A stretch of 64,000 nucleotides of DNA. It comes from Candidatus Kuenenia stuttgartensis. GTDB taxonomy: Bacteria; Planctomycetota; GCA-002687715; CAIWVZ01. Where the stretch lies: contig CAMARR010000003.1 of assembly GCA_945860915.1 (NCBI GenBank), forward strand, positions 58,535-122,534, read 5' to 3'. The notes below the pieces were generated by a model that made no database searches, was not told the origin of the DNA, and saw only the letters and a list, made by a program, of their open reading frames with translations. Positions 1-64,000 of this stretch are shown here, one piece after another. Every line of letters begins with the position of its first letter. Within the stretch, counting starts at the first letter, position 1. The position numbers were made by a program, and so were the translations under genes.

Positions 1-115
1 TTTTGCTGACTTGGCCATAGTGGAGGCATTATGCACGCAACAAGGACCCCTTCCATAGCCTAAACACAACATTGACGATTTTTTTGTTGCTGCGGGGCGG
101 TATATCATGTTCGAC

Positions 116-1111
116 ATGCGTCTTCTAGCGAACGCGGTTCTCCTTCTCATTGGCTGCGCCGCAACCGCACCGAGCCTCTCCCGGAGTGCCATGATGTGGA
201 TTCCTCCGGGGACATTCATGATGGGTCAATCCGCGCCGGGAAGCCCAAATGAAGGTCCTGCACGACGTGTCACCCTTAGTGGATTCTGGATTGACATACA
301 TGAAGTGACCAATGCGGAATTCGGCCATTTCGTTCATGAAACTAGCTATATCACGGTTGCCGAAAGGCCGATTGACTGGGATGCACTCAAACTGCAGTTG
401 CCTAGAGGCACGCCAAAACCAGCCGATCTCCGCGCGGGCTCACTGGTGTTTCGCCCACCACCGGCACCTGTCGAGCTTGACGACCATTCCGCGTGGTGGC
501 ATTGGGTCGCCGGAGCCGACTGGCGGCACCCTGAGGGACCTGCTTCCAACTTGGACGGAAGAGCGAATCACCCTGTAGTCCATGTCGCTTTCGAGGATGC
601 GAAGGCTTTCAGTCGGTGGGCCGGGAGGCGGTTACCGACCGAAGCAGAATGGGAGTATGTCTCAAGTTTGGGAGGCGACGGCGGCGCATTCCCTTGGGGA
701 GACACGCCCGCGTCCGAGACAAAGCCAGTTGCAAACATATGGCAGGGGCGATTCCCCGATCGCAACTTGTGTTCCGATGGATACATAGGAACCTCACCTG
801 TGATGTCCTATCCGCCAAATCGATTGGGGCTGTTTGACCTGGCCGGGAACGTGTGGGAGTGGTGTGAAGACTGGTATCGCGCCGACACATATTCGATCCA
901 AGTAGGCCCACTCGTCGATCCAGCAGGACCGCCAAACTCATGGGATCCCCAAGAACCGACGATCCCGAAGCGCGTCGTGCGTGGCGGTTCGTTCTTATGC
1001 CACAAAGACTATTGCGAGGCCTACCGGACCACGGCACGTCGCGGGACGGCCGCGGACACAGGACTATCCCATACTGGATTCCGGTGCGCCGCGGACGGCC
1101 CCAAGCGGTAA
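116..1111 (+). CDS. Formylglycine-generating enzyme (FGE/SUMF1 family), probable lipoprotein
   Basis: F-x-MG, HEVTN, HPVVHV, RLPTEAEWEY, GNVWEW and RGGSFLCHKDYC...GFRC motifs; hydrophobic N-terminus ending LIGC. ORF-track start is 107; ATG 116 preferred (TATCAT box 7 nt upstream). Confidence 0.9.
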   Translation: MRLLANAVLLLIGCAATAPSLSRSAMMWIPPGTFMMGQSAPGSPNEGPARRVTLSGFWIDIHEVTNAEFGHFVHETSYITVAERPIDWDALKLQLPRGTPKPADLRAGSLVFRPPPAPVELDDHSAWWHWVAGADWRHPEGPASNLDGRANHPVVHVAFEDAKAFSRWAGRRLPTEAEWEYVSSLGGDGGAFPWGDTPASETKPVANIWQGRFPDRNLCSDGYIGTSPVMSYPPNRLGLFDLAGNVWEWCEDWYRADTYSIQVGPLVDPAGPPNSWDPQEPTIPKRVVRGGSFLCHKDYCEAYRTTARRGTAADTGLSHTGFRCAADGPKR

Positions 1112-1118
1112 CGATCTG

Positions 1119-1934
1119 CTAATTCGCGCCGCGAGCCTTGGCTCCAGGCGTAAACGTCTCGCCCTTCTGAGCCGCCTCGTAATACATCATCGCCTCGGGC
1201 ATCCACGAGTTAAGCTGCGCGATGCGTGTCCCATCCGCGGGGTGGGTTGACAAAAACTCCGGATGCGCCTTGGCTCCTGACGCTGCCTGCATCCGCTCCC
1301 AAAACTTCGGGGCCTCTCGCGGATCGAACCCTGCCTTGGCCATCAGGATCAATCCGATGTGATCCGCTTCGGTTTCATGCTCTCGAGAGAAGGGCAGCAG
1401 AACTCCGAGTTGGACACCGAGACCGATTGCGGCTGCGACCTCCCCACGATTCTCGGGGGCCTTGTTGCTCAACCACTCAGAGGCTGCGGCGATACCAGCC
1501 TCCGCCAAAGCGGCTTGAGTCACCCGTTCCCCACCATGGCGTGCGATTGCGTGTCCGATTTCGTGTCCCATCACTACTGCCACGCCGTTCTCATCCTTAC
1601 AGATCGGCATGATGCCCTCGTAGAAGGCAACCTTGCCACCGGGAAGACAGAAGGCGTTGACGTCCTTGGACTTCAGCAGAGCAAACTCCCACTTGAAGTC
1701 TGCTCGATTTGCAACAGTTGCGATACGACGCCCAACTTTCTCGACCACCGCAGCCCGTGCACTGTCCGTCGATCGCGGCTGCTCAGTCAAGACTTGCTTA
1801 TAGGCATCGAGGCCAATCGCGGCTTCCTCCGCTTCACTAACGAGGATCAGCTGACTTCGCCCGGTGTAAGGAGCGGTCATGCACGCAGCGAACAACAGGC
1901 ATCCAACGATCCACTTTTTTGAATTACGAAACAT
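1119..1934 (-). CDS. M48 family zinc metallopeptidase, lipoprotein
   Basis: NAFCLPGG, HEIGH zinc motif, FSREHETEAD, STHP; lipobox-like FAAC; GGAGG upstream. Confidence 0.92.
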   Translation of the reverse strand: MFRNSKKWIVGCLLFAACMTAPYTGRSQLILVSEAEEAAIGLDAYKQVLTEQPRSTDSARAAVVEKVGRRIATVANRADFKWEFALLKSKDVNAFCLPGGKVAFYEGIMPICKDENGVAVVMGHEIGHAIARHGGERVTQAALAEAGIAAASEWLSNKAPENRGEVAAAIGLGVQLGVLLPFSREHETEADHIGLILMAKAGFDPREAPKFWERMQAASGAKAHPEFLSTHPADGTRIAQLNSWMPEAMMYYEAAQKGETFTPGAKARGAN

Positions 1935-1983
1935 CGATGCGTCCTCCCTACCTCGTTGCGACCGCTGGGCTCAGAGGTCGAGT

Positions 1984-2775
1984 TTACTTGCCAAGCCCGT
2001 CAAACACGCCCTTGAGCGCGTCCGCTCCGCCCTTGAGGCCTTCGAGTGCTTTCTTGGCTCCATCGTTAAGAACGCCCCCCAAGCCATCGGCCGCCGACTG
2101 TAAGCCCTTCGCGAGGTCTCCAGGAATGGCGCCTCCAAACGACGCAACGCTGCTCAGAATTCCTTGTAAGACTTCGCCGATCACCTCTGAAGGTGGCGCA
2201 GCCTTTTCGGAAGAACCGATGTCTTTTAGGCGGATCTCAGGGATCGTCACCGATGTTGAAAGAAGGTTCGCAGGGATGTCAGGCATCTCGAAGGAAACCT
2301 TCAAGTTCTTGAGAACCAGCTCCCGAATGACGAATCGCTTGCCGCCTTCTGCAGCAGGAGGGTTCTTCGTGTCGCTTGATGAAGATGCGCCCGCTCGCTC
2401 GGAGATGACCCCCCAATTCGATGAGCCACCTTTCTTGACAAGATGCAACTTAAGTCCGTCGACCTCGACTTTCGGAATCTCGACGACGTCACTCATCACG
2501 GAGCGCACCGAAACTTCGGTCGCCACACGGTCGATGACGAGAAAAGGAGTCGTCCCGAATTCGGGTGGCGATGCAATCGTGAGTCCATCGAGCGAGAGCG
2601 AGCCTCCCATCACTGAGATGTTCGCATCCCGCAACTCGACCGGCACACCGAGCACGGTCGAACCTGCCTTGGGTACACCCGCCTTAACCAAGCTGCCCGC
2701 TGACATTGCGAGCGCAATCACCGCCCCGACAAGTAGCACCACGACTACGATCGCCAGCTTGACAAGTTTCGACAT
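1984..2775 (-). CDS. AsmA-like N-terminally anchored protein
   Basis: N-terminal TM (LAIVVVVLLVGAVIAL), beta-rich AsmA-like body, amphipathic G/L/K tail. Start moved to ATG 2775, preceded by GGAGAAGG. Confidence 0.6.
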   Translation of the reverse strand: MSKLVKLAIVVVVLLVGAVIALAMSAGSLVKAGVPKAGSTVLGVPVELRDANISVMGGSLSLDGLTIASPPEFGTTPFLVIDRVATEVSVRSVMSDVVEIPKVEVDGLKLHLVKKGGSSNWGVISERAGASSSSDTKNPPAAEGGKRFVIRELVLKNLKVSFEMPDIPANLLSTSVTIPEIRLKDIGSSEKAAPPSEVIGEVLQGILSSVASFGGAIPGDLAKGLQSAADGLGGVLNDGAKKALEGLKGGADALKGVFDGLGK

Positions 2776-2835
2776 GATCCTTCTCCGCCCCATCCTGGGT
2801 CGCATCACACTACGGAATCTACAATGAAAATGCGA

Positions 2836-2863
2836 CCGCCCCACCTTGGAGAAGATGGGGCGG
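2836..2863 (-). terminator. Putative intrinsic terminator after the secreted-protein cluster
   Basis: Minus strand CCGCCCCATCTT-CTCC-AAGGTGGGGCGG (12-bp stem, one G-U), followed by a T-rich stretch (TCGCATTTTCATT). Confidence 0.55.
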
Positions 2864-2889
2864 CACGTCGGACACTCGAATTTGAGTGA

Positions 2890-4500
2890 TCAGAAGGTAT
2901 AGGTCACGATGTTGGACTGGGCGGATTGCCCGCCCGGCAGCATTTGGACCGACCTTGCTTGCACTGGCAACGTAAAGCCGATGGTTCCGGCCGGTAGCGT
3001 AAACGAATACGTTCCGGTTGGCGATGCCGTCGCCCACATTGGGGCGAGTCCGGGAGCATTGACGAGGTTAAGGAACGCCGTCGAATCCAGCCCGAAGAAA
3101 GGACCAGTGCCAGCCGGCGCCAATTGGACAAAGGACACAAGGTTGTAAAGCGGCTGGTTCGCCTGGGCGCCGGTGACCTGTAGGTTCAGTCCACCCGGTG
3201 CCGGTTCGTTCAGAATCAACGTGAATCGCGGCAGTTGGATAAAGACCTTGTAGCCCGTGCAGAGCCCATAGACCATGTCTTTAAAACCGTCGCCATTGAG
3301 GTCGACCGTCGCGATGTCGTGCGTACCAACCGTGTGGAAGTTCTGGAGATTCGTGCCATACGGGTCCGTCAATATCACCGAAGCCGTCGGTGTATTCTCG
3401 AGCAGGGTGGCGTGACGATTGCACCCGGGAACATCGACATCGGTGTCCGCCATCACGAGGTCGTTGTCGCCGTCATTGTCGATGTCGACAAGATAAGCGT
3501 TGCCCGCGAAATTGGCGGTTCCCGGCGAATATCCAGGAGCCCCCACCGTGCTGTTCAAGACCGTGGTCGTAAACGACAACGATTGGGAACCGTTTGGAGT
3601 CGTATTGAGCAAGTAGGCATCCTGCCCATCGCGGCCCTGGTAGATGTCGAGCTTGCCATCGTTGTTCAGATCGCCGACCTGCATGGTGTAGGTCGCAGCG
3701 GTCGGGGCGAGATACAGGTTCGGGAACACGCCTGAACCGTTGTTCAAGCGGATCTTCATCTGTCCGACGGTTCCGTCTGACTCAACGATGTCGTTGAATC
3801 CGTCGTTATTCATATCGACGATCGCCGCTTCTACAGAGAAGGTGGACGATGACCCGCCAGGAATGCGTGTGCTCGTCTGATCGACAAAGTGACCCGTGCC
3901 ATCGTTGATGAGGAGTCGATCTTCGAGCGTATTGTTGTAGTCGCCGAGATAAAGGTCGTTATCGCCATCGCCATCGAGGTCGCCGTGCGCCATGGAACAG
4001 AATCGGCCGCCCGGCGTGAATACCGGGATTCGGCTATTCTCAATTACGAGGCCCTGCCAGACTCCGCCAATCGCGCCCAAATTGCGGTAGTAGTGCGCCG
4101 GTTGGAAGTCCGTGTTGGCAATGACGACATCCTCCCAGCCATCGCCGTCGAAGTCCGCGGCAAGGACCGAACGCCCCAAGGACGGATTCGCGATGAAGCC
4201 AGGAGCGAATGTCGCCGTGAGGTCGGTCAAGACGCCGTTGACGTTCATGAGCAACATGTGCGTGCGGTTTCCGGCCCCATAGAAGCCTTCCTTGCGCACA
4301 TTCAGTAGATCCTGATCACCGTCGTGATCGATATCGATAAGCCAGAAGTCCTTTTCTTCAGGATCGGTTGTAGCGAGTCCGCCCGTCAAGGATAGGCGAG
4401 ATCCTGTTGAGTCCGAGAATTGGACCCACGCAGACTGAGCCAGAAGCGCCGGTGCGAGCGTTACGACGATCGCCGCGGCACGGATGAGTTGCTTACGCAT
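2890..4500 (-). CDS. Secreted FG-GAP/VCBS-repeat beta-propeller protein with orphan C-terminal domain
   Basis: Signal peptide ending ALLA|Q; about seven DxDxDGxxD repeats (DIDHDGDQD, DFDGDGWED, DLDGDGDND, DMNNDGFND, DLNNDGKLD, DIDNDGDND, DLNGDGFKD); ~110-aa tail ending SNIVTYTF. Confidence 0.85.
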   Translation of the reverse strand: MRKQLIRAAAIVVTLAPALLAQSAWVQFSDSTGSRLSLTGGLATTDPEEKDFWLIDIDHDGDQDLLNVRKEGFYGAGNRTHMLLMNVNGVLTDLTATFAPGFIANPSLGRSVLAADFDGDGWEDVVIANTDFQPAHYYRNLGAIGGVWQGLVIENSRIPVFTPGGRFCSMAHGDLDGDGDNDLYLGDYNNTLEDRLLINDGTGHFVDQTSTRIPGGSSSTFSVEAAIVDMNNDGFNDIVESDGTVGQMKIRLNNGSGVFPNLYLAPTAATYTMQVGDLNNDGKLDIYQGRDGQDAYLLNTTPNGSQSLSFTTTVLNSTVGAPGYSPGTANFAGNAYLVDIDNDGDNDLVMADTDVDVPGCNRHATLLENTPTASVILTDPYGTNLQNFHTVGTHDIATVDLNGDGFKDMVYGLCTGYKVFIQLPRFTLILNEPAPGGLNLQVTGAQANQPLYNLVSFVQLAPAGTGPFFGLDSTAFLNLVNAPGLAPMWATASPTGTYSFTLPAGTIGFTLPVQARSVQMLPGGQSAQSNIVTYTF

Positions 4501-4547
4501 CGAGATTTCTCCAAAAAAACAAGCCTGCGCGAAATGCGCCGCGCAGT

Positions 4548-5543
4548 TCAGAATGTGATGTTCGAAGCCGGTGTCACCTGCGACACCGCGCCACCAACGA
4601 TGGCAATGGCAATGTAATCAACGCTCAAGCCCGCGGGAATACCAAAGGGCCCGATTTGGAATACGCCCGCCCCGTCGAGATTGACATGCCAAGGGACCGT
4701 CCCTAGAGGGGACATGGCCTGCTCAAGCACCAACGAGTCGAAAGCGATTCCAAACAATGGCCCGCTCCCAGTCGGTAGCGAGAGATTCAGTGCCACGAGA
4801 TTGAAGACTTCTGCCCCGGGCAAAGCCGGTGCGTTGGTCTTCATGATCCAATTTCCCGGCCCAGACGGGAGGAATGAGAGAGAGAGCGGCGGAATCACCA
4901 CCGAGGACGACAAGGTGACTTTGTCCACATATCCAAATGACGGGACCGCGGTGTCGCCGCCGTTACCCACGTAGACGCGAAGTGTGATGGGTGTCGTCGT
5001 GGTAATCGTGGGGAAAAGCGTCACGAGATTCTGAGATAGAGTGATCTTCCCCGTGCAAGGACGATTGCTGCAAACCATGGTGGTTGGGAACGAACCGGCC
5101 GTCGTGTCGACCAAGTAAATCGTCTGGGTAGTTGCACCAACTGTCACCGTCACGGCCATGAAGTCGTTCCACGATGGGTCGCCCGGGTTCTCTCCGGTCG
5201 CGAACGCGACGTCAAGCGTGAGCAACGATCCCGCCGCTCCTATAGTGAACGTTGACTCGATCTTGCTCACGCCTGTGAACGCTGTGAGCGTTCCCATGAC
5301 GCTTGACGTCAGCCGCGTCCACTTGGCACCGTCACTTGGAAATCCAACGTCCGTTGCGCACGAGAGGTAAGGCAGGATCCGGGTAGCGCTGCCGCCCGTC
5401 GAAACGGAACTAGACCAACCCGCAGGCATAACTGTCCCGCCTGCCACCGCGGACTCGAATGAACCATTTTGAACTTGGCCCAATGCTGTGACGCACGAGG
5501 TCGCCGCCAGAATCGCGAGTTTGAACAACGACATAGGGATCAT
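4548..5543 (-). CDS. Secreted hypothetical protein (NGSFE beta-sandwich-like domain plus C-terminal domain)
   Basis: Start ATG 5543 overlaps the upstream TGA (ATGA); signal peptide ending TALG|Q; QNGSFE start typical of CBM-like/choice-of-anchor domains; tail ends SNITF. Confidence 0.75.
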   Translation of the reverse strand: MIPMSLFKLAILAATSCVTALGQVQNGSFESAVAGGTVMPAGWSSSVSTGGSATRILPYLSCATDVGFPSDGAKWTRLTSSVMGTLTAFTGVSKIESTFTIGAAGSLLTLDVAFATGENPGDPSWNDFMAVTVTVGATTQTIYLVDTTAGSFPTTMVCSNRPCTGKITLSQNLVTLFPTITTTTPITLRVYVGNGGDTAVPSFGYVDKVTLSSSVVIPPLSLSFLPSGPGNWIMKTNAPALPGAEVFNLVALNLSLPTGSGPLFGIAFDSLVLEQAMSPLGTVPWHVNLDGAGVFQIGPFGIPAGLSVDYIAIAIVGGAVSQVTPASNITF

Positions 5544-7195
5544 GGGGTATACGTGGTCACCAACAGTCCATTCGTTGTCGACACGAAGTCTGACACCGAA
5601 GGGTCTATGACAAGCCACTGGAAGAAAAGGGAAGCATCATTAACTGCCGGATCATAGGGGATTGGCAAGCCCACCGACGCAAATCCCGCACCCGGGACCC
5701 CAATTGGGCCAGAGAGCGTCATCGGGATCGAGAATAGGAACGGACTTGCAGGGTCAAGATTCAATGGAACCGTGTTGTACATAGTCCCAGGGAACGCAGG
5801 GGTATCGGCCATCACGAAGTACGCGGACGCGCCGCCGAGCGCTCCTGAGAGCCCGAGGCGGAACTGACCATTCCCGAGATTTGGGGTCAATGGAGACACG
5901 TGGGTCGGAGTGAATCCGCCAGACCCCATCTTGGCTGTCCCGTAGTTCGTGAAGTACGAGGGAGACTCCGAATTGAGGGTCGGCCGATCGAACGGGAACT
6001 GCCCCAACAGAACACGAGGATCTGTGAGCCCATTCTGAACGAAGTCGGCAATGGCGATGCGTTGCGAGTGGTTTAACGGAACCGGAACCATGCGCGGGTC
6101 AAGCGACGCTTGATTCGGAAAATCTCCGCCAAGAGAATAGAAGAGGACGACGTCCAACATCGTCTGCATTCCTCCATTGTGGAAGAACGGTGCTCGCAGT
6201 CCCGCATTGCGCAGCGACGGGACACGAAATGCATTGCGGTCCATCGGATTCAACGTCACGGCCTCGCGGCCTGCATCTTCGGTTCCGGGACGGACGCCGA
6301 TGTTCGCAAACGAGTGATCTGTGAAGAGCGGCGCGATGTGACACTGCGCGCAATTGGCAATTCCATTGAACAGATTCATGCCGAGGATCTGTTGCGGCGT
6401 AAGAGCCGTCAGATTGCCGTTCGTGAAGTCATCAAACGGAGTTCCGTCTGGGACCAGCGTGCGCTCATACGTCGCGATGGCCATGCCGATACGAGCGGCC
6501 GAGATGGTCGGCGTCCCGAACGCGGATTGAAACAATGCCGGATAGGTGGGGTATTGCACCAACGCGGCGGCCATGGCTGCTGGTAAGTTGCGAGCAAACT
6601 GAAGCGGAACTGCGGTAGCGAGCTTCGCGTTGAGGTCACCGAAGTTGCGCGACGAGCAAGCCATTTCAACGTTGGACAGGACTGGACCGACTGCCTGACT
6701 CTCGAGAGCGCCGCCCCATGGAATGACAACTTGGTTGGTCTCCGGATCGGTGAACGTTCCGCTCGCACGACCGTCCCAGAAGAGTTCGTCAGCCCACTGA
6801 ACGCCTATGAACGATGGAGACTTGCGCCCGGTTACTTGGGGCTTAGGAAAGAAGTAAGGATCGGGTGCGAATTCGCCGGTCGAGTTGCAATGAACAATCC
6901 CTCTCGATCCACGGATGTCGTCAGCTGAACCAAAGATTCCGTCTGGGCCCGGATGGATGTTGCCGGGAGTCGATGTTCTCGGGTCACCACCGCCGACGGC
7001 TGGTATGTGACACGTTCCGCACGCCGTCGAATTGTCGCTTGAAAGCTGCTCTTCCCAAAAGAGGATCTTGCCCAACATGGCCTTTTCAGCCGTGATGGGG
7101 TTCTGGGCCGACTGAGGGACCGGTGGCATCTGAGCCAACAGCGCACCCGAGACGACCGACAACGCAACAAAGGCCCTGTAGAGGGTCCGAATCAT
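5540..7195 (-). CDS. Di-heme cytochrome c peroxidase/MauG superfamily protein with C-terminal extension
   Basis: Two CxxCH motifs (CGTCH, CAQCH), FWDGRA, Q-x2-GP-x4-EM, VPSLRN...PFFHNG; signal peptide ending ALLA|Q. Confidence 0.9.
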   Translation of the reverse strand: MIRTLYRAFVALSVVSGALLAQMPPVPQSAQNPITAEKAMLGKILFWEEQLSSDNSTACGTCHIPAVGGGDPRTSTPGNIHPGPDGIFGSADDIRGSRGIVHCNSTGEFAPDPYFFPKPQVTGRKSPSFIGVQWADELFWDGRASGTFTDPETNQVVIPWGGALESQAVGPVLSNVEMACSSRNFGDLNAKLATAVPLQFARNLPAAMAAALVQYPTYPALFQSAFGTPTISAARIGMAIATYERTLVPDGTPFDDFTNGNLTALTPQQILGMNLFNGIANCAQCHIAPLFTDHSFANIGVRPGTEDAGREAVTLNPMDRNAFRVPSLRNAGLRAPFFHNGGMQTMLDVVLFYSLGGDFPNQASLDPRMVPVPLNHSQRIAIADFVQNGLTDPRVLLGQFPFDRPTLNSESPSYFTNYGTAKMGSGGFTPTHVSPLTPNLGNGQFRLGLSGALGGASAYFVMADTPAFPGTMYNTVPLNLDPASPFLFSIPMTLSGPIGVPGAGFASVGLPIPYDPAVNDASLFFQWLVIDPSVSDFVSTTNGLLVTTYTP

Positions 7196-7352
7196 GAGGC
7201 AACTCCAAAACGCGCCCGCGTTCAGATATGCGGAGTTTACCGCAGAGGTCGTCAGAATCCGAAGGTCTTTTATTGAGCGAGAGAATGTCTCAACGGAACG
7301 GCAGGAGGGAAGGACTCTTCCATTCGTCGCAGACGCTCAATTCGGGATAAAC

Positions 7353-8810
7353 CTACTGAAAGGTAAGGGTTTGCGATGGCGCGAGCCGAAGTTCGGACGG
7401 GCCAGCCCCAATTCCCTGCATGATGAGAGTCAGACTGAGCAGAGCTGGGTCATACGGAATCGGGATTCCGATTTGCACCTCTCCAGATGGGCCCATCGGT
7501 ATCCCGGAGAAGAGCTCGACATAGGTCCCTGGCAGAGGATCAAAACTCAGAACACCATACGGAGCCACAGAGATGGCAGCCGGTATCGCGCCAACATATA
7601 CCGAAACTAAATTGGCCGGAGACGACTCGATGACGAGGTTCGCGGTTTGCCCAATCAAGAGTGGAACCGATGTGAACTGCGCCGAGGTCCCCTTCAGAAA
7701 CGCGATCGCTCGCGGACTGCCGATGTCAAACGCTGCCGCTGTGTCCGTATACACGTCCACTTTCTCTCCGACATCCTGAGCATCGCCATCGTTGTTTACG
7801 TCTCGCATGAAATAGATGCGATCCGGGGTGGTGTCCTCAACAACCGCAATCAGGCCGTCCCCTATGGCGCAGGTCCACATGCTCGACGGCGCTCCGACAG
7901 TAAAGAAAGTCGATTCCTCCGTGCCTAACGAAATCAGATTATTGCTGTCGATGTCGCGTGCCTTCAGCACCCGCTCAAAGCTCGTATCCGTCACAAACGT
8001 GGTTCCATCTCGATCCACGGCTAGGCCATACATGATCGTCGCAGCGGCCGATGGGGGTGAATACCAAAGTGTAATCTCGCCGGGGTCGTTGCAGTGTCCG
8101 TTTGGGATGACATCGTCGTGAAGACGCCAAACGCCACGGGGAATTGCGCCCACAGCACTTTGGCTCCCAGTCTCGGTATAGAGGATGCTTCCGTCGGGCA
8201 GAATCCCTAGATTCGTTGGGACAGAAGCGCCAATCGAAGCGTTCGTAAACGTGGCGTAGATGGTGCACTCTCCTGCGTCAAGTGCATCGCCATCGTTGTT
8301 GAGGTCGACGAACTTCAAGATGTCGTCGAATCCCGCGCCAGCCGCCGACGAATTGAAGTTGGCGACATATACCGCGCCGTCCAACGAGACGACCATCCCG
8401 TAGATGCTCGGTGCAGGCACTGGCGTTGCTGAAAGACTCGGCGTGTACCAGACCCTCGCTTCACCTAAGCCCATGCAATCGCCGTTTCCATCGAGATCTT
8501 CAAGCCTGAGAATCGCATCCGCGGTTGCGTCAGCGACAAAGACCACGTTGCGACGATCGACAGCGATGGCCGTCGGAAATCCGAGTGTGACCGTCCCCAC
8601 GACGCCTTGAACATAGACGGTGACTTCGCCCGCATCGTTGAGGTCGCCGTCGAGGTTGAGGTCCGCAAGTCGGAGCACTCTTCCTATCCCCGTATCGGTG
8701 ACCAGTAAGTCGCCTGCGTGCGTGAAGGGGGTCATCGCGGGGGGTACTTGGGCAAAGATGGCCGGCGCCAACGTAAGGGCGGCTCCGAACAAGGAAGCGA
8801 TGTGATTCAC
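7353..8810 (-). CDS. Secreted six-repeat beta-propeller-like protein with C-terminal domain
   Basis: GTG start 8810 with GGAG upstream; signal peptide ending AIFA|Q; six D-x-N-x-DGD-x2-D-x-GE-type repeats; tail contains GIPIPYDPA. Confidence 0.75.
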   Translation of the reverse strand: MNHIASLFGAALTLAPAIFAQVPPAMTPFTHAGDLLVTDTGIGRVLRLADLNLDGDLNDAGEVTVYVQGVVGTVTLGFPTAIAVDRRNVVFVADATADAILRLEDLDGNGDCMGLGEARVWYTPSLSATPVPAPSIYGMVVSLDGAVYVANFNSSAAGAGFDDILKFVDLNNDGDALDAGECTIYATFTNASIGASVPTNLGILPDGSILYTETGSQSAVGAIPRGVWRLHDDVIPNGHCNDPGEITLWYSPPSAAATIMYGLAVDRDGTTFVTDTSFERVLKARDIDSNNLISLGTEESTFFTVGAPSSMWTCAIGDGLIAVVEDTTPDRIYFMRDVNNDGDAQDVGEKVDVYTDTAAAFDIGSPRAIAFLKGTSAQFTSVPLLIGQTANLVIESSPANLVSVYVGAIPAAISVAPYGVLSFDPLPGTYVELFSGIPMGPSGEVQIGIPIPYDPALLSLTLIMQGIGAGPSELRLAPSQTLTFQ

Positions 8811-8960
8811 CGAGAAACTCCAAATTGGGTCGAGGCCTGCGAAAAAGTGGCTCGGTAATCGCGTGCAGCGACCACCCATGCGCCGATCGCGCGTCAGAGT
8901 AGATTAGCGATCCGGCAGTCCGACTTGAACGGAATGCGCGTCGTTTTGAAAGACCATTTC

Positions 8961-8977
8961 CGTGACAATTCGTCACG
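8961..8977. promoter_or_regulatory. Inverted repeat CGTGAC-N5-GTCACG, possible transcription-factor site
   Basis: Perfect 6-bp arms in the intergenic region upstream of the secreted-protein cluster. Confidence 0.25.
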
Positions 8978-9020
8978 ATTCGACATTTTGGCTCAGGAAT
9001 TCTCGAAGAAACCGCCGATC

Positions 9021-9122
9021 AGTCCGGGTGCCGATCGGCGCAAGTTCCTTCTCGCAGGGGAATCCCGTGCAGGGTGTACGGGATGAGGGGAGCAGGCGCC
9101 GATCGCATTTTGTACCTGGGCT
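9021..9122 (+). ncRNA. Candidate structured RNA (long imperfect hairpin), family unknown
   Basis: Four stacked helices: 9021-9031/9112-9122, 9032-9041/9096-9105, 9044-9053/9085-9093, 9062-9070/9076-9084. Several G-U pairs form only on the + strand. Confidence 0.4.
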
Positions 9123-9152
9123 CGACGCCATCAGCAGGCACGAGGCCCGCCG

Positions 9153-12100
9153 TCACCCCAGAGCCCCCCCGCATCGCCCGGCCGAAAGGTGCTCGCAAGA
9201 CAGGCACAGTTGCGGGTCGGACGTCTTAGGGAATCCAGCCCGGGCCGCTCCGGAAAGCACACGGAGGCTCGATTCCGCCGCTTCGAGTTCTGATGCCCCG
9301 ACCACGTGCACTTCGGAACCGAGTGCTGTAAAGAAAAGAAAACCCTCTACAGGCCGACCCAGAATTCGCCTTGCCGCAACGCAATACAAAGCCACCTGGG
9401 ACCGATATCCCTTCTTCTCGATCGACGTCCTCGCTTCACCAAGGTCTCGAGCGACATCAGACTTAAAGTCAATCACATACGCGGGGCCGTCGCCAGCTGG
9501 TGCGTAGAGAAGATCCATCGTCCCCATCACCGGAAGCCCCTCGATGTCGAGTGACACCGTCAACTCGCTCCGCACTTCGCCTAGAAGTGCGTTCCTAATC
9601 TTCTGCCCGAGGTCCCACGCAAGGAAGCCAGTCTCGGCACGCATGACAAGCGCTCGGATGTCTTCGACATGACGTCGTTCAAAAATGCCTGCGCTTTGAC
9701 ATGCCCAATCAACATCTTCAGAAGGTAGGCGTCCGGCCGCGAGCGCTTCGAACGCCGCGTGAATGGCGTTGCCTCGCATGGTGGGAGACAGGGATCGAGC
9801 ATGAGTCGAATCTGCGCTGACGTTGTGCCCGAGATACGCCTTGCTCGCCGGTGCGCCGAGCCCTTGTTCCAAAAAGAACTTACGAGGGCACCCCATCGCC
9901 GTTGCGAAAGCTGTTGGCCTAAGCGGAACTCGATACATGAATTCGAGTCGAGGCCGTGCTTCCCCCACTCCGATCTCAATACTCTCCAAGATCCCACGCA
10001 AGTCCTTCCTCGCGTGGCCGTCCAGCTCCGTCGCTCCTTCGCACTTTTTCACCAGCACAAGCGCGCCTTCCATGCCTAGTATGGGAACTTCGATTTCCGG
10101 GACATCGAGCTGTGCATTCAATGCAGACAGGACAGACGCGAGCGCACCCTTAGCGCGCTTTTGTCCGGCATCGCTCCCGACCAAGACAAGGTGGTCCTGT
10201 GCACGCGTCACCGCGACGTAGAGGAGCCTGGCGGATTCGGCCCTCCCCTTTGCCTTCTCGACGGATGCAGCCAACGAAGAGAGCTTGCAGGCTTGTTTGC
10301 TATCTCGCGACTTGAGCGGCACAACAAGCTGCACCTCGTCGGCTGAAACCCTAAAGCGGATTGGATCCAAACTTGGCCCCGACACCGTCACGGTGTCGCC
10401 CAACCCAACGAGGATGACGATGGGAAACTCAAGTCCCTTCGATCCGTGGGTCGTCATGATCGTGATGGCGTGCTCTTCGCTCGGAGGGTCCGCTTGAGAC
10501 GTCTTGGTGTCCTCCTCGATCAACGCGCGAAATTCACGTGCCAAAGTGGCGAACGAGGCGTCGCCCTCATCCTCACGAGATTGGACAACCCTGATGAGCT
10601 GATCCACATTTGCTTCGGAACGACCTGACGGGTCAAGCTGGCCAAGGCTAAACCGCAACGAGCTCTCCCGTATCACGACGTCGAGCAATGCCGAAGCCGG
10701 CAAAACGCCGGATAGGTTTCGCCACCGATCGAGGAGAGCGAGTGCCTCTTCGAGAGAACTGCGCTCCTCCACCGTCAGGAGCGTCGTCGCGTCGCGAGCG
10801 CATCGCGTCAACTTTTTCCAGAGGCTTCCCTTCGAGCGCGCGGCACAAGCTTTGGCGAGGATGGTGTCCGAGAGGCCGACCATGAGAGAGCGAACAAGTC
10901 CAAGAGTAGCTGCCGAATCCTCGACATCTGCTACCCACGCAAGCAACGCACAACACTCCTTCACCTCCGGACGCCCGTAGAAACCCGTACCGGAAATCGT
11001 TCGAAACTTGAGGGCTCGACGTGCAAGCGCTGTTTCAAGAGATTCCAATCCTGTGCGCTTCGCCATTAGGACCGCAACATCGTTCGCCTTCGCTGGACGA
11101 ACGCCTCCATTGCCGTCATGAACTTGCCAGCGGTCGAGAATCTCCGTTTCGATCAACTCAGCGACATGGCTCATCTCGGCACGACGTGCCGCCTCACGAT
11201 GAATTCCACCAAGGACTCGAACTTCAATGTGAGAATGGACCGAGATTCCATCGGTGCGACGCGACACCATCGGAGACGATGCGGATTCAAAAGGCTCGGC
11301 TGTCTCGTCCCGATCTGGATCAGGGAAAATCTCTCGACTCAGCTGATTCGAGAATCCAACGAGCGCAGCCGTGGAACGGTAGTTCTCGTTGAGCTCGACG
11401 ACCGCAGCTCCGTCGCGGCTCTTATCGCGGATAATGCCCGTCGCAAGTCGAAATGTTTCGACATCTCCCTCCCTGAAGCGATAGATGGACTGCTTGTCAT
11501 CCCCAACGATGCAGACTCCATCCAAATTGGGCGAGAGAGCATTCACGAGCCTCCATTGCCGAGGGTCGGTGTCTTGAAACTCGTCAACCAGCACGTGTTC
11601 AAATGTAGGGCTTGCCTCGCTGCGAGATTCCAGCCTAGACAATGCGTGGTCTATCAAACCCTCGAAGTCGATGCGATTCTCGGCACGCATGCGCTGTTCC
11701 AGCTCGGGCACGCAGTGGAGATAGAGGCGAGCGAGCGCTTTCTCCAATCCGAGATCATGGTGCACCTTCAACTTCGCGATTCCGCCATCGTCCGTCCAGG
11801 CCCCGAGGACCTTCTCCGAGACAGCGAGCAACTCTCGGAATCTGGCCTTCCATGGCCCATCCTTCAATGCCGCGGTTGGTGCTGGTTTGCCTTCGTCAAG
11901 GACTGAACGCCGCAGGCTCATCGCTGTTTCCAGGTCGTCCGCAGTAAAATTGAGATTCATCAATACGTGACGTAACGCGGTGATCGACTCGATGACAACC
12001 TTCGAGCGAGAGGCGCGGGAGAATTTGATCTCGCTGAAGGCCGTAACGCAGTCGAGCTGCGCAGCCATCTGCATGCGGCACGCTGAGTCGTTACTCACTT

Positions 12101-12830
12101 GCAAGCGCCATCGCGATTCTGCGCGCTTCCGTTCGCGCCGATTCTGCGTGTCCACGGATGTCTTGAGAGAGTCGGCAAGCCGCTCGACATCCACTGCCGT
12201 GCGTGATTCAAGAGATCTAGCCCACGGCGACGCCAAGTGGCGCTTACGCAACAACGATTCGAGGCGGTCGGCGAGGTTTGTCAGCGGTTCATATTCCAGC
12301 CATGACTTGAGATCTGCGGACAATGCCCCACGCGCCGGACTCATGACAAGTCGGTCGAGGTACGTCTCGACGACCTCGCGCGCCGGGTGCCCGACACCTT
12401 CGTCTCCGATGATCTGGAAGTTGGCTCCCAGTTCCTTGTCCGGCGTGCCCTGCCTTAGCCAACGCTGGCAGAAGCCGTGCAATGTGGTGATCCAAGACTC
12501 CGGAAGCAAGTCGGCTACACGGAGCCAAGCTGCGCGATCACTATCTGGCGATGTGGGGATGGACTCATCGAGTCGAGCTTCACCGCGCGCAAGCAGCAAC
12601 ACGTTGTGTCGAATGCGACGTTGAAGCTCGGCGGCCGCCTTGTTCGTGAAGGTCACAGCCAAGACTCGATGGACGTCAAATTGAGACGCCCGCAGCGCAA
12701 GCAGGTAGCGCACGACCAACGTCGTGCTCTTGCCAGACCCGGCACCCGCCGTGACGGCCTGCCCTAAGTCCAGTCGTGTAGCTGCGCGCTGAACATCTGA
12801 CAGACGGTGAATGAGGACCTTGGACGACAT
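9153..12830 (-). CDS. addA: ATP-dependent helicase/nuclease subunit A (UvrD-like helicase plus PD-(D/E)XK nuclease)
   Basis: AGAGSGKS Walker A, VTFTNKAA, TLHGF, DEFQD, VGDDKQSIYRFR, NYRS, THGSKGLEF, LLYVAVTRA; nuclease GTMDLL...IDFKS...QVALY. Confidence 0.9.
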   Translation of the reverse strand: MSSKVLIHRLSDVQRAATRLDLGQAVTAGAGSGKSTTLVVRYLLALRASQFDVHRVLAVTFTNKAAAELQRRIRHNVLLLARGEARLDESIPTSPDSDRAAWLRVADLLPESWITTLHGFCQRWLRQGTPDKELGANFQIIGDEGVGHPAREVVETYLDRLVMSPARGALSADLKSWLEYEPLTNLADRLESLLRKRHLASPWARSLESRTAVDVERLADSLKTSVDTQNRRERKRAESRWRLQVSNDSACRMQMAAQLDCVTAFSEIKFSRASRSKVVIESITALRHVLMNLNFTADDLETAMSLRRSVLDEGKPAPTAALKDGPWKARFRELLAVSEKVLGAWTDDGGIAKLKVHHDLGLEKALARLYLHCVPELEQRMRAENRIDFEGLIDHALSRLESRSEASPTFEHVLVDEFQDTDPRQWRLVNALSPNLDGVCIVGDDKQSIYRFREGDVETFRLATGIIRDKSRDGAAVVELNENYRSTAALVGFSNQLSREIFPDPDRDETAEPFESASSPMVSRRTDGISVHSHIEVRVLGGIHREAARRAEMSHVAELIETEILDRWQVHDGNGGVRPAKANDVAVLMAKRTGLESLETALARRALKFRTISGTGFYGRPEVKECCALLAWVADVEDSAATLGLVRSLMVGLSDTILAKACAARSKGSLWKKLTRCARDATTLLTVEERSSLEEALALLDRWRNLSGVLPASALLDVVIRESSLRFSLGQLDPSGRSEANVDQLIRVVQSREDEGDASFATLAREFRALIEEDTKTSQADPPSEEHAITIMTTHGSKGLEFPIVILVGLGDTVTVSGPSLDPIRFRVSADEVQLVVPLKSRDSKQACKLSSLAASVEKAKGRAESARLLYVAVTRAQDHLVLVGSDAGQKRAKGALASVLSALNAQLDVPEIEVPILGMEGALVLVKKCEGATELDGHARKDLRGILESIEIGVGEARPRLEFMYRVPLRPTAFATAMGCPRKFFLEQGLGAPASKAYLGHNVSADSTHARSLSPTMRGNAIHAAFEALAAGRLPSEDVDWACQSAGIFERRHVEDIRALVMRAETGFLAWDLGQKIRNALLGEVRSELTVSLDIEGLPVMGTMDLLYAPAGDGPAYVIDFKSDVARDLGEARTSIEKKGYRSQVALYCVAARRILGRPVEGFLFFTALGSEVHVVGASELEAAESSLRVLSGAARAGFPKTSDPQLCLSCEHLSAGRCGGALG

Positions 12831-15800
12831 CAGGGCTCCTCCCCCACGTCATCCGTTGGGGAATCATCCGATTCGGGTTCGCCCCACATCGGGGGATCAC
12901 TCTCCTGTTCAAAGAGCCCATCGGCCACGCCCATGCCTTGGAATCGTTCTCGAGTCTTTGCGCCCACGCATACCGCGTTGAATGGACAGCTCGCACAGAT
13001 CGCCGGGTCTCCTCCATTCGGATGAAATCGACCACGTGAGATACTCACGAGAACATCGGCAGCACGGGTGATGTAACGATTCTCCAGCGCCAGCATGCCA
13101 CCCTCTCCGAGCCCGGAGGCTGCCGGTGGTGACTTGCGAATCTTCGCGGCAGCATTCTCCTCACCGAACGTGCACTCAAGCAGAACTTTCAATGATCGCG
13201 GATCGAGGAAGTAGTAGGACGCAACCCGAATTTGGCTTTCGCCCCAAGCATGCTCGGGGTGTTCTGCTTCAAGTCGGGCCCGTAGGTCTCGCATGACGCG
13301 ACCGTAGAGTGGCAATTGGAAGCAAAGTCCCTTGCGAACTTCCGATCGCATCCCTGACGCCTTGACCTTGTAGTCGATGATGACGAGGTCGCCATCGACA
13401 AGATCAACTCGATCAATGGCGCCGCGCAGCGCGAGGGTGACAATCTGCCGTCCGTACGTGTCCGACGATGTCGCTGAAATTCGCACGGGATCCCGCGAAA
13501 GAGACGTCCCGACGGAAGCTGGTTGACCGAAAGTTACTTCGCACAGACTGGCCGCTTTAGTCCGAGGCCGGCCCGCCTCGACTACAAGATATGACGCCAA
13601 CAGTCCCTTTGCCTCCGAATTCGGATCGTCGAGGCCCAAGAGCAGCGAACTGCGCTGAACTTCGGAAAGCAGACCTTCGGATGGGAGTCGGTCGAGTTCT
13701 TCTTCGGCTAACGCGAGCAAGATCGCATGGCGCTCGTCGGAGTTGGGAGCCGCGCTGCCACCCCGGGAGGCAATCAGATTCTCAAAGCGCTCGAGGATCT
13801 TGTGGAGCAAACTTCCTCGCTCCATCGGTGATAGATCGCGACTCATCGATTGCGGGGCCTGCACGCCGAGGATTCGCTCGTAGTACCACGCCAAAGGACA
13901 GCGCACATACGCATCGAGTGACGATGCGGAGATGGGAGTCACTCCAGTCAGAAGATCGGCGATCCACGGTACCGCGCCGCCCTCCACCATGCCGTCGAAA
14001 GCAGTCGGAGGCCCTTCTCGCCGGCTCCTCGCCGCGTGTGCGCGACGGAGAGCGCCCGCGCCAAGATGCCCGATGTTGTTCACGCGTGCGATCAGACCGC
14101 TGCGGCGTCCGATTTCCGTCGGGCCGGGGGCCGCCGTTGACCTTGCCCCGAGCATCCGGCCTAACGCCGAGCATGCGACGCCTGGAATCCACTCTGCAGC
14201 GTTCATGTCTGCGATTCGTTCTTTGACGATGAGTTCTGGAGAGGCTGCTTCACGTACAAGGAAGCTTCGAAGTTCGTCGTATGCGCGCGTCACAAGCGCG
14301 GGAGCTCCCGAAGCATCGCGCGCCGAGCAGGAAAACACCACACGGGGAGCCGCGTGAAGGGCGTGCACCAAAAGGTGCTCGCTTTCGCGGATCATCGACA
14401 CACGTGTCCGCATACCGACTCGCGCTGCATCGACTTCAGAGAAAGGGGCTATTGGTTCGGGTGCAGCGGGAAAGTCTCGCTCGACCAAACCACCAACCAA
14501 GAGAACATCGGTCGAGAGCCCTCGAAGATCGCGGAGACCAACCAACTCGATTCCTGAAACGGCATCAGGACGAATTGGGACCTCTGATGCGGCCAGCATG
14601 GAACGGAAAGTCGCGACGTGCTCTTCGAAGGATCGCGTGGAAGATGTCAAGTAAGGCCTACAGCGCGCGTAGGCGTCCATCGTCTCGACGATGAGCCGAT
14701 CCGCCCGCCACGCAAAGGCAGCACCCGCGATGAAGTCAGGGTCGTTGTTGTCGAGCCACTTTGTCAGCCGATGGTCCGACGCAGACATTACGGCAAGTTG
14801 TTTCACGCATTCGAGGAAGTTCTCAACGCTGAGGGCCTGCGCGTCACCCCACATAAGCCGGTGGCGAAGCACCTTCCAACCGCTTGAAACCCGCTGGGCG
14901 CTTTCAAGCCGTTGTTGAGCGCGCGCCAATGCGGCGTCTTCTGGGTCGACGCAATCGGCCACTGCTTCCCGACACGACTTTTCGTAATCCGCTAGACGTT
15001 TAGTCCATTCGTCGGCGCCTTGGATGACATGAGCGCATCGCGAGACATCATCAAAATCGGAAGCAGAGGCGTATCGCGCCTCGCCTCCGTCATCGTCGAT
15101 CCGAATGCCGCAGCGCAAGGACCGTACCGCGGCTACGACGGCGTCGCGTGCGAAGTCCTGCGTGCGCAATTGGAGAAGGTCGGCCAATGCCCTCACGGCA
15201 CCCACATGGATCAGCGACGTTTTTGCATGTGTCACAAGCGGGATTCCAGCGTCATCAGCCAAGGCGGCAAGCAATGGGGCGATTGCACGATCAGACGGAA
15301 ACGCAATCGTGATCCGCGGACGTGGCTTGTGAGCCGGTGCCTCGCGATAGGCCAAGACCGCGATGCCCATGAGTAGGCGGGCTTCGTCCATAGGGGATGT
15401 CGGAAACGTCCCCCCGTCACCACGTCGTTGGTCGACGAATTCGACCTGTGTGGGTGTTTCCAAATGACGCTTGTGCGGTAGGCGCATGTCGACAACGCCG
15501 CTTTCGGTGCCCTCGAAAACAAATCCCCGAGCAGCGAGCCACGCAAGATCGGTTGGGTACCCGCGCCCGTTCTCCGAATTCGGCGAACACGCATACACTC
15601 CACCACCGAACTCTTCTGCCGATGCCGTGCTCGGAATGTCGAGCAACCAGATGACCTCGTCCCAAGATTCGAATAGCTTTTCGAACACCTGTCGCTCGAT
15701 CAGTGAGCCGAGATAGAAGCCCTCGACGACAAGGCGATGCCGTGCGGGAAACAAGCGATCCAAGGGGATCTCGGGCCCGCCCAAGTCGCGCGCGACCTCG

Positions 15801-16366
15801 ACGAAGGTGCCGGCCTCGTCGTACACCTTCAGATCCTTGAGGCGATCCATGTAGCGATCGAAGGCGACAAGACCGCCTTGAACGAACGGTGAGCCCTGAC
15901 GGAGCGAAGGGAATCGGGTCTTGGCTACCGCCGCGCTAAAAACCGGGACCGACGCATCGAGCCCTGTTGGTGCTGCTGCTGTGAGCTCCCATGCTTGCTT
16001 AAGGCGGCGACTGAACAAGATGAGCCAGTCGGCTGCACCGGCAACCTCTCGAAACTCGCGGGGAATCGACTCATCGGTGGCCAGAAGGTCGTCGACAAGT
16101 AGCGCCTGCTGATGCGGAGCGAGAACCGTTCTAGGTGTCCTGCGATGACGACTCAGAAGGGCCACTAGATCTTCGAGCGTGAGGCATCGATCGCGGAAAG
16201 ACCCGCCGCGAATCTCCATCTCGACCTCTCGAAGGCGCGTAACTCGACTGTGATTGCGCGCGACATGGAGATACCCAGACGGGAATTCTGAAAGTGCCGC
16301 GCGAAAAAGGGCGTCGGCCCGATCACCGCCCGGTGCGCCAAGTATTGCCCGCTTAGTCGTCGCCAT
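12830..16366 (-). CDS. addB: AddB/RexB-like inactive helicase plus PD-(D/E)XK nuclease subunit
   Basis: SASSLDAYVRCP, RGSLLHKILE, LRGAIDRVD...IDYK, QLPLY, C-terminal CASCPFNAVC; abuts addA (1-nt overlap). Start moved to ATG 16366, which removes the overlap with the HIT gene. Confidence 0.82.
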   Translation of the reverse strand: MATTKRAILGAPGGDRADALFRAALSEFPSGYLHVARNHSRVTRLREVEMEIRGGSFRDRCLTLEDLVALLSRHRRTPRTVLAPHQQALLVDDLLATDESIPREFREVAGAADWLILFSRRLKQAWELTAAAPTGLDASVPVFSAAVAKTRFPSLRQGSPFVQGGLVAFDRYMDRLKDLKVYDEAGTFVEVARDLGGPEIPLDRLFPARHRLVVEGFYLGSLIERQVFEKLFESWDEVIWLLDIPSTASAEEFGGGVYACSPNSENGRGYPTDLAWLAARGFVFEGTESGVVDMRLPHKRHLETPTQVEFVDQRRGDGGTFPTSPMDEARLLMGIAVLAYREAPAHKPRPRITIAFPSDRAIAPLLAALADDAGIPLVTHAKTSLIHVGAVRALADLLQLRTQDFARDAVVAAVRSLRCGIRIDDDGGEARYASASDFDDVSRCAHVIQGADEWTKRLADYEKSCREAVADCVDPEDAALARAQQRLESAQRVSSGWKVLRHRLMWGDAQALSVENFLECVKQLAVMSASDHRLTKWLDNNDPDFIAGAAFAWRADRLIVETMDAYARCRPYLTSSTRSFEEHVATFRSMLAASEVPIRPDAVSGIELVGLRDLRGLSTDVLLVGGLVERDFPAAPEPIAPFSEVDAARVGMRTRVSMIRESEHLLVHALHAAPRVVFSCSARDASGAPALVTRAYDELRSFLVREAASPELIVKERIADMNAAEWIPGVACSALGRMLGARSTAAPGPTEIGRRSGLIARVNNIGHLGAGALRRAHAARSRREGPPTAFDGMVEGGAVPWIADLLTGVTPISASSLDAYVRCPLAWYYERILGVQAPQSMSRDLSPMERGSLLHKILERFENLIASRGGSAAPNSDERHAILLALAEEELDRLPSEGLLSEVQRSSLLLGLDDPNSEAKGLLASYLVVEAGRPRTKAASLCEVTFGQPASVGTSLSRDPVRISATSSDTYGRQIVTLALRGAIDRVDLVDGDLVIIDYKVKASGMRSEVRKGLCFQLPLYGRVMRDLRARLEAEHPEHAWGESQIRVASYYFLDPRSLKVLLECTFGEENAAAKIRKSPPAASGLGEGGMLALENRYITRAADVLVSISRGRFHPNGGDPAICASCPFNAVCVGAKTRERFQGMGVADGLFEQESDPPMWGEPESDDSPTDDVGEEP

Positions 16367-16446
16367 GGGGGCGAAGAGTACACCAGAAGGGGGACATGGC
16401 CGGCGCAGCTCAATAACTTCCTGTTCCGCAGAGCTACGATGACGAC

Positions 16447-16866
16447 GTGACCTCCACTTGCGATCTGTGTTCGAGTCCTGGCGGCGAGCTCCTCTACGAA
16501 GATGACCTCGCCCGCATCGTGTCTGTCGAGTCCGCCGATTACCCGGGGTACTGCCGCGTCGTTCTCCGGGCCCACGTTCGCGAATTGACGGACCTGCCCC
16601 CCGTTGATCGGCGCCACCTAATGGACCTCGTCTTCGCAACCGAGACCGCCGTCCTCGGCACGGTCAATCCCGACAAGATCAACGTGGCGAGCTTGGGGAA
16701 TGTGACTCCGCATGTGCACTGGCACGTGATTCCGAGATGGTCGCTCGACCCCTGCTTTCCAAACCCGATTTGGGGTAAACAACTCCGCGACCCATCCCCT
16801 CGCCACCCCCCCCAGAACCTCACAGGCAAGCTTCGCGCCGCGATCGCCCTCCATCTCGCCGACTGA
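16447..16866 (+). CDS. HIT family hydrolase
   Basis: N-terminal CxxC, PHVHWHVIPR histidine-triad motif, GTG start. Confidence 0.9.
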   Translation: MTSTCDLCSSPGGELLYEDDLARIVSVESADYPGYCRVVLRAHVRELTDLPPVDRRHLMDLVFATETAVLGTVNPDKINVASLGNVTPHVHWHVIPRWSLDPCFPNPIWGKQLRDPSPRHPPQNLTGKLRAAIALHLAD

Positions 16867-17094
16867 GGCTTCGCCCAAGTCGGCGCTGAGTTCACGACCA
16901 TTTTTCGGGCTTTCGATCACCTAGAGGCTCTGCAGGCCGTCAAACTGGGCTCGATACCCGGGGAAAAGGCGCTAATGGGCCAACTTTATTGCACCTTCAA
17001 CATTCGCAGAGGTGTTCGAAGGCGCGTCATGCGTCAGAATCTTCTAGAGATACGAGTCGCTAAGTCGAAATAATGGGACTGCAGGAGTGTTTCG

Positions 17095-18579
17095 TTGACG
17101 GGCATTTCGAAGTGGGATTTCATCGGAGCGAACGAGCGCAAGGTCTGGCAGGGCCGGGCCTTTGGGCGATTCGTCCGTGATCAGGTAGCGCCGTATAGCC
17201 CTTTCTATCGAAAGCTCTTCGCCCAACAGCGTATCGACCCGACACAACTTCGATCGCTCGATGACTTGAGACGGATCCCATTCACCACAAAAGAAGACCT
17301 TCTTCCGACAGCTGAACGACCCGATGCGGCCCGCGATTTCATCCTGACTCCGACAGAAGAGACGCTCCGCGCGCACTTGCCGCTATCAAGGAAGCTCCAG
17401 TTCCTTGGACAGTCTGCCCTCGGCAGAAAAGACCGGGTGCGTGCTTCGCTGCAATCCGAATACAACCCGGAGACACTCTTGGTGACGACGGGGAGGTCCG
17501 CCGGATCGGTGCCTGTCTTTCTCACGCCTCATGACCGACGTCGACTCGTCGAAGCTGGGAGACGCATCTGCGGACACCTCGATCTTAAGTCCGGACGTGA
17601 CCGCACGCTCTCCCTATTCCCCTACGCCCCCCATCTTGCATTTTGGCAAGTGTCCGCGTGCGGTGAGGGCGCAAATGTTTTGACATTCAACTCGGGCGGT
17701 GGGCGGATTATCCCAACGACCAGGCTGCTCGAAACCATTGCGACATTCCGGCCAACGTGCATCGCCGGAATGCCCGGCTTTGTCGGACATCTGCTGCGAC
17801 AGGCCGTCGCCGAGAACCGCGATTGGTCCTCTGTCAAAGTCGTGACTCTTGGGGGCGAGAACGTACCCCAGGGCCTTGCCGATAAGCTATCCCAACTTCT
17901 CATGCGCGTCCGCGCACCGAAAGCGCGTGTCGTCAGCGTTCTCGGCTTCACCGAAGCGCGCTCGTGCTGGACAGAATGTCACCATGGGCGCTTCGGTTTC
18001 CACACGAATCCTGACATGGAAGTCCTCGAAATCGTGGACCCCGCAACAGGCGACCCTCTCCCCGAGGGGGCAACAGGCGAACTTGTTTACTCGTGCCTGA
18101 ATGGTCGCGGATCCGTACTCCTGCGTTACCGAACCGGCGACATCATCGAGGGTGGCGTGTCCGAATCGGAGCCATGCCGCGGATGCGGAAGTTTGGTCCC
18201 ACGCATCCGATCCGATCTTGCTCGTGTTTCAAACGTACGCGAGTTGAATCTGAGCAAAGTAAAAGGCACTTTAGTCAACCTTAACGACCTCTCTTCGATC
18301 ATCACGGGAGACGCCGGCGTTGAGGAATGGCAACTTGAGATATGCAAACGCAACGACGACGCTCTCGACGTCGATGAGCTCGTACTGAACGTCTCGCAAC
18401 GGGGAACAGAGCCATTGTCGAACCTTGAGGCGCGCCTGCAGTCCGCGATTTTTGCGCGCTCGGAGCTTCATGTGAACCACATCAGGTCCATGCCGCTCGC
18501 CGAGGTTGTTGCGCGACTCGGTACGGAGACTCAAACCAAGGAGGATCGGATTGTCGACCGCCGTCACCACGCACGCTGA
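17095..18579 (+). CDS. Phenylacetate-CoA ligase-like (PaaK/ANL family) AMP-binding protein
   Basis: PFYRKL, DLRRIPFTTKEDL, degenerate P-loop TTGRSAG, GFTEA, EIVDP-x-TG, GELV, LRYRTGDI. Confidence 0.75.
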   Translation: MTGISKWDFIGANERKVWQGRAFGRFVRDQVAPYSPFYRKLFAQQRIDPTQLRSLDDLRRIPFTTKEDLLPTAERPDAARDFILTPTEETLRAHLPLSRKLQFLGQSALGRKDRVRASLQSEYNPETLLVTTGRSAGSVPVFLTPHDRRRLVEAGRRICGHLDLKSGRDRTLSLFPYAPHLAFWQVSACGEGANVLTFNSGGGRIIPTTRLLETIATFRPTCIAGMPGFVGHLLRQAVAENRDWSSVKVVTLGGENVPQGLADKLSQLLMRVRAPKARVVSVLGFTEARSCWTECHHGRFGFHTNPDMEVLEIVDPATGDPLPEGATGELVYSCLNGRGSVLLRYRTGDIIEGGVSESEPCRGCGSLVPRIRSDLARVSNVRELNLSKVKGTLVNLNDLSSIITGDAGVEEWQLEICKRNDDALDVDELVLNVSQRGTEPLSNLEARLQSAIFARSELHVNHIRSMPLAEVVARLGTETQTKEDRIVDRRHHAR

Positions 18580-20581
18580 AGCAGCATCGACACGCCCATC
18601 GAAGGCCCGGTGTGTTCGCTTGGATGAACTAGGCGAAGGTCGGGTCGCCATCACCCTTGATGGGGGCGACAGTGTGTTTCTGTTCGATTCATCGATGCTC
18701 GACTCGCTGGCAGCACACGTCGTTGCCATCAAAGCGAGGACCGACATCCGTTTGGTGTTCATCCGCGGAACCGGGCACACGACTTGGTGCGGAGGCGCAG
18801 ACCTCGAGGCATTTGGTGGCCTCGCGACACAAGATGCCGTCCGGGCCATCGTGACTCGCGGCCAAGAGGTGTTTGACGCACTCGCAAACTTGCCTATGCC
18901 GACCATCGCCCTCGTCGACGGCGTCGCACTCGGTGGCGGATTCGAACTCGCACTGTCTTGCCGGATGCGCGTGGCGTCGGAATCGGCACGAGTAGGCCTG
19001 CCTGAAGTCATGCTCGGCATCATTCCGGCTTGGGGTGGGTGCACCCGCCTTACTCGACTCGTCGGACCGATCAGAGCCCTCGACGTCATCACAACTGGGC
19101 GAACCTACAATGCGCTACGCGCTTTCCGCGCGGGGCTCGTCGACAGCATCGTGCCGTCGACCCACCTCTTGGAAGAGGGCGAGCGTCTCGCTGGCACACC
19201 TCCGCGTCGGCAGATTTCAACATCGACCAAGCTCCTCTGGGCAACGGCTCCGGGCCGTTACCTCGTCCGCTCGCAAGCGCGCAAGAAGGTGATGGCGGTC
19301 ACATCGGGCCACTACCCGGCACCGCTCGCAGCGATCGACGTAGTGACGGGCCAGCACGGCCTCAGCGTTAACGCCGGCCTTCAGCTTGAGCGACTCACTG
19401 TCGCACCACTTGCCACCGGAGCAGTCGCTCGCTCGCTTCTTCGCGTCTTCCAAGCAACGCGTCCCTCTTCGCGCCCGCTTTTGGTTCGTGAGGCTCAGGC
19501 ACTGCCCGTTCCATCGCTGATCGGTGTCGTGGGAGCCGGTGTGATGGGCGGTGCAATCGCCCGCACCCTCGCGGTGAAGGGAATCCCCGTGCGGCTAGTG
19601 GATCCATCCGAAGAGGCACTTGGCCGAACTCGGCGGGCCTTAGCCGAAGAACTCGAGAAGAAATCGCGCGGTGGTGATCTTACTCGGGCCGAAGCTCGGC
19701 GACGTCTTCTCCTACTCAGTGTCGCGACGTCGCTCTCAGGGCTCAAGCATGCCGACCTCGTCATCGAAGCCGTTCCCGAACGCGCAGACGCTAAGGCCAG
19801 CATTCTGCAGCGCCTTCGCGCTGAAGTCGGACCGACGACGGTCGTTGCATCCAACACATCTTCGTTCCCGGTCGGCGAACTCGCGAAGAGCTTCGGCGAT
19901 GCTTCGCGCCTAGTCGGCCTGCATTTCTTTAACCCAGTCGACAAACTCCCGCTCGTCGAAGTCATTCGTGGATCTGAGTCGTCGCCCGAATCGCTGCGTG
20001 TCGCGGTGAAGGTAGCCCTCGAACTGGGCAAGACGCCGATCATCGTCGGTGACGGGCCAGGCTTCCTAGTCAACCGCCTCTTCACTCCCTACCTTCGCGC
20101 GGCATGCGATCTCGCCGTCGAAGGCGTGCCGATTTCGCGCATCGACTCCGCCATCGAAGCATGGGGCATGGCGATGGGCCCTTTCAGGCTCATGGACATG
20201 ATCGGACTCGATGTGCTGCACGATGTGGGAACGAATCTGGCATCGCGCGGAGCCAAGGGCTCGCATACCCTGCTCGAAACCCTGCTCGCGCGTGGATGCA
20301 CCGGGCAAAAGTCGTCCCGCGGCTTCTATGTATGGAAGTCGGGAAAGCCCCAACCCAACCCTGCACTTCCAGGCTTCGTCGGGCGCGACGATCCAAGAAC
20401 GCCTGCGCAACTTGCCGACCAATTGCTTGCAGTATTAGGGGCTGAGGCCGAAGCGGCACTCCTTGAGGGTACAGTGACTTCCGTGAACGACATCGATCTC
20501 GCATCAATTCTTGGGATGGGCTTCCCCGCATGGCGCGGTGGACTAGCCCACGCGCTTGGCATCAAGGGATGTGAGACGTGA
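18551..20581 (+). CDS. fadJ: Fatty acid oxidation complex alpha subunit (enoyl-CoA hydratase/3-hydroxyacyl-CoA dehydrogenase)
   Basis: GGADL, GGGFELAL, LPEVMLGIIP; GAGVMG, EAVPE, SNTSS, HFFNP, PGFLVNR. TTG 18551 preceded by GAGGA. Confidence 0.85.
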   Translation: MSTAVTTHAEAASTRPSKARCVRLDELGEGRVAITLDGGDSVFLFDSSMLDSLAAHVVAIKARTDIRLVFIRGTGHTTWCGGADLEAFGGLATQDAVRAIVTRGQEVFDALANLPMPTIALVDGVALGGGFELALSCRMRVASESARVGLPEVMLGIIPAWGGCTRLTRLVGPIRALDVITTGRTYNALRAFRAGLVDSIVPSTHLLEEGERLAGTPPRRQISTSTKLLWATAPGRYLVRSQARKKVMAVTSGHYPAPLAAIDVVTGQHGLSVNAGLQLERLTVAPLATGAVARSLLRVFQATRPSSRPLLVREAQALPVPSLIGVVGAGVMGGAIARTLAVKGIPVRLVDPSEEALGRTRRALAEELEKKSRGGDLTRAEARRRLLLLSVATSLSGLKHADLVIEAVPERADAKASILQRLRAEVGPTTVVASNTSSFPVGELAKSFGDASRLVGLHFFNPVDKLPLVEVIRGSESSPESLRVAVKVALELGKTPIIVGDGPGFLVNRLFTPYLRAACDLAVEGVPISRIDSAIEAWGMAMGPFRLMDMIGLDVLHDVGTNLASRGAKGSHTLLETLLARGCTGQKSSRGFYVWKSGKPQPNPALPGFVGRDDPRTPAQLADQLLAVLGAEAEAALLEGTVTSVNDIDLASILGMGFPAWRGGLAHALGIKGCET

Positions 20582-21879
20582 CAGCGCCGGTGGCGATTCT
20601 TGGCGGCGTACGTACGCCATTTGGCAAGGCAGGCGGCGCACTGCGCTCTCTGGCAACGGAAGATCTCGGCGCCATCGTCACCCGCGAAGTCTTGGCACGC
20701 GTCGGTCTTAGGGCATCGCTCGTCGATGCGCTCATCGCTGGAAATGTGGGCCAGCCGGCCGGCGCCCAGAATGTGGGCCGGGTCATTGCACTTTTGGCCG
20801 GATTGCCAAACTCAGTGCCGGGCGTCACCGTGCATCGCAACTGTGCGTCAGGCCTTGAAGCGGTCGTCCAAGCCGCGGACCTGATCCGATTGGGCCGTGC
20901 ATCCATTGTCGTCGCAGTCGGCGTCGAGTCGATGTCGAACTACCCAATCCACTTCAACGACCGCGCCGCTGCTTGGTTCGCACGCATGGCACGAAGCAAG
21001 AGCATGGGGGCGAAGCTCTCGACATTCGCTGCGTGGCGGCCGTCGTTTCTCTCTCCCGTGCCCGCGATTCTCAAGGGACTTAAAGATCCTGTCTCGGGCC
21101 TCGGCATGGGTGAAGCCACCGAACGCGTCGCCCGAGAATGGGGAGTCACGCGCCTCGATTGTGACGCCTATGCCGTTGATTCGAATCTTCGGGCGGCGAA
21201 GGCACGTGAGCGACTCGCTGAGGAGATCGTCCCGGTTGCAACGTCATACGGTGTACTTTCGAACGATGAGGGCGTGAGACCCGACTCAAGCCCCGCCGCA
21301 CTCGCGCGGCTTACGCCCCGGTTTGATCGTCGACTGGGGATGTTGACGGCGGGCAACTCGTCGCAGGTCAGCGACGGAGCCGTTGCGGTCGTTCTCGCAT
21401 CCGACGCTGCGATCACTACTCATCGACTCACCCCGCTCGGGTACCTCGGCGCAAGCCACGTTGCGGCACTCGAACCTGAGCGATTTGCGCTAGGTCCGCT
21501 TCTGGCAATCGCCGGTCTCCATCCGGGTCGCTCCATCCCTTGGGACCGCTACGATCGTGTCGAGATTAACGAGGCGTTCGCGGCGCAGATCCTAGTCGGA
21601 TTGCGAGCAGCCGCAGATCCTGAGTTCGCGCGCATGCGGCTCTCGCTTCCTGCCGCCCTCGGTGCCCCACCACTCGCCCGTCTCAATCAGGACGGTGGTG
21701 CCATCGCGATCGGACACCCTGTCGGCGCATCCGGTGCACGGCTCGTGCTGAATGCGCTCATGGGACTTAAGCGCGATGGCGGCGAGCGCGCACTCGTCAG
21801 CCTCTGCGTGGGTGGCGGCCTTGGAATGGCCGCCGTGCTTGCGTCGACGCCCGCGGCGTTGACTCAACACCAATCGTGA
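20578..21879 (+). CDS. Acetyl-CoA C-acyltransferase (thiolase, FadI/FadA-like)
   Basis: RTPFGK, NCASG, NEAFA, GHPVGASG, CVGGG; GTGA overlap with fadJ. Confidence 0.92.
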   Translation: MTAPVAILGGVRTPFGKAGGALRSLATEDLGAIVTREVLARVGLRASLVDALIAGNVGQPAGAQNVGRVIALLAGLPNSVPGVTVHRNCASGLEAVVQAADLIRLGRASIVVAVGVESMSNYPIHFNDRAAAWFARMARSKSMGAKLSTFAAWRPSFLSPVPAILKGLKDPVSGLGMGEATERVAREWGVTRLDCDAYAVDSNLRAAKARERLAEEIVPVATSYGVLSNDEGVRPDSSPAALARLTPRFDRRLGMLTAGNSSQVSDGAVAVVLASDAAITTHRLTPLGYLGASHVAALEPERFALGPLLAIAGLHPGRSIPWDRYDRVEINEAFAAQILVGLRAAADPEFARMRLSLPAALGAPPLARLNQDGGAIAIGHPVGASGARLVLNALMGLKRDGGERALVSLCVGGGLGMAAVLASTPAALTQHQS

Positions 21880-21886
21880 AATGAAG

Positions 21887-21912
21887 CGTGGAGGCCATTT
21901 CTGGCCCCCACG
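21887..21912 (-). terminator. Hairpin terminator between convergent genes
   Basis: Minus strand CGTGGGGGCCA-GAAA-TGGCCTCCACG followed by CTTCATTT; GNRA loop. Confidence 0.55.
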
Positions 21913-21940
21913 AATCAAAATCGCGCCGCTTCGGCGTGAT

Positions 21941-22855
21941 CTAAGAAACGCGCTTGGCTGCCGACATGGCGGTCGCAATGACAGACGCCACGTCCGAGAC
22001 GTTCGACGGAACGATCATCGTGTTGTTGGTCTTCGCTAGATTGGCGAAGGCATCGATATAGTGTTCCGCAACTCGAAGCTGCACCGCCTCGGGGCCTCCC
22101 GCCTGCTTGATGGCGTCGGCCACCTTGCGAATACCATCGGCCGTTGCATCAGCACGCGCGAGGATCGCCGAAGCCGCACCTTCTGCTTCGTTGATCTGTA
22201 GCTGCCGATTAGCCTCTGATTCCTTGATGGTCTGCTGTTTGCGCCCCTCAGCCAGATTGATGGCGGCATCGCGCTCACCTTCCGACGTCAAGATCGCCGC
22301 CCGCTTCTCACGTTCGGCGCGCATTTGCTTTTCCATCGCAGCGAGCACATCGCGCGGCGGTGTGATGTTCTTGATCTCATAGCGAAGGACCTTCACACCC
22401 CACGGGCCCGTCGCCTTGTCGAGTTCCTCGACCACGGACTTGTTGATCGTCCCCCGCTCCTCGAACGTGCGGTCGAGCTCGATCTTGCCGATTTCGCTGC
22501 GAAGCGTCGTCTGCGCAAGTTGCGTGATGGCGAACATGAAATTGGACACGCCGTAGGAAGCCAACTTGGGGTCAATAGTCTGCATGTACAGAACACCGTC
22601 CACGGTCACTTGGACGTTGTCGCATGTGATGCAGACCTGCTCCGCCACATCCACTGCGATTTCCTTCAGATTGTGCTTGTAGCGAATCTGATCGAGAAAT
22701 GGGATGAGGATGTGGAACCCTGCGTGCAAGGTGCCAGAGAATTTCCCGAGGCGTTCAACGATGAATGCCATCTGTTGGGGCACCACCACTGCTGTCTTGG
22801 CAATAATGACAATAACCAACAGCGCGATGACGAGTGTGACGACTAGTGTTTCCAT
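21941..22855 (-). CDS. SPFH/stomatin-like (QmcA-type) membrane protein
   Basis: N-terminal TM, VERLGKF, QLAQTTLRSEIG, WGVKVLRYEIKNI, QMRAEREKRA. Confidence 0.92.
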   Translation of the reverse strand: METLVVTLVIALLVIVIIAKTAVVVPQQMAFIVERLGKFSGTLHAGFHILIPFLDQIRYKHNLKEIAVDVAEQVCITCDNVQVTVDGVLYMQTIDPKLASYGVSNFMFAITQLAQTTLRSEIGKIELDRTFEERGTINKSVVEELDKATGPWGVKVLRYEIKNITPPRDVLAAMEKQMRAEREKRAAILTSEGERDAAINLAEGRKQQTIKESEANRQLQINEAEGAASAILARADATADGIRKVADAIKQAGGPEAVQLRVAEHYIDAFANLAKTNNTMIVPSNVSDVASVIATAMSAAKRVS

Positions 22856-22876
22856 GCAAATTCTCCGAATTTCGCG

Positions 22877-23311
22877 CTATTCAGCGCGCAATCTGATTTT
22901 GAGGCCTTCAAGGGCGATCACGCGACAGCGTTGCCCTTTGGTGAGCGGCACATCGCCGGCGTTCTCGGCAATCCAAGGAACACCGCGCAATTCGGCTTGA
23001 CCAACCGCCCCAGGCACAATGTCTGCGAGCGGGCTTGCGACTTCGCCAACGATCGAGTCCATGTTCGTCGGTCCGATGCGCTTGACGAGCTTGACCAACA
23101 TGGGACGGAAAAGAAGCATGGTGGCGAAGGAGACCCCCGACCACACAATCCATTCCATGGATGAGTCGGAAATTACCCCCATCTTCGTAAGGATGCCGGT
23201 GACAATCCCTCCGAATCCGAAGAAGAACAGGAAGAAACTCCCCGGCGTTAGTACTTCTGCCGCGAGCAGGGCGACCCCGCCGACGACCCACATCCACCAT
23301 TCCATGGGCAT
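22877..23311 (-). CDS. NfeD-like (YbbJ-type) membrane protein
   Basis: Hydrophobic N-half, OB-fold-like C-half (G-x-W-x-A); standard partner upstream of an SPFH gene. Confidence 0.85.
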   Translation of the reverse strand: MPMEWWMWVVGGVALLAAEVLTPGSFFLFFFGFGGIVTGILTKMGVISDSSMEWIVWSGVSFATMLLFRPMLVKLVKRIGPTNMDSIVGEVASPLADIVPGAVGQAELRGVPWIAENAGDVPLTKGQRCRVIALEGLKIRLRAE

Positions 23312-23424
23312 GCCTCCAGTCCGCGACTCTAACGAGATACGACCCTCACCAATACGAGCGGAAGATCGGAACTTCCCCCGACTTCGGAATGTCGTGTTGG
23401 GGCATGTGCCCCCTTGCGGGCGAT

Positions 23425-23970
23425 TTAGTCGAAAAGCTCTGCGTCCTTGAAAAGGACTCCGGCACGGTCTTTGGCGGAAAGAAGGGGATTCCCATCACAG
23501 GGCCAGGCGATTCCCAACTGCGGATCGTTCCATAGAATCGTCCGTTCGAAGCTCGGAGCGTAGTAGTCCGTGGTCTTGTAGAGGAAATCGGCCATATCCG
23601 AAAGCACAAGGAACCCGTGCGCTAAGCCAGGCGGGACCCAGAACATCTTGCGATTCTCTTCCGAGAGCTCGACGCACGCGATTTTGCCGAAGGTAGGCGA
23701 CGAGCGCCTGATGTCGACCGCGACATCAAACACTCTCCCGGACGCAACGCGAACGAGTTTCCCTTGGGGTTGGCACACCTGGTAATGCAGCCCCCGAAGG
23801 ACGCCCTTCCCGGACCTCGAATGGTTGTCCTGCAGGAATTCAGCATGAACACCCGCCGCCTCACGCAGTAGCTGGCGGTTGTACGTCTCCATGAAGAACC
23901 CACGCGAATCCCCAAATACTCTCGGTTCAAGCACAAGGGCATCATGAATTGGCGTCGAGGTGACTTGCAT
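23425..23970 (-). CDS. rfbC: dTDP-4-dehydrorhamnose 3,5-epimerase
   Basis: FGDSRGFFME, QDNHSRS, VLRGLHYQ, QGKLVRV, DVAVDIR, GLAHGF, LSAKD. Confidence 0.95.
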   Translation of the reverse strand: MQVTSTPIHDALVLEPRVFGDSRGFFMETYNRQLLREAAGVHAEFLQDNHSRSGKGVLRGLHYQVCQPQGKLVRVASGRVFDVAVDIRRSSPTFGKIACVELSEENRKMFWVPPGLAHGFLVLSDMADFLYKTTDYYAPSFERTILWNDPQLGIAWPCDGNPLLSAKDRAGVLFKDAELFD

Positions 23971-24037
23971 GTTCGTCGTGCCCCATCGAGGAGCGATCAC
24001 ATTCTACGAAAGATCCCGATCCAACTCGGAGCGAAAG

Positions 24038-24778
24038 CTAGTGAGTTGAGATTGTCGCCACGGAGGGCAAAGACGCTAGCGCCGCATCCCAAAGTCGATG
24101 CCGGGCGTCCAGCGCTTCGAGTCCAAACCTCTCGGCCTTGTCGTGAAGGAGTGCATCGCCCTTACACAGAGCGTGAAGGCACTTTTCGGCAAGTGGGCCA
24201 TGCTCCCCAGAGTCAACTTCGATGTGTCTATCGAGGTACCAGAGGAACGTCGGTGCCTGCACGCCCTCGCGACGCAACGTCTTCGTCATTGTCTCGAACA
24301 TGCCCGGAATGAGTCGTTCACGACCATAGAAGAACGCCGCGGCAATCTCGACCGGCGTACGCCGACGCGCGGTTTCCAGCGTGAAGTTCACGAAGGCACG
24401 TGGTCCAGAAGGGATGCGAGCCATGTCGAAATCAACCAAGAACTCATCGATTGTCGACGTGTCGGCCCCCACTTCACGCATGGCTCGTAGATACAGTTCA
24501 AAATGGCTTGTCGCTTCCCCCCGGGCGTCTAGGTCAGACTCCTCCCCCAAGACGATCTCATTGATCAGTCGGACGAGCTCGCCCGGGTACCGAGAAGGGG
24601 TCCACGGAACTTCCGTACACGTGACTTCGCGCTGCAGGGCTTTGAGCAACGACATGAAGTCCCATACAGCGAACACATGGACCTGCATGAAAGCCCTCAC
24701 AGAGACCAAGTCGGTGAGGCGGGCGAAGATCGGGTGTTGAGATACGGATTTTTGGCGTGAAAGGAGGGGTGAAGTCAT
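24038..24778 (-). CDS. DUF3050 family heme-oxygenase-like diiron protein
   Basis: HVFAVWDFMSLLK, INEIVLGEESD, SHFELY, GRE-x-LIP, RHIEVD-x3-H. Confidence 0.85.
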   Translation of the reverse strand: MTSPLLSRQKSVSQHPIFARLTDLVSVRAFMQVHVFAVWDFMSLLKALQREVTCTEVPWTPSRYPGELVRLINEIVLGEESDLDARGEATSHFELYLRAMREVGADTSTIDEFLVDFDMARIPSGPRAFVNFTLETARRRTPVEIAAAFFYGRERLIPGMFETMTKTLRREGVQAPTFLWYLDRHIEVDSGEHGPLAEKCLHALCKGDALLHDKAERFGLEALDARHRLWDAALASLPSVATISTH

Positions 24779-24853
24779 CGGCAAGATGGGTCGCGCCGAG
24801 GCACGCTACCAAGGTCCGCGAATCTCGGCGAGGGGTGCTATCGTGCCGGTCTC

Positions 24854-26077
24854 ATGCCTAAGAAGGACATCGGATTCGAGCTCTTGAACACGGACGGTAC
24901 CGCCCGCCGTGGCAGATTCCGAACTCACCACGGGACAGTCGACACCCCGACTTTCATGGCCGTCGGCACACAAGGTGCCGTTAAGGCAATGACACCCGAC
25001 CAAGTCCTCGCAACGGGTGCTGAGGTGGTGCTCGCGAACACCTTCCACCTCGCGCTCGAGGATCGTCGAGAACTCGTGAAGCGCGCCGGAGGCCTTCACA
25101 AGTTCATGGCGTGGGACAAGACGATTCTTACAGACTCGGGTGGATTCCAAGTGTTTTCGCTACCCGACAAGACCATCACTGATGAAGGGGTGACGTTCCG
25201 TTACGAGCGCGATGGAAGCCCCACGGTTCTCAACCCAGAAACGTCGATGGCCATTCAACGCGACCTCGGCGCAGACATCGTCATGGCGTTCGATGAGTGC
25301 TGCCCTCCCGATTCCCCTAAGCCCTATGTCGTAAAGAGCATTGATCGTACCACGCGGTGGGCCAAGCGTTGCCGCGACTTTGACCTCGCTCCGCATCAGT
25401 TTCTCTTCGGCATTGTCCAAGGCGGTCTGTTCGACGACCTTCGCCGTCGCAGCGCGGAAGCGCTCACCCAAATCCCATTCGACGGTTACGCCATCGGTGG
25501 TGTCAGCGTGGGCGAGGGCTTCGATATGCTCGTCAAAGTGACGCGGCTGACCGCGCCGCTCCTTCCGCCTAATCTGCCGCGCTATCTCATGGGGGTTGGG
25601 CTCCCCGAAGATCTACTGTCGTGTATTGAGCACGGTATTGACATGTTTGATTGTGTCATCCCGACCCGCTACGCCCGCGGCGGAACGTTGTTCACTCGAA
25701 CAGGCAAACTCCGGCTTTACGACAAGAAGTATCGCCGAGACCGCTATCCCATCGATACGGCGTGCGGGTGCTACACCTGCTCGAAATTCTCACGAATGGT
25801 GCTCCGCCACCTCTACTACGCGCGCGAACCACTCTTCGAGACACTCGCTTCCATCCACAATGTCCACTTCTATGAGGACTTGATGCGCGACTCTCGAACC
25901 GCCATTGAGCAGAACGGTTTTTCGACGTTCAAGACGTCGTGGCTCGCCCGGTACGGATTCGATCCCGTTTTGAAGCGCGAGACGCGTGAGCGCGAACATC
26001 GCGTGGATCCTCGTGAGGACTTCCGCACACTTCACGCCGAACGCGATGGCCGTCGTCGCGATGAGGACGCTAGGTGA
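24854..26077 (+). CDS. tgt: tRNA-guanine transglycosylase
   Basis: TPTFM-x-VGT, NTFHL, LTDSGGFQVFSL, GIVQGG, RYLMGVG, DMFDCV, zinc site CGCYTC...H. Confidence 0.95.
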   Translation: MPKKDIGFELLNTDGTARRGRFRTHHGTVDTPTFMAVGTQGAVKAMTPDQVLATGAEVVLANTFHLALEDRRELVKRAGGLHKFMAWDKTILTDSGGFQVFSLPDKTITDEGVTFRYERDGSPTVLNPETSMAIQRDLGADIVMAFDECCPPDSPKPYVVKSIDRTTRWAKRCRDFDLAPHQFLFGIVQGGLFDDLRRRSAEALTQIPFDGYAIGGVSVGEGFDMLVKVTRLTAPLLPPNLPRYLMGVGLPEDLLSCIEHGIDMFDCVIPTRYARGGTLFTRTGKLRLYDKKYRRDRYPIDTACGCYTCSKFSRMVLRHLYYAREPLFETLASIHNVHFYEDLMRDSRTAIEQNGFSTFKTSWLARYGFDPVLKRETREREHRVDPREDFRTLHAERDGRRRDEDAR

Positions 26078-26931
26078 CCTACGCGCTTCTCGACTCGGGC
26101 GATGGCCGCAAGCTCGAGCGCGTGGGCCCGTATCTTCTCGATCGGCAGGCTCCCGCGGCCATCTGGAAGCCACGACTTCCCATCGGTGAATGGAATCGCG
26201 CAGACGCCGTCCACCATCGTTCAGACAAGGGTGGTGGCTCTTGGGAGTTTCGCACGAAGCTTCCCGAAAAGTGGGAAGCGGTATGGGGTGGATTCACCTT
26301 CATCGTGAAGCCGACGCCTTTTGGCCATATTGGACTCTTCGCCGAACACGCTGCGCGTTGGAAGTCCCTGGCCCAATCAGTGAGCGCGGCCACGGTACGC
26401 CTTGGTCGACCGCCAGACATCCTGAATCTCTTCGCTTACACTGGCGGTGCCACGATGGCCGCTTCCCGAGCCGGCGCTTCGGTGTGCCATGTAGATGCAG
26501 CGAAGGGCGTTGTCGACTGGGCGCGCGAACACGCCGCCCGCAACAGCCTCGGCGAGCGCCCTATTCGTTGGATCGTCGATGACTGTTCCGAGTATCTGGC
26601 TCGCGAAGCTCGGCGTGGCCGACGTTACGACGGGATACTCTTTGACCCCCCCTCGTTCGGACGAGGGTCGCGTGGCGAAGTCTGGAAGATCGAAGATGGA
26701 ATCCATACTCTTCTAGATCTCTGCGTCGGCGTCCTTAACCCGGACCCCGCCTACGTCCTGTTCACATGCCATACCCCCGGGTTCACCCCTACGGTCCTCG
26801 GCGAGCTCCTTGCCGAGCGAATCGCGGGTTTCCCCGGGCAAAAGACGTCCGGAGAGATGCTCATACCGGAGAAAACCGGTCGCTCACTTCCCTCCGGCTC
26901 ATTTGCAGAGTGGGCCCAAACAGGCGACTAG
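26074..26931 (+). CDS. Class I SAM-dependent methyltransferase (RlmI/RlmK-like)
   Basis: LLDSGDGRKLER, LNLFAYTGG, HVDAAK, DPPSFGRG; GTGA overlap with tgt. Confidence 0.85.
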   Translation: MTYALLDSGDGRKLERVGPYLLDRQAPAAIWKPRLPIGEWNRADAVHHRSDKGGGSWEFRTKLPEKWEAVWGGFTFIVKPTPFGHIGLFAEHAARWKSLAQSVSAATVRLGRPPDILNLFAYTGGATMAASRAGASVCHVDAAKGVVDWAREHAARNSLGERPIRWIVDDCSEYLAREARRGRRYDGILFDPPSFGRGSRGEVWKIEDGIHTLLDLCVGVLNPDPAYVLFTCHTPGFTPTVLGELLAERIAGFPGQKTSGEMLIPEKTGRSLPSGSFAEWAQTGD

Positions 26932-27010
26932 CCAGAATCCTCCCGATTCATGGCACGCCGATAGTCCCTGAAAAGACCTAGCCCGGCCTCCGAATGGTTA
27001 GATTGCTGTC

Positions 27011-27601
27011 ATGCGAAAGATCCTAGGGATTGTCTTTCTTCTCTCGGCCACGGTCCTCATCGCGCACGGTCTCTTTTCAGAGGCCGAGGCGGAGCGCCGG
27101 ATGCCCGAAGTTGCCGCGACCACGGATGTCAACACCTTCCGTCGCGTCGCAATGGAATTCCCCTATTGTCAGGCCACCATCAACGCCCGACTGACGCACC
27201 TCAAAGCGGCCGAAGGAACTCTCGCCTACACGCGATTCATCGATTCACGCGAGTTTGCCCGAACCGTACTCTCTACACACAAGACGCTTCTCAACGGTGC
27301 ATCAGCCAAGCCACCGTACCTGACGCCGGAAGCCGCGGCGATCGTCGGGCTGCTCGCAATGTTCCTCGCGATTCTGCTGCCCGGCACTCGGTTCCGGTTC
27401 CTCGCATTCTTCGTGTTTTTGGGTTCAGTGTTCGCAGCGCTCGCTGCAAGTTTCCCGCCCGAAACACAGGTCGTCCTTTGCAGGGACATTGCCTATTCTA
27501 ATTTGGTGATCGCGTGGATGCCACGCATCGCACAAGGACTTATCGCACTCGCTGGCCTTCTCATCGTATTTGAGAAGGGGTCGAAGCCGGCCGCAGCATG
27601 A
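27011..27601 (+). CDS. Hypothetical multi-pass membrane protein
   Basis: Four hydrophobic segments; TAGATT box 6 nt upstream of ATG. Confidence 0.65.
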   Translation: MRKILGIVFLLSATVLIAHGLFSEAEAERRMPEVAATTDVNTFRRVAMEFPYCQATINARLTHLKAAEGTLAYTRFIDSREFARTVLSTHKTLLNGASAKPPYLTPEAAAIVGLLAMFLAILLPGTRFRFLAFFVFLGSVFAALAASFPPETQVVLCRDIAYSNLVIAWMPRIAQGLIALAGLLIVFEKGSKPAAA

Positions 27602-27663
27602 GCCCAATCCCGCCCACAACTCGCCCATTCAAACTTTCCATCCGCACGATTCGGAGTCTGATC

Positions 27664-29901
27664 ATGCAACGCCTCACTCTCGTCATCGCGTCACTCGCTC
27701 TTTGTCTGACAGTCGCTCAAGGGCAGAGCCTTGCCGATGTCATCCCCGCCGACACCCTCCTCTATGCGAAGCTCGTCGATCCGATCGGTGACTTCGAAAA
27801 ACTCAGTGGGTCCGGGGACGTTTGGGCGCGTCCTGACAAAGTCTCGTCCAAGTCCCGAAGCGCCACAGAGAAAAGCCTCAAGCGTGTCGACGAATCGATA
27901 GGCGTTCAGGGCGGAACCATGGACTCCTGGACTCGCGCCATCGGGTCCATTGAGATCGCACTTTTCTCGTTTGAGTTCGATTCCGAGTCATTTACTGGCG
28001 GCGGCGCGCCACCAACGCTCGACTTCGCTGCGATTCTCGAATCTCCGCTGGCGATCGAGATGTACAACCAATTCTCTGGCATGCTCATCGACTCTGGTGC
28101 CGGAACCCGCAACGAGCGCGGCGACATCGTGATCGATACCGGAGGCGAGCAACAGCCGCTGTTCAGCGTCCAAGGCACACGCATGATTCTCGCCGGCAAT
28201 GAAGATCGCCTCAACAAGGTAGTCGCGGCGTTCAAGCAGGGGCGCGATGTCAACCCACTTTCGGCAAGCGCCAACTTCAAAGCCGTGTGCGGTGCCTCGA
28301 AGGGCGCGCGCGTTGTCTACGGTCGGATGGGTCCGATCCTGCGCTTCATCTCGGAGAAACTCGACGACAGCGCGCGCGGCAGCATGGATAACATCCTCAA
28401 GCCGCTCGGCATGTACGACATCGATTCGGTGGGTTACTACGAAGATGGACCAAACGGCGTGATCACGATGAAAGGTGACAAGGACGTCAACCTATTCAAA
28501 CTCCTGAAGGGCGGAACGGCGACACCCGCGCTTCAAGGTCTTCTTCCCGAGGACACGGCCTTCGCATTAGGTCACGCAGCGAACTTCGCGGAGCACTATG
28601 GCCGTATCGAGGGCTTCTTAGTCGACCCCGCGACATTCCCGTTTGCGATGTTCGTGAGTGGCGGCCTCACGGGTCTCGTGATGCAAGCAGGACTCTCGCC
28701 CAAGGCGATCACCGAATCGATTAAGGAAGGATTCGCTGCGGCGCTCGTTCCAGACGAGAACGGTGACATCCAACCTCAGAATGCGTTGGTGATCCTTACC
28801 AAAGTGCCAGACCGTGCCGAGGCAGAGAAACTGCTCGACCGCGTCGGTAGGTCCTACGGCAAAGGCAAGGGAATTACGTACACGAAAGTTGAAGAAGGCG
28901 GAATCCTTTGGATGAAACCTGCGGATCCGAAGGCTGCAACTTCTCAACCTGCTCCGTCCGAAGGCGCTACCTCGCAACCAGCGACCACGCCTCCCGCCGA
29001 ACCACCTGCGAGATCGTCAACTCCCACGCAAGGTGAGACCGATGGTGGGCCGGAGCGTATCACCATCGGTGTGTCCATCGGCAACGAAGGCGGACTGCGC
29101 ACGGAAGTCGTCCGTGCAACTGATGACGCGCCGCAGGACGCCGAAAGCCGGCCGCGCAACTTCCGCGGACGCCGCAATACTCAACGGGCAATCTCGGAAG
29201 CGGACCGCAACGTGCTCGGCGCCTACGTCAATGGCTATGTGATTATGGGCAAAACAGTTCCCGTCAAGAAGGTCATCGCTTCGGTGACCGGCAAAGCCCC
29301 GACGCTCGCAGCAGCCGGTGCCTATGCGCGCCTTCCTCAACAAGCGACCTTCTTCGTCAATCTTGGACTTAAGTCCATCTTCAAGTCGATCCCCGATTTC
29401 GCCGGCGCATTCTCTTTGCTCAAGGGCACGCAGTCGATCGGCATTGCCGCCGTCGCAACGGACACGACCGTCACTATCACGTCTAACCGAGCGTCCGGTC
29501 AGCTTTGGGGCATCTTCGCCGCAGCCGGAATGGCGGGAGAACAAGACCGTGGCGATCGCACGGCAATTGTTGACGCGCTCCGCGATATTGGGAAGCGAAC
29601 CACTGACTACGCAGCGGCGAAAAAGGCGTGGCCAAAATCGCTCGCGGACCTCGGCTATCCTGCGGACAAGCCACTCGTCTTCGCCGATAGCGAGGGCAAG
29701 ATGAAGCCAATCGTATTCCTCCCTCCGAAGGGACCAGCGGACAAGCCGGACTCCGCATTTGGCACCAATGGCCAACGCGTTCTGTTGGCGTATTGGGATT
29801 CGATGGACATGGGACGCCTCTGCGTGAGCCTCGATGGCGGCGCGTGGGGTTGGAGCGAATCTGAATTCATCGGCGCCCTGCGTCGGTACAACGGGAACTG
29901 A
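27664..29901 (+). CDS. Secreted DUF3352-like hypothetical protein with Pro/Thr-rich insertion and pseudopilin-like C-terminal tail
   Basis: Signal peptide MQRLTLVIASLALCLTVAQ, ADVIPADTLLY start, LLPEDT repeat, ATSQP linkers, C-terminal DYAAAKKAWPKSLADL. Alternative start 27598. Confidence 0.65.
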   Translation: MQRLTLVIASLALCLTVAQGQSLADVIPADTLLYAKLVDPIGDFEKLSGSGDVWARPDKVSSKSRSATEKSLKRVDESIGVQGGTMDSWTRAIGSIEIALFSFEFDSESFTGGGAPPTLDFAAILESPLAIEMYNQFSGMLIDSGAGTRNERGDIVIDTGGEQQPLFSVQGTRMILAGNEDRLNKVVAAFKQGRDVNPLSASANFKAVCGASKGARVVYGRMGPILRFISEKLDDSARGSMDNILKPLGMYDIDSVGYYEDGPNGVITMKGDKDVNLFKLLKGGTATPALQGLLPEDTAFALGHAANFAEHYGRIEGFLVDPATFPFAMFVSGGLTGLVMQAGLSPKAITESIKEGFAAALVPDENGDIQPQNALVILTKVPDRAEAEKLLDRVGRSYGKGKGITYTKVEEGGILWMKPADPKAATSQPAPSEGATSQPATTPPAEPPARSSTPTQGETDGGPERITIGVSIGNEGGLRTEVVRATDDAPQDAESRPRNFRGRRNTQRAISEADRNVLGAYVNGYVIMGKTVPVKKVIASVTGKAPTLAAAGAYARLPQQATFFVNLGLKSIFKSIPDFAGAFSLLKGTQSIGIAAVATDTTVTITSNRASGQLWGIFAAAGMAGEQDRGDRTAIVDALRDIGKRTTDYAAAKKAWPKSLADLGYPADKPLVFADSEGKMKPIVFLPPKGPADKPDSAFGTNGQRVLLAYWDSMDMGRLCVSLDGGAWGWSESEFIGALRRYNGN

Positions 29902-31838
29902 CCATCGACCGGTCGAAGAACTCACGTCTTCTCACGGCGGGCGCCGCGATCCTCGCGACGTCCGCCGGTCTCGTTCTCTTATTCCCGCTTCTCCGCTTCC
30001 TGCTGATCTACTCGCGGAATGCCCTTCTTGCCGGAGACGGCGGCGATGACTGGCTCTATCTCTTCTATGTCGAAACCGGACTAGCGAAAATCCTCGGGAC
30101 CGACCCCCGCGCTCTCCTCAATGCCGGCTATTTCTTCCCAACACATGAAACCAGCCTGCTCTTTACCGAGCATCACCTCGGTTTCACCGCGCTCCTCGCG
30201 CCCTTAAAGGCATGGATACCTGACACTCTGCAGTTGATGAGCGTAGGCACCATCATCGCGATCGTGGGTGGGCTTGCCGGCACATTCGCTTGGTCGCGGT
30301 ATGTCGGCGCGACCCGCTTCGCATCGCTTGTGGCGACACTCGCATTCGCAGGATCGGGAGGCTTCCTCGCGTTGATGCCACGACCGTTCTTTTGGGCCAT
30401 CGGATTAGTGCCCGTAGTCGCCATGCTCGCTAGTCAAGTTGCGAGGAAGCCGACGATTGCCCGCGGCCTCGCGTTCGGTCTCGTGCTCGGCTACCTCGGC
30501 TGGTGCTCCTCACACCTCGCGGTCATGGGCGCGGTCTTCGCAACCCTTGGGCTCTTGGTTCCAACTACCGACTCGGAGGAGCCGTTGCCGCGTTTCACGC
30601 GGCGCGCGGGCGCGATGCTTGCCCTCGGATGCCTCGTTGCTTTGGCCGTCGTTGCCCCGTTTGCGGTCCCTCAAGCAAGTACCCTCATGAGCAACGGATT
30701 CGAGCGATCACTTTCAGATCAAGCTCGCGAGGTCCCATCAGTTTCGGGCCTTGTGGGCACCCCTTGGATGGCGACTCGACGTTGGCTTGAGTCCACGTTC
30801 CAGATCGCTCCACCGCAAGGAGAAGTGTTCTCCGGGATGTCGCCATGGCTTGCGCTCGCGCTGATCGTTGCCGCTGGAATTGCCCTTTGCAAAGTCAGTC
30901 CCCGCGTTGGGTCGCGCCCAATTGGCCCGGCGCTCATCGTCGGCGCCATCGGTACCTGCCTCGCGTGGCTCGTTCCCGAGGAGATTGCAGGCATCGCGGT
31001 CGATCGGCCTGCCACCGCCATTACGTACGGAATCGCCGGCCTCATGAGTGTTCTTCTGTGGCGCCGCCTTGCTGAAGTCGTACGCTCGCCCTTTGGCGCG
31101 GCAACGATGGCTACATTCCTCCTTGCATGCATGACGCTTGGCCCAATGCTGAGGACGGATCACGGCGCGATCCCCACCCCAGCATTGCTCGTGTGTCGCC
31201 TCCCGGGGCTCTCAGCAATCCGGCTTTCGGCGCGCTGGGGAATCGTGATGAACCTCGCTGCCGCAGGTGCGTTTGCCGCCGCATTGACGTCAATTCGGCG
31301 AGCGAGCCTTCGCGGTGCAGCCTGTCTCCTCGCGGCGTTCCTTATCAGCTACGACGTTGTCCAAGAGAACCACTTCGACGCGGAGATGCCTTTCCCGCAA
31401 CAATCGAAGCTAAGCGAACGCGCGGTCGATCGCATCCTGAAGGCACTTCCGCGTGAGGGCGCTGTGATGGAGCTCCCATGGCTGGATGGACCAAAGGAGG
31501 TTCCGCGCATGATGGCGATTCACTTCCACGGTCGGCCGCTGGTCAACGGATACGCAGGTATGGTTCCAGCGTTCTTCGCGTATCACGCGGCACAGTCGGC
31601 GCCGGCGCTCATCAATGGTCGCACGCCCAATGACTACGAGTTCTCAAGCTTCCGCGCGTTCGGAGCGCGGTACTGGGTCATTCACCTCGACCGCATGCCG
31701 CCAAGCGCGGAGGCCACCTGGAGACAACCCCGCACCCCATTGAACGTCGTCGCTGAATGCGACGGGGGCCGCACCCTCATACTTGAGGATCCGGCCCCTT
31801 CAATTGCGAGTCTGACGGACCTGCCGTCGTCACGCTAG
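29898..31838 (+). CDS. Polytopic membrane protein, GT-C/YfhO-like; probable non-canonical CTG start
   Basis: Frame is open from 29865 with no ATG/GTG/TTG until 30234. The extension encodes a TM helix, GDGGDD and NAGYFFP...LLFTEHHLG. CTG 29898 overlaps the upstream TGA. C-terminal AVMELP...HGRPLVNGY. Confidence 0.7.
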   Translation: MTIDRSKNSRLLTAGAAILATSAGLVLLFPLLRFLLIYSRNALLAGDGGDDWLYLFYVETGLAKILGTDPRALLNAGYFFPTHETSLLFTEHHLGFTALLAPLKAWIPDTLQLMSVGTIIAIVGGLAGTFAWSRYVGATRFASLVATLAFAGSGGFLALMPRPFFWAIGLVPVVAMLASQVARKPTIARGLAFGLVLGYLGWCSSHLAVMGAVFATLGLLVPTTDSEEPLPRFTRRAGAMLALGCLVALAVVAPFAVPQASTLMSNGFERSLSDQAREVPSVSGLVGTPWMATRRWLESTFQIAPPQGEVFSGMSPWLALALIVAAGIALCKVSPRVGSRPIGPALIVGAIGTCLAWLVPEEIAGIAVDRPATAITYGIAGLMSVLLWRRLAEVVRSPFGAATMATFLLACMTLGPMLRTDHGAIPTPALLVCRLPGLSAIRLSARWGIVMNLAAAGAFAAALTSIRRASLRGAACLLAAFLISYDVVQENHFDAEMPFPQQSKLSERAVDRILKALPREGAVMELPWLDGPKEVPRMMAIHFHGRPLVNGYAGMVPAFFAYHAAQSAPALINGRTPNDYEFSSFRAFGARYWVIHLDRMPPSAEATWRQPRTPLNVVAECDGGRTLILEDPAPSIASLTDLPSSR

Positions 31839-31845
31839 GTTCGGC

Positions 31846-33108
31846 TCATTGAGCCGTGGCACTCACTCCGTTCGAGATGAGTGCGATGCCCGATGGCGCG
31901 CCCTCCTCATACACACAGAGGGCCAGTCGGAATCCGATGCCTGCCACTGCGGGGTGCGTTGGCACCGCGAAGAAGCCCGTCGCATGGCCGGCACCATTGA
32001 GCGCTCCGTAGAAGTTGGTGAACCATGTGGGACTGGGCGAAAGGACGTTCCACATGAACAACTCGTCTACCGCAACCGGGAGAACGCGCATGTCGTTGGC
32101 ATCAAGATAGTCTCCCATCAGCGTGTCGCCGCCGCCCGAGAGTGAAATCACCGCTTGGTAGTACGCGCCTGGGTATTGCGGCGCATTAAACGCGACCGGT
32201 ACCACGGCGCCACGCACGAGCGCGCTGCCGAGCGTCAATTCCTCGAATCGGAAGCCATTGACGAGAGTCGAACTCAGTCCATTGCACGTCAACACGACGT
32301 TGACAGGACCCGTCGCAGTCATAGCGGACGGCGTAACGAATGTCATCGTCGAGCTGTTAAGCACCGTCACGTCAATCGCCGGGATCCCACCGACGGTCAC
32401 CGTCGTCGCATTCGATGTGAGATTGGAACCAGTCACCGTCACGGTCGTACCACCCACAGCCGAGCCCGATACCGGGAACACGGACCCAAGGCTCGGCGTA
32501 GCGACGCCGTAGATCGCACGGGCGCCACTGATGTCGTCGGCGTCGAGGGTACGGAGCGCAGTCGAGCCTGCGGCAACGCTGGGGTACATTGAAGCGCTCG
32601 GCACTGCACTATGGTCAAGACCCAGCGCATGGCCGAACTCGTGAACCGCAACCGACCTGATGTCGAACTGCGACGCAGTTGGATTTCGCGCCCACACGAA
32701 GTTAGTGAGCCCGTCCTTAGCGTAGTACTCAATATCGAATTGAAGTGCCACGCCACCGACAGACCACCAGTAACAGATGGCGAGTGCGCCATTGCCATCG
32801 GTCGGGCTGTAGTGAACGGAATTCACACCGTCGTAGGCGACAGAGGCTACCGACGACGTACCCGTGTAGTTGAAGTCAAACGGAACCTGCGCTTGTTGAT
32901 GCCACGCAGAAGCTCCCGCAGTCACTTCTGCAACCTGCTGGGTCGGCGTGCCGGCCGCGGCGCCTGGGAAGTTGGGGTTCACGACATAGGAGACCGCTGA
33001 TGAGTTCCAGTGGATTCCGGTCAATGAGTAGGCTGACACCTCTTCGCGATGTGCGACGAAGAGTGCGCCAGAAGCCAAGGCCAAGGTGAGGATGGCGTTG
33101 ATTTTCAT
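31846..33108 (-). CDS. Matrixin (M10) metalloprotease with IPT/TIG domain and C-terminal domain
   Basis: HEFGHALGLDH zinc motif, SMYP Met-turn, P-x-SG-x3-GGTTVTVTGSN (IPT); signal peptide; ATG 33108 with AGGAG. Confidence 0.9.
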   Translation of the reverse strand: MKINAILTLALASGALFVAHREEVSAYSLTGIHWNSSAVSYVVNPNFPGAAAGTPTQQVAEVTAGASAWHQQAQVPFDFNYTGTSSVASVAYDGVNSVHYSPTDGNGALAICYWWSVGGVALQFDIEYYAKDGLTNFVWARNPTASQFDIRSVAVHEFGHALGLDHSAVPSASMYPSVAAGSTALRTLDADDISGARAIYGVATPSLGSVFPVSGSAVGGTTVTVTGSNLTSNATTVTVGGIPAIDVTVLNSSTMTFVTPSAMTATGPVNVVLTCNGLSSTLVNGFRFEELTLGSALVRGAVVPVAFNAPQYPGAYYQAVISLSGGGDTLMGDYLDANDMRVLPVAVDELFMWNVLSPSPTWFTNFYGALNGAGHATGFFAVPTHPAVAGIGFRLALCVYEEGAPSGIALISNGVSATAQ

Positions 33109-33121
33109 GATGACTCCTGAC

Positions 33122-33580
33122 TCACTTCTTTTCGCAAAGTGAAAGAATGGAAGAACGCAGACCCGCATAGGTCTGACCCTTGATCTCGCGGATCGAGTCG
33201 CCGACGACGGTGAACTTTCCGCGGAACCAGCCGTAAACTTCCGACGAGGCCGACTCTCGACGCAGGAAACAAACGACCTTCTCCCCTGCGGAGAAAACGG
33301 GCGCATCGCCAACGTGTTGAGTCACGTTGCCGACGGTGCCTCCAGGGACAGTTACAAGGACTGATGAGGCTGCTGATCCCTTAAGGGTCTCAGTTACTTC
33401 GACCCTGACGGTCGTCTCGATCCTCGTGTGGGTGTCATTCCAGGCTGACTCAATTGACTTGACGGATCCTACAACGACGCGACCTGAACCCTCGCAAAGT
33501 TGCGCGAGTGAAAGCGGTCGAACTGAGAGATCCGGGACAACAAGCGCGAGCACGAGCGCACATAACGATGAATAACGCAT
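33122..33580 (-). CDS. Secreted hypothetical protein, matrixin partner
   Basis: Signal peptide; L-x2-L-x6-VVVGSV...IETTV...ETLKG...PGGTVG...APVFSAGEKVVCFL pattern; 13 nt upstream of the matrixin gene. Confidence 0.75.
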   Translation of the reverse strand: MRYSSLCALVLALVVPDLSVRPLSLAQLCEGSGRVVVGSVKSIESAWNDTHTRIETTVRVEVTETLKGSAASSVLVTVPGGTVGNVTQHVGDAPVFSAGEKVVCFLRRESASSEVYGWFRGKFTVVGDSIREIKGQTYAGLRSSILSLCEKK

Positions 33581-33732
33581 GACTTCGATACCTCCGTGGG
33601 ATGCGAGGTCCGCCGCAGGGGATGGGCGGACACTCCTTCGCCGGAATTTTTATCGGCGCGACCCCTGCGCTACTGAACACGGAATATCGTCAGATGAATA
33701 AATGACGTCGATGTAACTTTATGTCAAATACA

Positions 33733-34458
33733 TCAATCGGTGCGGCCATCGGGGTGAAGCAGTGTTGCGCCGACGACTGCACACGGTGCCACGAACGGCA
33801 GCGTCACGATGGGAAATAGGAGCAACCAGACGGCAAGCCCAAATCCCGTGGTTTCGAGAATGTTCGACGACATGCGATTGAGCTTCGATCGAAGCGGTCG
33901 TCCGCGAATGTCGAACGGATAAGAGAGGAACGGATAACCCGCTAGCCACCACGAAATCACCGTGCCGATGATTGGGCCGATAGGCGGAAACGAGAGCGAA
34001 ATTAGCACGGCTAAAATCGCGCCCACTAAGGAGACTAAGAGATTCCCGGATTCAATTCGTATGGCCAGCAGAATCGAATCCAGCACGCTTCTTTGTGGTG
34101 CTTCAACATTCCGATCACCGAGCATCTCTTTGGCCACTCGAAAGGAAAGCGCTTCGTTGAACGGTCCTCCCAGCACCCCCGCGAGGAGAAGATAGGAAAG
34201 CAACAACACGGGGAGCATCGCAATCCACAAAAGGACACGCACGATCCACTCGGCAGCCGACTCCCACCATGACCCTGTGGAGCGGAGAGCTTCGATCATC
34301 CATGGCTCCACGATGCGGATCCATCCCCAGGCGACTAGCACGAGCACCAGAACATTGAGCAAGATCGGAATTGCTGCGAGCGGCCATAGCCGCGGGCGTT
34401 GGAGCAAATGCACCCATCCCCGAAACGGCGCGAGCCATCCCGACACGAAGGCGCTCAT
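33733..34458 (-). CDS. EI24/CysZ-like membrane protein
   Basis: LWPLAAIPILLN, PFNEALS, multiple TM segments, PCAVVGATLL. Confidence 0.8.
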   Translation of the reverse strand: MSAFVSGWLAPFRGWVHLLQRPRLWPLAAIPILLNVLVLVLVAWGWIRIVEPWMIEALRSTGSWWESAAEWIVRVLLWIAMLPVLLLSYLLLAGVLGGPFNEALSFRVAKEMLGDRNVEAPQRSVLDSILLAIRIESGNLLVSLVGAILAVLISLSFPPIGPIIGTVISWWLAGYPFLSYPFDIRGRPLRSKLNRMSSNILETTGFGLAVWLLLFPIVTLPFVAPCAVVGATLLHPDGRTD

Positions 34459-34649
34459 GGTTTGTCACGCAGGTGTGGAGCGAACCTGAGATAAAGGACA
34501 CAGAGCACCGTGATTGCAAGCCCAAGAAGCAACAGGTGCCTGGCATCTGATGCTCCACGGCTCATTCGCAAGGCACTGATCCCTGCGAGAACAAGGCCGA
34601 AGATCGCGAACGATCGCATCAGGAAGCGGTGCACGGGAAGAAGCCTCAT
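34455..34649 (-). CDS. Small two-TM hypothetical protein
   Basis: 64 aa with two hydrophobic helices; ATGA overlap with the EI24 gene. Confidence 0.55.
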   Translation of the reverse strand: MRLLPVHRFLMRSFAIFGLVLAGISALRMSRGASDARHLLLLGLAITVLCVLYLRFAPHLRDKP

Positions 34650-34674
34650 GACAAGTTCTCGTTATTGGTGGGTG

Positions 34675-36345
34675 TCACTTGGAAACAGACCCGAGGCACC
34701 AGTTGAGGACGTGGGGGCCCATTCCCTTGACGCCCTTCCCCAAAAGCGTCCATTCGGAGATCTCGGCAATCGGAACCCACGCAACTTCATCACGGATTTT
34801 CTCGAGCAATCGTCCGGAGACATTCATGCGATTGAGTCCCGGCTCTTGCAAACAGAACTCTTCATAGAGCCGATCAACCTCTGGCGAGGCAAAGTGCCCG
34901 TAGTTTGCACCCCACGAGCCCGAGACCTTATCCGTCGTGAAGAGTTGGAAGTAGTTTTCCGCATCCGGGTAGTCGATGAACCAGGACGTCCATGCGATGC
35001 CGAAGTCTCCGCGGCCAAGCCTATCCATGAATGGCCCGATCTGTTCGACCTTCGGTACGAGCGTGATCCCCACCTCGGCAGACTGCCTCACCATGAGGTC
35101 CACCGCTTTGGTAATCCGAGGATCACCGAAATCTGTGAAAACGAAGTCGAGTGGCGGCAGCTGCTTCTCCGGCCCAAAGCCCTCCCGCTGCAATGCGGCC
35201 TTCGCCTTCAAAACGTCGCGACGTGCTAGTGACCAAGGCGTATTTTTGATCATGTCCTGTTCGGGGAGCGCGAGCGGCAGCGGAGAATCTGTTCGCTTGG
35301 CGTAGCCCGTGAAGCCTGCCTTGACGATCGCGTCGCGATCGAGCGACAACGCCATTGCCTCCCGAATACCCTTCTTCGACAGTACCGGACTCCCACAATT
35401 GAACACGAGGTACGCGGTCGTGAGCGGTAGCGTGGGCTGCATCGTGACTCCCTTCCCTTTCATCGCGGGGAGCAGGGTGCGATCGGCGTTCAGAAAGAAC
35501 TTCACTTGGGGAGCAAGAAGCTCGACCGCATCGAGCTCACCGGCAATGAATCGAGTGGCGACCGCTTCGGGGTCCGAGACCGGCTCAAGGCGCAGTTCCT
35601 CAATGTTCCCGTCGTGAAGGCCCCGTCCGTCGCGATGACGCGAAAATCGGGTCACAAACTGTGTTCGTTCAATGACCCGGAATGGGCCGGTGCCCACGGG
35701 GTGCTCGGAGAGATCTCGTCCGTACTTGCGGAAAGCCTCGATGGGGACGATCGACGCCCATGTCTGGGTGAGGAGTGCCCGGAGTTGAGGAAACGGTCGG
35801 GTTAACGTGATGACGACTGTGTCTCCGTCCACCCTGAACCCCGACGGAATTGCATCGTAGTCAGCCGCCCGATTGCTCGTCGCCTTCTCACGCCACGAGT
35901 CCAATCCGTCGACGCGACCCTCAAGGAACAACTTCCAAGCAGGGCTCGGAATCTCAGGGTCCGCGATTCGGAGTAGTGAGAACACCACATCCTGCGGCGT
36001 CACAGCCCGGCCCTTTCCTCCCTCAAAGCAAGCATCTGCCTGGAAGGTGGCCCCCGGCATCATCTTGAGGCGAACCACCTTTCGCTCCGCGTCAACGGGG
36101 AGCCATTCGCAAAGCCCGGGGACGACTGTGATCTTTCCGTCGGCCCCAACGCCGGCACGTAGGGGTGATTCGAAGACCTGCTGAAAGTGGCGTTGATGCA
36201 GCAAGTCGATAATCCGCGCCGGATCGAAAGTAGTCGGGGTCGCGGAAACCGAAATTCTGAGCAACCGTGGCTTGGCCGAAGCCTGACCGAGGGTCGGTAG
36301 ACACGTCAACACAAGGGTCGCAAGAACGATGACAAACCGGGTCAT
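34675..36345 (-). CDS. ABC transporter substrate-binding protein, family 5 (OppA/DppA-like)
   Basis: [15 protein letters not shown]-x-[20 protein letters not shown]-x2-[11 protein letters not shown] 36345 with GGGAG; signal peptide ending TLG|Q. Confidence 0.88.
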
Positions 36346-36447
36346 TCGAGACTCCCTTTCCCGTTCGCCCGGGACGGCGTTGGGGGCAACTTCTTGACGG
36401 CTAGAGTACCCGACTTCGGGCCCAAGGCCCAACGCGAGATCCATACC

Positions 36448-37665
36448 ATGAACAAGATCAAAGTCGTCAAGCCGGTCGTTGAACTCGACGGCGACGAGAT
36501 GACACGAATCATCTGGCAGTTCATCAAAGAACAGTTGATTCTCCCCTACCTCGACATCCAACTCGAGTATTACGACCTAGGCATCGAGTACCGAGACAGT
36601 ACGAACGACCAAGTCACGGTCGATTCAGCTCGAGCGATCGCGAAGCATGGTGTCGGCGTCAAATGCGCCACCATCACGCCCGACGAGGCGCGGGTCAAAG
36701 AGTTCAACCTCAAGAAGATGTGGAAGTCGCCGAACGGGACGATTCGCAACATCCTTGGAGGCGTGATCTTCCGCGAGCCGATCATCATTTCGAACATTCC
36801 CCGTTTGGTGCCACACTGGACGAAGCCGGTGGTCGTGGGTCGTCACGCATTCGGCGATCAGTATCGCGCCACGGATTTCCGGGTCCCCGGCGCCGGCGCC
36901 CTAACCCTGACGTTCACCCCGAAGGACGGAAGCGCGCCGATCCAACATGAGGTGTATCAATTCGAGGGCTCGGGCGTCGCCATGGCGATGTACAACGTCG
37001 ACGAGTCCATTCGGGACTTCGCGCGAGCTTCCTTGCGGTACGGTCTTGCGCGCAACTACCCCGTCTACCTCTCGACGAAAAACACGATCCTGAAGGCCTA
37101 CGATGGGCGCTTCAAGGACATCTTCGCCGAGGTCTACGAGACCGAATTCAAAGCCGAGTTCGAGAACGCAAAACTCACCTACGAGCACCGCCTCATCGAC
37201 GACATGGTGGCAGCGTGCCTCAAGTGGGAAGGCGGCTATGTTTGGGCGTGCAAGAACTACGACGGTGACGTCCAGAGCGACACGGTGGCTCAAGGCTTCG
37301 GCTCGTTAGGTCTCATGACCTCAGTGCTCATGACGCCAGACGGAAAGACGGTGGAAGCCGAAGCGGCCCACGGCACGGTGACTCGGCACTACCGCCTCCA
37401 TCAAGAGGGCAAGCCCACATCTACCAACCCGATCGCGTCGATCTTCGCATGGACGCGCGGACTGGCCCATCGCGGCAAGCTGGACGGCACCCCCGCCGTG
37501 ACGCAATTCGCGGATACACTCGAGCGCGTGACAATCAAGACCGTTGAGGAGGGCAAGATGACTAAAGACCTCTCGCTCCTCATCGGTCCGAAGCAGCCGC
37601 ACCTCACCACCGAACAGTTCCTCGAAGCCGTTCGCTCCAACCTCGAAACCGCGATGAGGCGCTAA
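36448..37665 (+). CDS. icd: NADP-dependent isocitrate dehydrogenase
   Basis: [54 protein letters not shown]. Confidence 0.97.
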
Positions 37666-39782
37666 CGATCGCGTCGCGCCTCTGCCAACCCGGCAAGTGC
37701 ACGTTCGATCTTGGATTTCCGGAGGCCGCAAGCCAGTGGGCGTGCGGCCTCTAGCGCTTTTCTCGCTTCGTCGTTGTCGCCGAGGGCTGCCTCTGCATCT
37801 GCAAGGGCCATGAGCAACCCAGGCCGTGCGGAATCCTGCGCGCCAGACTCCAAAGTGTCGCGCAATCCGTTTCGAACGCGCTCAATCGCGCGAAGCGACG
37901 CCTCACGCCCTTGATCGCTTTCGAGCCGCCGTGCCAGTTCCAGCACGGTGCGAACCCGGGTCTCCGGGTCGGGCGCCTCCCGAACTGCTTCCTCGAGCAT
38001 GGCGATGGCACCTTTAAGATCACCGCGCGACACGTCGATTTCGGCAGCGACGCGAAGGGCTTCATTGCGCGCAACCGTTCCTCGCGCCAATGCCGTTCGT
38101 CCATTCCCCGCCAAATCTGATGTGACGGCTGCACGCGCTGACTCTAGAACCGCTTGTGCATCGGCCGCGCGCGACCGATCACGAAGAAAGTTCGCGTAGT
38201 TAAGGGCGGAACGAAACTCGTGCGGATGAACTCTCAGCTCCTCCTTCCATGTGTTTTCAGCCGCAGTGTCCATTCCGCGAAGCGCGAAGGTCAGTGCAAG
38301 CCCGCCACGCGCTGTCGAAATACTCGGATCCTGCTCAATCGTGAGTCGGAAGAACTTCTCAGCATCGCCAAGCCGCACCTCCTTCACGGCAGGATCAGGC
38401 TCGGTCGACGCGCGGCGGAGATTGAATCTCGCATACGCGAGGGCTGACTGAACACGCGCAGGTGATCGCTCGACCGCTTTTTGAAGGAGATCGGCCACAC
38501 GGTCAAACGAGCCTGGCGCCGATTCAGCGCCACCTTCGCGCTCAAGCAAAGCTGCCGCGAGCACTTGATAGCCCCCACCAACTTGCGGTGCTGATCGGAT
38601 TTGTGATTCAAAAAGCGTATCTACGCTCTGCCATTCGTCCGACCGACGATACGAAAGAACGATGAAGGGAAGTGCACATCCAAACAAGAGCAACGCCGCG
38701 CGGGTCGGAGACTTCCACAGGCGTTCCATGCATATACCGAAAAGCAACGCGGCGCCCGCCATGGGAAGAGTCATGAAGCGCTCGGCGAATGTCTCGCCTG
38801 TTCTGTAGACAATATTTAACACGGGAACAAGCGGAATAAAGAACAAGAGGTAGCCGAATGCGCCGCGAGCCCTAAGTCGGTCCGATTCTTCACGTGACCA
38901 CGCCGCCCACACAGCAAAGAGCGATGCGAGGAGAACCATCCCTCCAAGAAGGATTCGGGCAGACGACACGGGGATCGTCGGGTCGTCGTACTCATTGATC
39001 AGCGGCATGGGCGCGACGACTTTCGACGCATAATCCGCAAGGAACTGAAGTCCGAAGAGAAATCGTTCCCAAAGTGATACTCCGCCCAACACCTGCATGG
39101 CACCTTCCGGCCCTATCGTTCCGAGAACGTGAAGCCTAAAGGACAGCGCAGCGGCAAGAGCAACTCCAGTCACCATCAGGTGTAGCCGACGCGCGGCGAG
39201 AGGTAAGCCGGGCAGGAGCGGCAGCAGAAAGAGGACAACGGCTCCTTGCTCCTTCGCGAACGTGGCGGCGACGACTAGCAACGCTGCCAAGCTCGCGCGC
39301 GCAAAACCCGGACGTGATCCAACCCATAGCGCTAACAGACTGAACCACGCCATGAGCAACTCAGAGCGACCCGATATCCAGTTCACTGCCTCGGTTCGCA
39401 CGGGATGAACCGCGTACAGCGTCGCGGCTGCCGCAGCGAGACCCGGATGCAGCCCAAGGGTCATGAGAAGGCCTGCGAAGGTGGCTGCGAGAAGAGCAGC
39501 CAACAGGAGGTTGGTATCGTGAAATGCCGTAGGGGTTTCGCCTCCCCGCCGCGCGTCTAACGCCAAGCTGACCGTGGTCATCGGTCGATAGAGGCCCAAG
39601 AGATCTCCGCTGGAAGGCGCAAACGGCGTCAAAAATGCCTCAAGCAACGGCCTACCACCAACGACTTGCGGGTTGTTCACGACGTAGACCGCATCGTCGC
39701 GAATCCACCCCCCCGTTCGCGCGGGCAATGCCAGAACAACAGCAAGCAGCGCCGGAACCAAAAATGCCGCCCATCGTGCCAT
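37662..39782 (-). CDS. TMTC-like membrane glycosyltransferase (GT-C fold) with C-terminal TPR repeats
   Basis: [50 protein letters not shown]; TPR-like helical C-terminus. Confidence 0.8.
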
Positions 39783-39835
39783 GCCCCGATGATGCTCTTA
39801 GGTTCCCGGCAGTGCAACCCGGATAGGATGAGTCT

Positions 39836-41344
39836 GTGAAAGCGCAGATATTGATCCTCTCGGGGCCGCAACGGGGGAAGACCGTCACCTCCGGCAAGGA
39901 TTCGATTCTCATCGGCGGCGACCCCACCACCGAGGTGTGTGTGGGATTGGGTCCGCAGATCAAGCCGATCCAAGCGAAGCTGATCTACGACCACGACGCG
40001 TGCGCCTTTCACTTGCGCCGAATCGACGGCCACGTCTTCGTCAATCACAACGAGATCGAAGAGATCATTTTGGCCGAGGACGATCTCATCGAGATCGGAA
40101 TCAACGGGCCACAGGTCCGATTTCGGACGTACCCGGAGCTCGGTTCGGTTTGCAAACCGGTTCACCGCATGTTGCGCGACGCGCGCGACGTGAAGGACAA
40201 AACTGGTTCCGTGCAGGCCGCTGGTTTGGCTCTCTTCCGCGACCTATTCACTCAAGCCACCTGGCAACTCAAGGTGTTCTTCCCGATTGGCGTTGCCGCA
40301 TTGGTGTTCCTAATTTCCCTCGGCGCCGGATGGATGGGTGGGCATCTCGACACAGACCAGGAAGCCGAAATGGCGCGGCTGCGTGACGAAAGTCGTCGAT
40401 TCTCCGAAGAACTCGATTCACAGCGCAAGGCGACCTCAGCTGCGCTTGAGCGAGTCACACGAGATCTGGAAGCGCAGCAAGTCGCAGCATCGCGGAATGT
40501 CTCGTCCAAGGACCTCGAGACTCTTCGAGCAGAGTTCTCGGCACGTGCCGTCGCCATCGACGACATGATCAAGAATGATGCCGCACTCAAGCACGTCTTA
40601 GAGGAAGACTCTAAGTCGGTGGCGCTCATCCACGGGTCGGTTGGATTCAAGACGTCGGCTGGAGTGTGGCTCAAAGACCGGGATGGCGACCGCATTGAAC
40701 TCGAGTACACGGGCTCCGGGTTCATCATCACAGCCGACGGCATCCTCGTGACCAACCGGCATGTCGCACAGCCATGGTGGAAGAACGACTCCGCCCAGGC
40801 GGCAATTAGCGCCGGTTGCTCGCCGGAGTGGCTGCGTCTTGTGGCCGTGTTTCCTAGTCGCAAGCCGATCGACATCGACCCCAAGAGCATTCGCCTGCGT
40901 GCGGACGAGATCGACGTGGCACTGATGTCCGTCAAAGCGGATGGACTCCTTCCGCTTCCTCTCAGCGAAGCCGACCCCAAGTCACTGCGCGGTCGTCGCA
41001 TTGTGCTGCTTGGCTACCCGACTGGAGTGAAGGCCCTCTTGGCCAAGGCTGAACAGGATGTCGCAGAAGCAGTGACCGCAACAGCCAATTCGCTTTCCGA
41101 AGTCTTAGAGGGTCTCGCAAGCCGCGGAGCCGTCGCACCTGTCGCGACACAGGGCGCCCTCAACGATGTCGGCGTTTCGAAACTCGTCTTCGATGCCGAC
41201 ACGACATCCGGCGGATCGGGCGGTCCCATCTTCGGACCCGATGGCCGCGTGATAGGTGTCGCATTCGCCATTGTCCGTGACTTCGGCGGATCCAATCTAG
41301 GTGTGCCGATTCGCTTCGCCAAGGAACTCCTATCGAAGCCCTGA
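39836..41344 (+). CDS. FHA-like domain, TM helix, coiled coil and trypsin-like serine protease
   Basis: FVN...L-x3-DLIEIG-x2-GP (FHA-like), TM helix, GSGFII, TNRHV, DVAL, GGSGGP. Confidence 0.85.
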   Translation: MKAQILILSGPQRGKTVTSGKDSILIGGDPTTEVCVGLGPQIKPIQAKLIYDHDACAFHLRRIDGHVFVNHNEIEEIILAEDDLIEIGINGPQVRFRTYPELGSVCKPVHRMLRDARDVKDKTGSVQAAGLALFRDLFTQATWQLKVFFPIGVAALVFLISLGAGWMGGHLDTDQEAEMARLRDESRRFSEELDSQRKATSAALERVTRDLEAQQVAASRNVSSKDLETLRAEFSARAVAIDDMIKNDAALKHVLEEDSKSVALIHGSVGFKTSAGVWLKDRDGDRIELEYTGSGFIITADGILVTNRHVAQPWWKNDSAQAAISAGCSPEWLRLVAVFPSRKPIDIDPKSIRLRADEIDVALMSVKADGLLPLPLSEADPKSLRGRRIVLLGYPTGVKALLAKAEQDVAEAVTATANSLSEVLEGLASRGAVAPVATQGALNDVGVSKLVFDADTTSGGSGGPIFGPDGRVIGVAFAIVRDFGGSNLGVPIRFAKELLSKP

Positions 41345-41377
41345 CTCGTCCCTGCGCTCGGTGCTAACTTCCGCGTC

Positions 41378-41929
41378 ATGACTGCCCGCAACGAACGCCT
41401 TGTTTGGGTCGACCTCGAGATGACCGGACTTGATCCTCTGCGCTGCAAGATCATTCAGATCGCAACCCTTGTGACCGACAGTGATCTCAACTTGGTTGCC
41501 GAAGGGCCCAACATTGTGTGTCATGCGACTGAAGAGGAGCTCCTCTCGCTGTCGGACTGGTCCCGCGACATGTTCACGAAATCCAAACTCTTGGATCAGG
41601 TTCGGGCTTCGGTGACATCGCGCTCAGAGGCTGAATCGCAGACCGTCGAGTTCCTGAAGCAACATGTTGCACCTGGCTCATCGCCGCTCTGCGGCAATTC
41701 CATTTGGAACGACCGCCAATTCCTGTGGCACGGGATGCGTTCCGTGCACGACTTCGTGCATTACCGAAACATCGATGTTTCTTCGTTCAAAGAGGTACTC
41801 CGGCGTTGGCACCCGACCCGCTACCAGCCGCCATCCAAAAAGAACCTTCACGATGCGATGGCTGACATACACGAGTCCGTCGCTGAACTCCGCTACTATC
41901 GCGATGCCTTCATCGGCCCTAAGGGTTGA
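41378..41929 (+). CDS. orn: Oligoribonuclease
   Basis: LVWVDLEMTGL, PLCGNSI, HYRNIDVSS, H-x-A-x2-DI-x-ES-x2-EL-x-YY. Confidence 0.95.
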   Translation: MTARNERLVWVDLEMTGLDPLRCKIIQIATLVTDSDLNLVAEGPNIVCHATEEELLSLSDWSRDMFTKSKLLDQVRASVTSRSEAESQTVEFLKQHVAPGSSPLCGNSIWNDRQFLWHGMRSVHDFVHYRNIDVSSFKEVLRRWHPTRYQPPSKKNLHDAMADIHESVAELRYYRDAFIGPKG

Positions 41930-42509
41930 ACCGCCGGTACTCAAACAAGTTGGCAAGTGGGGCGGATGAATATCCCGCGACTTCGCCCAGACTACGGGCC
42001 GTGTCCGCAGTCGTCAGAAACAACAGGATTCCCTGATTCCTCTGCGCGACTTTCTCGAGCACTTCGTCCGCGATCGATCCGCATTCGGCCGAAGGCGCCG
42101 TCCTGCCGAGATCCCTTCCAAGAATCGCTGCTCCCTGGGCCTCGACGGCCAATGCCGCGCAGCCGAGTCCCATAAACCCCAATTCGACATCTGTCCCGCC
42201 GACCTGAATCGTCTCAGGCCATGAAACGATCGCGATAGACCTTTCAGCAGAACGACCAAGTGTGATCAATTCGCCAATGAATGTCGGGCCGCCGCCGTCG
42301 GCCGTGAAGCTCGCGGTGGCACGACGCAACTCACCGAGGTTCGGGGACGAGAGCCAGTCGTAGAGGGCCTCTCCCGCATAGGCAACGCCCTCTGTAGACG
42401 CTTTCGCATCTCGCATCCGAAAGAGCGTGGCACCTGATTCCAACTTAAGGAACAGGCGCTTCACTCCTTCACTGAAGTAGCCCGGGTGATAATGAAGTTC
42501 GAATGCCAT
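41919..42509 (-). CDS. Hypothetical protein
   Basis: 196-aa ORF 3 nt downstream of the YqgE gene on the same strand; no motif recognised. Confidence 0.55.
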   Translation of the reverse strand: MAFELHYHPGYFSEGVKRLFLKLESGATLFRMRDAKASTEGVAYAGEALYDWLSSPNLGELRRATASFTADGGGPTFIGELITLGRSAERSIAIVSWPETIQVGGTDVELGFMGLGCAALAVEAQGAAILGRDLGRTAPSAECGSIADEVLEKVAQRNQGILLFLTTADTARSLGEVAGYSSAPLANLFEYRRFNP

Positions 42510-42512
42510 GAA

Positions 42513-43082
42513 TCAGTTGGATCGGAAACCAGACAGCGAATTCGGCGGCAGTGGGAACGGCAACTCGGCTCTGGCCATCGCGTCGTCCCAGAGATCCTCT
42601 GCCGGTGTTCCGAGCAACGTCTCGGTCTCAAGGTCGACAACGTCCCATGATCCCTCGTTGATTTCGTCTTCAAGTTGGCCCTTGGACCACCCTGCGTAGC
42701 CGCGCATAAATCGAAAAGAACTTGGAGCAGGGTCTCGAGCCGACGCGTGCGCCACGTTTGTGAGGAGCTGGAGATCGCCTCCAAGCCACAGGCCGTCGCG
42801 AATGAGTGACCCAGACGAATCGAGATCTCCGCGATTATGGACCACCCAGGCAACCTCCGGCTGAACTGGGCCTGCGATCCACACGACGTCGTGTCGAAAA
42901 TTGAGCCCCTTCATCGAACCGACCAATTCGCCTATTCGAAGCGGCGTCGGTTTGTTCATTACCAAGCCCGTTGCTCCACGCGATGAGCTGTAATCGATCA
43001 ACACGATGACGGATCGAGCAAACACCGGCCCGCTTACGGGTTGGTGCGCGACAAGAGAAACACCCTTGCGAAGACCCTTCAT
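42513..43082 (-). CDS. YqgE/AlgH family protein
   Basis: FARSVI, GLVMNKP, GPVQ, GYAGWSKGQLEDEI...W. Confidence 0.9.
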   Translation of the reverse strand: MKGLRKGVSLVAHQPVSGPVFARSVIVLIDYSSSRGATGLVMNKPTPLRIGELVGSMKGLNFRHDVVWIAGPVQPEVAWVVHNRGDLDSSGSLIRDGLWLGGDLQLLTNVAHASARDPAPSSFRFMRGYAGWSKGQLEDEINEGSWDVVDLETETLLGTPAEDLWDDAMARAELPFPLPPNSLSGFRSN

Positions 43083-43801
43083 GGAGAGACTCTACCGCGA
43101 AATCCATCGGACGCAGATGCGTGCCATGCCGTGGTCCACGCGGCGTGGATGCGCTCGGCAATCTCATTTGAAGTTAGGCCTGCGACACCAAACGGTTCGA
43201 GGAAGTCGATTCTAAGGTCGCGCCGCCACGTGGGCGGGCCATAGCGAAGCAACACCGGCCAGACTTCGACAGACACTCCGCGCGCGGAAGCAGCCACAGC
43301 TGACTCGATTTCATGCGTCCCTCGAATTGGTCGCACGTGATCATTGTCGCGCGTCCCCTCGGGAAAGAAAACGAGCGGTTGTCCTCGATCAAGGATCTCG
43401 CGCCGCACGTCATCTGCCTCCGCATTGATCGAAGCCATGACCTGCATGGCTTCATCCTTCGTCAGGCCGCGGCGTTCCTTGAGTCGGAGGATCTCCTTCG
43501 GGCGCATCACAGGGAAACCTCCGCAGACTCGGAGGAGCGGCACGATCCTTCCAAGCACCGCATAGCCGACAAATGAACCCATTTGAAAGTTGGATCGAAG
43601 CCCGAGCAACGCGTGTACCTGCCACGACATAGCGGGGATATCCCACCCTGATCCATGTTTCGCGGCAACGAGCACAGCACCAGTCGGTCGACGACCGTGC
43701 GAAACGACCGTCACACGATGGCGAAGGCGAAGCAACCAGGAGGACACTAGATTCGTGGGGTGCCACAGCCAGGGGAGAATTCGGATCTTGGAGTCGGACA
43801 T
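43079..43801 (-). CDS. 1-acyl-sn-glycerol-3-phosphate acyltransferase-like protein
   Basis: H-x4-D (HGSGWD), GGFPV-x-R, FFPEGTR. Confidence 0.8.
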   Translation of the reverse strand: MSDSKIRILPWLWHPTNLVSSWLLRLRHRVTVVSHGRRPTGAVLVAAKHGSGWDIPAMSWQVHALLGLRSNFQMGSFVGYAVLGRIVPLLRVCGGFPVMRPKEILRLKERRGLTKDEAMQVMASINAEADDVRREILDRGQPLVFFPEGTRDNDHVRPIRGTHEIESAVAASARGVSVEVWPVLLRYGPPTWRRDLRIDFLEPFGVAGLTSNEIAERIHAAWTTAWHASASDGFRGRVSP

Positions 43802-43839
43802 CGGAGATGAATGCTAGCGAAGACTCATGCAACGCGCGG

Positions 43840-44346
43840 TCAGCCATCAAAGAGCTTGGCGCAGCAGACCTTGTACTTCTTGCCCGACCCACAAAAACAC
43901 GGGTCGTTCCGTCCGAGCTTAGTGCCAGGGCGTTTGAACGGGACTTGCGGAGCATCACTGCGACGTCGCCCGCGCGTCGGGTCGGCGCACGCGGTCTGGA
44001 AGGCCGACCGTGCGGCTCCGACAGCCATGACGATCTCGAATGGACTGACGCCCGGCTGCTGCGCGATTGAAAAAAGCAGAAACTCTTCGAGAAGGTCGGG
44101 GACATCATCAAGCCAAGCCTCGGACCCACCCACACGTGCGGGTAGATGGCTTGTCAGCATCTCGCGCACGCGCTCGCCGTCGAGATCGCGTGGCGTCACC
44201 GCAACATCTTCTGAACACACTGCGACCATGACTTCTAGAATCGGCGCAAGGGAAGCACCCAAGCGCTCCGTCGCACGACGACCGGCGTCTCCGTCACGAA
44301 ATGACGCGGCGAGGAGTCGCCAGTAATCCACGAGACCGTCCGTCAT
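43840..44346 (-). CDS. SEC-C motif protein
   Basis: C-terminal KLGRNDPCFCGSGKKYKVCC; ATGA overlap with the DUF692 gene. Confidence 0.85.
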   Translation of the reverse strand: MTDGLVDYWRLLAASFRDGDAGRRATERLGASLAPILEVMVAVCSEDVAVTPRDLDGERVREMLTSHLPARVGGSEAWLDDVPDLLEEFLLFSIAQQPGVSPFEIVMAVGAARSAFQTACADPTRGRRRSDAPQVPFKRPGTKLGRNDPCFCGSGKKYKVCCAKLFDG

Positions 44347-46124
44347 GACGCGGAGTCACCCGCGAGCAACACGCCATCGCGCACCAAACTTGCCGAAAGT
44401 TCGCGCACTTCGGCGACGTCTACCTCAAAGTCGCGGGCGATCGCGAGAAGATCCTCTTCCGCAAGCGGAGAAATCGCCGCCGCACGCAGCAGCGATGCTG
44501 TCCCTGGATCCAGTATTTCTGCGGCTCCCGTCGGGACTTTGAATGCGTCGATGCAGGCCCCCGGAGACAAAAGGATGAACTCATCTTCGTCGCCAAGCTC
44601 GGGTCGCGGCAAGCCATTGAGCTTGCCGTTTCTGAGCGCCGCCAAGACAGCGAGCCATCCATCGAGTGTGCCTTCGGGACACGCGACGACCGCGACGGCC
44701 CCCGAGACCCCGAGCGTTCCCTTCGACGGCCGCGGCCCCGGCGATGTACGCCGAACACTGACAAGCGCTTGCTCGAGATAAGCCACGCTCTTTAAGAATC
44801 GATCGTCGCGCGTCTTCACTCGTTCGACCGCATAGGAAGCGAAACCGATGGGAAGCCTCCCTTGTGACGCAACCGTGTTGTGAAAATGGTCCGTTCGAAC
44901 AAACTCCGCGACGAATCCAGGGTCCGCTTGATGATCCATCGCAAGTGCGACCGTTGCCGAACACTCGAGACTGGCGTTCCCCAACACTTGCGCCGCACGA
45001 CGACCACCGTGATCAGCAGTGACACCCTCGATTGGCGCTGCGATCAGCAGATCACGCGCAATGGGTTCGAGGCCGTCCCCCTGTCTCGAAACCGAATCAC
45101 CCGCCCGCCACGCCCTTGCAAGGCCAACGTCAAGCTCACAACGGAAGAGAAACCGCTGGAGCGGCATCAGAGCGTTCGGTGCGAGTGTTGGTGTGGGGTC
45201 TTCTGAGCGAACCAGCTGCGTCGATGCAGCACGTGCATGGGGCTGACGCGTAGGCGCGGAGGCATTCCAAGCATTTACCACGCGTTGGAAAAGCGGAACA
45301 ACTTGCTGGATCGGATTGCGTTCGCACTCGACAACCACCGCCCTCAGATTATTCGCGCGGCCCATCACGAAGTCCAGCATGTCCCACAACTCGGGGAGGG
45401 GCTCCACTCCGTGGTCATCATCAACGAAGATCTTCCCGGCGTGACGGAAGGGTGAACCTCCGGCAACATGGATTTCAACCACCCTCCACCAAGGGAAGTC
45501 GGTGAAGCCGTCGAGTGGCGCATGTCCCGTCACTCGCTGGTAAACGGCGAGATGCGCGAGGTCGATGAGAATCGCCGAATCCGCGTGATCCGCAACACGG
45601 GCCCAATAGTCGAGCAGGTGAAGGCGCCCGAGGTAGACATGCGCAGGAGGGTTTTCAGGAAGCACCTCGAATCCAGTGGCTTCGCGCAGACGCACGACGG
45701 ACTCGGCCATCAGGCGAGCAGATGCGGGCTCGAGAATCGGTGGCTGAAGAAGCCCATGGCCGCGATCTCTTGCGCCCGCATGCCAGAGTCCGGCGTCGCC
45801 GCAAAGCCAAACCGCATTAGCCTGCCGGGCGAGTGCCGCCGTTGAGTTCATCCAGTCGTTCGTCAGACTCGATGGGTCTTCGAGATTCGCGTCAAGGAAG
45901 TGATAGGTCGTCGGTGCGCCCGTCGAGATCCAAGCCTGCGCCGTGGCGTCCATGCCGCGATCGAGATCGGCTCCGATCTCCAGGAACCTAGCAAACTCTC
46001 CGTGCGAGCTGCGCAACTCGAGCGGATCGACGCCCGACCGACTCGCGCCAAACTCAGTCGAGATGCCTACGCCGAGCTCGGGAAGCCGCGCAATGCGATC
46101 TGCAAAGGAAGACGCGTGAGACAT
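44343..46124 (-). CDS. DUF692/MNIO-family multinuclear non-heme iron enzyme fused to a C-terminal partner-like domain
   Basis: LP-x-LGVG, FLEI, H (YHFL), LPENPP, IDLAH, EIHVAGG, DDH, VECE in the N-terminal ~285 aa; ~290-aa helical/wHTH-like C-terminal part. Confidence 0.78.
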   Translation of the reverse strand: MSHASSFADRIARLPELGVGISTEFGASRSGVDPLELRSSHGEFARFLEIGADLDRGMDATAQAWISTGAPTTYHFLDANLEDPSSLTNDWMNSTAALARQANAVWLCGDAGLWHAGARDRGHGLLQPPILEPASARLMAESVVRLREATGFEVLPENPPAHVYLGRLHLLDYWARVADHADSAILIDLAHLAVYQRVTGHAPLDGFTDFPWWRVVEIHVAGGSPFRHAGKIFVDDDHGVEPLPELWDMLDFVMGRANNLRAVVVECERNPIQQVVPLFQRVVNAWNASAPTRQPHARAASTQLVRSEDPTPTLAPNALMPLQRFLFRCELDVGLARAWRAGDSVSRQGDGLEPIARDLLIAAPIEGVTADHGGRRAAQVLGNASLECSATVALAMDHQADPGFVAEFVRTDHFHNTVASQGRLPIGFASYAVERVKTRDDRFLKSVAYLEQALVSVRRTSPGPRPSKGTLGVSGAVAVVACPEGTLDGWLAVLAALRNGKLNGLPRPELGDEDEFILLSPGACIDAFKVPTGAAEILDPGTASLLRAAAISPLAEEDLLAIARDFEVDVAEVRELSASLVRDGVLLAGDSAS

Positions 46125-46133
46125 GATGTCGAC

Positions 46134-47474
46134 TTATGTCAGAGATTCTGTGGCGACACCCATGAGATGCGCCATCCAACGATCAACCATATCGCGCCGT
46201 CGCCCCTCAACCATGATGCGAAGCAGAGGCTCGGTCCCCGACCATCGGATGAGGACACGTCCCTCACTGCCCATTTCCTGCTCCGCTGCCGCGATGGCCT
46301 CGGGCAATCCTGCGATTGCTGCGATGGGAACCTTGGCTTTCGCGTGAATATTCTTAAGCACCTGAGGGAAGGTCTCCATTTCACGCGCGAGCTCGGCCAG
46401 CGCCATGTCACGGCGCGTCATCACCTCTAGAACACGAAGGGCCGCATAAAGTCCGTCGCCCGACCAGCGGGCGCCTTCGCGAAAAATGATGTGCCCCGAC
46501 TGCTCGCCACCGAGAACGGCTCCCATCTCGTCCATCTTTTGAGACACAAAGCGATCACCTACCGGCGTGATCTCAAGCTTGATGCCATCGTTCTTTACGA
46601 AGTGGTGAAGACCTAGGTTTGACATCACCGTTGTCACAAGCAAACGGTCGACGAGTTCACCTCGCGCTGCGAGATCCCGAGCAAGGATGCCCATGATGGC
46701 GTCGCCATCGCGCAGCTTGCCATCTTCGTCCAACATCAAGACTCGATCAGCGTCTCCATCAAGTGCAATCGCAATCGCCCCGCGATGCCGTCTGACCAGT
46801 GGCGCCATCGCTTCAACCGCGACGACTCCCGCGTTGTCGTTGATGTTGTGTCCTGTCGGCTCCGCGTTCACAACGACGACGGACGCACCCAGCGCATTCA
46901 GGAGCTCCGGTCCGATGGAAGACGCGGCGCCGTGCGCACAGTCGAGAATCAACGTGCGACCTACGAGGGACAGCTTCGTTAGCCGTTGACGCATAGCTGC
47001 GACGTAGCGATGCGATGCGCCTTCATCCTTGCTCCGGAGCGCCCGAGGCGCCGCGACGATGCCGGGGTCCTGATCAATGAGTGTCTCAATCCGGATCTCA
47101 TCCGCGTCGGGCAATTTGCGGCCGTCACGTCCAAAGAACTTGATGCCATTGTCCGGCGCAGGATTGTGTGACGCCGAAACTACAATGGCGAGATCGAAGC
47201 CCTCTTCCCTCGCGATCCACTGCACGGCAGGCGTCGTGAGAATCCCACCGTCGGACACGGCAACTCCCGCCCCAAGGAATCCAGACGCTAGGGCATCGGT
47301 CATCCAGGGGCCCGACGTGCGTGTGTCGCGACCAATCAGAATGCGGCGTGAGCCACCCATTGACGCCACGTAGGCACCAGCAGCACGGCCATAGGCCTCG
47401 ACACGTTCGCGTGTGAGAGCCCCAACGCCCGCGAGACCTCGAATGCCATCGGTTCCGAAATACTTGCGACTCAA
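46134..47474 (-). CDS. glmM: Phosphoglucosamine mutase
   Basis: KYFGTDGIRG, GRDTRTSG, SASHNP, DGDADR, GGEQSGH, R-x-SGTEP. Confidence 0.95.
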   Translation of the reverse strand: MSRKYFGTDGIRGLAGVGALTRERVEAYGRAAGAYVASMGGSRRILIGRDTRTSGPWMTDALASGFLGAGVAVSDGGILTTPAVQWIAREEGFDLAIVVSASHNPAPDNGIKFFGRDGRKLPDADEIRIETLIDQDPGIVAAPRALRSKDEGASHRYVAAMRQRLTKLSLVGRTLILDCAHGAASSIGPELLNALGASVVVVNAEPTGHNINDNAGVVAVEAMAPLVRRHRGAIAIALDGDADRVLMLDEDGKLRDGDAIMGILARDLAARGELVDRLLVTTVMSNLGLHHFVKNDGIKLEITPVGDRFVSQKMDEMGAVLGGEQSGHIIFREGARWSGDGLYAALRVLEVMTRRDMALAELAREMETFPQVLKNIHAKAKVPIAAIAGLPEAIAAAEQEMGSEGRVLIRWSGTEPLLRIMVEGRRRDMVDRWMAHLMGVATESLT

Positions 47475-47483
47475 CTCGCCCCC

Positions 47484-48629
47484 CTAGTTCGATGAACGAA
47501 TCACGGTGACTTCCACGGGACTTGGCTCGACACTCTGCAACTTGAGGCCGGTCGGAATTCTGAAGACCTCCACCGAAACCGACTCGGCGGCAAGCACTCG
47601 GGTTCCTTCTGAGACCGCCGCGCGCGCGACAAGGCGATCGGTGTCGATCTCAGCGCGCAACATTCTACGGAGTTCCTCCAAACGAGAAGGATCGCGCCAT
47701 GCGTCGACGATGGAACGAGCGCCCGACAACCGAACGGTCACGACGGGCCTCTCGCTGTCGAGCGGCTTGGGCAGCACAAATCGCCAGTTCGCTCCCGGTG
47801 ACACGGCCAGACGCAGTGCGACCCGCGGCACCTCAATCGATGCGTCTTCGGCGGGGACGAAACTGACCGTGGCCTCAATCACCTGGCGAGCGTCGAAACG
47901 AATGAACTTCTGACCGAACTCGGGTGGCAACGAGTTGAGGACGGTCTTAAAGTCCGACGTTCGCCCCCCACACGGGATCTGCAGCATCGCCTCCGAAATT
48001 GCACTTGGACCCTCAAGCCAAGACGCCGGACCGAGCACGCGCGCTGTGGGCGGATCAATTGCGACCTTTGCCGTCAGGGTCCCGGCGACGTCGAACGCTT
48101 GACCAATGAGCCTCACTTCTCGGGTTGCCAAGCGATCAAGGATCACCTGCACCGGCGGGAATAACTCCGCCGTGACAGTGCCGAGCCCCGTTTCGACGTC
48201 CTTGCCGTCGATTGCCCGTGGAGTCTCGTTGCCGCGCTCGCCAGGAGCGCGCTGTAGCCACGATTCGCGCAAGGCCACGCTCGCAGACACGCGGCGCGTG
48301 TCCTTGAGGCTACCCGCAAGCCTCTGCGGCCCGCGAATGACTAGCCTCGCGCGCGGTGTGTCAACTCTCCGAACGGCGACGTTCCCTTCCGGAGTCAGCA
48401 GCAATTCGCGACGCAATGCCGATGTCGGGCGACTCGCCGCGGCATCGGCGACCACCACATCGACTTCGCCGTCAAACAGCGTCACCTGCTGTTCGCGGTC
48501 AATGATCGCGATCAGAACGCTCGCGAGAATGATCGCGAGGATCTTTGGGAAAAGGTGGTCCGTGAGGAGCCCGCGGACGAACCCGTGACGTTCGCTCGTA
48601 CGAGTCAAACGTTGATTGCCGGTGCTCAT
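47484..48629 (-). CDS. YbbR/CdaR-like diadenylate cyclase regulator
   Basis: N-terminal TM (KILAIILASVL), repeated P-x3-V-x-GP beta domains, ends VEPSPVEV; lies between cdaA and glmM. Confidence 0.7.
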   Translation of the reverse strand: MSTGNQRLTRTSERHGFVRGLLTDHLFPKILAIILASVLIAIIDREQQVTLFDGEVDVVVADAAASRPTSALRRELLLTPEGNVAVRRVDTPRARLVIRGPQRLAGSLKDTRRVSASVALRESWLQRAPGERGNETPRAIDGKDVETGLGTVTAELFPPVQVILDRLATREVRLIGQAFDVAGTLTAKVAIDPPTARVLGPASWLEGPSAISEAMLQIPCGGRTSDFKTVLNSLPPEFGQKFIRFDARQVIEATVSFVPAEDASIEVPRVALRLAVSPGANWRFVLPKPLDSERPVVTVRLSGARSIVDAWRDPSRLEELRRMLRAEIDTDRLVARAAVSEGTRVLAAESVSVEVFRIPTGLKLQSVEPSPVEVTVIRSSN

Positions 48630-49414
48630 GCCCCCTCCGTCACATCTGTCGCATCTTCGGGAGGCACGGGAAGAAGTAGCACTTCCCTGAGGCGTTCGAG
48701 CGAAACTCCGGTTTCCAACTTACCGCGTCGGGCGACGGAAATACGCTGTGTTTCTTCCGACACCACAATCGCAATCGCATCTGAATCTTCGGTCACTCCG
48801 AGAGCGGCTCGGTGTCGTGTACCAAGGGTTCGAGCCAACGTCGCGTTCTCGGATAACGGCAGCATGCAACCTGCTGCGACAATTCTCTCGCCGCGCAACA
48901 AAAGGGCGCCATCGTGGAGCGGAGAATCCTTGGAGAAAATCGACACGATCAGCGCCGGACCGACCGCCGCGTCAACCCGAACAGCCGCTGGCCCTTCGAT
49001 CAGGCCTCCCAATCCGTCCCCGCCTTCTACAACGATGATCGCGCCAAGCCCCCGCTTGGCGAGTCGGTCGACCGCAGTCACAAGCTCCTCCGTCGCACCT
49101 TTGCTGACGCGAGAAAGCCCGAGAAGGAACTCGGAGTCACCGAGTGAAACCAAGGCTTGCCTCAACTCAGGCTGAAAGACCACGAGAAGCCCGATGACGA
49201 CAAAAGCCATTCCTCGATCAGCGATCCACTGAATACGCTGGAGATCGAGGGCCTTTGCAAGCGAAATGCCGCCGACAAGGAAGACTACGACGACAAAAAT
49301 GAACCCCTTGAGAACTCCTGATCCCCGGGTCTCCTGCAAGAAGCGAATGCAGGCGTAGATGACCATCGACAGGATGAGGATCTCGATCGCCGTCCGAAGC
49401 CAGTCCATGTTCAT
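48626..49414 (-). CDS. cdaA: Diadenylate cyclase CdaA/DacA
   Basis: Three N-terminal TM helices, VVFQPELR, GAIIV, PLHDGA, GTRHRAALG, VSEET. Confidence 0.93.
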   Translation of the reverse strand: MNMDWLRTAIEILILSMVIYACIRFLQETRGSGVLKGFIFVVVVFLVGGISLAKALDLQRIQWIADRGMAFVVIGLLVVFQPELRQALVSLGDSEFLLGLSRVSKGATEELVTAVDRLAKRGLGAIIVVEGGDGLGGLIEGPAAVRVDAAVGPALIVSIFSKDSPLHDGALLLRGERIVAAGCMLPLSENATLARTLGTRHRAALGVTEDSDAIAIVVSEETQRISVARRGKLETGVSLERLREVLLLPVPPEDATDVTEGA

Positions 49415-50271
49415 GGAAGAACTCCGGCTGCGCTCACGGCCTCTGCAACTTTCACGGCGTCGGCGGCGAACCCGACGTGATGAACGCGTACGAGTTCAAC
49501 CGAGGCCTTTGCACATCCAGCCACGACAACCGCAGTCGCTACATCACGATCCTTGGGGTCGGTTCGCCCGGTCAACACACCAAGGAAAGCCTTACGCGAC
49601 GGCCCAACACAAAGCGGGTACCGCCCCATGCGCAGCTGATCAAGTTGCGCGAGCAAGGCTAAATTGTGCTCCGCGGATTTTGCGAAACCGAGCCCGGGAT
49701 CAAGGATGACGCGCCTTGAGTCAATCCCTGCAGACTCTGCCCGGCTCACCGCCAACGCGAGCTCCGCGACGACGTCCGTAACGACAGCGTTGTAGTTCGC
49801 CATCGATTGCATCGTTCTTGGATTTCCACGACGGTGCATGAGGATGACGGCGGCGTCGGTTCTTGCGACCACTTGGGACAACGAGGGATCCTCACTCAAC
49901 CCACTGACGTCGTTGAGGATCGATGCGCCGGCTCGCCACGCTTCATCAAACACGGCAGCCTTGGTTGTGTCGACGCTGATAGGAATGCCGATGCGCTCGA
50001 CGAGTGCGCGCACGACCGGAACAACCCGACGAAGTTCGTGCTCAAGGGAAATCGCGTCCGCCATCGGCCGTGTCGACTCGCCTCCGACATCGAGGACCAA
50101 TGCCCCCGCAGCAACCATGAGCTTCGCCGCGGCAACGACCTCTTCGAGATCAGCATAGGACCCGCCATCGCTGAACGAATCCGGCGTGATGTTGAGAATC
50201 CCCATGATGGCCGTCGGGCCACCCGCATCGAGCACGCGACCACGCCCAAGTGGGAGATCGAATCGACGCAT
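49411..50271 (-). CDS. folP: Dihydropteroate synthase
   Basis: MGILNITPDSFSDGG, DVGGESTRP, SVDT, LNDVSG, DPGLGFAK, SRKAF, VRVH. Confidence 0.95.
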   Translation of the reverse strand: MRRFDLPLGRGRVLDAGGPTAIMGILNITPDSFSDGGSYADLEEVVAAAKLMVAAGALVLDVGGESTRPMADAISLEHELRRVVPVVRALVERIGIPISVDTTKAAVFDEAWRAGASILNDVSGLSEDPSLSQVVARTDAAVILMHRRGNPRTMQSMANYNAVVTDVVAELALAVSRAESAGIDSRRVILDPGLGFAKSAEHNLALLAQLDQLRMGRYPLCVGPSRKAFLGVLTGRTDPKDRDVATAVVVAGCAKASVELVRVHHVGFAADAVKVAEAVSAAGVLP

Positions 50272-50278
50272 GGCGGCT

Positions 50279-50788
50279 TCAGCCGCTCCGGGTCGCGTCG
50301 GCGCGTACGAATGTCGCCTTCTGAAGTTCGAGGACGATGTCCTCGCCGAGCTCACGCATGAGCTTGGCGCGAACGGCCTCAAGATCTTCCCCACGGTCGC
50401 GGATGCCCTCGGCACGTCGCGTCATTTTGAACTGCGAAATCACGCGCCCCGTGGTTCGCTCTGCAAGCACGACTTCAACCTCGGCGATGACACCTTCTTC
50501 AAGTGTCACTTCCTTCCGATCGACGACGAGTGGCGCACGACCAATGCGGAGAATGCGCGTCGAAAGGACGGCCTCGGCGTGCGCTAGGTCACGAACAGTC
50601 ACATCCGTGCGCCGCATTAACTGTCGTGTCACTTCGCGAGTCAGCGAAATCTCATCGCCACGGTAAAACGTGTCGTTGGTGCCCATGCGAACTGCAATGG
50701 TGCTGACACCCTCGGGCATCAGAGAGCCTGTCGAGTAGCCACAGCCGGCGACACAGAGCGCAAGCACGATTCGACGGAATCGGATCAA
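50279..50788 (-). CDS. lptE: LptE family LPS-assembly lipoprotein
   Basis: Lipobox VAGC-GY, size and position directly after bamD. Confidence 0.7.
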   Translation of the reverse strand: MIRFRRIVLALCVAGCGYSTGSLMPEGVSTIAVRMGTNDTFYRGDEISLTREVTRQLMRRTDVTVRDLAHAEAVLSTRILRIGRAPLVVDRKEVTLEEGVIAEVEVVLAERTTGRVISQFKMTRRAEGIRDRGEDLEAVRAKLMRELGEDIVLELQKATFVRADATRSG

Positions 50789-51957
50789 TTCGATCCCCCA
50801 CTAGGTCGGGTGGACGGAAGAGATTCGGACGACGTTTTGGGTTCGATCACCGTCGGACGAGAGTCCGTTGTGGACGCGCGCGAGGCCGGTCCCCGGCCTC
50901 GTGCAACCGCCAATCGCCGCTCTTCGGCTTCAAGTTGCTCTTGAGCAACTTCAGGAACCACGTCAACCAGCGCCGCGATCCGCAGACGCGCTCGGTCTGC
51001 AGCATTCGATTTGGGCCAGTCCGCCACAAGCTTCAAGTAGTAGTAACGGGCACTGTAAGCCTTGCCCATACTCTCATACCAATCGGCGACTTTGTACATG
51101 CGATCGGATTCAATGGACTCGAGCCATTGCAGCATGCGTAACGCATCATCCCGCCATTCGCCTTGTGGGAAATCCTTGATGTAGGTGACGATGCGTTCGC
51201 GCGCATCCGCGTTGATTTTTGGATCGTAGTAGTCGCCCTTGACTCGCCGATAACGGCAGTAGCCCTGGTAGTACCGCGCAGCCGTGTACCACTCGGAGTT
51301 GGTGTAATTCTGTGCGAGGAGATCGAATGCTGGCGTGGCTAACTCCCAGTCTTCGTCTTCCACGAAGTACCTCGCAAGCTGCCACTGTGCATCCGCGGCG
51401 CGGGCGGAATTAGGGTAAGTCGAAACTATCCACTTCATGATCTCGACGCCGCGCCCACGATTCGAGAAGATCCCAAAGAACGATGACATCCGCCCCTCGA
51501 TGTACTCGCGTCCCGATACGTAGGCGTGCTCTTCGATGACCTTAGATCGATCTGAAATGCTGTGGTTGAGAGCATAAGACTTGCATGCCGTGAAGCACCT
51601 GCCGTAGTCGCCGTCGAGGAACGTGGACTCCACCCACAAGTACCGCGAAACCTCGTCGTATTCGGAGGCCGGAAAGTCCTCGACAAACTCCTCGAAAAGG
51701 TCGCCGGCTTCTTCGAAGTCCTTGGCGTCAAACGCGGCCTTGGCTCCATCAAACGCGGCCTTCTGCGCAACACGCTGCTCTGGTGTCACTTCGATGCGAC
51801 CACGACGAAGTACCGCAAGCTTTTCTTTCTCTTCGCGCCCGGGATCGGATCGGAGGAACTCTGGAAGAGACTGATTCGCCTTACGCCCGAGGGCCGAGCA
51901 CCCCGAAAGGACGCCAAGGAGTAGCGCAAGTAGAAGAAGTGAGGATCGAGGGCGCAT
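50785..51957 (-). CDS. bamD: Outer membrane protein assembly factor BamD-like TPR lipoprotein
   Basis: Lipobox LSGC; repeated FPAS/YPNS TPR motifs; YD-x6-A-x5-YI-x2-FP; SARYYY. Confidence 0.75.
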   Translation of the reverse strand: MRPRSSLLLLALLLGVLSGCSALGRKANQSLPEFLRSDPGREEKEKLAVLRRGRIEVTPEQRVAQKAAFDGAKAAFDAKDFEEAGDLFEEFVEDFPASEYDEVSRYLWVESTFLDGDYGRCFTACKSYALNHSISDRSKVIEEHAYVSGREYIEGRMSSFFGIFSNRGRGVEIMKWIVSTYPNSARAADAQWQLARYFVEDEDWELATPAFDLLAQNYTNSEWYTAARYYQGYCRYRRVKGDYYDPKINADARERIVTYIKDFPQGEWRDDALRMLQWLESIESDRMYKVADWYESMGKAYSARYYYLKLVADWPKSNAADRARLRIAALVDVVPEVAQEQLEAEERRLAVARGRGPASRASTTDSRPTVIEPKTSSESLPSTRPSGGSN

Positions 51958-52106
51958 GGGACTCCGGAGGGTCAAGGCGGCTCGCACCCCCCAAAAGTGG
52001 AAGCGATCGAATCACCGTCCCTCAACCGAGATCGATCCTAGGACCGTGGAGGGAGGGGGTCAAGGACGACAAATGACAAGTACCCCCTAACTCGGCTCAC
52101 ACGTGC

Positions 52107-52673
52107 ATGTCAGCTTATCGAGATGAAATTCGAGTCCCGCTCCTTAGTACAATGCTCACGACACGCCAGCGACTCAAAAGCGCCGAACTTAGGAGCCCGC
52201 ACTTGCCCCAAGAGGGATATGAAATCGAACGAAAATTCCTGCTGTCAGGAACTCCGCCGTCGGTCCTAGATTCCCCAAAGCTGGTCGTTAAGCAGGGCTG
52301 GATTCCTGGGAAAAAACTCAAGGAACGACTTCGGATGACGAGCTACGAAGACGGAAGCGCTCGGTACTTTCGCACCGTGAAATCGGGGTCGGGGCTCGTC
52401 AAGATCGAGATCGAAGAGCAGACCAACGCGGAGCTGTTCGACTACCTCTGGCCACTGACCGTCGGACGGCGTGTAACGAAACTGCGTTACTTGGTGCAAG
52501 AGGTCGGGTTTCTCTGGGAAGTCGATGTCTTCACCGACCGCGAACTAGTCCTCGCCGAAGTCGAGTTGCCGACGCCTGAGTCACTTGCCCCCATGCCCGC
52601 CTGGATCCTCCCGTACATGGTCCGTGAAGTCACGGAAGACTCGTCCTACTCCAACTCGTCGCTGGCCTTCTGA
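52107..52673 (+). CDS. CYTH domain protein
   Basis: EIERKFL, RLR, K-x-RY, WEVDVF, LAEVEL, EVT-x4-Y-x-N. True start may be further downstream. Confidence 0.85.
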   Translation: MSAYRDEIRVPLLSTMLTTRQRLKSAELRSPHLPQEGYEIERKFLLSGTPPSVLDSPKLVVKQGWIPGKKLKERLRMTSYEDGSARYFRTVKSGSGLVKIEIEEQTNAELFDYLWPLTVGRRVTKLRYLVQEVGFLWEVDVFTDRELVLAEVELPTPESLAPMPAWILPYMVREVTEDSSYSNSSLAF

Positions 52674-53458
52674 GACAAGGGGTTCTCCGGGCGTAGGAAC
52701 CTCGCTGCGCAGAGTTCCTTCTCCAGCACGTTCTCGAGACAGGCATCTAGGACGGCTCGCATGGCGAGGGCCCCCGAGTCCGAGACGCTGAGCGCCACGG
52801 CATCCGCAATAAGTGCGTCGCGTGCTGTCAGAAGAAGTCGGCGTGGCGCCGATGCAAGAGGTATTAGGCCAGGAGTCGACCCCTGTAGGCAACTGCTGCA
52901 GACAACTCCCCCGCGTCCCGGCGAGATCTTCACTGCAGCCTTCTCAGGAGCCTTCTTGCGGCACAAGGCACAACCTTCGAGCATCGGCGCAAATCCCGCA
53001 TATCCCAACCACCGGAGATCGAACCGTGCCGTGACGGCGGCGACGGATGTGGGCGGCGACACCTCAAGCCCGGCGAGCGTTTCGACCGCTAGATCGAATC
53101 GAGCCGTATCGGGATCCTGATCCCTATGACCTTCGTGAAGGATCTCGGTGACATGACACGCGGCGTGAAATCGGTTCAAGTCGTCTCGCAGCCCTGGGAA
53201 ACCAGTAACGACCCGCCAGCGCGTCAACAGGTTCAGGCTGTCGCCTTTGCGCCATTTGATCGTAGCTTCGCCAAGTTGCGCGAGATCTAGCGGACCGAGC
53301 AAATCCGGATTGGGCTTTCGGATGCCCTTGGCAAGAACAGAGGCTCGGCCTCGTGTTCGAGTCATCAAGCGTCCGATTTGACTATTCTCGCTGTAATCCT
53401 GACGCTTCAGGACTAACGCAAGCGTCGTTTCCCCGGGGTCCTTCTGCGACACGGTCAC
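52646..53458 (-). CDS. recO: DNA repair protein RecO
   Basis: VL-x3-DYSE, T-x3-G-x5-AKG-x-RK, GFAP-x-L-x2-CALC...GG-x2-C-x2-C. Confidence 0.88.
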   Translation of the reverse strand: MTVSQKDPGETTLALVLKRQDYSENSQIGRLMTRTRGRASVLAKGIRKPNPDLLGPLDLAQLGEATIKWRKGDSLNLLTRWRVVTGFPGLRDDLNRFHAACHVTEILHEGHRDQDPDTARFDLAVETLAGLEVSPPTSVAAVTARFDLRWLGYAGFAPMLEGCALCRKKAPEKAAVKISPGRGGVVCSSCLQGSTPGLIPLASAPRRLLLTARDALIADAVALSVSDSGALAMRAVLDACLENVLEKELCAARFLRPENPLSQKASDELE

Positions 53459-54786
53459 TCAGCCGCCGTGCGAATCCGAAGGCGTGAGATGCGTCGCTCA
53501 TCAGCATCCACCACGGTAATCACCACGCCATCCTTCTCGAGCGCCTCGCCACACTTCGGGATCCGCCCGAGCTGCGAATACACATAGCCGCCGAGCGTGT
53601 CGTACGACTCGTCTTCCGGAAGCCCAACACCCATTTTGCGATTGAGATCGTCGACCCGAACGGTCGCCGCCACATCAGCCTCGTAGTCGCCATGCATCAC
53701 AATGTCGGCTGGCGCCGCAGCCTCCTCGGTGTCGAGTTCGTCGTGAATTTCACCAACGATTTCTTCGATCAGATCCTCAATGGTCGCGATTCCTGCGGTG
53801 CCTCCGTATTCATCGACGACGACCGCTAGATGCGCCCGACCCGATCGGAGTTCACGCAGGAGTTCAGGCACCGGCTTGCTCTCCGGCACAAACATTGCGG
53901 GTCGCATGATCGAACGGAGAGTCGGAAACTCATGGGCCGGTTTGCCGACATGCGCTAGGAGATCTTTGACGAATAGGATTCCGACGATTCGATCAACGGT
54001 GCCTTCATGCAGCGGCACCCGGGAATGGCCCATTTCATGCGCCTGACGAATGGCTTCTGGAAAGGGCGTCTCAACGGGTAACGAAACCATGCGCGTCCGC
54101 GGCGTCATGACTTCCGCAACCGGTCGATCTCGAAAGCCGATCAAGTTGTGAAAGATCGCGGCCTCGTCCTTCCGCAGGACGCCGTCTTTTTCACCTTCGC
54201 TGATCGCATCGAGCACCTCGTCGCGAAATTCGGCTGCATCATCGACCTTGTCCTCGGGTACACCCACGATGCGCGCCAAGCCCGACCCAAGTCGCGACAT
54301 GGCCCATCGGACCGGAGTAAGGACGAAATCCGTCGCGAGAATGAATGGCAACAAGAGGAGGAGACCGCGCTCAGGCTTGCGTCGCACGGCTTCGCGAAGC
54401 GTCCCGTATAGCCCGATGATGACGACCGCGAGAAACGCGCCGAGGCGCTTGACGGCATCTCCAAGCTCTGACGGAGCGCCCTCGCCTCCAATTCCGGTCC
54501 CAACGATCAGGACGGTGAACGCGACAAGCCGGACGATCACCATCGAGTCAATGAGCTCGAATTCACGTTCAAGCAACGCGTCGATGCGCTTCAGCCGTGG
54601 CGCTTCAACCATGTCCTGCAGGCGATTACGCCGCCGATTGCGTATGGCGCTTTCACCCGCGATGGCCAGAGCCAAGAACAGCCCGGACACCCACCAGATC
54701 AACGAGAATGGGGCTAACGCCGACGCCACTCCGGGGTTAGTGGCGGCCGAGAGACTCGGCAGAACATTGAGGGACGAGATGCTCAC
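53455..54786 (-). CDS. HlyC/CorC family (hemolysin-like) CBS-domain membrane protein
   Basis: TM N-terminus, EVMTPR, HSRVP, GILFVKDLL, FVPESK, VVDEYGGTAG, EDLIEEIVGEI, DTLGGY. Confidence 0.9.
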   Translation of the reverse strand: MSISSLNVLPSLSAATNPGVASALAPFSLIWWVSGLFLALAIAGESAIRNRRRNRLQDMVEAPRLKRIDALLEREFELIDSMVIVRLVAFTVLIVGTGIGGEGAPSELGDAVKRLGAFLAVVIIGLYGTLREAVRRKPERGLLLLLPFILATDFVLTPVRWAMSRLGSGLARIVGVPEDKVDDAAEFRDEVLDAISEGEKDGVLRKDEAAIFHNLIGFRDRPVAEVMTPRTRMVSLPVETPFPEAIRQAHEMGHSRVPLHEGTVDRIVGILFVKDLLAHVGKPAHEFPTLRSIMRPAMFVPESKPVPELLRELRSGRAHLAVVVDEYGGTAGIATIEDLIEEIVGEIHDELDTEEAAAPADIVMHGDYEADVAATVRVDDLNRKMGVGLPEDESYDTLGGYVYSQLGRIPKCGEALEKDGVVITVVDADERRISRLRIRTAAE

Positions 54787-55111
54787 AAGAAGACTGAAAC
54801 TCTAACTCCCTCCGAGGATCTAGCGCAGGCCGCCTAGTACATGCGCATTCAATTTCGACATAACCATATTCAGAATAGTACTTTATGGCATTTTAGATGG
54901 ATGGTCGAATCGGGATCCGGACTCGTCTTACGGATCGAGGGTCCGGTGGCCTCGACCACCTGAAGTCCTTTCCGTTACCTCAACGAGAAATCGTTCCGAG
55001 AATCAAACAAATCCACGGATGACAGAAACGGCGCGTCCGTATGATCTTGAACCCAACGGAGGCAAACCATGGCGGATTACGCCATGAGGCCTCCAACAAC
55101 CGGAGATCACT

Positions 55112-55594
55112 ATGCGTTCATTCCTTGCCCTCGCGTTGTTCGTGTCCTTGTTTGCCTCATCGGCGATCGCGCAGTCCACCATCATGAACAAGGACTGCAC
55201 CGTCATGTCGAAGCCGGCCAAGAAAGAGTTCTTCGTAGACACCCCCAAGGGCCGCGTCTACCTGTGCTGCAAAGGCTGCCTCAAGAAGGCCGGCGCAGAC
55301 GTCGAAGCGACTTACGCCAAGGCGTATCCCGAGACCAAGAAGCTCGAGTCGGCAACGTGCCCGGTCACCGGCGAGAAGCTCAACGACAAGGCTGTCACCG
55401 TGACCTACAAGGGTTACGAGTTCAAAGTCTGCTGCAACGACTGCGCCAAGAAGTTCTCCGAGAAGGGTGACGCGGGCGACGCATTCGTCCACAAGCTGAC
55501 CTCGAAGAAGGAAGACAAGCCGGCCAAGAAGGAAGACAAACCGGCGAAGAAAGAAGACAAGCCGGCCAAAAAGGAAGACAAACCGAACGGCTGA
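55112..55594 (+). CDS. Secreted tandem YHS/TRASH-like Cys-rich metal-binding protein
   Basis: Signal peptide ending SAIA|Q; two repeats C(T/P)V...CC-x2-C; GGAG RBS; KKEDKPA tail. Confidence 0.8.
   Translation: MRSFLALALFVSLFASSAIAQSTIMNKDCTVMSKPAKKEFFVDTPKGRVYLCCKGCLKKAGADVEATYAKAYPETKKLESATCPVTGEKLNDKAVTVTYKGYEFKVCCNDCAKKFSEKGDAGDAFVHKLTSKKEDKPAKKEDKPAKKEDKPAKKEDKPNG
55505..55585 (+). repeat. In-frame 21-bp tandem repeat (about 3.9 copies) encoding KKEDKPA
   Basis: AAGAAGGAAGACAAGCCGGCC and synonymous variants at 55505, 55526, 55547, 55568. Confidence 0.9.
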
Positions 55595-55617
55595 TAGTTC
55601 GAGTCTTTACTTTGAGA

Positions 55618-55656
55618 CCGACGAGGGCGTTGGCGTCAGTGCCAGCGCCCTGTCGG
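55618..55656. terminator. GC-rich hairpin between convergent genes (no clear U-tract)
   Basis: CCGAC-g-AGGGCGTTGGC / GCCAGCGCCCT-GTCGG stem with a 6-nt loop. Confidence 0.4.
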
Positions 55657-55716
55657 CTACCTAAGGGGCCCCTGCGGGTCCTCGTCCACTTGAATCAACA
55701 CCTTTCCCGCCCGTTC

Positions 55717-56820
55717 TCACACGAGGCTGAGGTAAAGGTCAGCGTGACGCCGCGCGCATGAGTCCCATGTAAAATCGCGGGCGCGCTCGAATCCACGCGC
55801 CGAAAGATCATCCCGCCGGTGCCGGTCTCGAAGAACGCGATCGAGTGCCAACGCAAGGGAATGTGGATCGCCAACTTCGAAGTACTCGGCGGCGTCACCC
55901 GCAACCTCTGGGATCGCTGAAGTTCGAGCGGCAACCACGGGTGTCCCCGATGCCATCGCTTCGATCAGGGGGATTCCGAAGCCTTCCAGTTTCGATGCAA
56001 GCACGTATGCCGACGCTTCTCGAAACAAGTCAGGGAGATCTTCCCGCGCGACATAGCCTGGCAGAAACACGTCCGATTCAAGGCCCAAATGGCAGATCTC
56101 GTCTTGGAGTTCGTCCAAGCCAGACTGATGTTTCCCGGCCAGCACGAGAGCGTGGCCCGCCATGCTTGAATCGCGGAGCTCGGCAAATGCGCGCACGATC
56201 GTAATCGGGTCCTTTCGATGTCGGATGGTGCCAAGCGCGAGGACATAGGGACGCGCGCTCATGCCATAGCGGTCGCGCGCGAGGGCAGGTCCAACCGGTC
56301 GAAAATCGCTATCAACTCCATGCGGAATCACGTGAACGCGAGACGCCGCGCTCGGCGCCAAAGCGCAAAGTGTGTCACGAGTCGATCGCGAGGGAACGAC
56401 AATCGCGTGCGCGGTTGCCAGTGCGTGAAAAACGCGAAGTCGATGCGGCGACAACATGCCACCTTCTCCAGGGACTTGCCCCGGAGCCGGAAGGTCATGC
56501 ACGGTCACGACCTTGCGAGCAGATGCGAAGTGCGACATCGCCGCGACCGGCGCGTGAAGCACACGGATGCCCTCCGCCGCGACCACCTGCGGCAACACAG
56601 TTTCGCGCCACAGGGCGCGGCCTGGCCCGGGTCGGGCAGACACTAATCGCCCTGGTTCGCTTACGCGAGGAGCGGGGTGCCCTTCACGCGTAATCACTGA
56701 CACCGTGAGTTCCGGCGCAACACGAGGAAGAGTCTCGGCGAGTCGACGCGCGTAGCGCTCGACTCCCGTTTCCTCCGCAACCTCGAGGCAGGTGAGGTCC
56801 AGTCCGACATGAAGCGTCAT
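55717..56820 (-). CDS. Glycosyltransferase family 4 (GT-B)
   Basis: TGVERY, VTVHDL, PHGVD, LGT-x3-RKD, EGFGIPLIEAMASGTPV. Confidence 0.92.
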   Translation of the reverse strand: MTLHVGLDLTCLEVAEETGVERYARRLAETLPRVAPELTVSVITREGHPAPRVSEPGRLVSARPGPGRALWRETVLPQVVAAEGIRVLHAPVAAMSHFASARKVVTVHDLPAPGQVPGEGGMLSPHRLRVFHALATAHAIVVPSRSTRDTLCALAPSAASRVHVIPHGVDSDFRPVGPALARDRYGMSARPYVLALGTIRHRKDPITIVRAFAELRDSSMAGHALVLAGKHQSGLDELQDEICHLGLESDVFLPGYVAREDLPDLFREASAYVLASKLEGFGIPLIEAMASGTPVVAARTSAIPEVAGDAAEYFEVGDPHSLALALDRVLRDRHRRDDLSARGFERARDFTWDSCARRHADLYLSLV

Positions 56821-57491
56821 CCGAGGATCGCCTCAAGGAATGCAGAGGGCGGGTCCATCGCCGTAAAAGCGTGATCCGGATCCAGGGCTGCGAGGGTCTC
56901 GTACGTGCAGCCGCCAGTGGCGACAGCCACGGCCACCGCATCGCCATATCGGGCTGCGAGCACGTCGTTTTCGGTGTCGCCGATCATCACCACGTCGCGT
57001 GGCCCCGCAGGGCGGTGGCCAAGTTCGGCGGCACGCGCGCGCGCGATGCGCACCAACTCGCCGCGATGCCGCGAATCGCACCCGTAGGCACCGACCATGA
57101 AATGGTCCGTGATCTCGTCTTTGGCCAGCTTGATTTCCGCGCCGCGACGCACATTTCCGGTCACTAGGCCGACCATGACGTTGGGCATCGACGACAGTTC
57201 ATCCAGGACTGCCCGGACACCCGGCAACAAGAGACTCGGTGCTGCCGAGACCTCACGCGAGAGATTGGCAAGGTAGGCAGCGAGAATCGACGCGTGATCC
57301 TCGGATTTCCCTCCGGCCCGGCGGATTCCTTCGTCGATGATGTCGGGATCGGTGCGTCCGTGGAACCCATACCCCTCGAACACATCGGTTGTTCCATAGT
57401 GGGCTGTAAAAGCACCTTCAATGCTCCGTCGTCCGATACCAACCGGCCGGATTAAGGTGCCATCAATGTCGAAGAGAACGAGCCGTCGCAT
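56817..57491 (-). CDS. HAD family hydrolase
   Basis: LFDIDGTL, GRTD, LVTGN, IGDTEND. Confidence 0.9.
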   Translation of the reverse strand: MRRLVLFDIDGTLIRPVGIGRRSIEGAFTAHYGTTDVFEGYGFHGRTDPDIIDEGIRRAGGKSEDHASILAAYLANLSREVSAAPSLLLPGVRAVLDELSSMPNVMVGLVTGNVRRGAEIKLAKDEITDHFMVGAYGCDSRHRGELVRIARARAAELGHRPAGPRDVVMIGDTENDVLAARYGDAVAVAVATGGCTYETLAALDPDHAFTAMDPPSAFLEAILG

Positions 57492-57529
57492 CGGGTCGAT
57501 CCTAGCACCGTGATAAACTCTTGATTCCG

Positions 57530-59884
57530 ATGGACCAACCTCCCTACACCGTCCTCCTCACTGGCGCGACGGGCTACCTAGGCCGACGCCTCCTTTCCCG
57601 CCTCGTGGCTTCGGGACACCGCGTCGTCGCCCTTGTCCGTCATCGCGACGGATTGGGGGCGTTGCCAGCGGGCGAGGTAACAGTCATCGAGGCGGACTTA
57701 GATCAGCCGATCGGGATCAAATTGGGATTTGGCGTCGACGTCCTCGTTCACGCAGCGGCGCTGATTGACTACGACGCAGGATGGGCCAAGCTTGAACGAA
57801 CCAACGTCCAAGGCTCGAAGCACGCGGCCGAGTTTGCCATCCGTTCAGGAGCTAAGCGCGGCATCCTCATCTCGAGTGTCGCAGCAGCAGGACCACTCTT
57901 CCCAACGTCGTTGCCAGCCGGAGAAGCCACCGGTCGAGACCCCGACACGGAGTACGGTCGGTCGAAGCTCCTTGGCGAAACTGCGTTCAGCGATTCTTTT
58001 GCGGCCGCGAAGCTCGAATCCCTCATCCTGCGGATGAGCAACTTGGTCGGCGATGGACACCCAGGAATCGTTGAGCCGTTGTTTGCCGCGGCCCACGGTG
58101 GGGATCCAACCGCGCTGATTGCGGAATGGAATCAACATCGGTGGCAGCCTCTCCATGTTCTCGATGCCGCCGAAGCCGTGCTGAGCGCCGTGCAATTCGG
58201 TGGCTCTGGGATCTACACGCTCACTGATGGCACGACACCGACCGTCGGAGATCTGGTTCGAGATGTTGCTTGGTCTCTTCGCGGGTTTGGCTTGACAACC
58301 ACCATCCCGCCGCTTGCATTCGGCGGACCACAAAGCCCCGAACGCATCCATTACGCCTATGTCCCGACCCGCGCCTTTGCGGAGTGGAATTGGGCCGCTA
58401 CTCGGACGTTTTCTCAAACGGTTATCGAACTTGCGGCATCGCGCGGACTGAAACGGGTCCGGACCGGTGCATTTCGTGTCGAAGGACCGCTTAAGACGGT
58501 CCTTCTCAACACTCCTGCCGCAGGCATGAAGTTGTCTCGCGATATGGCGGGGGGACTTGGCTTCGTCCATGAGTCCGACGATCGGTTCCAGCCACTCGAC
58601 CTTCTATGGCTCGCTGCCCGACTTGAGAATGTGGGGTGGCCAGTCGAAGTGATCGACGGCAACCTCATGGAGTTCACCGTCGGCGAACTCCTCTTTTATC
58701 TCGCCCGCACTCACGTCGATGCCATCGTTGCGGACGTCAACTTGCCGACGTTCGAAGCGGACCTCGTCTTCCTCAAGACGCTCAAGGAAGCGAGTCGCGT
58801 GCGCGTCATTGCGAAAACGGTTCTTTCACAAGGTGGCTTCATCGAGCGCCTGCTTCTCGAAGCGGGAGTCGATCTCGTCCTCCTCGGCGAATGTGACCTC
58901 ACCATCGAACGGGTCATTTCCGGGGACGATGTCCGGGGAACCGCTCGCCTCGTTGACGGCCACGTCGAGGTGACCCCCGAAGAGAAGCTCGAGGATCTCG
59001 ACCAACTGCCGATCCCGGCCCGCCATTTCCTCCCGAAGGAGGGCTACTCGTATTCGCTGCTTCCGAAGGACGGTTTCACCACCATCCAGACATCACGCGG
59101 GTGCCCTTATTCGTGCGGCTATTACTGCCCCTATCCGATGACCCAGGGTAAGGCATGGCGCGCCCGCTCTGCGGCCCATGTTGTCAAAGAGATCGAGGCA
59201 TGTGTCGCCGCGGGCTACCGCCACTTCCTGATGCGAGACGCAACGTTCACGCTAGACCGCAAGCGTACGCTCGACATCTGTCGCGAAATTTCCGCACGTG
59301 GCCTGCCCATCACCTTCTGGTGCGAGACGCGCATCAACTGCCTGGACGCGGAAGTTCTCGAAGCGATGGCAAAAGCTGGTTGCAAGGGAATCAACTTTGG
59401 ACTCGAGTCGGGGGACGACGAAATCCTCCGATCAGGCGCAAAGTCGGGCGTCGACGTCAAGAAAATCCGGAGCATTCTGGCAGAGACCGATCGGCACGGG
59501 ATCATCTCGCACCTGCTCGTGGTCGTTGGACTTCCACAGGAGACTCGGCGCTCCATCATGGGAACCTACCTCCTCCTCGGCGAACTTCCGGCGCGCACTC
59601 TCGGCGTCACGGGCATCACACCGTTCCCAGGCACGCAGCTGTGGAAGGATGCCGAGGCTAAGGGGTGGGTTAAGTCGCGTGAGTGGAGCCTCTACGGCGG
59701 CAACCAGGCCGTCATGAGCACCGACCACCTCACACAGGCAGACATCCGTTTTGCTGCCGAGATGCTGTTCACCTACTTCAATCTGACCCGACCTGGTCAG
59801 GGAACAGCGGAAGCGATTGAAGCCCACCGCGTCCGTATGCGCGAATGGGTCGAGCACGGCCTCGATCGGTTGATTCCAGTCTGA
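57530..59884 (+). CDS. NAD-dependent epimerase/dehydratase (extended SDR) fused to a cobalamin-binding radical SAM domain
   Basis: TGATGYLG, HAAA, YGRSK; then P-x2-L-x2-LAA-x-L, GE-x-D, LD-x-LP-x-P, TSRGCPYSCGYYC, RDATFT, CETR, FGLESG, GLPQET, TPFPGT. Alternative TTG start 57521. Confidence 0.85.
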   Translation: MDQPPYTVLLTGATGYLGRRLLSRLVASGHRVVALVRHRDGLGALPAGEVTVIEADLDQPIGIKLGFGVDVLVHAAALIDYDAGWAKLERTNVQGSKHAAEFAIRSGAKRGILISSVAAAGPLFPTSLPAGEATGRDPDTEYGRSKLLGETAFSDSFAAAKLESLILRMSNLVGDGHPGIVEPLFAAAHGGDPTALIAEWNQHRWQPLHVLDAAEAVLSAVQFGGSGIYTLTDGTTPTVGDLVRDVAWSLRGFGLTTTIPPLAFGGPQSPERIHYAYVPTRAFAEWNWAATRTFSQTVIELAASRGLKRVRTGAFRVEGPLKTVLLNTPAAGMKLSRDMAGGLGFVHESDDRFQPLDLLWLAARLENVGWPVEVIDGNLMEFTVGELLFYLARTHVDAIVADVNLPTFEADLVFLKTLKEASRVRVIAKTVLSQGGFIERLLLEAGVDLVLLGECDLTIERVISGDDVRGTARLVDGHVEVTPEEKLEDLDQLPIPARHFLPKEGYSYSLLPKDGFTTIQTSRGCPYSCGYYCPYPMTQGKAWRARSAAHVVKEIEACVAAGYRHFLMRDATFTLDRKRTLDICREISARGLPITFWCETRINCLDAEVLEAMAKAGCKGINFGLESGDDEILRSGAKSGVDVKKIRSILAETDRHGIISHLLVVVGLPQETRRSIMGTYLLLGELPARTLGVTGITPFPGTQLWKDAEAKGWVKSREWSLYGGNQAVMSTDHLTQADIRFAAEMLFTYFNLTRPGQGTAEAIEAHRVRMREWVEHGLDRLIPV

Positions 59885-60034
59885 CAATAGACATGCGGCG
59901 CATCCCACGGCCGCCGGAGCAGTCGAATTGACAGGTCGTATGGGCCACATGGGCCACTTCGAATACGCACCTCGTCTGATTCTCGCCGGGGGGGCGAGAC
60001 AGCAACATGGATCCCTGTTCTTCCCGGTGTAGCC

Positions 60035-60469
60035 ATGACATCCAACTCCAAACTCCCGCGCCACGAAGTCGATGTCGCCACCGTCGGCGAATCGGTGAGA
60101 ACCGCCGCCCAGCGTATGCAACAACGCCGGGTCGGCTGCGTCGTCGTGGTAGATCGCGAAGATCGCCCAATCGGAATCCTGACGGACCGTGACCTTGCAA
60201 TCCGAGTGGTTGCAGCGGGCCTCAACCCGCTCGACGTCAAAGTCGGCGAGGTCATGACCCCCAACCCCACCACGGCTCCCGAGGATGCCGATTCCGACCG
60301 TCAGTTAACCGCCATGCGTTCAGCGCGCGTCCGAAGGCTGCCTCTGGTTGACCGCAACGGTCGCTTGAGAGATCTCATCGCACTCGATGATCTTCTCGCG
60401 CTTGAGGCTCACCGCCTCGGTACGGTCGCCGACCTGCTGTACGGCACCGGCCCTAAGTCCTCTAGTTAG
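60035..60469 (+). CDS. CBS domain pair protein
   Basis: AA-x2-M-x3-VGCVVVV, GILTDRDL, EVMT, VRRLPLV. Confidence 0.9.
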   Translation: MTSNSKLPRHEVDVATVGESVRTAAQRMQQRRVGCVVVVDREDRPIGILTDRDLAIRVVAAGLNPLDVKVGEVMTPNPTTAPEDADSDRQLTAMRSARVRRLPLVDRNGRLRDLIALDDLLALEAHRLGTVADLLYGTGPKSSS

Positions 60470-61254
60470 GCCCCGGCCGTCGCCACGCGCCCAAAGAGCC
60501 GGGTCGGTCGATCCTGAAACGAAACCCAGCGTTCGAGGCCGGTTCTCTTCGGACCCGTCGCCTGCGTAAACGCCCTTCGAACATGTTCCGCGGAGTTGTT
60601 TTGCTCTGACAAATGAGCAAGGACAAGAGTACGCAAGGACAGATTGGCGTAGCGCGCCAAGGCGTTGGCAGCATCCGCGTTCGCGAGATGCCCGTATTCA
60701 GACCCAATGCGCCCCTTGAGGTGTGCGGGATACGGACCATCGGCGAGCATTCTCGGATCGTAATTCGACTCCATGACCAACGTCGTGCAGCGCGAAATCG
60801 CTTCTCCGACCACCGCATCGACTGAGCCCAAGTCGGTGAACACGCCCAACGTCTCGCCCTCGTGATGAAGGAGAAACCCCACGGGCTCTGCGGCGTCGTG
60901 GGGCTTTGCAATGGGTTCGACTACGAGATCGCCGACTGTGAAGGGTGTCGCGTGGCCGATTCCTCGAACCTTCTCCACGCCCTTAAGACGGTCGGAGATG
61001 ACGGCGCGAGTCCCATCTGTGCACCACACCGTCGCTCCCATACCTCGCGCCACGACTCCGACGCCGGAGACATGATCGTGGTGCTCGTGCGTGATCAGGA
61101 TGCCGTCGATGCGTCGGTCACCGACGCCCACTTGGTCCATCCTCGATTGGGTCTCCTTCAGGTTGAGACCTGCATCGACGAGGAGTCGGACCGAGTTGGT
61201 CGCAACCAACACGGCATTCCCACGACTTCCGCTTCCTAGAACACAGAATTCCAA
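60466..61254 (-). CDS. MBL-fold metallo-hydrolase (YycJ/WalJ-like)
   Basis: LGSGSRGN, THEHHDH, PHDAAEP, TDLG, ESNYD, GHL-x-N, LAHLSEQNN; TTG 61254 with GGGAG. Confidence 0.9.
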   Translation of the reverse strand: MEFCVLGSGSRGNAVLVATNSVRLLVDAGLNLKETQSRMDQVGVGDRRIDGILITHEHHDHVSGVGVVARGMGATVWCTDGTRAVISDRLKGVEKVRGIGHATPFTVGDLVVEPIAKPHDAAEPVGFLLHHEGETLGVFTDLGSVDAVVGEAISRCTTLVMESNYDPRMLADGPYPAHLKGRIGSEYGHLANADAANALARYANLSLRTLVLAHLSEQNNSAEHVRRAFTQATGPKRTGLERWVSFQDRPTRLFGRVATAGA

Positions 61255-61359
61255 TCGGCTCCCCAACTTGCTCGGCAAGCATGGTGCGTGCACGGTGGAT
61301 CGGCGTCAAGAAGCGCGGGCCAACTCTTGAAGCGAGCGAGCCCACGTTACCCTTACCCC

Positions 61360-62409
61360 ATGCTCCGCACGATCAGGCAACTCGGCCGCCAATGGCCCTT
61401 CTCAGTACCGGCAACTATCGTCGGGTCCATCGTATTGGCCTACGGACTCGCAGCGCTTGCGGCAAAGGAGCTCGGCGCGCTTCAGTCGATGGGGACTATG
61501 ACGACCTATGCATATGTCGTCTGCGGCGCGTTGGACCCGGGCGAAATCGCCGGCCCCCGACCATGGACAAGCTGGTTCACCTCGGCCTTCTTACATGGCG
61601 GGTTGATTCATCTGATCATGAATTCGATGAGCATCCTGCAGCTCGGTCGCCTTCTCGATGCCCTTACGATGCCACGCAGCACCTTGCTTGCTTATCTCAT
61701 GGGCGTCGTTGGTGGCGCAGCTGCGGTCATGGCTTTAGGGTGGTTCCAAGGCGGTGGCTCGGTGACCATCGGAGCCAGTTCAGGAGCCTGCGGAATACTC
61801 GGGGCGTTGCTTGGCCTCATCTATCGCGCGCGCGGTGCCATGCTTGCGGAACTCCGACGTGAACTTCTCACGTCGACTGCCATTCTGATCGCAATCGGCT
61901 TTGCGCCTGGCATCAGCGCCATTGGGCACGCTGGAGGCCTGATCGCCGGGGTCGCGTGCGGGCTGATACTCCGGCAACGTGGGAGTATCCGTCTGGCGCG
62001 AGACCCGTGGACATCGGGTCCGGACATTGCAGCAGCCGTTCTCACCTTTGCTTGTGTATTGGCGCTCGGAATCTCGGCATATCGCATCCCAAATGACATC
62101 AAGGTTTTGAAGTCGACCAAACCCCTCAGCGAACAGATTGAATCCCTGCGCAAGTGGTTATCACCGAACACACCTGCCCCAACCGAGATCGAACTTCGGG
62201 ATTGGATCAACGTCAACGACCAGCTCAAACTCCCGCGTGCCTACGTCCCGATCATGGATGAAGTGCGGCGGGTGGCGGTCACGAGTGGCCTGCTTGATGG
62301 TCGAGCCATGAATTCGGATGAGGCTCAAAAAGCAACGCGGGCCATCGACACACTCCTAGAGCGTTTCGCGGCCGCAGCATTGTCCAGTGGGTGGTTCGAA
62401 AACCCGTGA
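61360..62409 (+). CDS. Rhomboid family intramembrane serine protease
   Basis: FLHGGLIHLIMN, IGASSG, GHAGGL; soluble C-terminal extension. Confidence 0.88.
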   Translation: MLRTIRQLGRQWPFSVPATIVGSIVLAYGLAALAAKELGALQSMGTMTTYAYVVCGALDPGEIAGPRPWTSWFTSAFLHGGLIHLIMNSMSILQLGRLLDALTMPRSTLLAYLMGVVGGAAAVMALGWFQGGGSVTIGASSGACGILGALLGLIYRARGAMLAELRRELLTSTAILIAIGFAPGISAIGHAGGLIAGVACGLILRQRGSIRLARDPWTSGPDIAAAVLTFACVLALGISAYRIPNDIKVLKSTKPLSEQIESLRKWLSPNTPAPTEIELRDWINVNDQLKLPRAYVPIMDEVRRVAVTSGLLDGRAMNSDEAQKATRAIDTLLERFAAAALSSGWFENP

Positions 62410-62534
62410 CTTTGCAAATCGGCCGCGACCCTCGAAGCCCAAAGTCTGAGGCCTGAGAGAACTCGAGGCGGGTTCGACTAGAAATCAACGAACGCGCGCA
62501 CGAGCCGAGCATGACACAGATCGCAACAGTGACA

Positions 62535-62936
62535 TCAGCGAGATGTACGGCGATAGACGAGCTCTTCGACCTTGAGGCGAGTCGCCTCGTCGATTCCAGT
62601 GGGGAGGAATCTCAATGAGATCTCGTACGCGCCCGGCCGCCCAACGCACGGCGCGGACCGGACCACTTCGCCGATAAATTGAATCCCACTTTCAATCTCT
62701 GCCACTTCGAGACTCACTGCAACCTGCTCCCCGAGCGCGGCGGCCGTGTCCGCAACAAAAGCAAACCCACCAAGCGATAGATTCCGCGACCAAGCAGTCC
62801 CAATTGGCGGCCGCCCGAGATCATCGAGGCCGCGATCAACAAATGTAATAGTCGCCTTAAAATTGTCGTCTACACGAACAAATCGTCGCTGTTCGGTGCC
62901 GCGCGGCTTTGAGGGCTTCTCTGCTCCTTCAGTCAT
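62535..62936 (-). CDS. PilZ domain protein
   Basis: EQRRFVR (RxxxR) and NLSLGG ((D/N)xSxxG) c-di-GMP-binding motifs; GEVVR. Start ATG 62936. Confidence 0.85.
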   Translation of the reverse strand: MTEGAEKPSKPRGTEQRRFVRVDDNFKATITFVDRGLDDLGRPPIGTAWSRNLSLGGFAFVADTAAALGEQVAVSLEVAEIESGIQFIGEVVRSAPCVGRPGAYEISLRFLPTGIDEATRLKVEELVYRRTSR

Positions 62937-63075
62937 GTTGCCGATACTACCGGACTTCGCAGGTTTCATAAGCACAAGAGAACAGGCGGGTCGATTTCTT
63001 GGCATCACCGTCGATAATCCTTCGGCTGACCGTCTGTGGATTTCGGACGCCCCAAATGCGTTACACTCAGTTGCC

Positions 63076-63669
63076 ATGAACGCCCAAGTCGTCCCCCACA
63101 GTGGCGGCCTTCCAAAAGATGAGCTTGTCGGTGTGATCGAAGGTTGGTTGCGCGCTGACCCAGACTTGAAATTTAAGTCTGTCAAGAAAGACGCGCAGCG
63201 ATTTCTCGGTGCACTCGTGACTCCAAAGCTCTTTCGCGCCGCATGTGACAGGTTGTGTTTGGCGCGTCCCCTGCGATCCCCGAACCGAGGAGCTCCCAAC
63301 GTGCCCCGAGAATCTACACCGTTGATGAATTGGCTAGTTGCTTTTCTGACGAAGAACCCTGAGGCGACCTTCCATGAAGCCAAGGATGCGGCGCAAAAAG
63401 CCGGCCACTCATTCGACCGAGCAATCGTGTTTGGACTTGCCCGAAAGAAATGTGGCTTGGCGCCAATGAAGCCACGGACAACCCCACCCGGGAAACCAGG
63501 CCGCAAGCCCAAGTCCGCCGCTTTAGACAACGACGGGTCGTTCCGCACGAGCGAAATTTCGGACCTTCCATTCCGGCAGATTGAAGCCCGATTCAGGGCA
63601 CTTCAAGCCGAAGTCTCAAGGCTCCGCAGTGCCCTCCAAAAGGCCCGCGCAGCGCTTGACGGCATCTGA
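63076..63669 (+). CDS. Hypothetical basic protein, candidate DNA-binding/nucleoid-associated protein
   Basis: Two related helical modules, KPGRKPK motif, C-terminal coiled coil; TACACT box 8 nt before ATG. Confidence 0.65.
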   Translation: MNAQVVPHSGGLPKDELVGVIEGWLRADPDLKFKSVKKDAQRFLGALVTPKLFRAACDRLCLARPLRSPNRGAPNVPRESTPLMNWLVAFLTKNPEATFHEAKDAAQKAGHSFDRAIVFGLARKKCGLAPMKPRTTPPGKPGRKPKSAALDNDGSFRTSEISDLPFRQIEARFRALQAEVSRLRSALQKARAALDGI

Positions 63670-63688
63670 CCACGATTATCCCCTAATT

Positions 63689-63717
63689 CCTCCACGCGGT
63701 CCCTGATAGCGTGGAGG
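63689..63717 (+). promoter_or_regulatory. Hairpin sequestering the Shine-Dalgarno of the downstream gene
   Basis: CCTCCACGC-N11-GCGTGGAGG perfect 9-bp stem; GGAGG ends 1 nt before ATG 63719. Confidence 0.4.
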
Positions 63718-63718
63718 T

Positions 63719-64000
63719 ATGACGGACCCGGACCGCGACGACCTCATTCAGCACGTTCTGAGAGTGCAGCGCACGATCCGCACGTGCGAGGGCTGTGGGC
63801 AATGCTGCACCGAGGCTTTCAATAGTGTTGCCATCCTTCCCGTGGAAGCGAGGCGCGTCGCTGTTCACGTCGCGACGTGGTCGGCCGATCGCCAGAAGGC
63901 GTACCGCGCTCGGATCGAATCCGCGATCGAGCAGTTTTCCTTGCGTGTTGGCGGCAAGAACCGCAACTACACGTGCCCTTTCCTCGAATCAGACATGTCG
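63719..64000 (+). CDS. YkgJ family cysteine-cluster protein (runs off the window end)
   Basis: Translated by hand: MTDPDRDDLIQHVLRVQRTIRTCEGCGQCCTE...YTCPFLESDMS; CxxCxxCC and CPFL motifs; no stop before 64000. Confidence 0.8.
   Translation, partial: MTDPDRDDLIQHVLRVQRTIRTCEGCGQCCTEAFNSVAILPVEARRVAVHVATWSADRQKAYRARIESAIEQFSLRVGGKNRNYTCPFLESDMS

Follow-up and report, generated by a model that had tools for sequence, protein, structure and literature searches.

A terminal all-beta module shared by unrelated exported proteins in some Planctomycetota, a candidate docking or retention handle

Here we describe an all-beta tail of 110-130 aa carried by five genes of unrelated cargo within a 64-kb window, the whole stretch of DNA that was analysed. 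In some lineages of Planctomycetota its role is probably to tether exported proteins or to sort them. A docking or retention module that tolerates different positions is, in our view, a better account than an export signal that is cleaved. We put this reading, taken jointly with the proposal that the two sequence families of the tail (A and B) belong, as two branches, to a single Ig-like/macroglobulin-like beta-sandwich superfamily that had no name, at roughly 45%. The genes and tails are:

2890..4500, minus strand: P0001 gene, 536 aa; signal peptide, FG-GAP propeller (FG-GAP_3 6e-29) and type A tail
2893..3234, minus strand: P0001 type A tail, about aa 423-536, ending ..YTF; from the family A alignment
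4548..5543, minus strand: P0002 gene, 331 aa from the ATG at 5543; signal peptide, cargo and type A tail
4551..4895, minus strand: P0002 type A tail, aa 217-331, ending ..ITF; AF2 model m898d600c2924, pLDDT 94.9; A profile 3.8e-28
5540..7195, minus strand: P0003 gene, 551 aa; signal peptide, di-haem CCP/MauG/MbnH-like enzyme and type B tail
5543..5926, minus strand: P0003 type B tail, aa 424-551; AF2 model md4e8c073ac2b, pLDDT 90.7; B profile 1.3e-29
7353..8879, minus strand: P0004 gene, 508 aa; propeller-like cargo and type B tail
7356..7694, minus strand: P0004 type B tail; B profile 4.1e-14, envelope 399-503 of 508
31846..33108, minus strand: P0006 gene, 420 aa from the ATG at 33108; signal peptide, matrixin M10, IPT/TIG and type B tail
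31849..32211, minus strand: P0006 type B tail, about aa 300-420; B profile 6e-12, P0006-tail-seeded profile 4.7e-25

No other gene in the window bears a tail, and the open reading frames of these five lie where the original prediction of a common tail on unrelated cargo had placed them. The P0003 cargo matches CCP_MauG (3.3e-34, Pfam) and TIGR04039 (1.4e-36, NCBIfam), that of P0004 has weak NHL-like propeller matches in Pfam, and P0006 combines Peptidase_M10 (6.6e-17) with TIG (7.6e-13; both Pfam); the cargo of P0002, whose ATG start shares bases with the stop codon of the gene upstream (ATGA), matched no known family in Pfam or NCBIfam. Sec signal peptides had been claimed for all five; judged by eye, four of the five are canonical, but P0004 has a hydrophobic core ending ..FAQ behind an atypical n-region, a call that depends on the chosen start codon.

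The motifs quoted in the prediction are present exactly as written. Type A tails carry YNLVSFVQLAPAGTGPFFGL (P0001) and FNLVALNLSLPTGSGPLFGI (P0002) and end in SNIVTYTF and SNITF, respectively; type B tails carry LPIPYDPAV..FFQ (P0003) or IPIPYDPAL..IMQ (P0004), and the matrixin tail of P0006 carries GAGHA..VPTHPAVAG..ISNG. Pairwise BLAST between tails is weak (P0001-P0002 31.6 bits, P0003-P0004 33.9, P0003-P0006 28.5), but profiles iterated over the source genome's own ORFs are significant and assign all five tails to a family, with P0001 (i-E 6.4e-20) and P0002 (3.8e-28) in A and P0003 (1.3e-29), P0004 (4.1e-14) and P0006 (6e-12) in B. The A profile also recovers the P0001 tail when run against Planctomycetota genomes (G000:C3:61427-61759, E 1.4e-28, G000 being the source genome). 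A module that is shared and unannotated therefore stands, as profiles place all five tails and no Pfam-A or NCBIfam model matched them at E<=1; the notion of one shared domain needs amending. Aligned as profiles, A and B reach 87.1% in hhalign (E 4e-6, 100 co-linear columns), a local comparison with a truncated A alignment gave 3% probability, and both tails adjoin the same unnamed Planctomycetota clusters in the ESM Atlas. By sequence, then, the tails are best described as two families joined only at the profile level, with no single uniform domain. Nor is the domain an orphan: searched against 1.84 billion representative proteins, the B profile matches 17,818 representative clusters at E<=1e-3, of which 1,307 reach E<=1e-10.

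Within the 2.37 Mb source MAG, family A comprises 11 proteins and family B about 40. Together, 51 of about 1,980 crude gene calls (about 2.5% of the genes) bear a tail, and these proteins carry 38 Pfam families, including CCP_MauG (five times), FG-GAP, LamG, LTD, PKD, beta-helix, M14, M10, Kelch, CBM_2, Amidase_3 and GSDH; public members add trypsin, RCC1, GH18+CBM2, reprolysin and arylsulfotransferase. A crude script finds a hydrophobic, signal-peptide-like N-terminus on 46/51, and from this and the by-eye calls we infer that tail proteins would be located outside the cytoplasm. Orthologues keep the tail down to 42-50% identity. The P0006 orthologues, of 419-432 aa, have it too. The tails evolve faster than the cargo, at 36-39% identity versus 58% in orthologues of the CCP enzyme and 23-38% versus 47-56% in those of the matrixin.

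The expectation of a lineage-restricted, multi-copy tail was borne out across Planctomycetota. B is found in 60/301 genomes and is all-or-none by family (f2 5/5, f3 6/6, f8 7/7 and f25 6/6, against f7 0/15, f15 0/15, f24 0/10 and f28 0/10), while A is found in 23/301, all 23 also B-positive. Expansions of B reach 300 or more first-look candidates per genome. Several B-positive genomes carry just 1-2 copies, a number equally in keeping with a general tag and with a domain that is accessory to particular enzymes. Dockerin_1 (PF00404) is present in 106/301 genomes and has a complementary distribution: the 31 dockerin-rich genomes (>=10 Dockerin_1 matches) are all without a B match, and B-positive genomes have <=5 dockerin matches each. 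Related genomes are not independent, and common descent may by itself account both for this exclusivity and for the all-or-none occurrence by family.

In other phyla, homologues of the di-haem cargo bear known tags at the same place. Three end in T9SS type A CTDs (L089, L108 and L093, with TIGR04183 scores of 38.1, 30.4 and 35.6 bits against a cut-off of 23), one in VPEP, a TM helix and RRRR (L117, PEP-CTERM-like), two in IPTL-CTERM-like ends (L126, L124), and six in dockerin-like repeats read by eye. The tail thus occupies a sorting or anchoring slot, and to this extent the proposal of outer-membrane export or surface anchoring is partly upheld, with export itself putative and a strict C-terminal signal disfavoured.

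Like the tail, T9SS CTDs (TIGR04183/PF18962; FlgD_ig-like) are constant C-terminal beta-sandwiches on unrelated signal-peptide cargo, single-copy per protein, clade-restricted and multi-copy in the genome. The type A CTD is a compact 7-strand 3+4 Ig-like sandwich as described in PMC11285876, whereas the tail, as modelled, is larger (115-128 aa, 9-10 predicted strands), and it is not strictly C-terminal. TIGR04183, validated on L089, L108 and L093, had 0 matches in a six-frame search of the source genome, and TIGR04183, PF18962 and PF13860 none on the five window proteins at E<=1; T9SS CTD families are likewise absent among the 25 commonest of the 38 Pfam families on the 51 tail proteins. SprA (TIGR04189) had 0 matches in four tail-positive genomes (G000, G048, G099, G033) against 349 bits in an Eisenbacteria control (G303), GldM (TIGR03517) had 0 matches in these tail-positive genomes too, in a search run without a positive control, and the PorU model matched only a C25 peptidase (87.8 bits against a cut-off of 420) where the same search found PorU in the Eisenbacteria control; gene absences in the source genome are to be read against its completeness of 87%. 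With no SprA, GldM or TIGR04183 match, and with non-C-terminal copies in existence, identity with a T9SS CTD was rejected. PEP-CTERM and IPTL-CTERM tags, which are exosortase-dependent and occupy the same slot on homologous cargo (L117, L126, L124), consist of a short motif, a TM helix and a basic cluster, whereas the tails are soluble domains of about 120 aa that end in beta strands with no terminal hydrophobic helix. They too were rejected, and the original prediction had already set the tails apart from PEP-CTERM and T9SS ends; TIGR02595 had no match in the source genome (no positive control), and a script scan of it found no recurrent TM-plus-basic C-terminus.

Dockerins are a further parallel. 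A dockerin is a Ca-binding helical repeat pair, to which the all-beta sandwich of the tail is unrelated in fold, and no cohesin-like receptor was identified; with 0 Dockerin_1 matches in the source genome, dockerin identity was also rejected. The two share one terminal module per protein, diverse exported enzymes, tolerance of either end, and lineage-specific occurrence with expansions. In other (freshwater) Planctomycetota, dockerin-bearing M14 and reprolysin peptidases have been proposed to be docked on the outer membrane in a 'planctosome' (PMC6461901). M14 and reprolysin, dockerin-bearing elsewhere, are tail cargo here. One Phycisphaerales homologue (L057) has a B domain followed by a dockerin-like end, and since both modules occur on one protein they are not simply interchangeable.

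In the docking reading, certain Planctomycetota lineages would attach the module, once per protein and terminally, to many unrelated Sec-exported proteins. Sec export and folding would come first, after which the module would serve all these proteins as a handle for docking or retention that works in more than one position, binding one shared envelope receptor that may be a protein or a surface glycan. Such binding would hold peptidases, redox enzymes, propellers and lectin-like proteins at the cell envelope, their presumed final location, by a logic akin to that of a dockerin or SLH domain and unlike that of T9SS-type C-terminal signals, which are threaded and then removed. The analysis turned up no receptor, ligand or partner, and gene clustering around tail genes returned generic families only.

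The strongest competitor, in our view unlikely, holds that the tail is itself a genuine signal for secretion or sorting and a functional counterpart of the T9SS CTD, in which a lineage-specific outer-membrane translocon would read the folded C-terminal tail, export the cargo and possibly cleave or attach it. B lies within 12 aa of the C-terminus in 36 of about 40 source-genome copies and in 142 of the 150 best public matches (of 17,818), and A is C-terminal in 38/39 public matches, so that roughly 90-95% of copies lie at the very C-terminus, with a single copy in each protein. Placement there, T9SS CTDs at the same position on homologous cargo, the all-or-none pattern with its large expansions, and GH18+CBM2 chitinase-like cargo, which must work outside the cell, would all suit such a signal. 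Furthermore, the last residue of the type A tail is W or F in 37/39 public members, reminiscent of the conserved C-terminus described for T9SS CTDs (PMC11285876). However, C-terminal-only placement, as originally predicted, does not hold throughout: B sits directly behind the signal peptide in 4 of about 40 source-genome copies and is N-terminal in 5 of the 150 best public matches; it is internal in two Acidobacteria-labelled homologues and in L057, with 70-280 aa of other modules after it; and stand-alone proteins consist of a signal peptide and the tail domain without cargo. It is these N-terminal, internal and stand-alone copies that tip the balance, for us, towards docking or retention and away from an export signal that is cleaved. 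The genomes with only 1-2 copies also sit poorly with a secretion signal, as does the lack of candidate machinery: phylogenetic profiling for co-occurring proteases had been suggested, and the PorU-like C25 peptidase is present in 8/10 (f24) and 10/10 (f28) tail-negative genomes against 1/7 (f8) and 1/6 (f25) tail-positive ones, and was rejected as a tail partner since its presence does not track the tail.

Improbable in comparison is a CBM-type carbohydrate- or ligand-binding module that would aim the cargo at an environmental polymer or particle instead of the cell. Such modules share the fold class of the tail, as do MG and Ig-like accessory modules, and a single-copy terminal beta-sandwich on enzymes, tolerated at either end as in CBMs, would be in keeping with this idea. 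AF2 models of the tails (115-128 aa) show 9-10 strand elements, and their weak fold matches include the beta-GRP N-domain (3aqx, beta-1,3-glucan-binding; matched by the type A tail), the putative carbohydrate-binding protein 4iyk, and CBM56. The best VIA matches, however, are generic (Z 8.0-8.8, to LILR/LAIR Ig domains and macroglobulin domains), Foldseek with the tail models returned nothing at E<=1e-3, PDB sequence profiles gave at best E 0.17 (B) and 0.038 (A), and no T9SS CTD chain is among the fold matches listed for the tail models, which does not exclude one. As modelled, these matches are too weak to mean more than a common sandwich, and the search for a characterised domain yielded no family-level match. 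The cargo, moreover, is mostly not CAZyme-like (di-haem peroxidases, Kelch/FG-GAP/RCC1 propellers, peptidases), CBM_2 is already present on some members, and conserved aromatic platforms are not evident in the A and B alignments.

Big, PKD and FN3, all Ig modules of a generic kind, are typically tandem and internal. A generic Ig-like domain whose task is purely structural, to space or stabilise and not to target, and which spread by domain shuffling within the clade, would explain the generic Ig/MG-like sandwich, the conserved G, P, N, D and Q in turns, which resemble fold determinants and present no obvious binding surface in the alignments, and the faster divergence of tails than cargo, but we consider it highly improbable given that the tail never repeats (0/149 B and 0/39 A public matches, B from the best of 17,818), is terminal in about 95%, fills the slot of known sorting tags in homologues, and is retained by orthologues down to 42-50% identity.

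How Planctomycetota place proteins on or beyond the outer membrane is poorly understood, and the lineages that carry the tail have few or no dockerins and, judging by four tail-positive genomes, no T9SS. The tail constitutes a new domain family for naming in Pfam or NCBIfam, points to a set of proteins in uncultured Planctomycetota that are probably secreted or at the surface, and offers a handle for tracing a receptor or machinery. A more far-reaching proposal, which we regard as doubtful, is that the A/B tail is the recognition domain of an unknown Planctomycetota protein-sorting or surface-display system. Such a system would have a dedicated receptor or translocon, would be a functional counterpart of the T9SS CTD and of cohesin-dockerin, and would serve tens to hundreds of proteins per genome in the lineages concerned. 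Should docking prove to be its function, the tail could also find use as a display tag.

The five tail-bearing proteins of the window carry cargo domains that are mutually unrelated by Pfam, and the genes of four of them form a tandem on the minus strand, with the fifth (P0006) lying separately:

8879-7353, minus strand, P0004: weak NHL-like Pfam matches; type B tail
7195-5540, minus strand, P0003: di-haem enzyme, CCP_MauG (Pfam); type B tail
5543-4548, minus strand, P0002: no Pfam family in the cargo; type A tail
4500-2890, minus strand, P0001: FG-GAP (Pfam); type A tail
33108-31846, minus strand, P0006: Peptidase_M10 plus TIG (Pfam); type B tail
1984-2844, minus strand, immediately downstream of the four: short DUF748/AsmA-like protein, 286 aa
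1119-1934, minus strand, immediately downstream of the four: M48 peptidase

The last 110-130 residues of all five proteins had no Pfam-A or NCBIfam match at E<=1, and the tail motifs quoted in the original prediction occur in them as written. P0002 begins at an ATG that shares bases with the stop codon of P0003 at window 5540-5543 (ccATGAtc), which suggests that at least these two of the four tandem genes are translationally coupled. The DUF748/AsmA-like protein, the M48 peptidase and an FGE-sulfatase, all window neighbours of tail genes, were considered as tail partners; no connection was established.

Pairwise BLAST between tails is weak (31.6 bits for P0001-P0002, 33.9 for P0003-P0004, 28.5 for P0003-P0006). 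Iterated HMMs seeded with each tail were run over all ORFs of at least 80 aa in the genome holding the window (2.37 Mb, 23 contigs, 59% GC, 87% complete). Seeds P0001 and P0002 reached an identical type A set of 11 proteins, and seeds P0003 and P0006 reached overlapping type B sets of 34 and 28, P0004 included. With filters off, five further B members appeared at E 5e-4 or better; a sixth, C1_475167, scored E 0.013, and 1.7e-17 with the P0006-seeded profile. The original observation of a shared tail on five unrelated secreted proteins is borne out and extended, all five being recovered in either A or B. The two types are probably remote homologues, as judged from sequence profiles: hhalign matched the full-length tail alignments along 100 co-linear columns at 87.1% probability (E 4e-6), and in the ESM Atlas both tails adjoin the same unnamed Planctomycetota clusters (117 aa, 242 members; 118 aa, 63 members). 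A first, local hhalign run (3% probability) used an A alignment that then missed its C-terminal third, and is superseded.

AlphaFold2 predicts an all-beta sandwich for both the B tail (pLDDT 90.7, pTM 0.83) and the A tail (pLDDT 94.9, pTM 0.85). Foldseek found no match to either model in the PDB at E<=1e-3, the weaker ones being generic Ig, FN3 and macroglobulin domains, and sequence-profile searches of the PDB with the tails found nothing. An exhaustive VIA search with the B model reached a top Z of 8.8, about the level reached by unmatched models, with LAIR1/LILR Ig domains and the MG domains of TEP1, CD109 and C3/C5 as its best matches. No description of the domain was found in the literature searched, a search that stopped short of the supplementary domain co-occurrence figures of one paper (PMC6461901).

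Against 1.84 billion representative proteins, the B profile matched 17,818 at E<=1e-3, of which 1,307 reached E<=1e-10. An Ig-repeat protein (P0137; Big_9/He_PIG) within the best 150 is probably a generic match, and some of the 17,818 are therefore likely of that kind. Among these best 150, the domain lies at most 12 aa from the C-terminus in 142; in five it follows a signal peptide, at residues 33-158, and in three, which include a generic Ig-repeat protein, it lies elsewhere; a second copy was seen in none of 149 public proteins. Within the genome holding the window, the B tail ends 5-12 residues before the stop codon in 31 of 34 members and directly follows the signal peptide in three (about 36 C-terminal and 4 N-terminal with the extra members included). 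Three short public B proteins clearly stand alone, with a signal peptide and the domain as their only parts, whereas another 29 below 200 aa may be fragments. Type A comprises 41 public proteins, with cargo including LamG, beta-helix, FG-GAP, PKD and CBM2 with GH18; beyond the window's two, it is C-terminal in 38 of 39, N-terminal in one and repeated in none. Its final residue is aromatic in 37 of these 39 (P0178-P0216; W in 24, F in 13) and in 9 of 11 members from the genome holding the window, a rule that type B tails do not follow. Examples, in window coordinates or in contig coordinates of its genome, are:

window 2893-2901: aromatic C-terminus, type A
window 4551-4559: aromatic C-terminus, type A
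C1:441208-441807: stand-alone signal peptide plus B domain
C3:64074-65729: B-tailed di-haem enzyme
C8:144136-145803: B-tailed di-haem enzyme
C3:44360-46234: B-tailed di-haem enzyme
C2:114804-120409: tail-bearing pair of 923 and 926 aa

The cargo is varied: 38 different Pfam families occur among this genome's 51 tail proteins, and five CCP_MauG/MbnH-like di-haem enzymes carry a B tail within its 2.4 Mb. Ten public B members scanned against Pfam carry trypsin, beta-helix, RCC1, FG-GAP or no known cargo, and the tail itself was never matched; public B members are named 'hypothetical protein' and come from Planctomycetota. Structure neighbours in the ESM Atlas add arylsulfotransferase, M14, reprolysin, DUF1028 and lactonase plus CCP, and the tail-bearing 923 and 926 aa pair may correspond to the lactonase plus CCP_MauG cluster there (~937 aa).

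Across 301 sampled Planctomycetota genomes, the B tail occurs in 60 and is all-or-none by family, being present in every sampled genome of five families (f1 3/3, f2 5/5, f3 6/6, f8 7/7, f25 6/6) and in none of four others (f7 0/15, f15 0/15, f24 0/10, f28 0/10). At least 10 scored matches (scores were given to no more than 14 per genome) were found in 48 of the 60 positive genomes and 1-9 in the other 12, with up to 333 first-look candidates per genome. Type A is narrower, occurring in 23 of the 301 genomes (all 16 of the same order, the genome holding the window included, plus 7 others), every one of them also B-positive. A complete Phycisphaerales chromosome has 2 B matches. Beyond Planctomycetota, 2 were found in an Acidobacteria-labelled MAG and none in one Polyangiales, one Eisenbacteria and one Pseudomonadales genome.

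In GTDB species genomes, the great majority of homologues of the di-haem enzyme P0003 come from Planctomycetota MAGs, the two closest sharing 72% identity across all 551 residues. We inspected the C-termini of 31 of these homologues and scanned ten with models. At the position of the tail, L089, L108 and L093 carry T9SS type A CTDs (TIGR04183 at 38.1, 30.4 and 35.6 bits, cut-off 23), with FlgD_ig also above cut-off. L117 ends in VPEP, a TM segment and RRRR (NF038129 weak, 18.7 bits), L126 (PF18203 at 18.0 bits vs 20.8) and L124 (by eye) have IPTL-CTERM-like ends, and L103 has a TM-plus-basic end. Paired GDxNxDG..D..F repeats in L105, L122, L125, L096, L116 and L057 were read by eye as dockerin-like, with no Pfam match at E<=0.01 in the two of these six that were scanned. 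The Polyangia homologues L104, L106, L107, L112 and L119 have no tag at this position. Such tag alternation on homologous cargo is the pattern termed 'choice-of-anchor' in NCBIfam naming, and it is the strongest argument for the tail as a sorting or anchoring module. The matrixin cargo, tried as a second case, was uninformative, its 38 homologues carrying no known sorting tag.

The A/B tail is not a T9SS tail. TIGR04183, SprA (TIGR04189) and GldM (TIGR03517) all lack a match in the genome holding the window (87% complete), and its GldK (TIGR03525) matches are generic FGE-sulfatase proteins under cut-off. SprA was also not found in three further tail-positive genomes; with the same search, an Eisenbacteria control gave SprA at 349 bits and PorU at 584 bits. 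The genome holding the window, itself without a SprA match, does encode a secreted C25 peptidase of 895 aa (L147) that matches the PorU model and has a gingipain/PorU-like catalytic domain (Pfam C25, 1.3e-54). Its full-length orthologues are confined to its own order (13 of the 15 other genomes), and homologues of the catalytic domain occur in 116 of the 301 Planctomycetota genomes. A role as a dedicated tail sortase is not supported, because C25 is common in tail-negative families (f24 8/10, f28 10/10) and mostly missing from tail-positive ones (f8 1/7, f25 1/6). The families that recur next to the 51 tail genes are ABC ATPases, amidohydrolases, GT2, FG-GAP/ASPIC, sulfatase, PSCyt1/PSCyt2/PSD1, DUF1501 and one Pfam-less family; this set yielded no candidate partner. 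A four-member family of ~615-715 aa lies near tail genes, and L137, the one member scanned, matched nothing in Pfam at E<=0.001. The loci concerned, with two signal peptides considered below, are:

C4:41715-44402, minus strand: C25 peptidase L147
C2:160215-162359: L137
C2:162557-164692: paralogue of L137
C2:172232-174121: paralogue of L137
C3:157771-159615: paralogue of L137
window 4435-4500, minus strand: signal peptide of P0001
window 7130-7195, minus strand: signal peptide of P0003

By a crude script, tail-protein signal peptides end in ..A-Q or ..G-Q in 41 of 46 cases, vs 248 of 691 other signal-peptide-like ORFs, and in non-tail proteins, too, Q is the residue most often predicted at +1; the same end occurs in 63 of 81 public homologues with a hydrophobic N-terminus. 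These ends resemble the 'Q-rule' that one paper describes as specific to Bacteroidetes, with no mention there of Planctomycetes (PMC5837995). A search of the genome holding the window gave no type-I glutaminyl cyclase (PF05096).

The original prediction of a C-terminal export or surface-anchoring domain is supported in part: most copies are C-terminal, but this is no strict rule. Besides the N-terminal and stand-alone copies, two homologues labelled as Acidobacteria have the B domain inside the chain (residues 540-647 of 929 and 547-653 of 938), where FG-GAP/VCBS-like repeats follow, and so does L057 from a Phycisphaerales MAG (L057:3755-5701; residues 476-579 of 649), where a dockerin-like repeat pair lies behind it. 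Some genomes hold only 1-2 B copies, and orthologues retain the tail, which diverges faster than the cargo. These placements, the low-copy genomes and the fast divergence speak against an export signal bound to the C-terminus. A genuine export signal for a system of its own kind seems unlikely, albeit the best of the alternatives. A CBM-like ligand-binding module is more doubtful still, and a mere structural spacer is the least probable. We favor, at a probability of roughly 45%, the tail as a handle that docks or retains Sec-exported proteins and tolerates either position; its binding, its receptor and the cellular location of the tail proteins are what we infer.

A docking handle of this kind may be compared with dockerins, which occur (Dockerin_1) in 106 of the 301 genomes, with at least 10 matches in 31. 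All of these 31 dockerin-rich genomes lack a B match; conversely, dockerin matches do not exceed 5 in any of the 60 B-positive genomes, and the genome holding the window has none. This complementarity is suggestive only (Fisher's p 0.0013), because related genomes are not independent. For other freshwater Planctomycetota, one study proposes that reprolysin-like and M14 peptidases are held at the outer membrane by a cohesin-dockerin 'planctosome' (PMC6461901); here, members of these two peptidase families bear the tail. Together, the A/B tails make up a superfamily of terminal beta sandwiches that is very large, has no name and is restricted to certain clades.

Follow-up and report, generated by a model that had tools for sequence, protein, structure and literature searches.

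The window, a stretch of 64,000 nucleotides, contains a run of minus-strand genes in which the gene for a two-domain protein, P0001, lies between glmM and the gene for a small SEC-C-tailed protein, P0002. The features are as follows, in the direction of transcription.

46134..47474, minus strand: glmM, directly upstream of the P0001 gene (context; TIGR01455)
44343..46124, minus strand: single-chain MNIO-partner fusion gene (P0001), 593 aa, stop codon included
45255..46124, minus strand: MNIO/DUF692 TIM barrel, the N-domain of P0001, about residues 1-290 (Pfam, Foldseek, hhalign)
45315-45989, minus strand: PF05114 match within P0001, residues 46-270
45180..45254, minus strand: linker of P0001, about residues 291-315, with little conservation (pLDDT dip, gapped alignment)
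44730..45179, minus strand: helical domain within the P0001 partner portion, about residues 316-465, similar to DUF2063 in fold only
44346..44729, minus strand: RRE-like winged-helix domain of P0001, about residues 466-593
43840..44346, minus strand: P0002, 168-aa SEC-C-tailed protein (translation, Pfam, ATGA overlap)
43858..43911, minus strand: SEC-C motif of P0002, residues 146-163 (PF02810)
43079..43801, minus strand: acyltransferase gene, directly downstream of the P0002 gene (context; PF01553)

The list of open reading frames and the translation both give P0001 as the 593-aa product of positions 44343-46124 on the minus strand. The upstream gene is identified as glmM by TIGR01455 (454.5 bits, cut-off 447.55); its TAA stop is followed after 9 nt by the ATG of the fusion gene, whose own stop shares the letters ATGA, a 4-nt overlap, with the start of the P0002 gene. 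This overlap of enzyme and SEC-C gene is conserved in 3/3 genomes of the window's genus, indicating that co-translation of P0001 and P0002 is real in this lineage, and the other two genomes from this genus have the fused form of the enzyme as well. The acyltransferase (PF01553, 33.5 bits against 23) lies 3' of the SEC-C gene in all five genomes (5/5) of the window organism's family, here called f1. The first-pass annotation had described a 593-aa protein with a DUF692-type barrel that starts 9 nt after glmM and overlaps, through ATGA, the gene for a 168-aa protein; this layout was borne out.

The MNIO barrel and its metal site

The N-half of P0001 is a genuine member of the MNIO family, in sequence as well as in fold. 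The match to PF05114 (MbnB_TglH_ChrH) that the first-pass annotation had anticipated was obtained well above the curated cut-off (53.2 bits against 25, residues 46-270), and a genome-wide search returned the same place, with 55.6 bits, as the sole match in the window genome. Foldseek retrieved TglH (8hci_B; E 1.3e-10, TMt 0.70), 3bww (E 4.1e-9, TMt 0.79) and MbnB (7dz9_A; E 7.3e-7, TMt 0.73) ahead of endonuclease IV and the sugar isomerases, and hhalign aligned P0001 with canonical MNIOs over 258 columns (probability 99.3, E 1.7e-20). The best NCBIfam matches were weak (BufB 46.7 against a cut-off of 310, ApyH 44.4 against 400 and HvfB 26.3 against 360). The AlphaFold2 model of the whole chain reached a mean pLDDT of 94.2 and a pTM of 0.92, the latter indicating a confidently packed two-domain unit; within the linker, 10-residue blocks fall to pLDDT values of 76 and 66, and the alignment is gapped and variable there.

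A search of PDB sequences with P0001 as single query gave no match at E up to 1, and a profile of the N-terminal 170 residues gave none at E up to 10; therefore, the first two ligand positions were placed by hhalign against six canonical MNIOs from relatives. The motifs were mapped by combining hhalign alignments to canonical MNIOs with a profile alignment to TglH, MbnB and 3BWW. Canonical D-x-x-N aligns with D188-L-A-H191 of P0001, and canonical W-L-G-D-H with W-L-C108-G-D110-A111, so that the altered ligand motifs noticed at first pass (WLCGDAG and DLAH) are real by both kinds of alignment.

TglH has nine metal ligands according to PMC10880893 (H71, H107, E151, D184, N187, H216, D229, H231 and E258), and seven of the nine are kept in P0001 as H75, E157, D188, H219, D236, H238 and E266. 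In place of the Asn (N187 in TglH) stands H191, and His can still act as a ligand. The position of TglH H107 is taken by A111, or by D110 if a one-residue gap is shifted; the second His is absent, and C108, D110 and H115 lie near the position where it was lost. Among 109 homologues, conservation at the seven kept ligands is complete or no lower than 90%, and the same is true of C108, G109, D110, A111, H115 and H191. Conserved ligands together with altered but equally constrained surroundings indicate selection on the active site. Moreover, N73 of TglH, which lies two residues past the first His and orients the substrate Cys, corresponds to Leu77 in P0001. With the second His missing and the Cys-orienting Asn replaced by Leu77, both the chemistry and the metal stoichiometry may differ from those of known MNIOs.

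The partner half and the spread of the subfamily

The modelled C-half of P0001 (pLDDT 93.8) has the fold of the MNIO partner proteins TglI and NGO1945. VIA-align superposed model residues 5-281 on TglI (8hci_A) with Z 14.0 and 252 of 268 residues aligned, and gave Z 12.4 over 190 residues for NGO1945 (3dee), both well above the next entry (Z 7.8); Foldseek returned E-values of 2.5e-5 and 2.3e-4 for the same half. When model residues 159-284 were compared with RRE domains by VIA-align, Z was 7.8 for MibB, 5.8 for TbtB, 5.5 for MadB, 4.5 for TbiB1 and 3.9 for PqqD, and in profile searches the winged-helix segment matched the SelB winged helix (E 0.034). A helical domain followed by a C-terminal RRE-type domain, adjacent or fused to an MNIO, is therefore what the C-half presents, here in fused form. 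The models and fold matches place about 300 residues past the barrel, agreeing with the earlier description of a further C-terminal stretch with a winged-helix-like end, and the TglI/NGO1945 fold with its RRE-like domain upholds the proposal of a self-contained MNIO-partner fusion. P0001 joins in one chain an enzyme of a peptide-modifying iron family and its usual helper protein.

The DUF2063 Pfam model gave no match at E up to 1 in 47 partner sequences, and none in P0001. In section 18 of PMC12452194, PME-type 2 partners are those that are DUF2063-like by structure but without the Pfam signature, and it is because of the missing DUF2063 match that, by the definition in that section, the partner half of P0001 is of PME-type 2.

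Members of the subfamily occur in 239 species-representative genomes, ranging from metagenome-assembled genomes of uncultured Myxococcota and "Planctomycetota" to cultured Nannocystaceae, the family that includes the genus Plesiocystis; the cultured carriers include Nannocystis, Enhygromyxa and Paraliomyxa. We compared 80 related loci, which were chosen by two peptide patterns drawn from the subfamily itself. A partner-profile match was present in 72 of the 80, as a separate gene in 61 and as a fusion in 11, and for 58 of these 61 split loci the partner is projected to start between -10 and +11 nt from the MNIO stop. As a rule, the subfamily is a tightly coupled, overlapping pair of MNIO and partner genes. 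In a quick tree, which omits two of the 80 loci (N-half match shorter than 250 aa or containing a stop), the window and two other loci form a fused clade (SH-aLRT 98) that branches from within relatives whose genes are split. The two genes were joined in a lineage-specific event within a conserved 'orphan' subfamily.

Across the subfamily, N-halves share about 50-65% identity, which is unusually high for a RiPP enzyme and would also fit a non-RiPP role. Relatives of the window organism additionally carry canonical MNIOs of the BufB/HvfB type at other loci, with about 26% identity to the subfamily. P0001 is a variant of the known MNIO-partner kind, and its subfamily is widespread. We found no description of this subfamily, of its ligand pattern or of a SEC-C-linked MNIO in the literature, where subscription papers, figures or supplements may hold one.

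Gene neighbourhood and the SEC-C protein

The 9-nt spacer and the 4-nt overlap are too tight for a short ORF to fit between glmM, P0001 and P0002, and no conserved ORF of 20-110 aa was found within 600 bp on each side of the module at the 80 loci, with genes in the related loci called by a crude GC3-based procedure. The first-pass annotation had likewise seen no short precursor peptide nearby, and this holds for the window and for the related loci within that distance. Small ORF 'families' that did appear near the module turned out either to be low-complexity matches or to come from reading real genes out of frame, which gave Arg/Ser/Pro-rich sequences, and were discarded. Fourteen neighbouring proteins were scanned and contained no TglA-like peptide or LanB-like PEARL domain. 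PF14407 had no match in the window genome, whereas three control genomes did match; the NHLP-leader family had none in the window genome and equally none in the control genomes, and PF04738 and PF14028, used to look for a PEARL-type amino-acyl-tRNA-dependent ligase, matched neither the window genome (87% complete) nor any control genome. The locus is not a classical RiPP cluster with an adjacent precursor. Section 17 of PMC12452194 acknowledges as a blind spot those MNIO clusters in which no precursor can be recognised.

Clustering of ORFs filtered by GC3-GC2 gave no conserved neighbour family at the 80 loci, the commonest being a P450 (9/80), and the neighbourhood varies from clade to clade (P450 and PLP enzymes, GST and a radical-SAM/methyltransferase, peptidases, glmM). 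That these neighbours are metabolic or housekeeping genes differing by clade, that 80 loci yielded no precursor, that the barrel is highly conserved and that its fold is common to sugar isomerases and endonuclease IV would all suit a non-RiPP module, in which the enzyme oxidises a small molecule or non-ribosomal substrate or takes part in core physiology, its partner half being only a structural subunit. We consider this rather unlikely, since an entire RRE-like domain, modelled with confidence and matching peptide-binding RREs, is retained in the partner, the nearest folds of both halves are those of a peptide-modifying pair, and the MNIO chemistries described in the surveyed portion of the literature all take place on peptides or proteins.

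Residues 146-163 of P0002 match the SEC-C profile PF02810 (38.2 bits, cut-off 20.4). No variation in the motif was seen among 27 aligned family members, reaching well beyond f1, and we take the Cys-rich tail to be an ordinary SecA-type metal-binding motif. The preceding helical domain, of about 130 aa, belongs to no Pfam family. About 26 full-length relatives were found, the best NCBIfam matches are small SEC-C proteins, and the Atlas lists large clusters of SEC-C proteins of about 170 aa. The only other SEC-C match in the window genome lies in an 893-aa frame that resembles P0002 residues 118-162 at its C-terminal end as well and that may be SecA, to judge by its length and by where the motif sits.

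The first-pass annotation had proposed the tail of P0002 as the nearest candidate substrate of a protein-modification system, and had made this depend on the SEC-C gene being a conserved neighbour; outside one family it is not, and the proposal is not supported. A gene with any SEC-C motif adjoins the module in only 3/80 related loci, all from the window's own family, and P0002 orthologues, present in 22/41 relatives, lie next to the enzyme only in f1. Since f1 is a single lineage, this adjacency represents one inherited event, and the glmM-enzyme-SEC-C gene order is synteny inherited within one family and no functional cluster. In two genomes, an unrelated 82-aa ORF lies between the two genes. 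Both genes are present but on different contigs in six further genomes, and in the order seven genomes have a SEC-C orthologue but no detected member of the enzyme subfamily and two have the enzyme but no SEC-C orthologue, these genomes being 76-92% complete.

It is decidedly unlikely, then, that the fusion enzyme acts on P0002 or on its tail, at least within f1, even if the ATGA overlap is preserved in three genomes of the genus, the enzyme or partner lies upstream of the SEC-C gene in 5/5 f1 genomes, Cys is the target of many characterised MNIOs and, as Antoine et al. (PMC12452194) argue, MNIOs may modify proteins besides peptides. The family-limited adjacency, the genes on other contigs or unpaired elsewhere and the generic PF02810 motif leave this reading unsupported. 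A predicted P0001-P0002 complex scored 0.01 against a mark of 0.32, with no controls alongside, and counts neither for nor against binding. The Cys-rich SEC-C gene is probably a neighbour only and not a target. Translational coupling to a Cys-rich neighbour would, by itself, have suggested the wrong substrate.

Proposed function and comparison with known systems

We favour, with moderate confidence, the interpretation that P0001 is a single-chain version of a TglH/TglI-type two-protein MNIO system, acting on a peptide or protein whose gene lies elsewhere in the genome. The TIM barrel would hold a di- or tri-iron site formed by H75, E157, D188, H191, H219, D236, H238 and E266, with D110, C108 or H115 possibly substituting for the missing second histidine, and would carry out the O2-dependent oxidation of a residue in a peptide or protein. 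The helical domain of the C-half would clamp the barrel, as TglI clamps TglH, and the RRE-like winged helix would dock the substrate. Family and fold, the ligand map, the fusion, the distribution and the absence of a neighbouring precursor are observed, whereas we infer iron binding and O2 chemistry along with the substrate, and read a peptide or protein from another locus as substrate from one feature, the retained RRE-like fold.

It is conceivable, if doubtful, that the single-chain enzyme represents a Myxococcota-wide 'orphan' MNIO with a rebuilt metal site (second His lost, an invariant Cys inserted next to it, Asn changed to His) that performs chemistry new to the family, its substrate being a conserved cellular protein from another locus and not a dedicated RiPP precursor, as a housekeeping-type modification; in the window's family, the SEC-C protein could then still be a target or an accessory metal donor. 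That P0001 is instead an MNIO-like protein without catalytic activity, serving as a regulator or scaffold as PesX of the nitrilobacillin cluster does, would agree with the loss of one canonical His, the change of one Asn and the precedent of a pseudo-MNIO that competes for a partner protein (PMC13060819). This is highly improbable because conservation across 109 sequences is complete or no lower than 90% at the seven ligands and at the positions near the changed ones, because PesX, according to the same paper, has none of the iron-binding residues, and because the window genome has no second MNIO to regulate.

The MNIO family is growing fast, and to our knowledge every subfamily added up to now has introduced peptide chemistry not seen before. 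Being large and strongly conserved, with distinctive ligands and never an obvious substrate gene, this subfamily is a defined target for substrate discovery, and cultured carriers exist in Nannocystis, Enhygromyxa and Paraliomyxa. The natural single-chain form, which fixes enzyme and partner at a 1:1 stoichiometry, should suit expression and structural work.

Among known systems, the TglH/TglI pair of Pseudomonas syringae, which makes 3-thiaglutamate (PDB 8HCI, 8HI7), is the best structural match of both halves of P0001. Equivalents of TglH H71, E151, D184, H216, D229, H231 and E258 are kept, whereas no His corresponds to H107, His191 takes the place of N187 and Leu77 that of N73; P0001 is also one chain and not two, is only 11-17% identical in sequence and has no TglA-like peptide or LanB-like PEARL gene nearby. 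BufB/BufC and HvfB/HvfC, in which an MNIO is combined with a DUF2063 'PME-type 1' partner (NGO1945, 3DEE), share with P0001 the layout of barrel and helical-RRE partner, but P0001 scores far below the BufB and HvfB family cut-offs and has neither an adjacent Cys-rich precursor with a Sec signal nor a DUF2063 Pfam match. MbnB of the methanobactin pathway has a barrel fold like that of the N-half (TMt 0.73-0.76), whereas MbnC matches the C-half weakly (Z 4.7-4.8), TglI and NGO1945 being much closer, and no MbnA-like peptide accompanies P0001. As for P0002, its tail carries the full PF02810 motif, as in the C-terminal metal-binding domain of SecA and in small SEC-C-tailed proteins such as E. coli YecA and YchJ.

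The PME-type 2 partners described in PMC12452194 are about 260-280 residues long, contain a complete RRE-type domain and have genes that immediately follow the MNIO gene; they include a 276-residue protein of Plesiocystis pacifica (Antoine et al. 2025, Fig. 6). The text of that paper contains no description, as far as we found, of MNIO-partner fusions of the P0001 type or of its ligand pattern. The partner half of P0001 resembles the PME-type 2 partners, as presented there, in its fold, in its RRE-type domain and in its missing DUF2063 Pfam signature, and the subfamily to which P0001 belongs reaches into the Nannocystaceae.

A single-chain MNIO-partner protein

P0001, a fusion of an MNIO/DUF692 barrel (N-half) with a partner protein (C-half), is a real feature, encoded in a tight run of minus-strand genes directly before P0002, a protein with a SEC-C tail.

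Genes of the run in listed order, with window positions where given
folP, minus strand, PF00809, first listed
cdaA, minus strand, PF02457
47484-48629, minus strand, 381-aa protein between cdaA and glmM, without a Pfam family at E up to 0.001
glmM, minus strand, TIGR01455 (454.5 bits vs. a cut-off of 447.55)
44343-46124, minus strand, P0001, 593 aa
43840-44346, minus strand, P0002, 168 aa
acyltransferase, minus strand, PF01553
AlgH-like protein, minus strand, PF02622
196-aa protein, minus strand, without a family, last listed

P0001 starts 9 bases beyond the TAA stop of glmM, and its stop overlaps the start of P0002 as ATGA. All elements observed in the first-pass annotation (DUF692-type barrel with altered motifs, fused C-half, glmM spacing and ATGA overlap among them) were confirmed as described. 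Promoter- and terminator-like sites in 41800-52200 did not exceed their frequency in shuffled sequence. The 381-aa protein, which from its position may correspond to the regulator that commonly sits between cdaA and glmM, keeps its place in three relatives (G001, G002 and G004; identity 65-37%).

PF05114 matched residues 46-270 of P0001 with 53.2 bits (cut-off 25), the only match in this 2.37 Mb, 87% complete genome, which has no canonical MNIO. Scores for named NCBIfam subfamilies were far under their cut-offs (BufB, 46.7 vs. 310; ApyH, 44.4 vs. 400; HvfB, 26.3 vs. 360), and P0001 is a member of none of them. Modelled by AlphaFold2 with 109 homologues, the full-length chain reached a mean pLDDT of 94.2 and a pTM of 0.92. 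The model's top PDB match in Foldseek was TglH (8hci_B; E 1.3e-10, TMt 0.70), and the DUF692 structure 3BWW (E 4.1e-9, TMt 0.79) and MbnB (E about 1e-6, TMt 0.73-0.76) also ranked above endonuclease IV and sugar-isomerase barrels.

The earlier claim of a fusion proved right, and the C-half has the fold of the TglI/NGO1945 partners. Modelled alone with 47 partner sequences (residues 310-593; pLDDT 93.8, pTM 0.89), it gave as its only Foldseek matches at E up to 0.001 TglI (8hi7_A, 2.5e-5; 8hci_A, 1.6e-4) and the DUF2063 protein NGO1945 (3dee, 2.3e-4). When VIA-align was run on the Foldseek list, TglI (Z 14.0, 252/268 residues, rmsd 5.4) and 3dee (Z 12.4, 190/200 residues, rmsd 3.8) aligned over nearly the whole chain and stood well above the remaining entries, although helical proteins can reach a Z of 13-14 by chance. 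After a gap in Z came RRE domains on model residues 159-284 (MibB, 7.8; TbtB, 5.8; MadB, 5.5; TbiB1, 4.5; McbB, 4.2; PqqD, 3.9), with MbnC at 4.7-4.8. None of the 47 partners matched the DUF2063 Pfam model, and the partner therefore falls into the "PME-type 2" class of Antoine et al. (PMC12452194). P0001 thus joins a TglH-like and a TglI-like protein in a single chain.

The first ~40 residues of the partner domain (45090-45197, minus strand; about residues 310-345) carry a conserved Leu-Gln-Arg ... Asp-Pro ... Phe motif. Partner N-termini at seven loci (L099, L102, L110, L114, L115, L125 and L133) weakly resemble RiPP leader-type families: 7/47 partners matched PF14407 'Frankia_peptide', at best with 25.4 bits (under the cut-off of 48), and an 85-residue 'nitrile hydratase alpha chain' entry (6lk7_A) matched the partner start at E 0.019. 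The window's own sequence gave neither of these matches.

Distribution and genomic context of the subfamily

Strong N-half matches (E at most 7e-77) occurred in 13 of 41 genomes (the window's own and 40 relatives); enzyme and partner form one gene in the three genomes of the genus and are split in the others; in G012 the partner lies at a contig end, and in G003 the end of the partner lies at a contig start. Restricted to proteins of 326-1038 aa, a word-indexed search yielded 109 relatives, many of them 520-630 aa long, and an exhaustive search of 50%-identity representatives gave 563 hits at E up to 1e-3, of which 236 reached 1e-10 and 32 reached 1e-30. Scanning one genome per species with sequence patterns brought up 239 relatives, and the best 80 were examined as loci. 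Their carriers are MAGs labelled Myxococcota, Planctomycetota or Deltaproteobacteria, cultured Nannocystis, Enhygromyxa and Paraliomyxa, and a Candidatus Entotheonella MAG. Public titles of close module-carrying MAGs range over Planctomycetota, Myxococcota and Deltaproteobacteria, even Klebsiella, Spirochaetales and Rickettsiales; the labels of uncultured carriers are clearly inconsistent.

The partner profile matched 72 of the 80 loci (11 fused, 61 split); of the other eight, four stop at the MNIO gene and four have at least 4.6 kb of partner-free downstream sequence. The projected partner start lies -10 to +11 nt from the MNIO stop in 58 of the 61 split loci. Across loci, identity to the window was 49-67% for the N-half and 18-33% for the partner. 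A quick ML tree of N-halves (79 rows) groups the window with L054 and L055 as a fused clade (SH-aLRT 98) inside a set of split relatives. Six changes are needed to place the fused state on this tree, although its well-supported branches alone would still permit a single origin of fusion.

Neighbours (ORFs of at least 70 aa, up to 5 kb from the module) were clustered for the 80 loci. A cytochrome P450 was the most frequent family besides the enzyme and its antisense shadow, at 9/80 loci and directly upstream in eight; every other family occurred at no more than 8/80 loci, mutually unrelated. Rarer neighbours include PLP enzymes, transketolase-like, MltA, aminotransferase, luciferase-like oxidoreductase, squalene synthase-like, UvrD-like, SLT, radical-SAM/methyltransferase and GST. 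The eight upstream P450 genes belong to one clade (L057, L062, L063, L064, L067, L071, L081 and L084), occupy about 1.2 kb upstream of the MNIO start and, by ORF ends and projected starts, end about 5-15 nt ahead of it on the same strand; in L062 and L084 the called P450 ORFs run a few bases past it. Further upstream come one or two genes for PLP enzymes, and the arrangement looks like an operon. In L058 the P450 is downstream on the opposite strand. In Nannocystis, the module follows genes for a 653-aa radical-SAM/methyltransferase fusion and for a glutathione S-transferase (L124:5258-7912), with matching stretches in L105, L126 and L129.

No credible family of 20-110 aa ORFs was found within 600 bp of the module at the 80 loci, and PF14407 had no match in the window's 87% complete genome. 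Profiles for NHLP leader, LanB-N and LanB-C were silent there and equally in control genomes, so these searches are uninformative on absence. We consider it probable that P0001 is a single-chain MNIO-partner enzyme of a conserved orphan subfamily, predicted to oxidise a peptide or protein encoded elsewhere, and that its position between glmM and the SEC-C gene reflects synteny within the lineage. It seems unlikely that the module acts on a small molecule or has another role outside RiPP biosynthesis.

The SEC-C protein as a candidate substrate

P0002 consists of a ~130-aa helical N-domain without a family and a canonical PF02810 tail. The core of this tail does not vary among 27 relatives; some distant members have His in place of the last Cys. 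Only about 26 full-length relatives were found in the protein database. Of the 41 genomes, 22 encode an orthologue of full or nearly full length, which, among the genomes and loci compared, adjoins the enzyme only in the window's own family, f1 (G000-G004). The two genes overlap in G000-G002, and in G003 and G004 an 82-aa plus-strand ORF separates the partner gene from the SEC-C gene.

Copies of the 82-aa ORF
L060:9804-10049, plus strand, between partner and SEC-C gene
L037:679-924, plus strand, between partner and SEC-C gene

The two copies, from the two other genera of f1, are Cys-free, 66% identical and without a Pfam family; the ORF was found neither in the window's genome nor in the other 79 loci of the scan that gave L060, and may be an accessory or a candidate substrate specific to the lineage.

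Enzyme and SEC-C orthologue lie on different contigs in six genomes (G009, G010, G013, G015, G020 and G021). Seven have the orthologue without a strong enzyme match (G007, G008, G014, G016, G017, G018 and G022) and two the enzyme without the orthologue (G005 and G019), these one-gene genomes being 76-92% complete. A SEC-C-like motif occurred within about 8 kb in 3/80 loci, all from f1. The first-pass annotation had named the SEC-C tail as the nearest candidate substrate, a proposal left unsupported by this distribution: adjacency in f1 is one inherited arrangement, not repeated evidence, and elsewhere the genes are apart. That P0002 is the substrate in the window's lineage is thus quite unlikely.

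The only other SEC-C motif in the window's genome ends an 893-aa frame, the end of which also matches P0002 residues 118-162; this frame is a candidate SecA, an assignment that would rest only on size and motif position.

The metal site and known systems

In TglH, Fe1/Fe2 are bound by H71, H107, E151, D184, H216 and E258, and Fe3 by D184, N187, D229 and H231; N73 orients the substrate Cys (PMC10880893). Ligands were mapped by aligning the subfamily profile to TglH, MbnB and 3BWW, and by hhalign against six canonical MNIOs from related genomes (probability 99.3, E 1.7e-20, 258 columns).

TglH residues and their P0001 counterparts
H71, H75
E151, E157
D184, D188
N187, H191 (Asn replaced by His)
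H216, H219
D229, D236
H231, H238
E258, E266

P0001 has W-L-C108-G109-D110-A111 in place of the canonical W-L-G-D-H, and the second histidine is therefore absent; it aligns with Ala111 or Asp110, depending on the placement of a one-residue gap, with an extra Cys108 beside it and His115 after. Leu77, not Asn, stands two residues after the first His, and Asp78 and Asn80 are conserved instead. Because mapped ligands and altered-site residues show at least 90% conservation, or no variation at all, among the 109 homologues, the alignment argues for a working but altered site rather than a decayed one, making a dead regulatory barrel like PesX (PMC13060819) very improbable. Canonical MNIOs with the full H/H/E/D/N/H/D/H/E set occur elsewhere in relatives lacking the subfamily (G008, G014, G016, G018, G022 and G026; L015-L021).

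P0001 belongs to the MNIO superfamily and the PME-type 2 partner class. A fused extra domain has been described in ChrH (PMC13056109), and MNIO fusion as such is therefore not new; the subfamily, its ligand pattern and its consistent lack of a substrate gene seem undescribed in the openly available text searched. Classical MNIO clusters are defined by an adjacent precursor, whereas the P0001 locus lacks one. The likeness to BufBC, HvfBC and MbnBC is looser than that to TglHI, the closest in working mode, and on the structural models we propose that P0001 may act alike.
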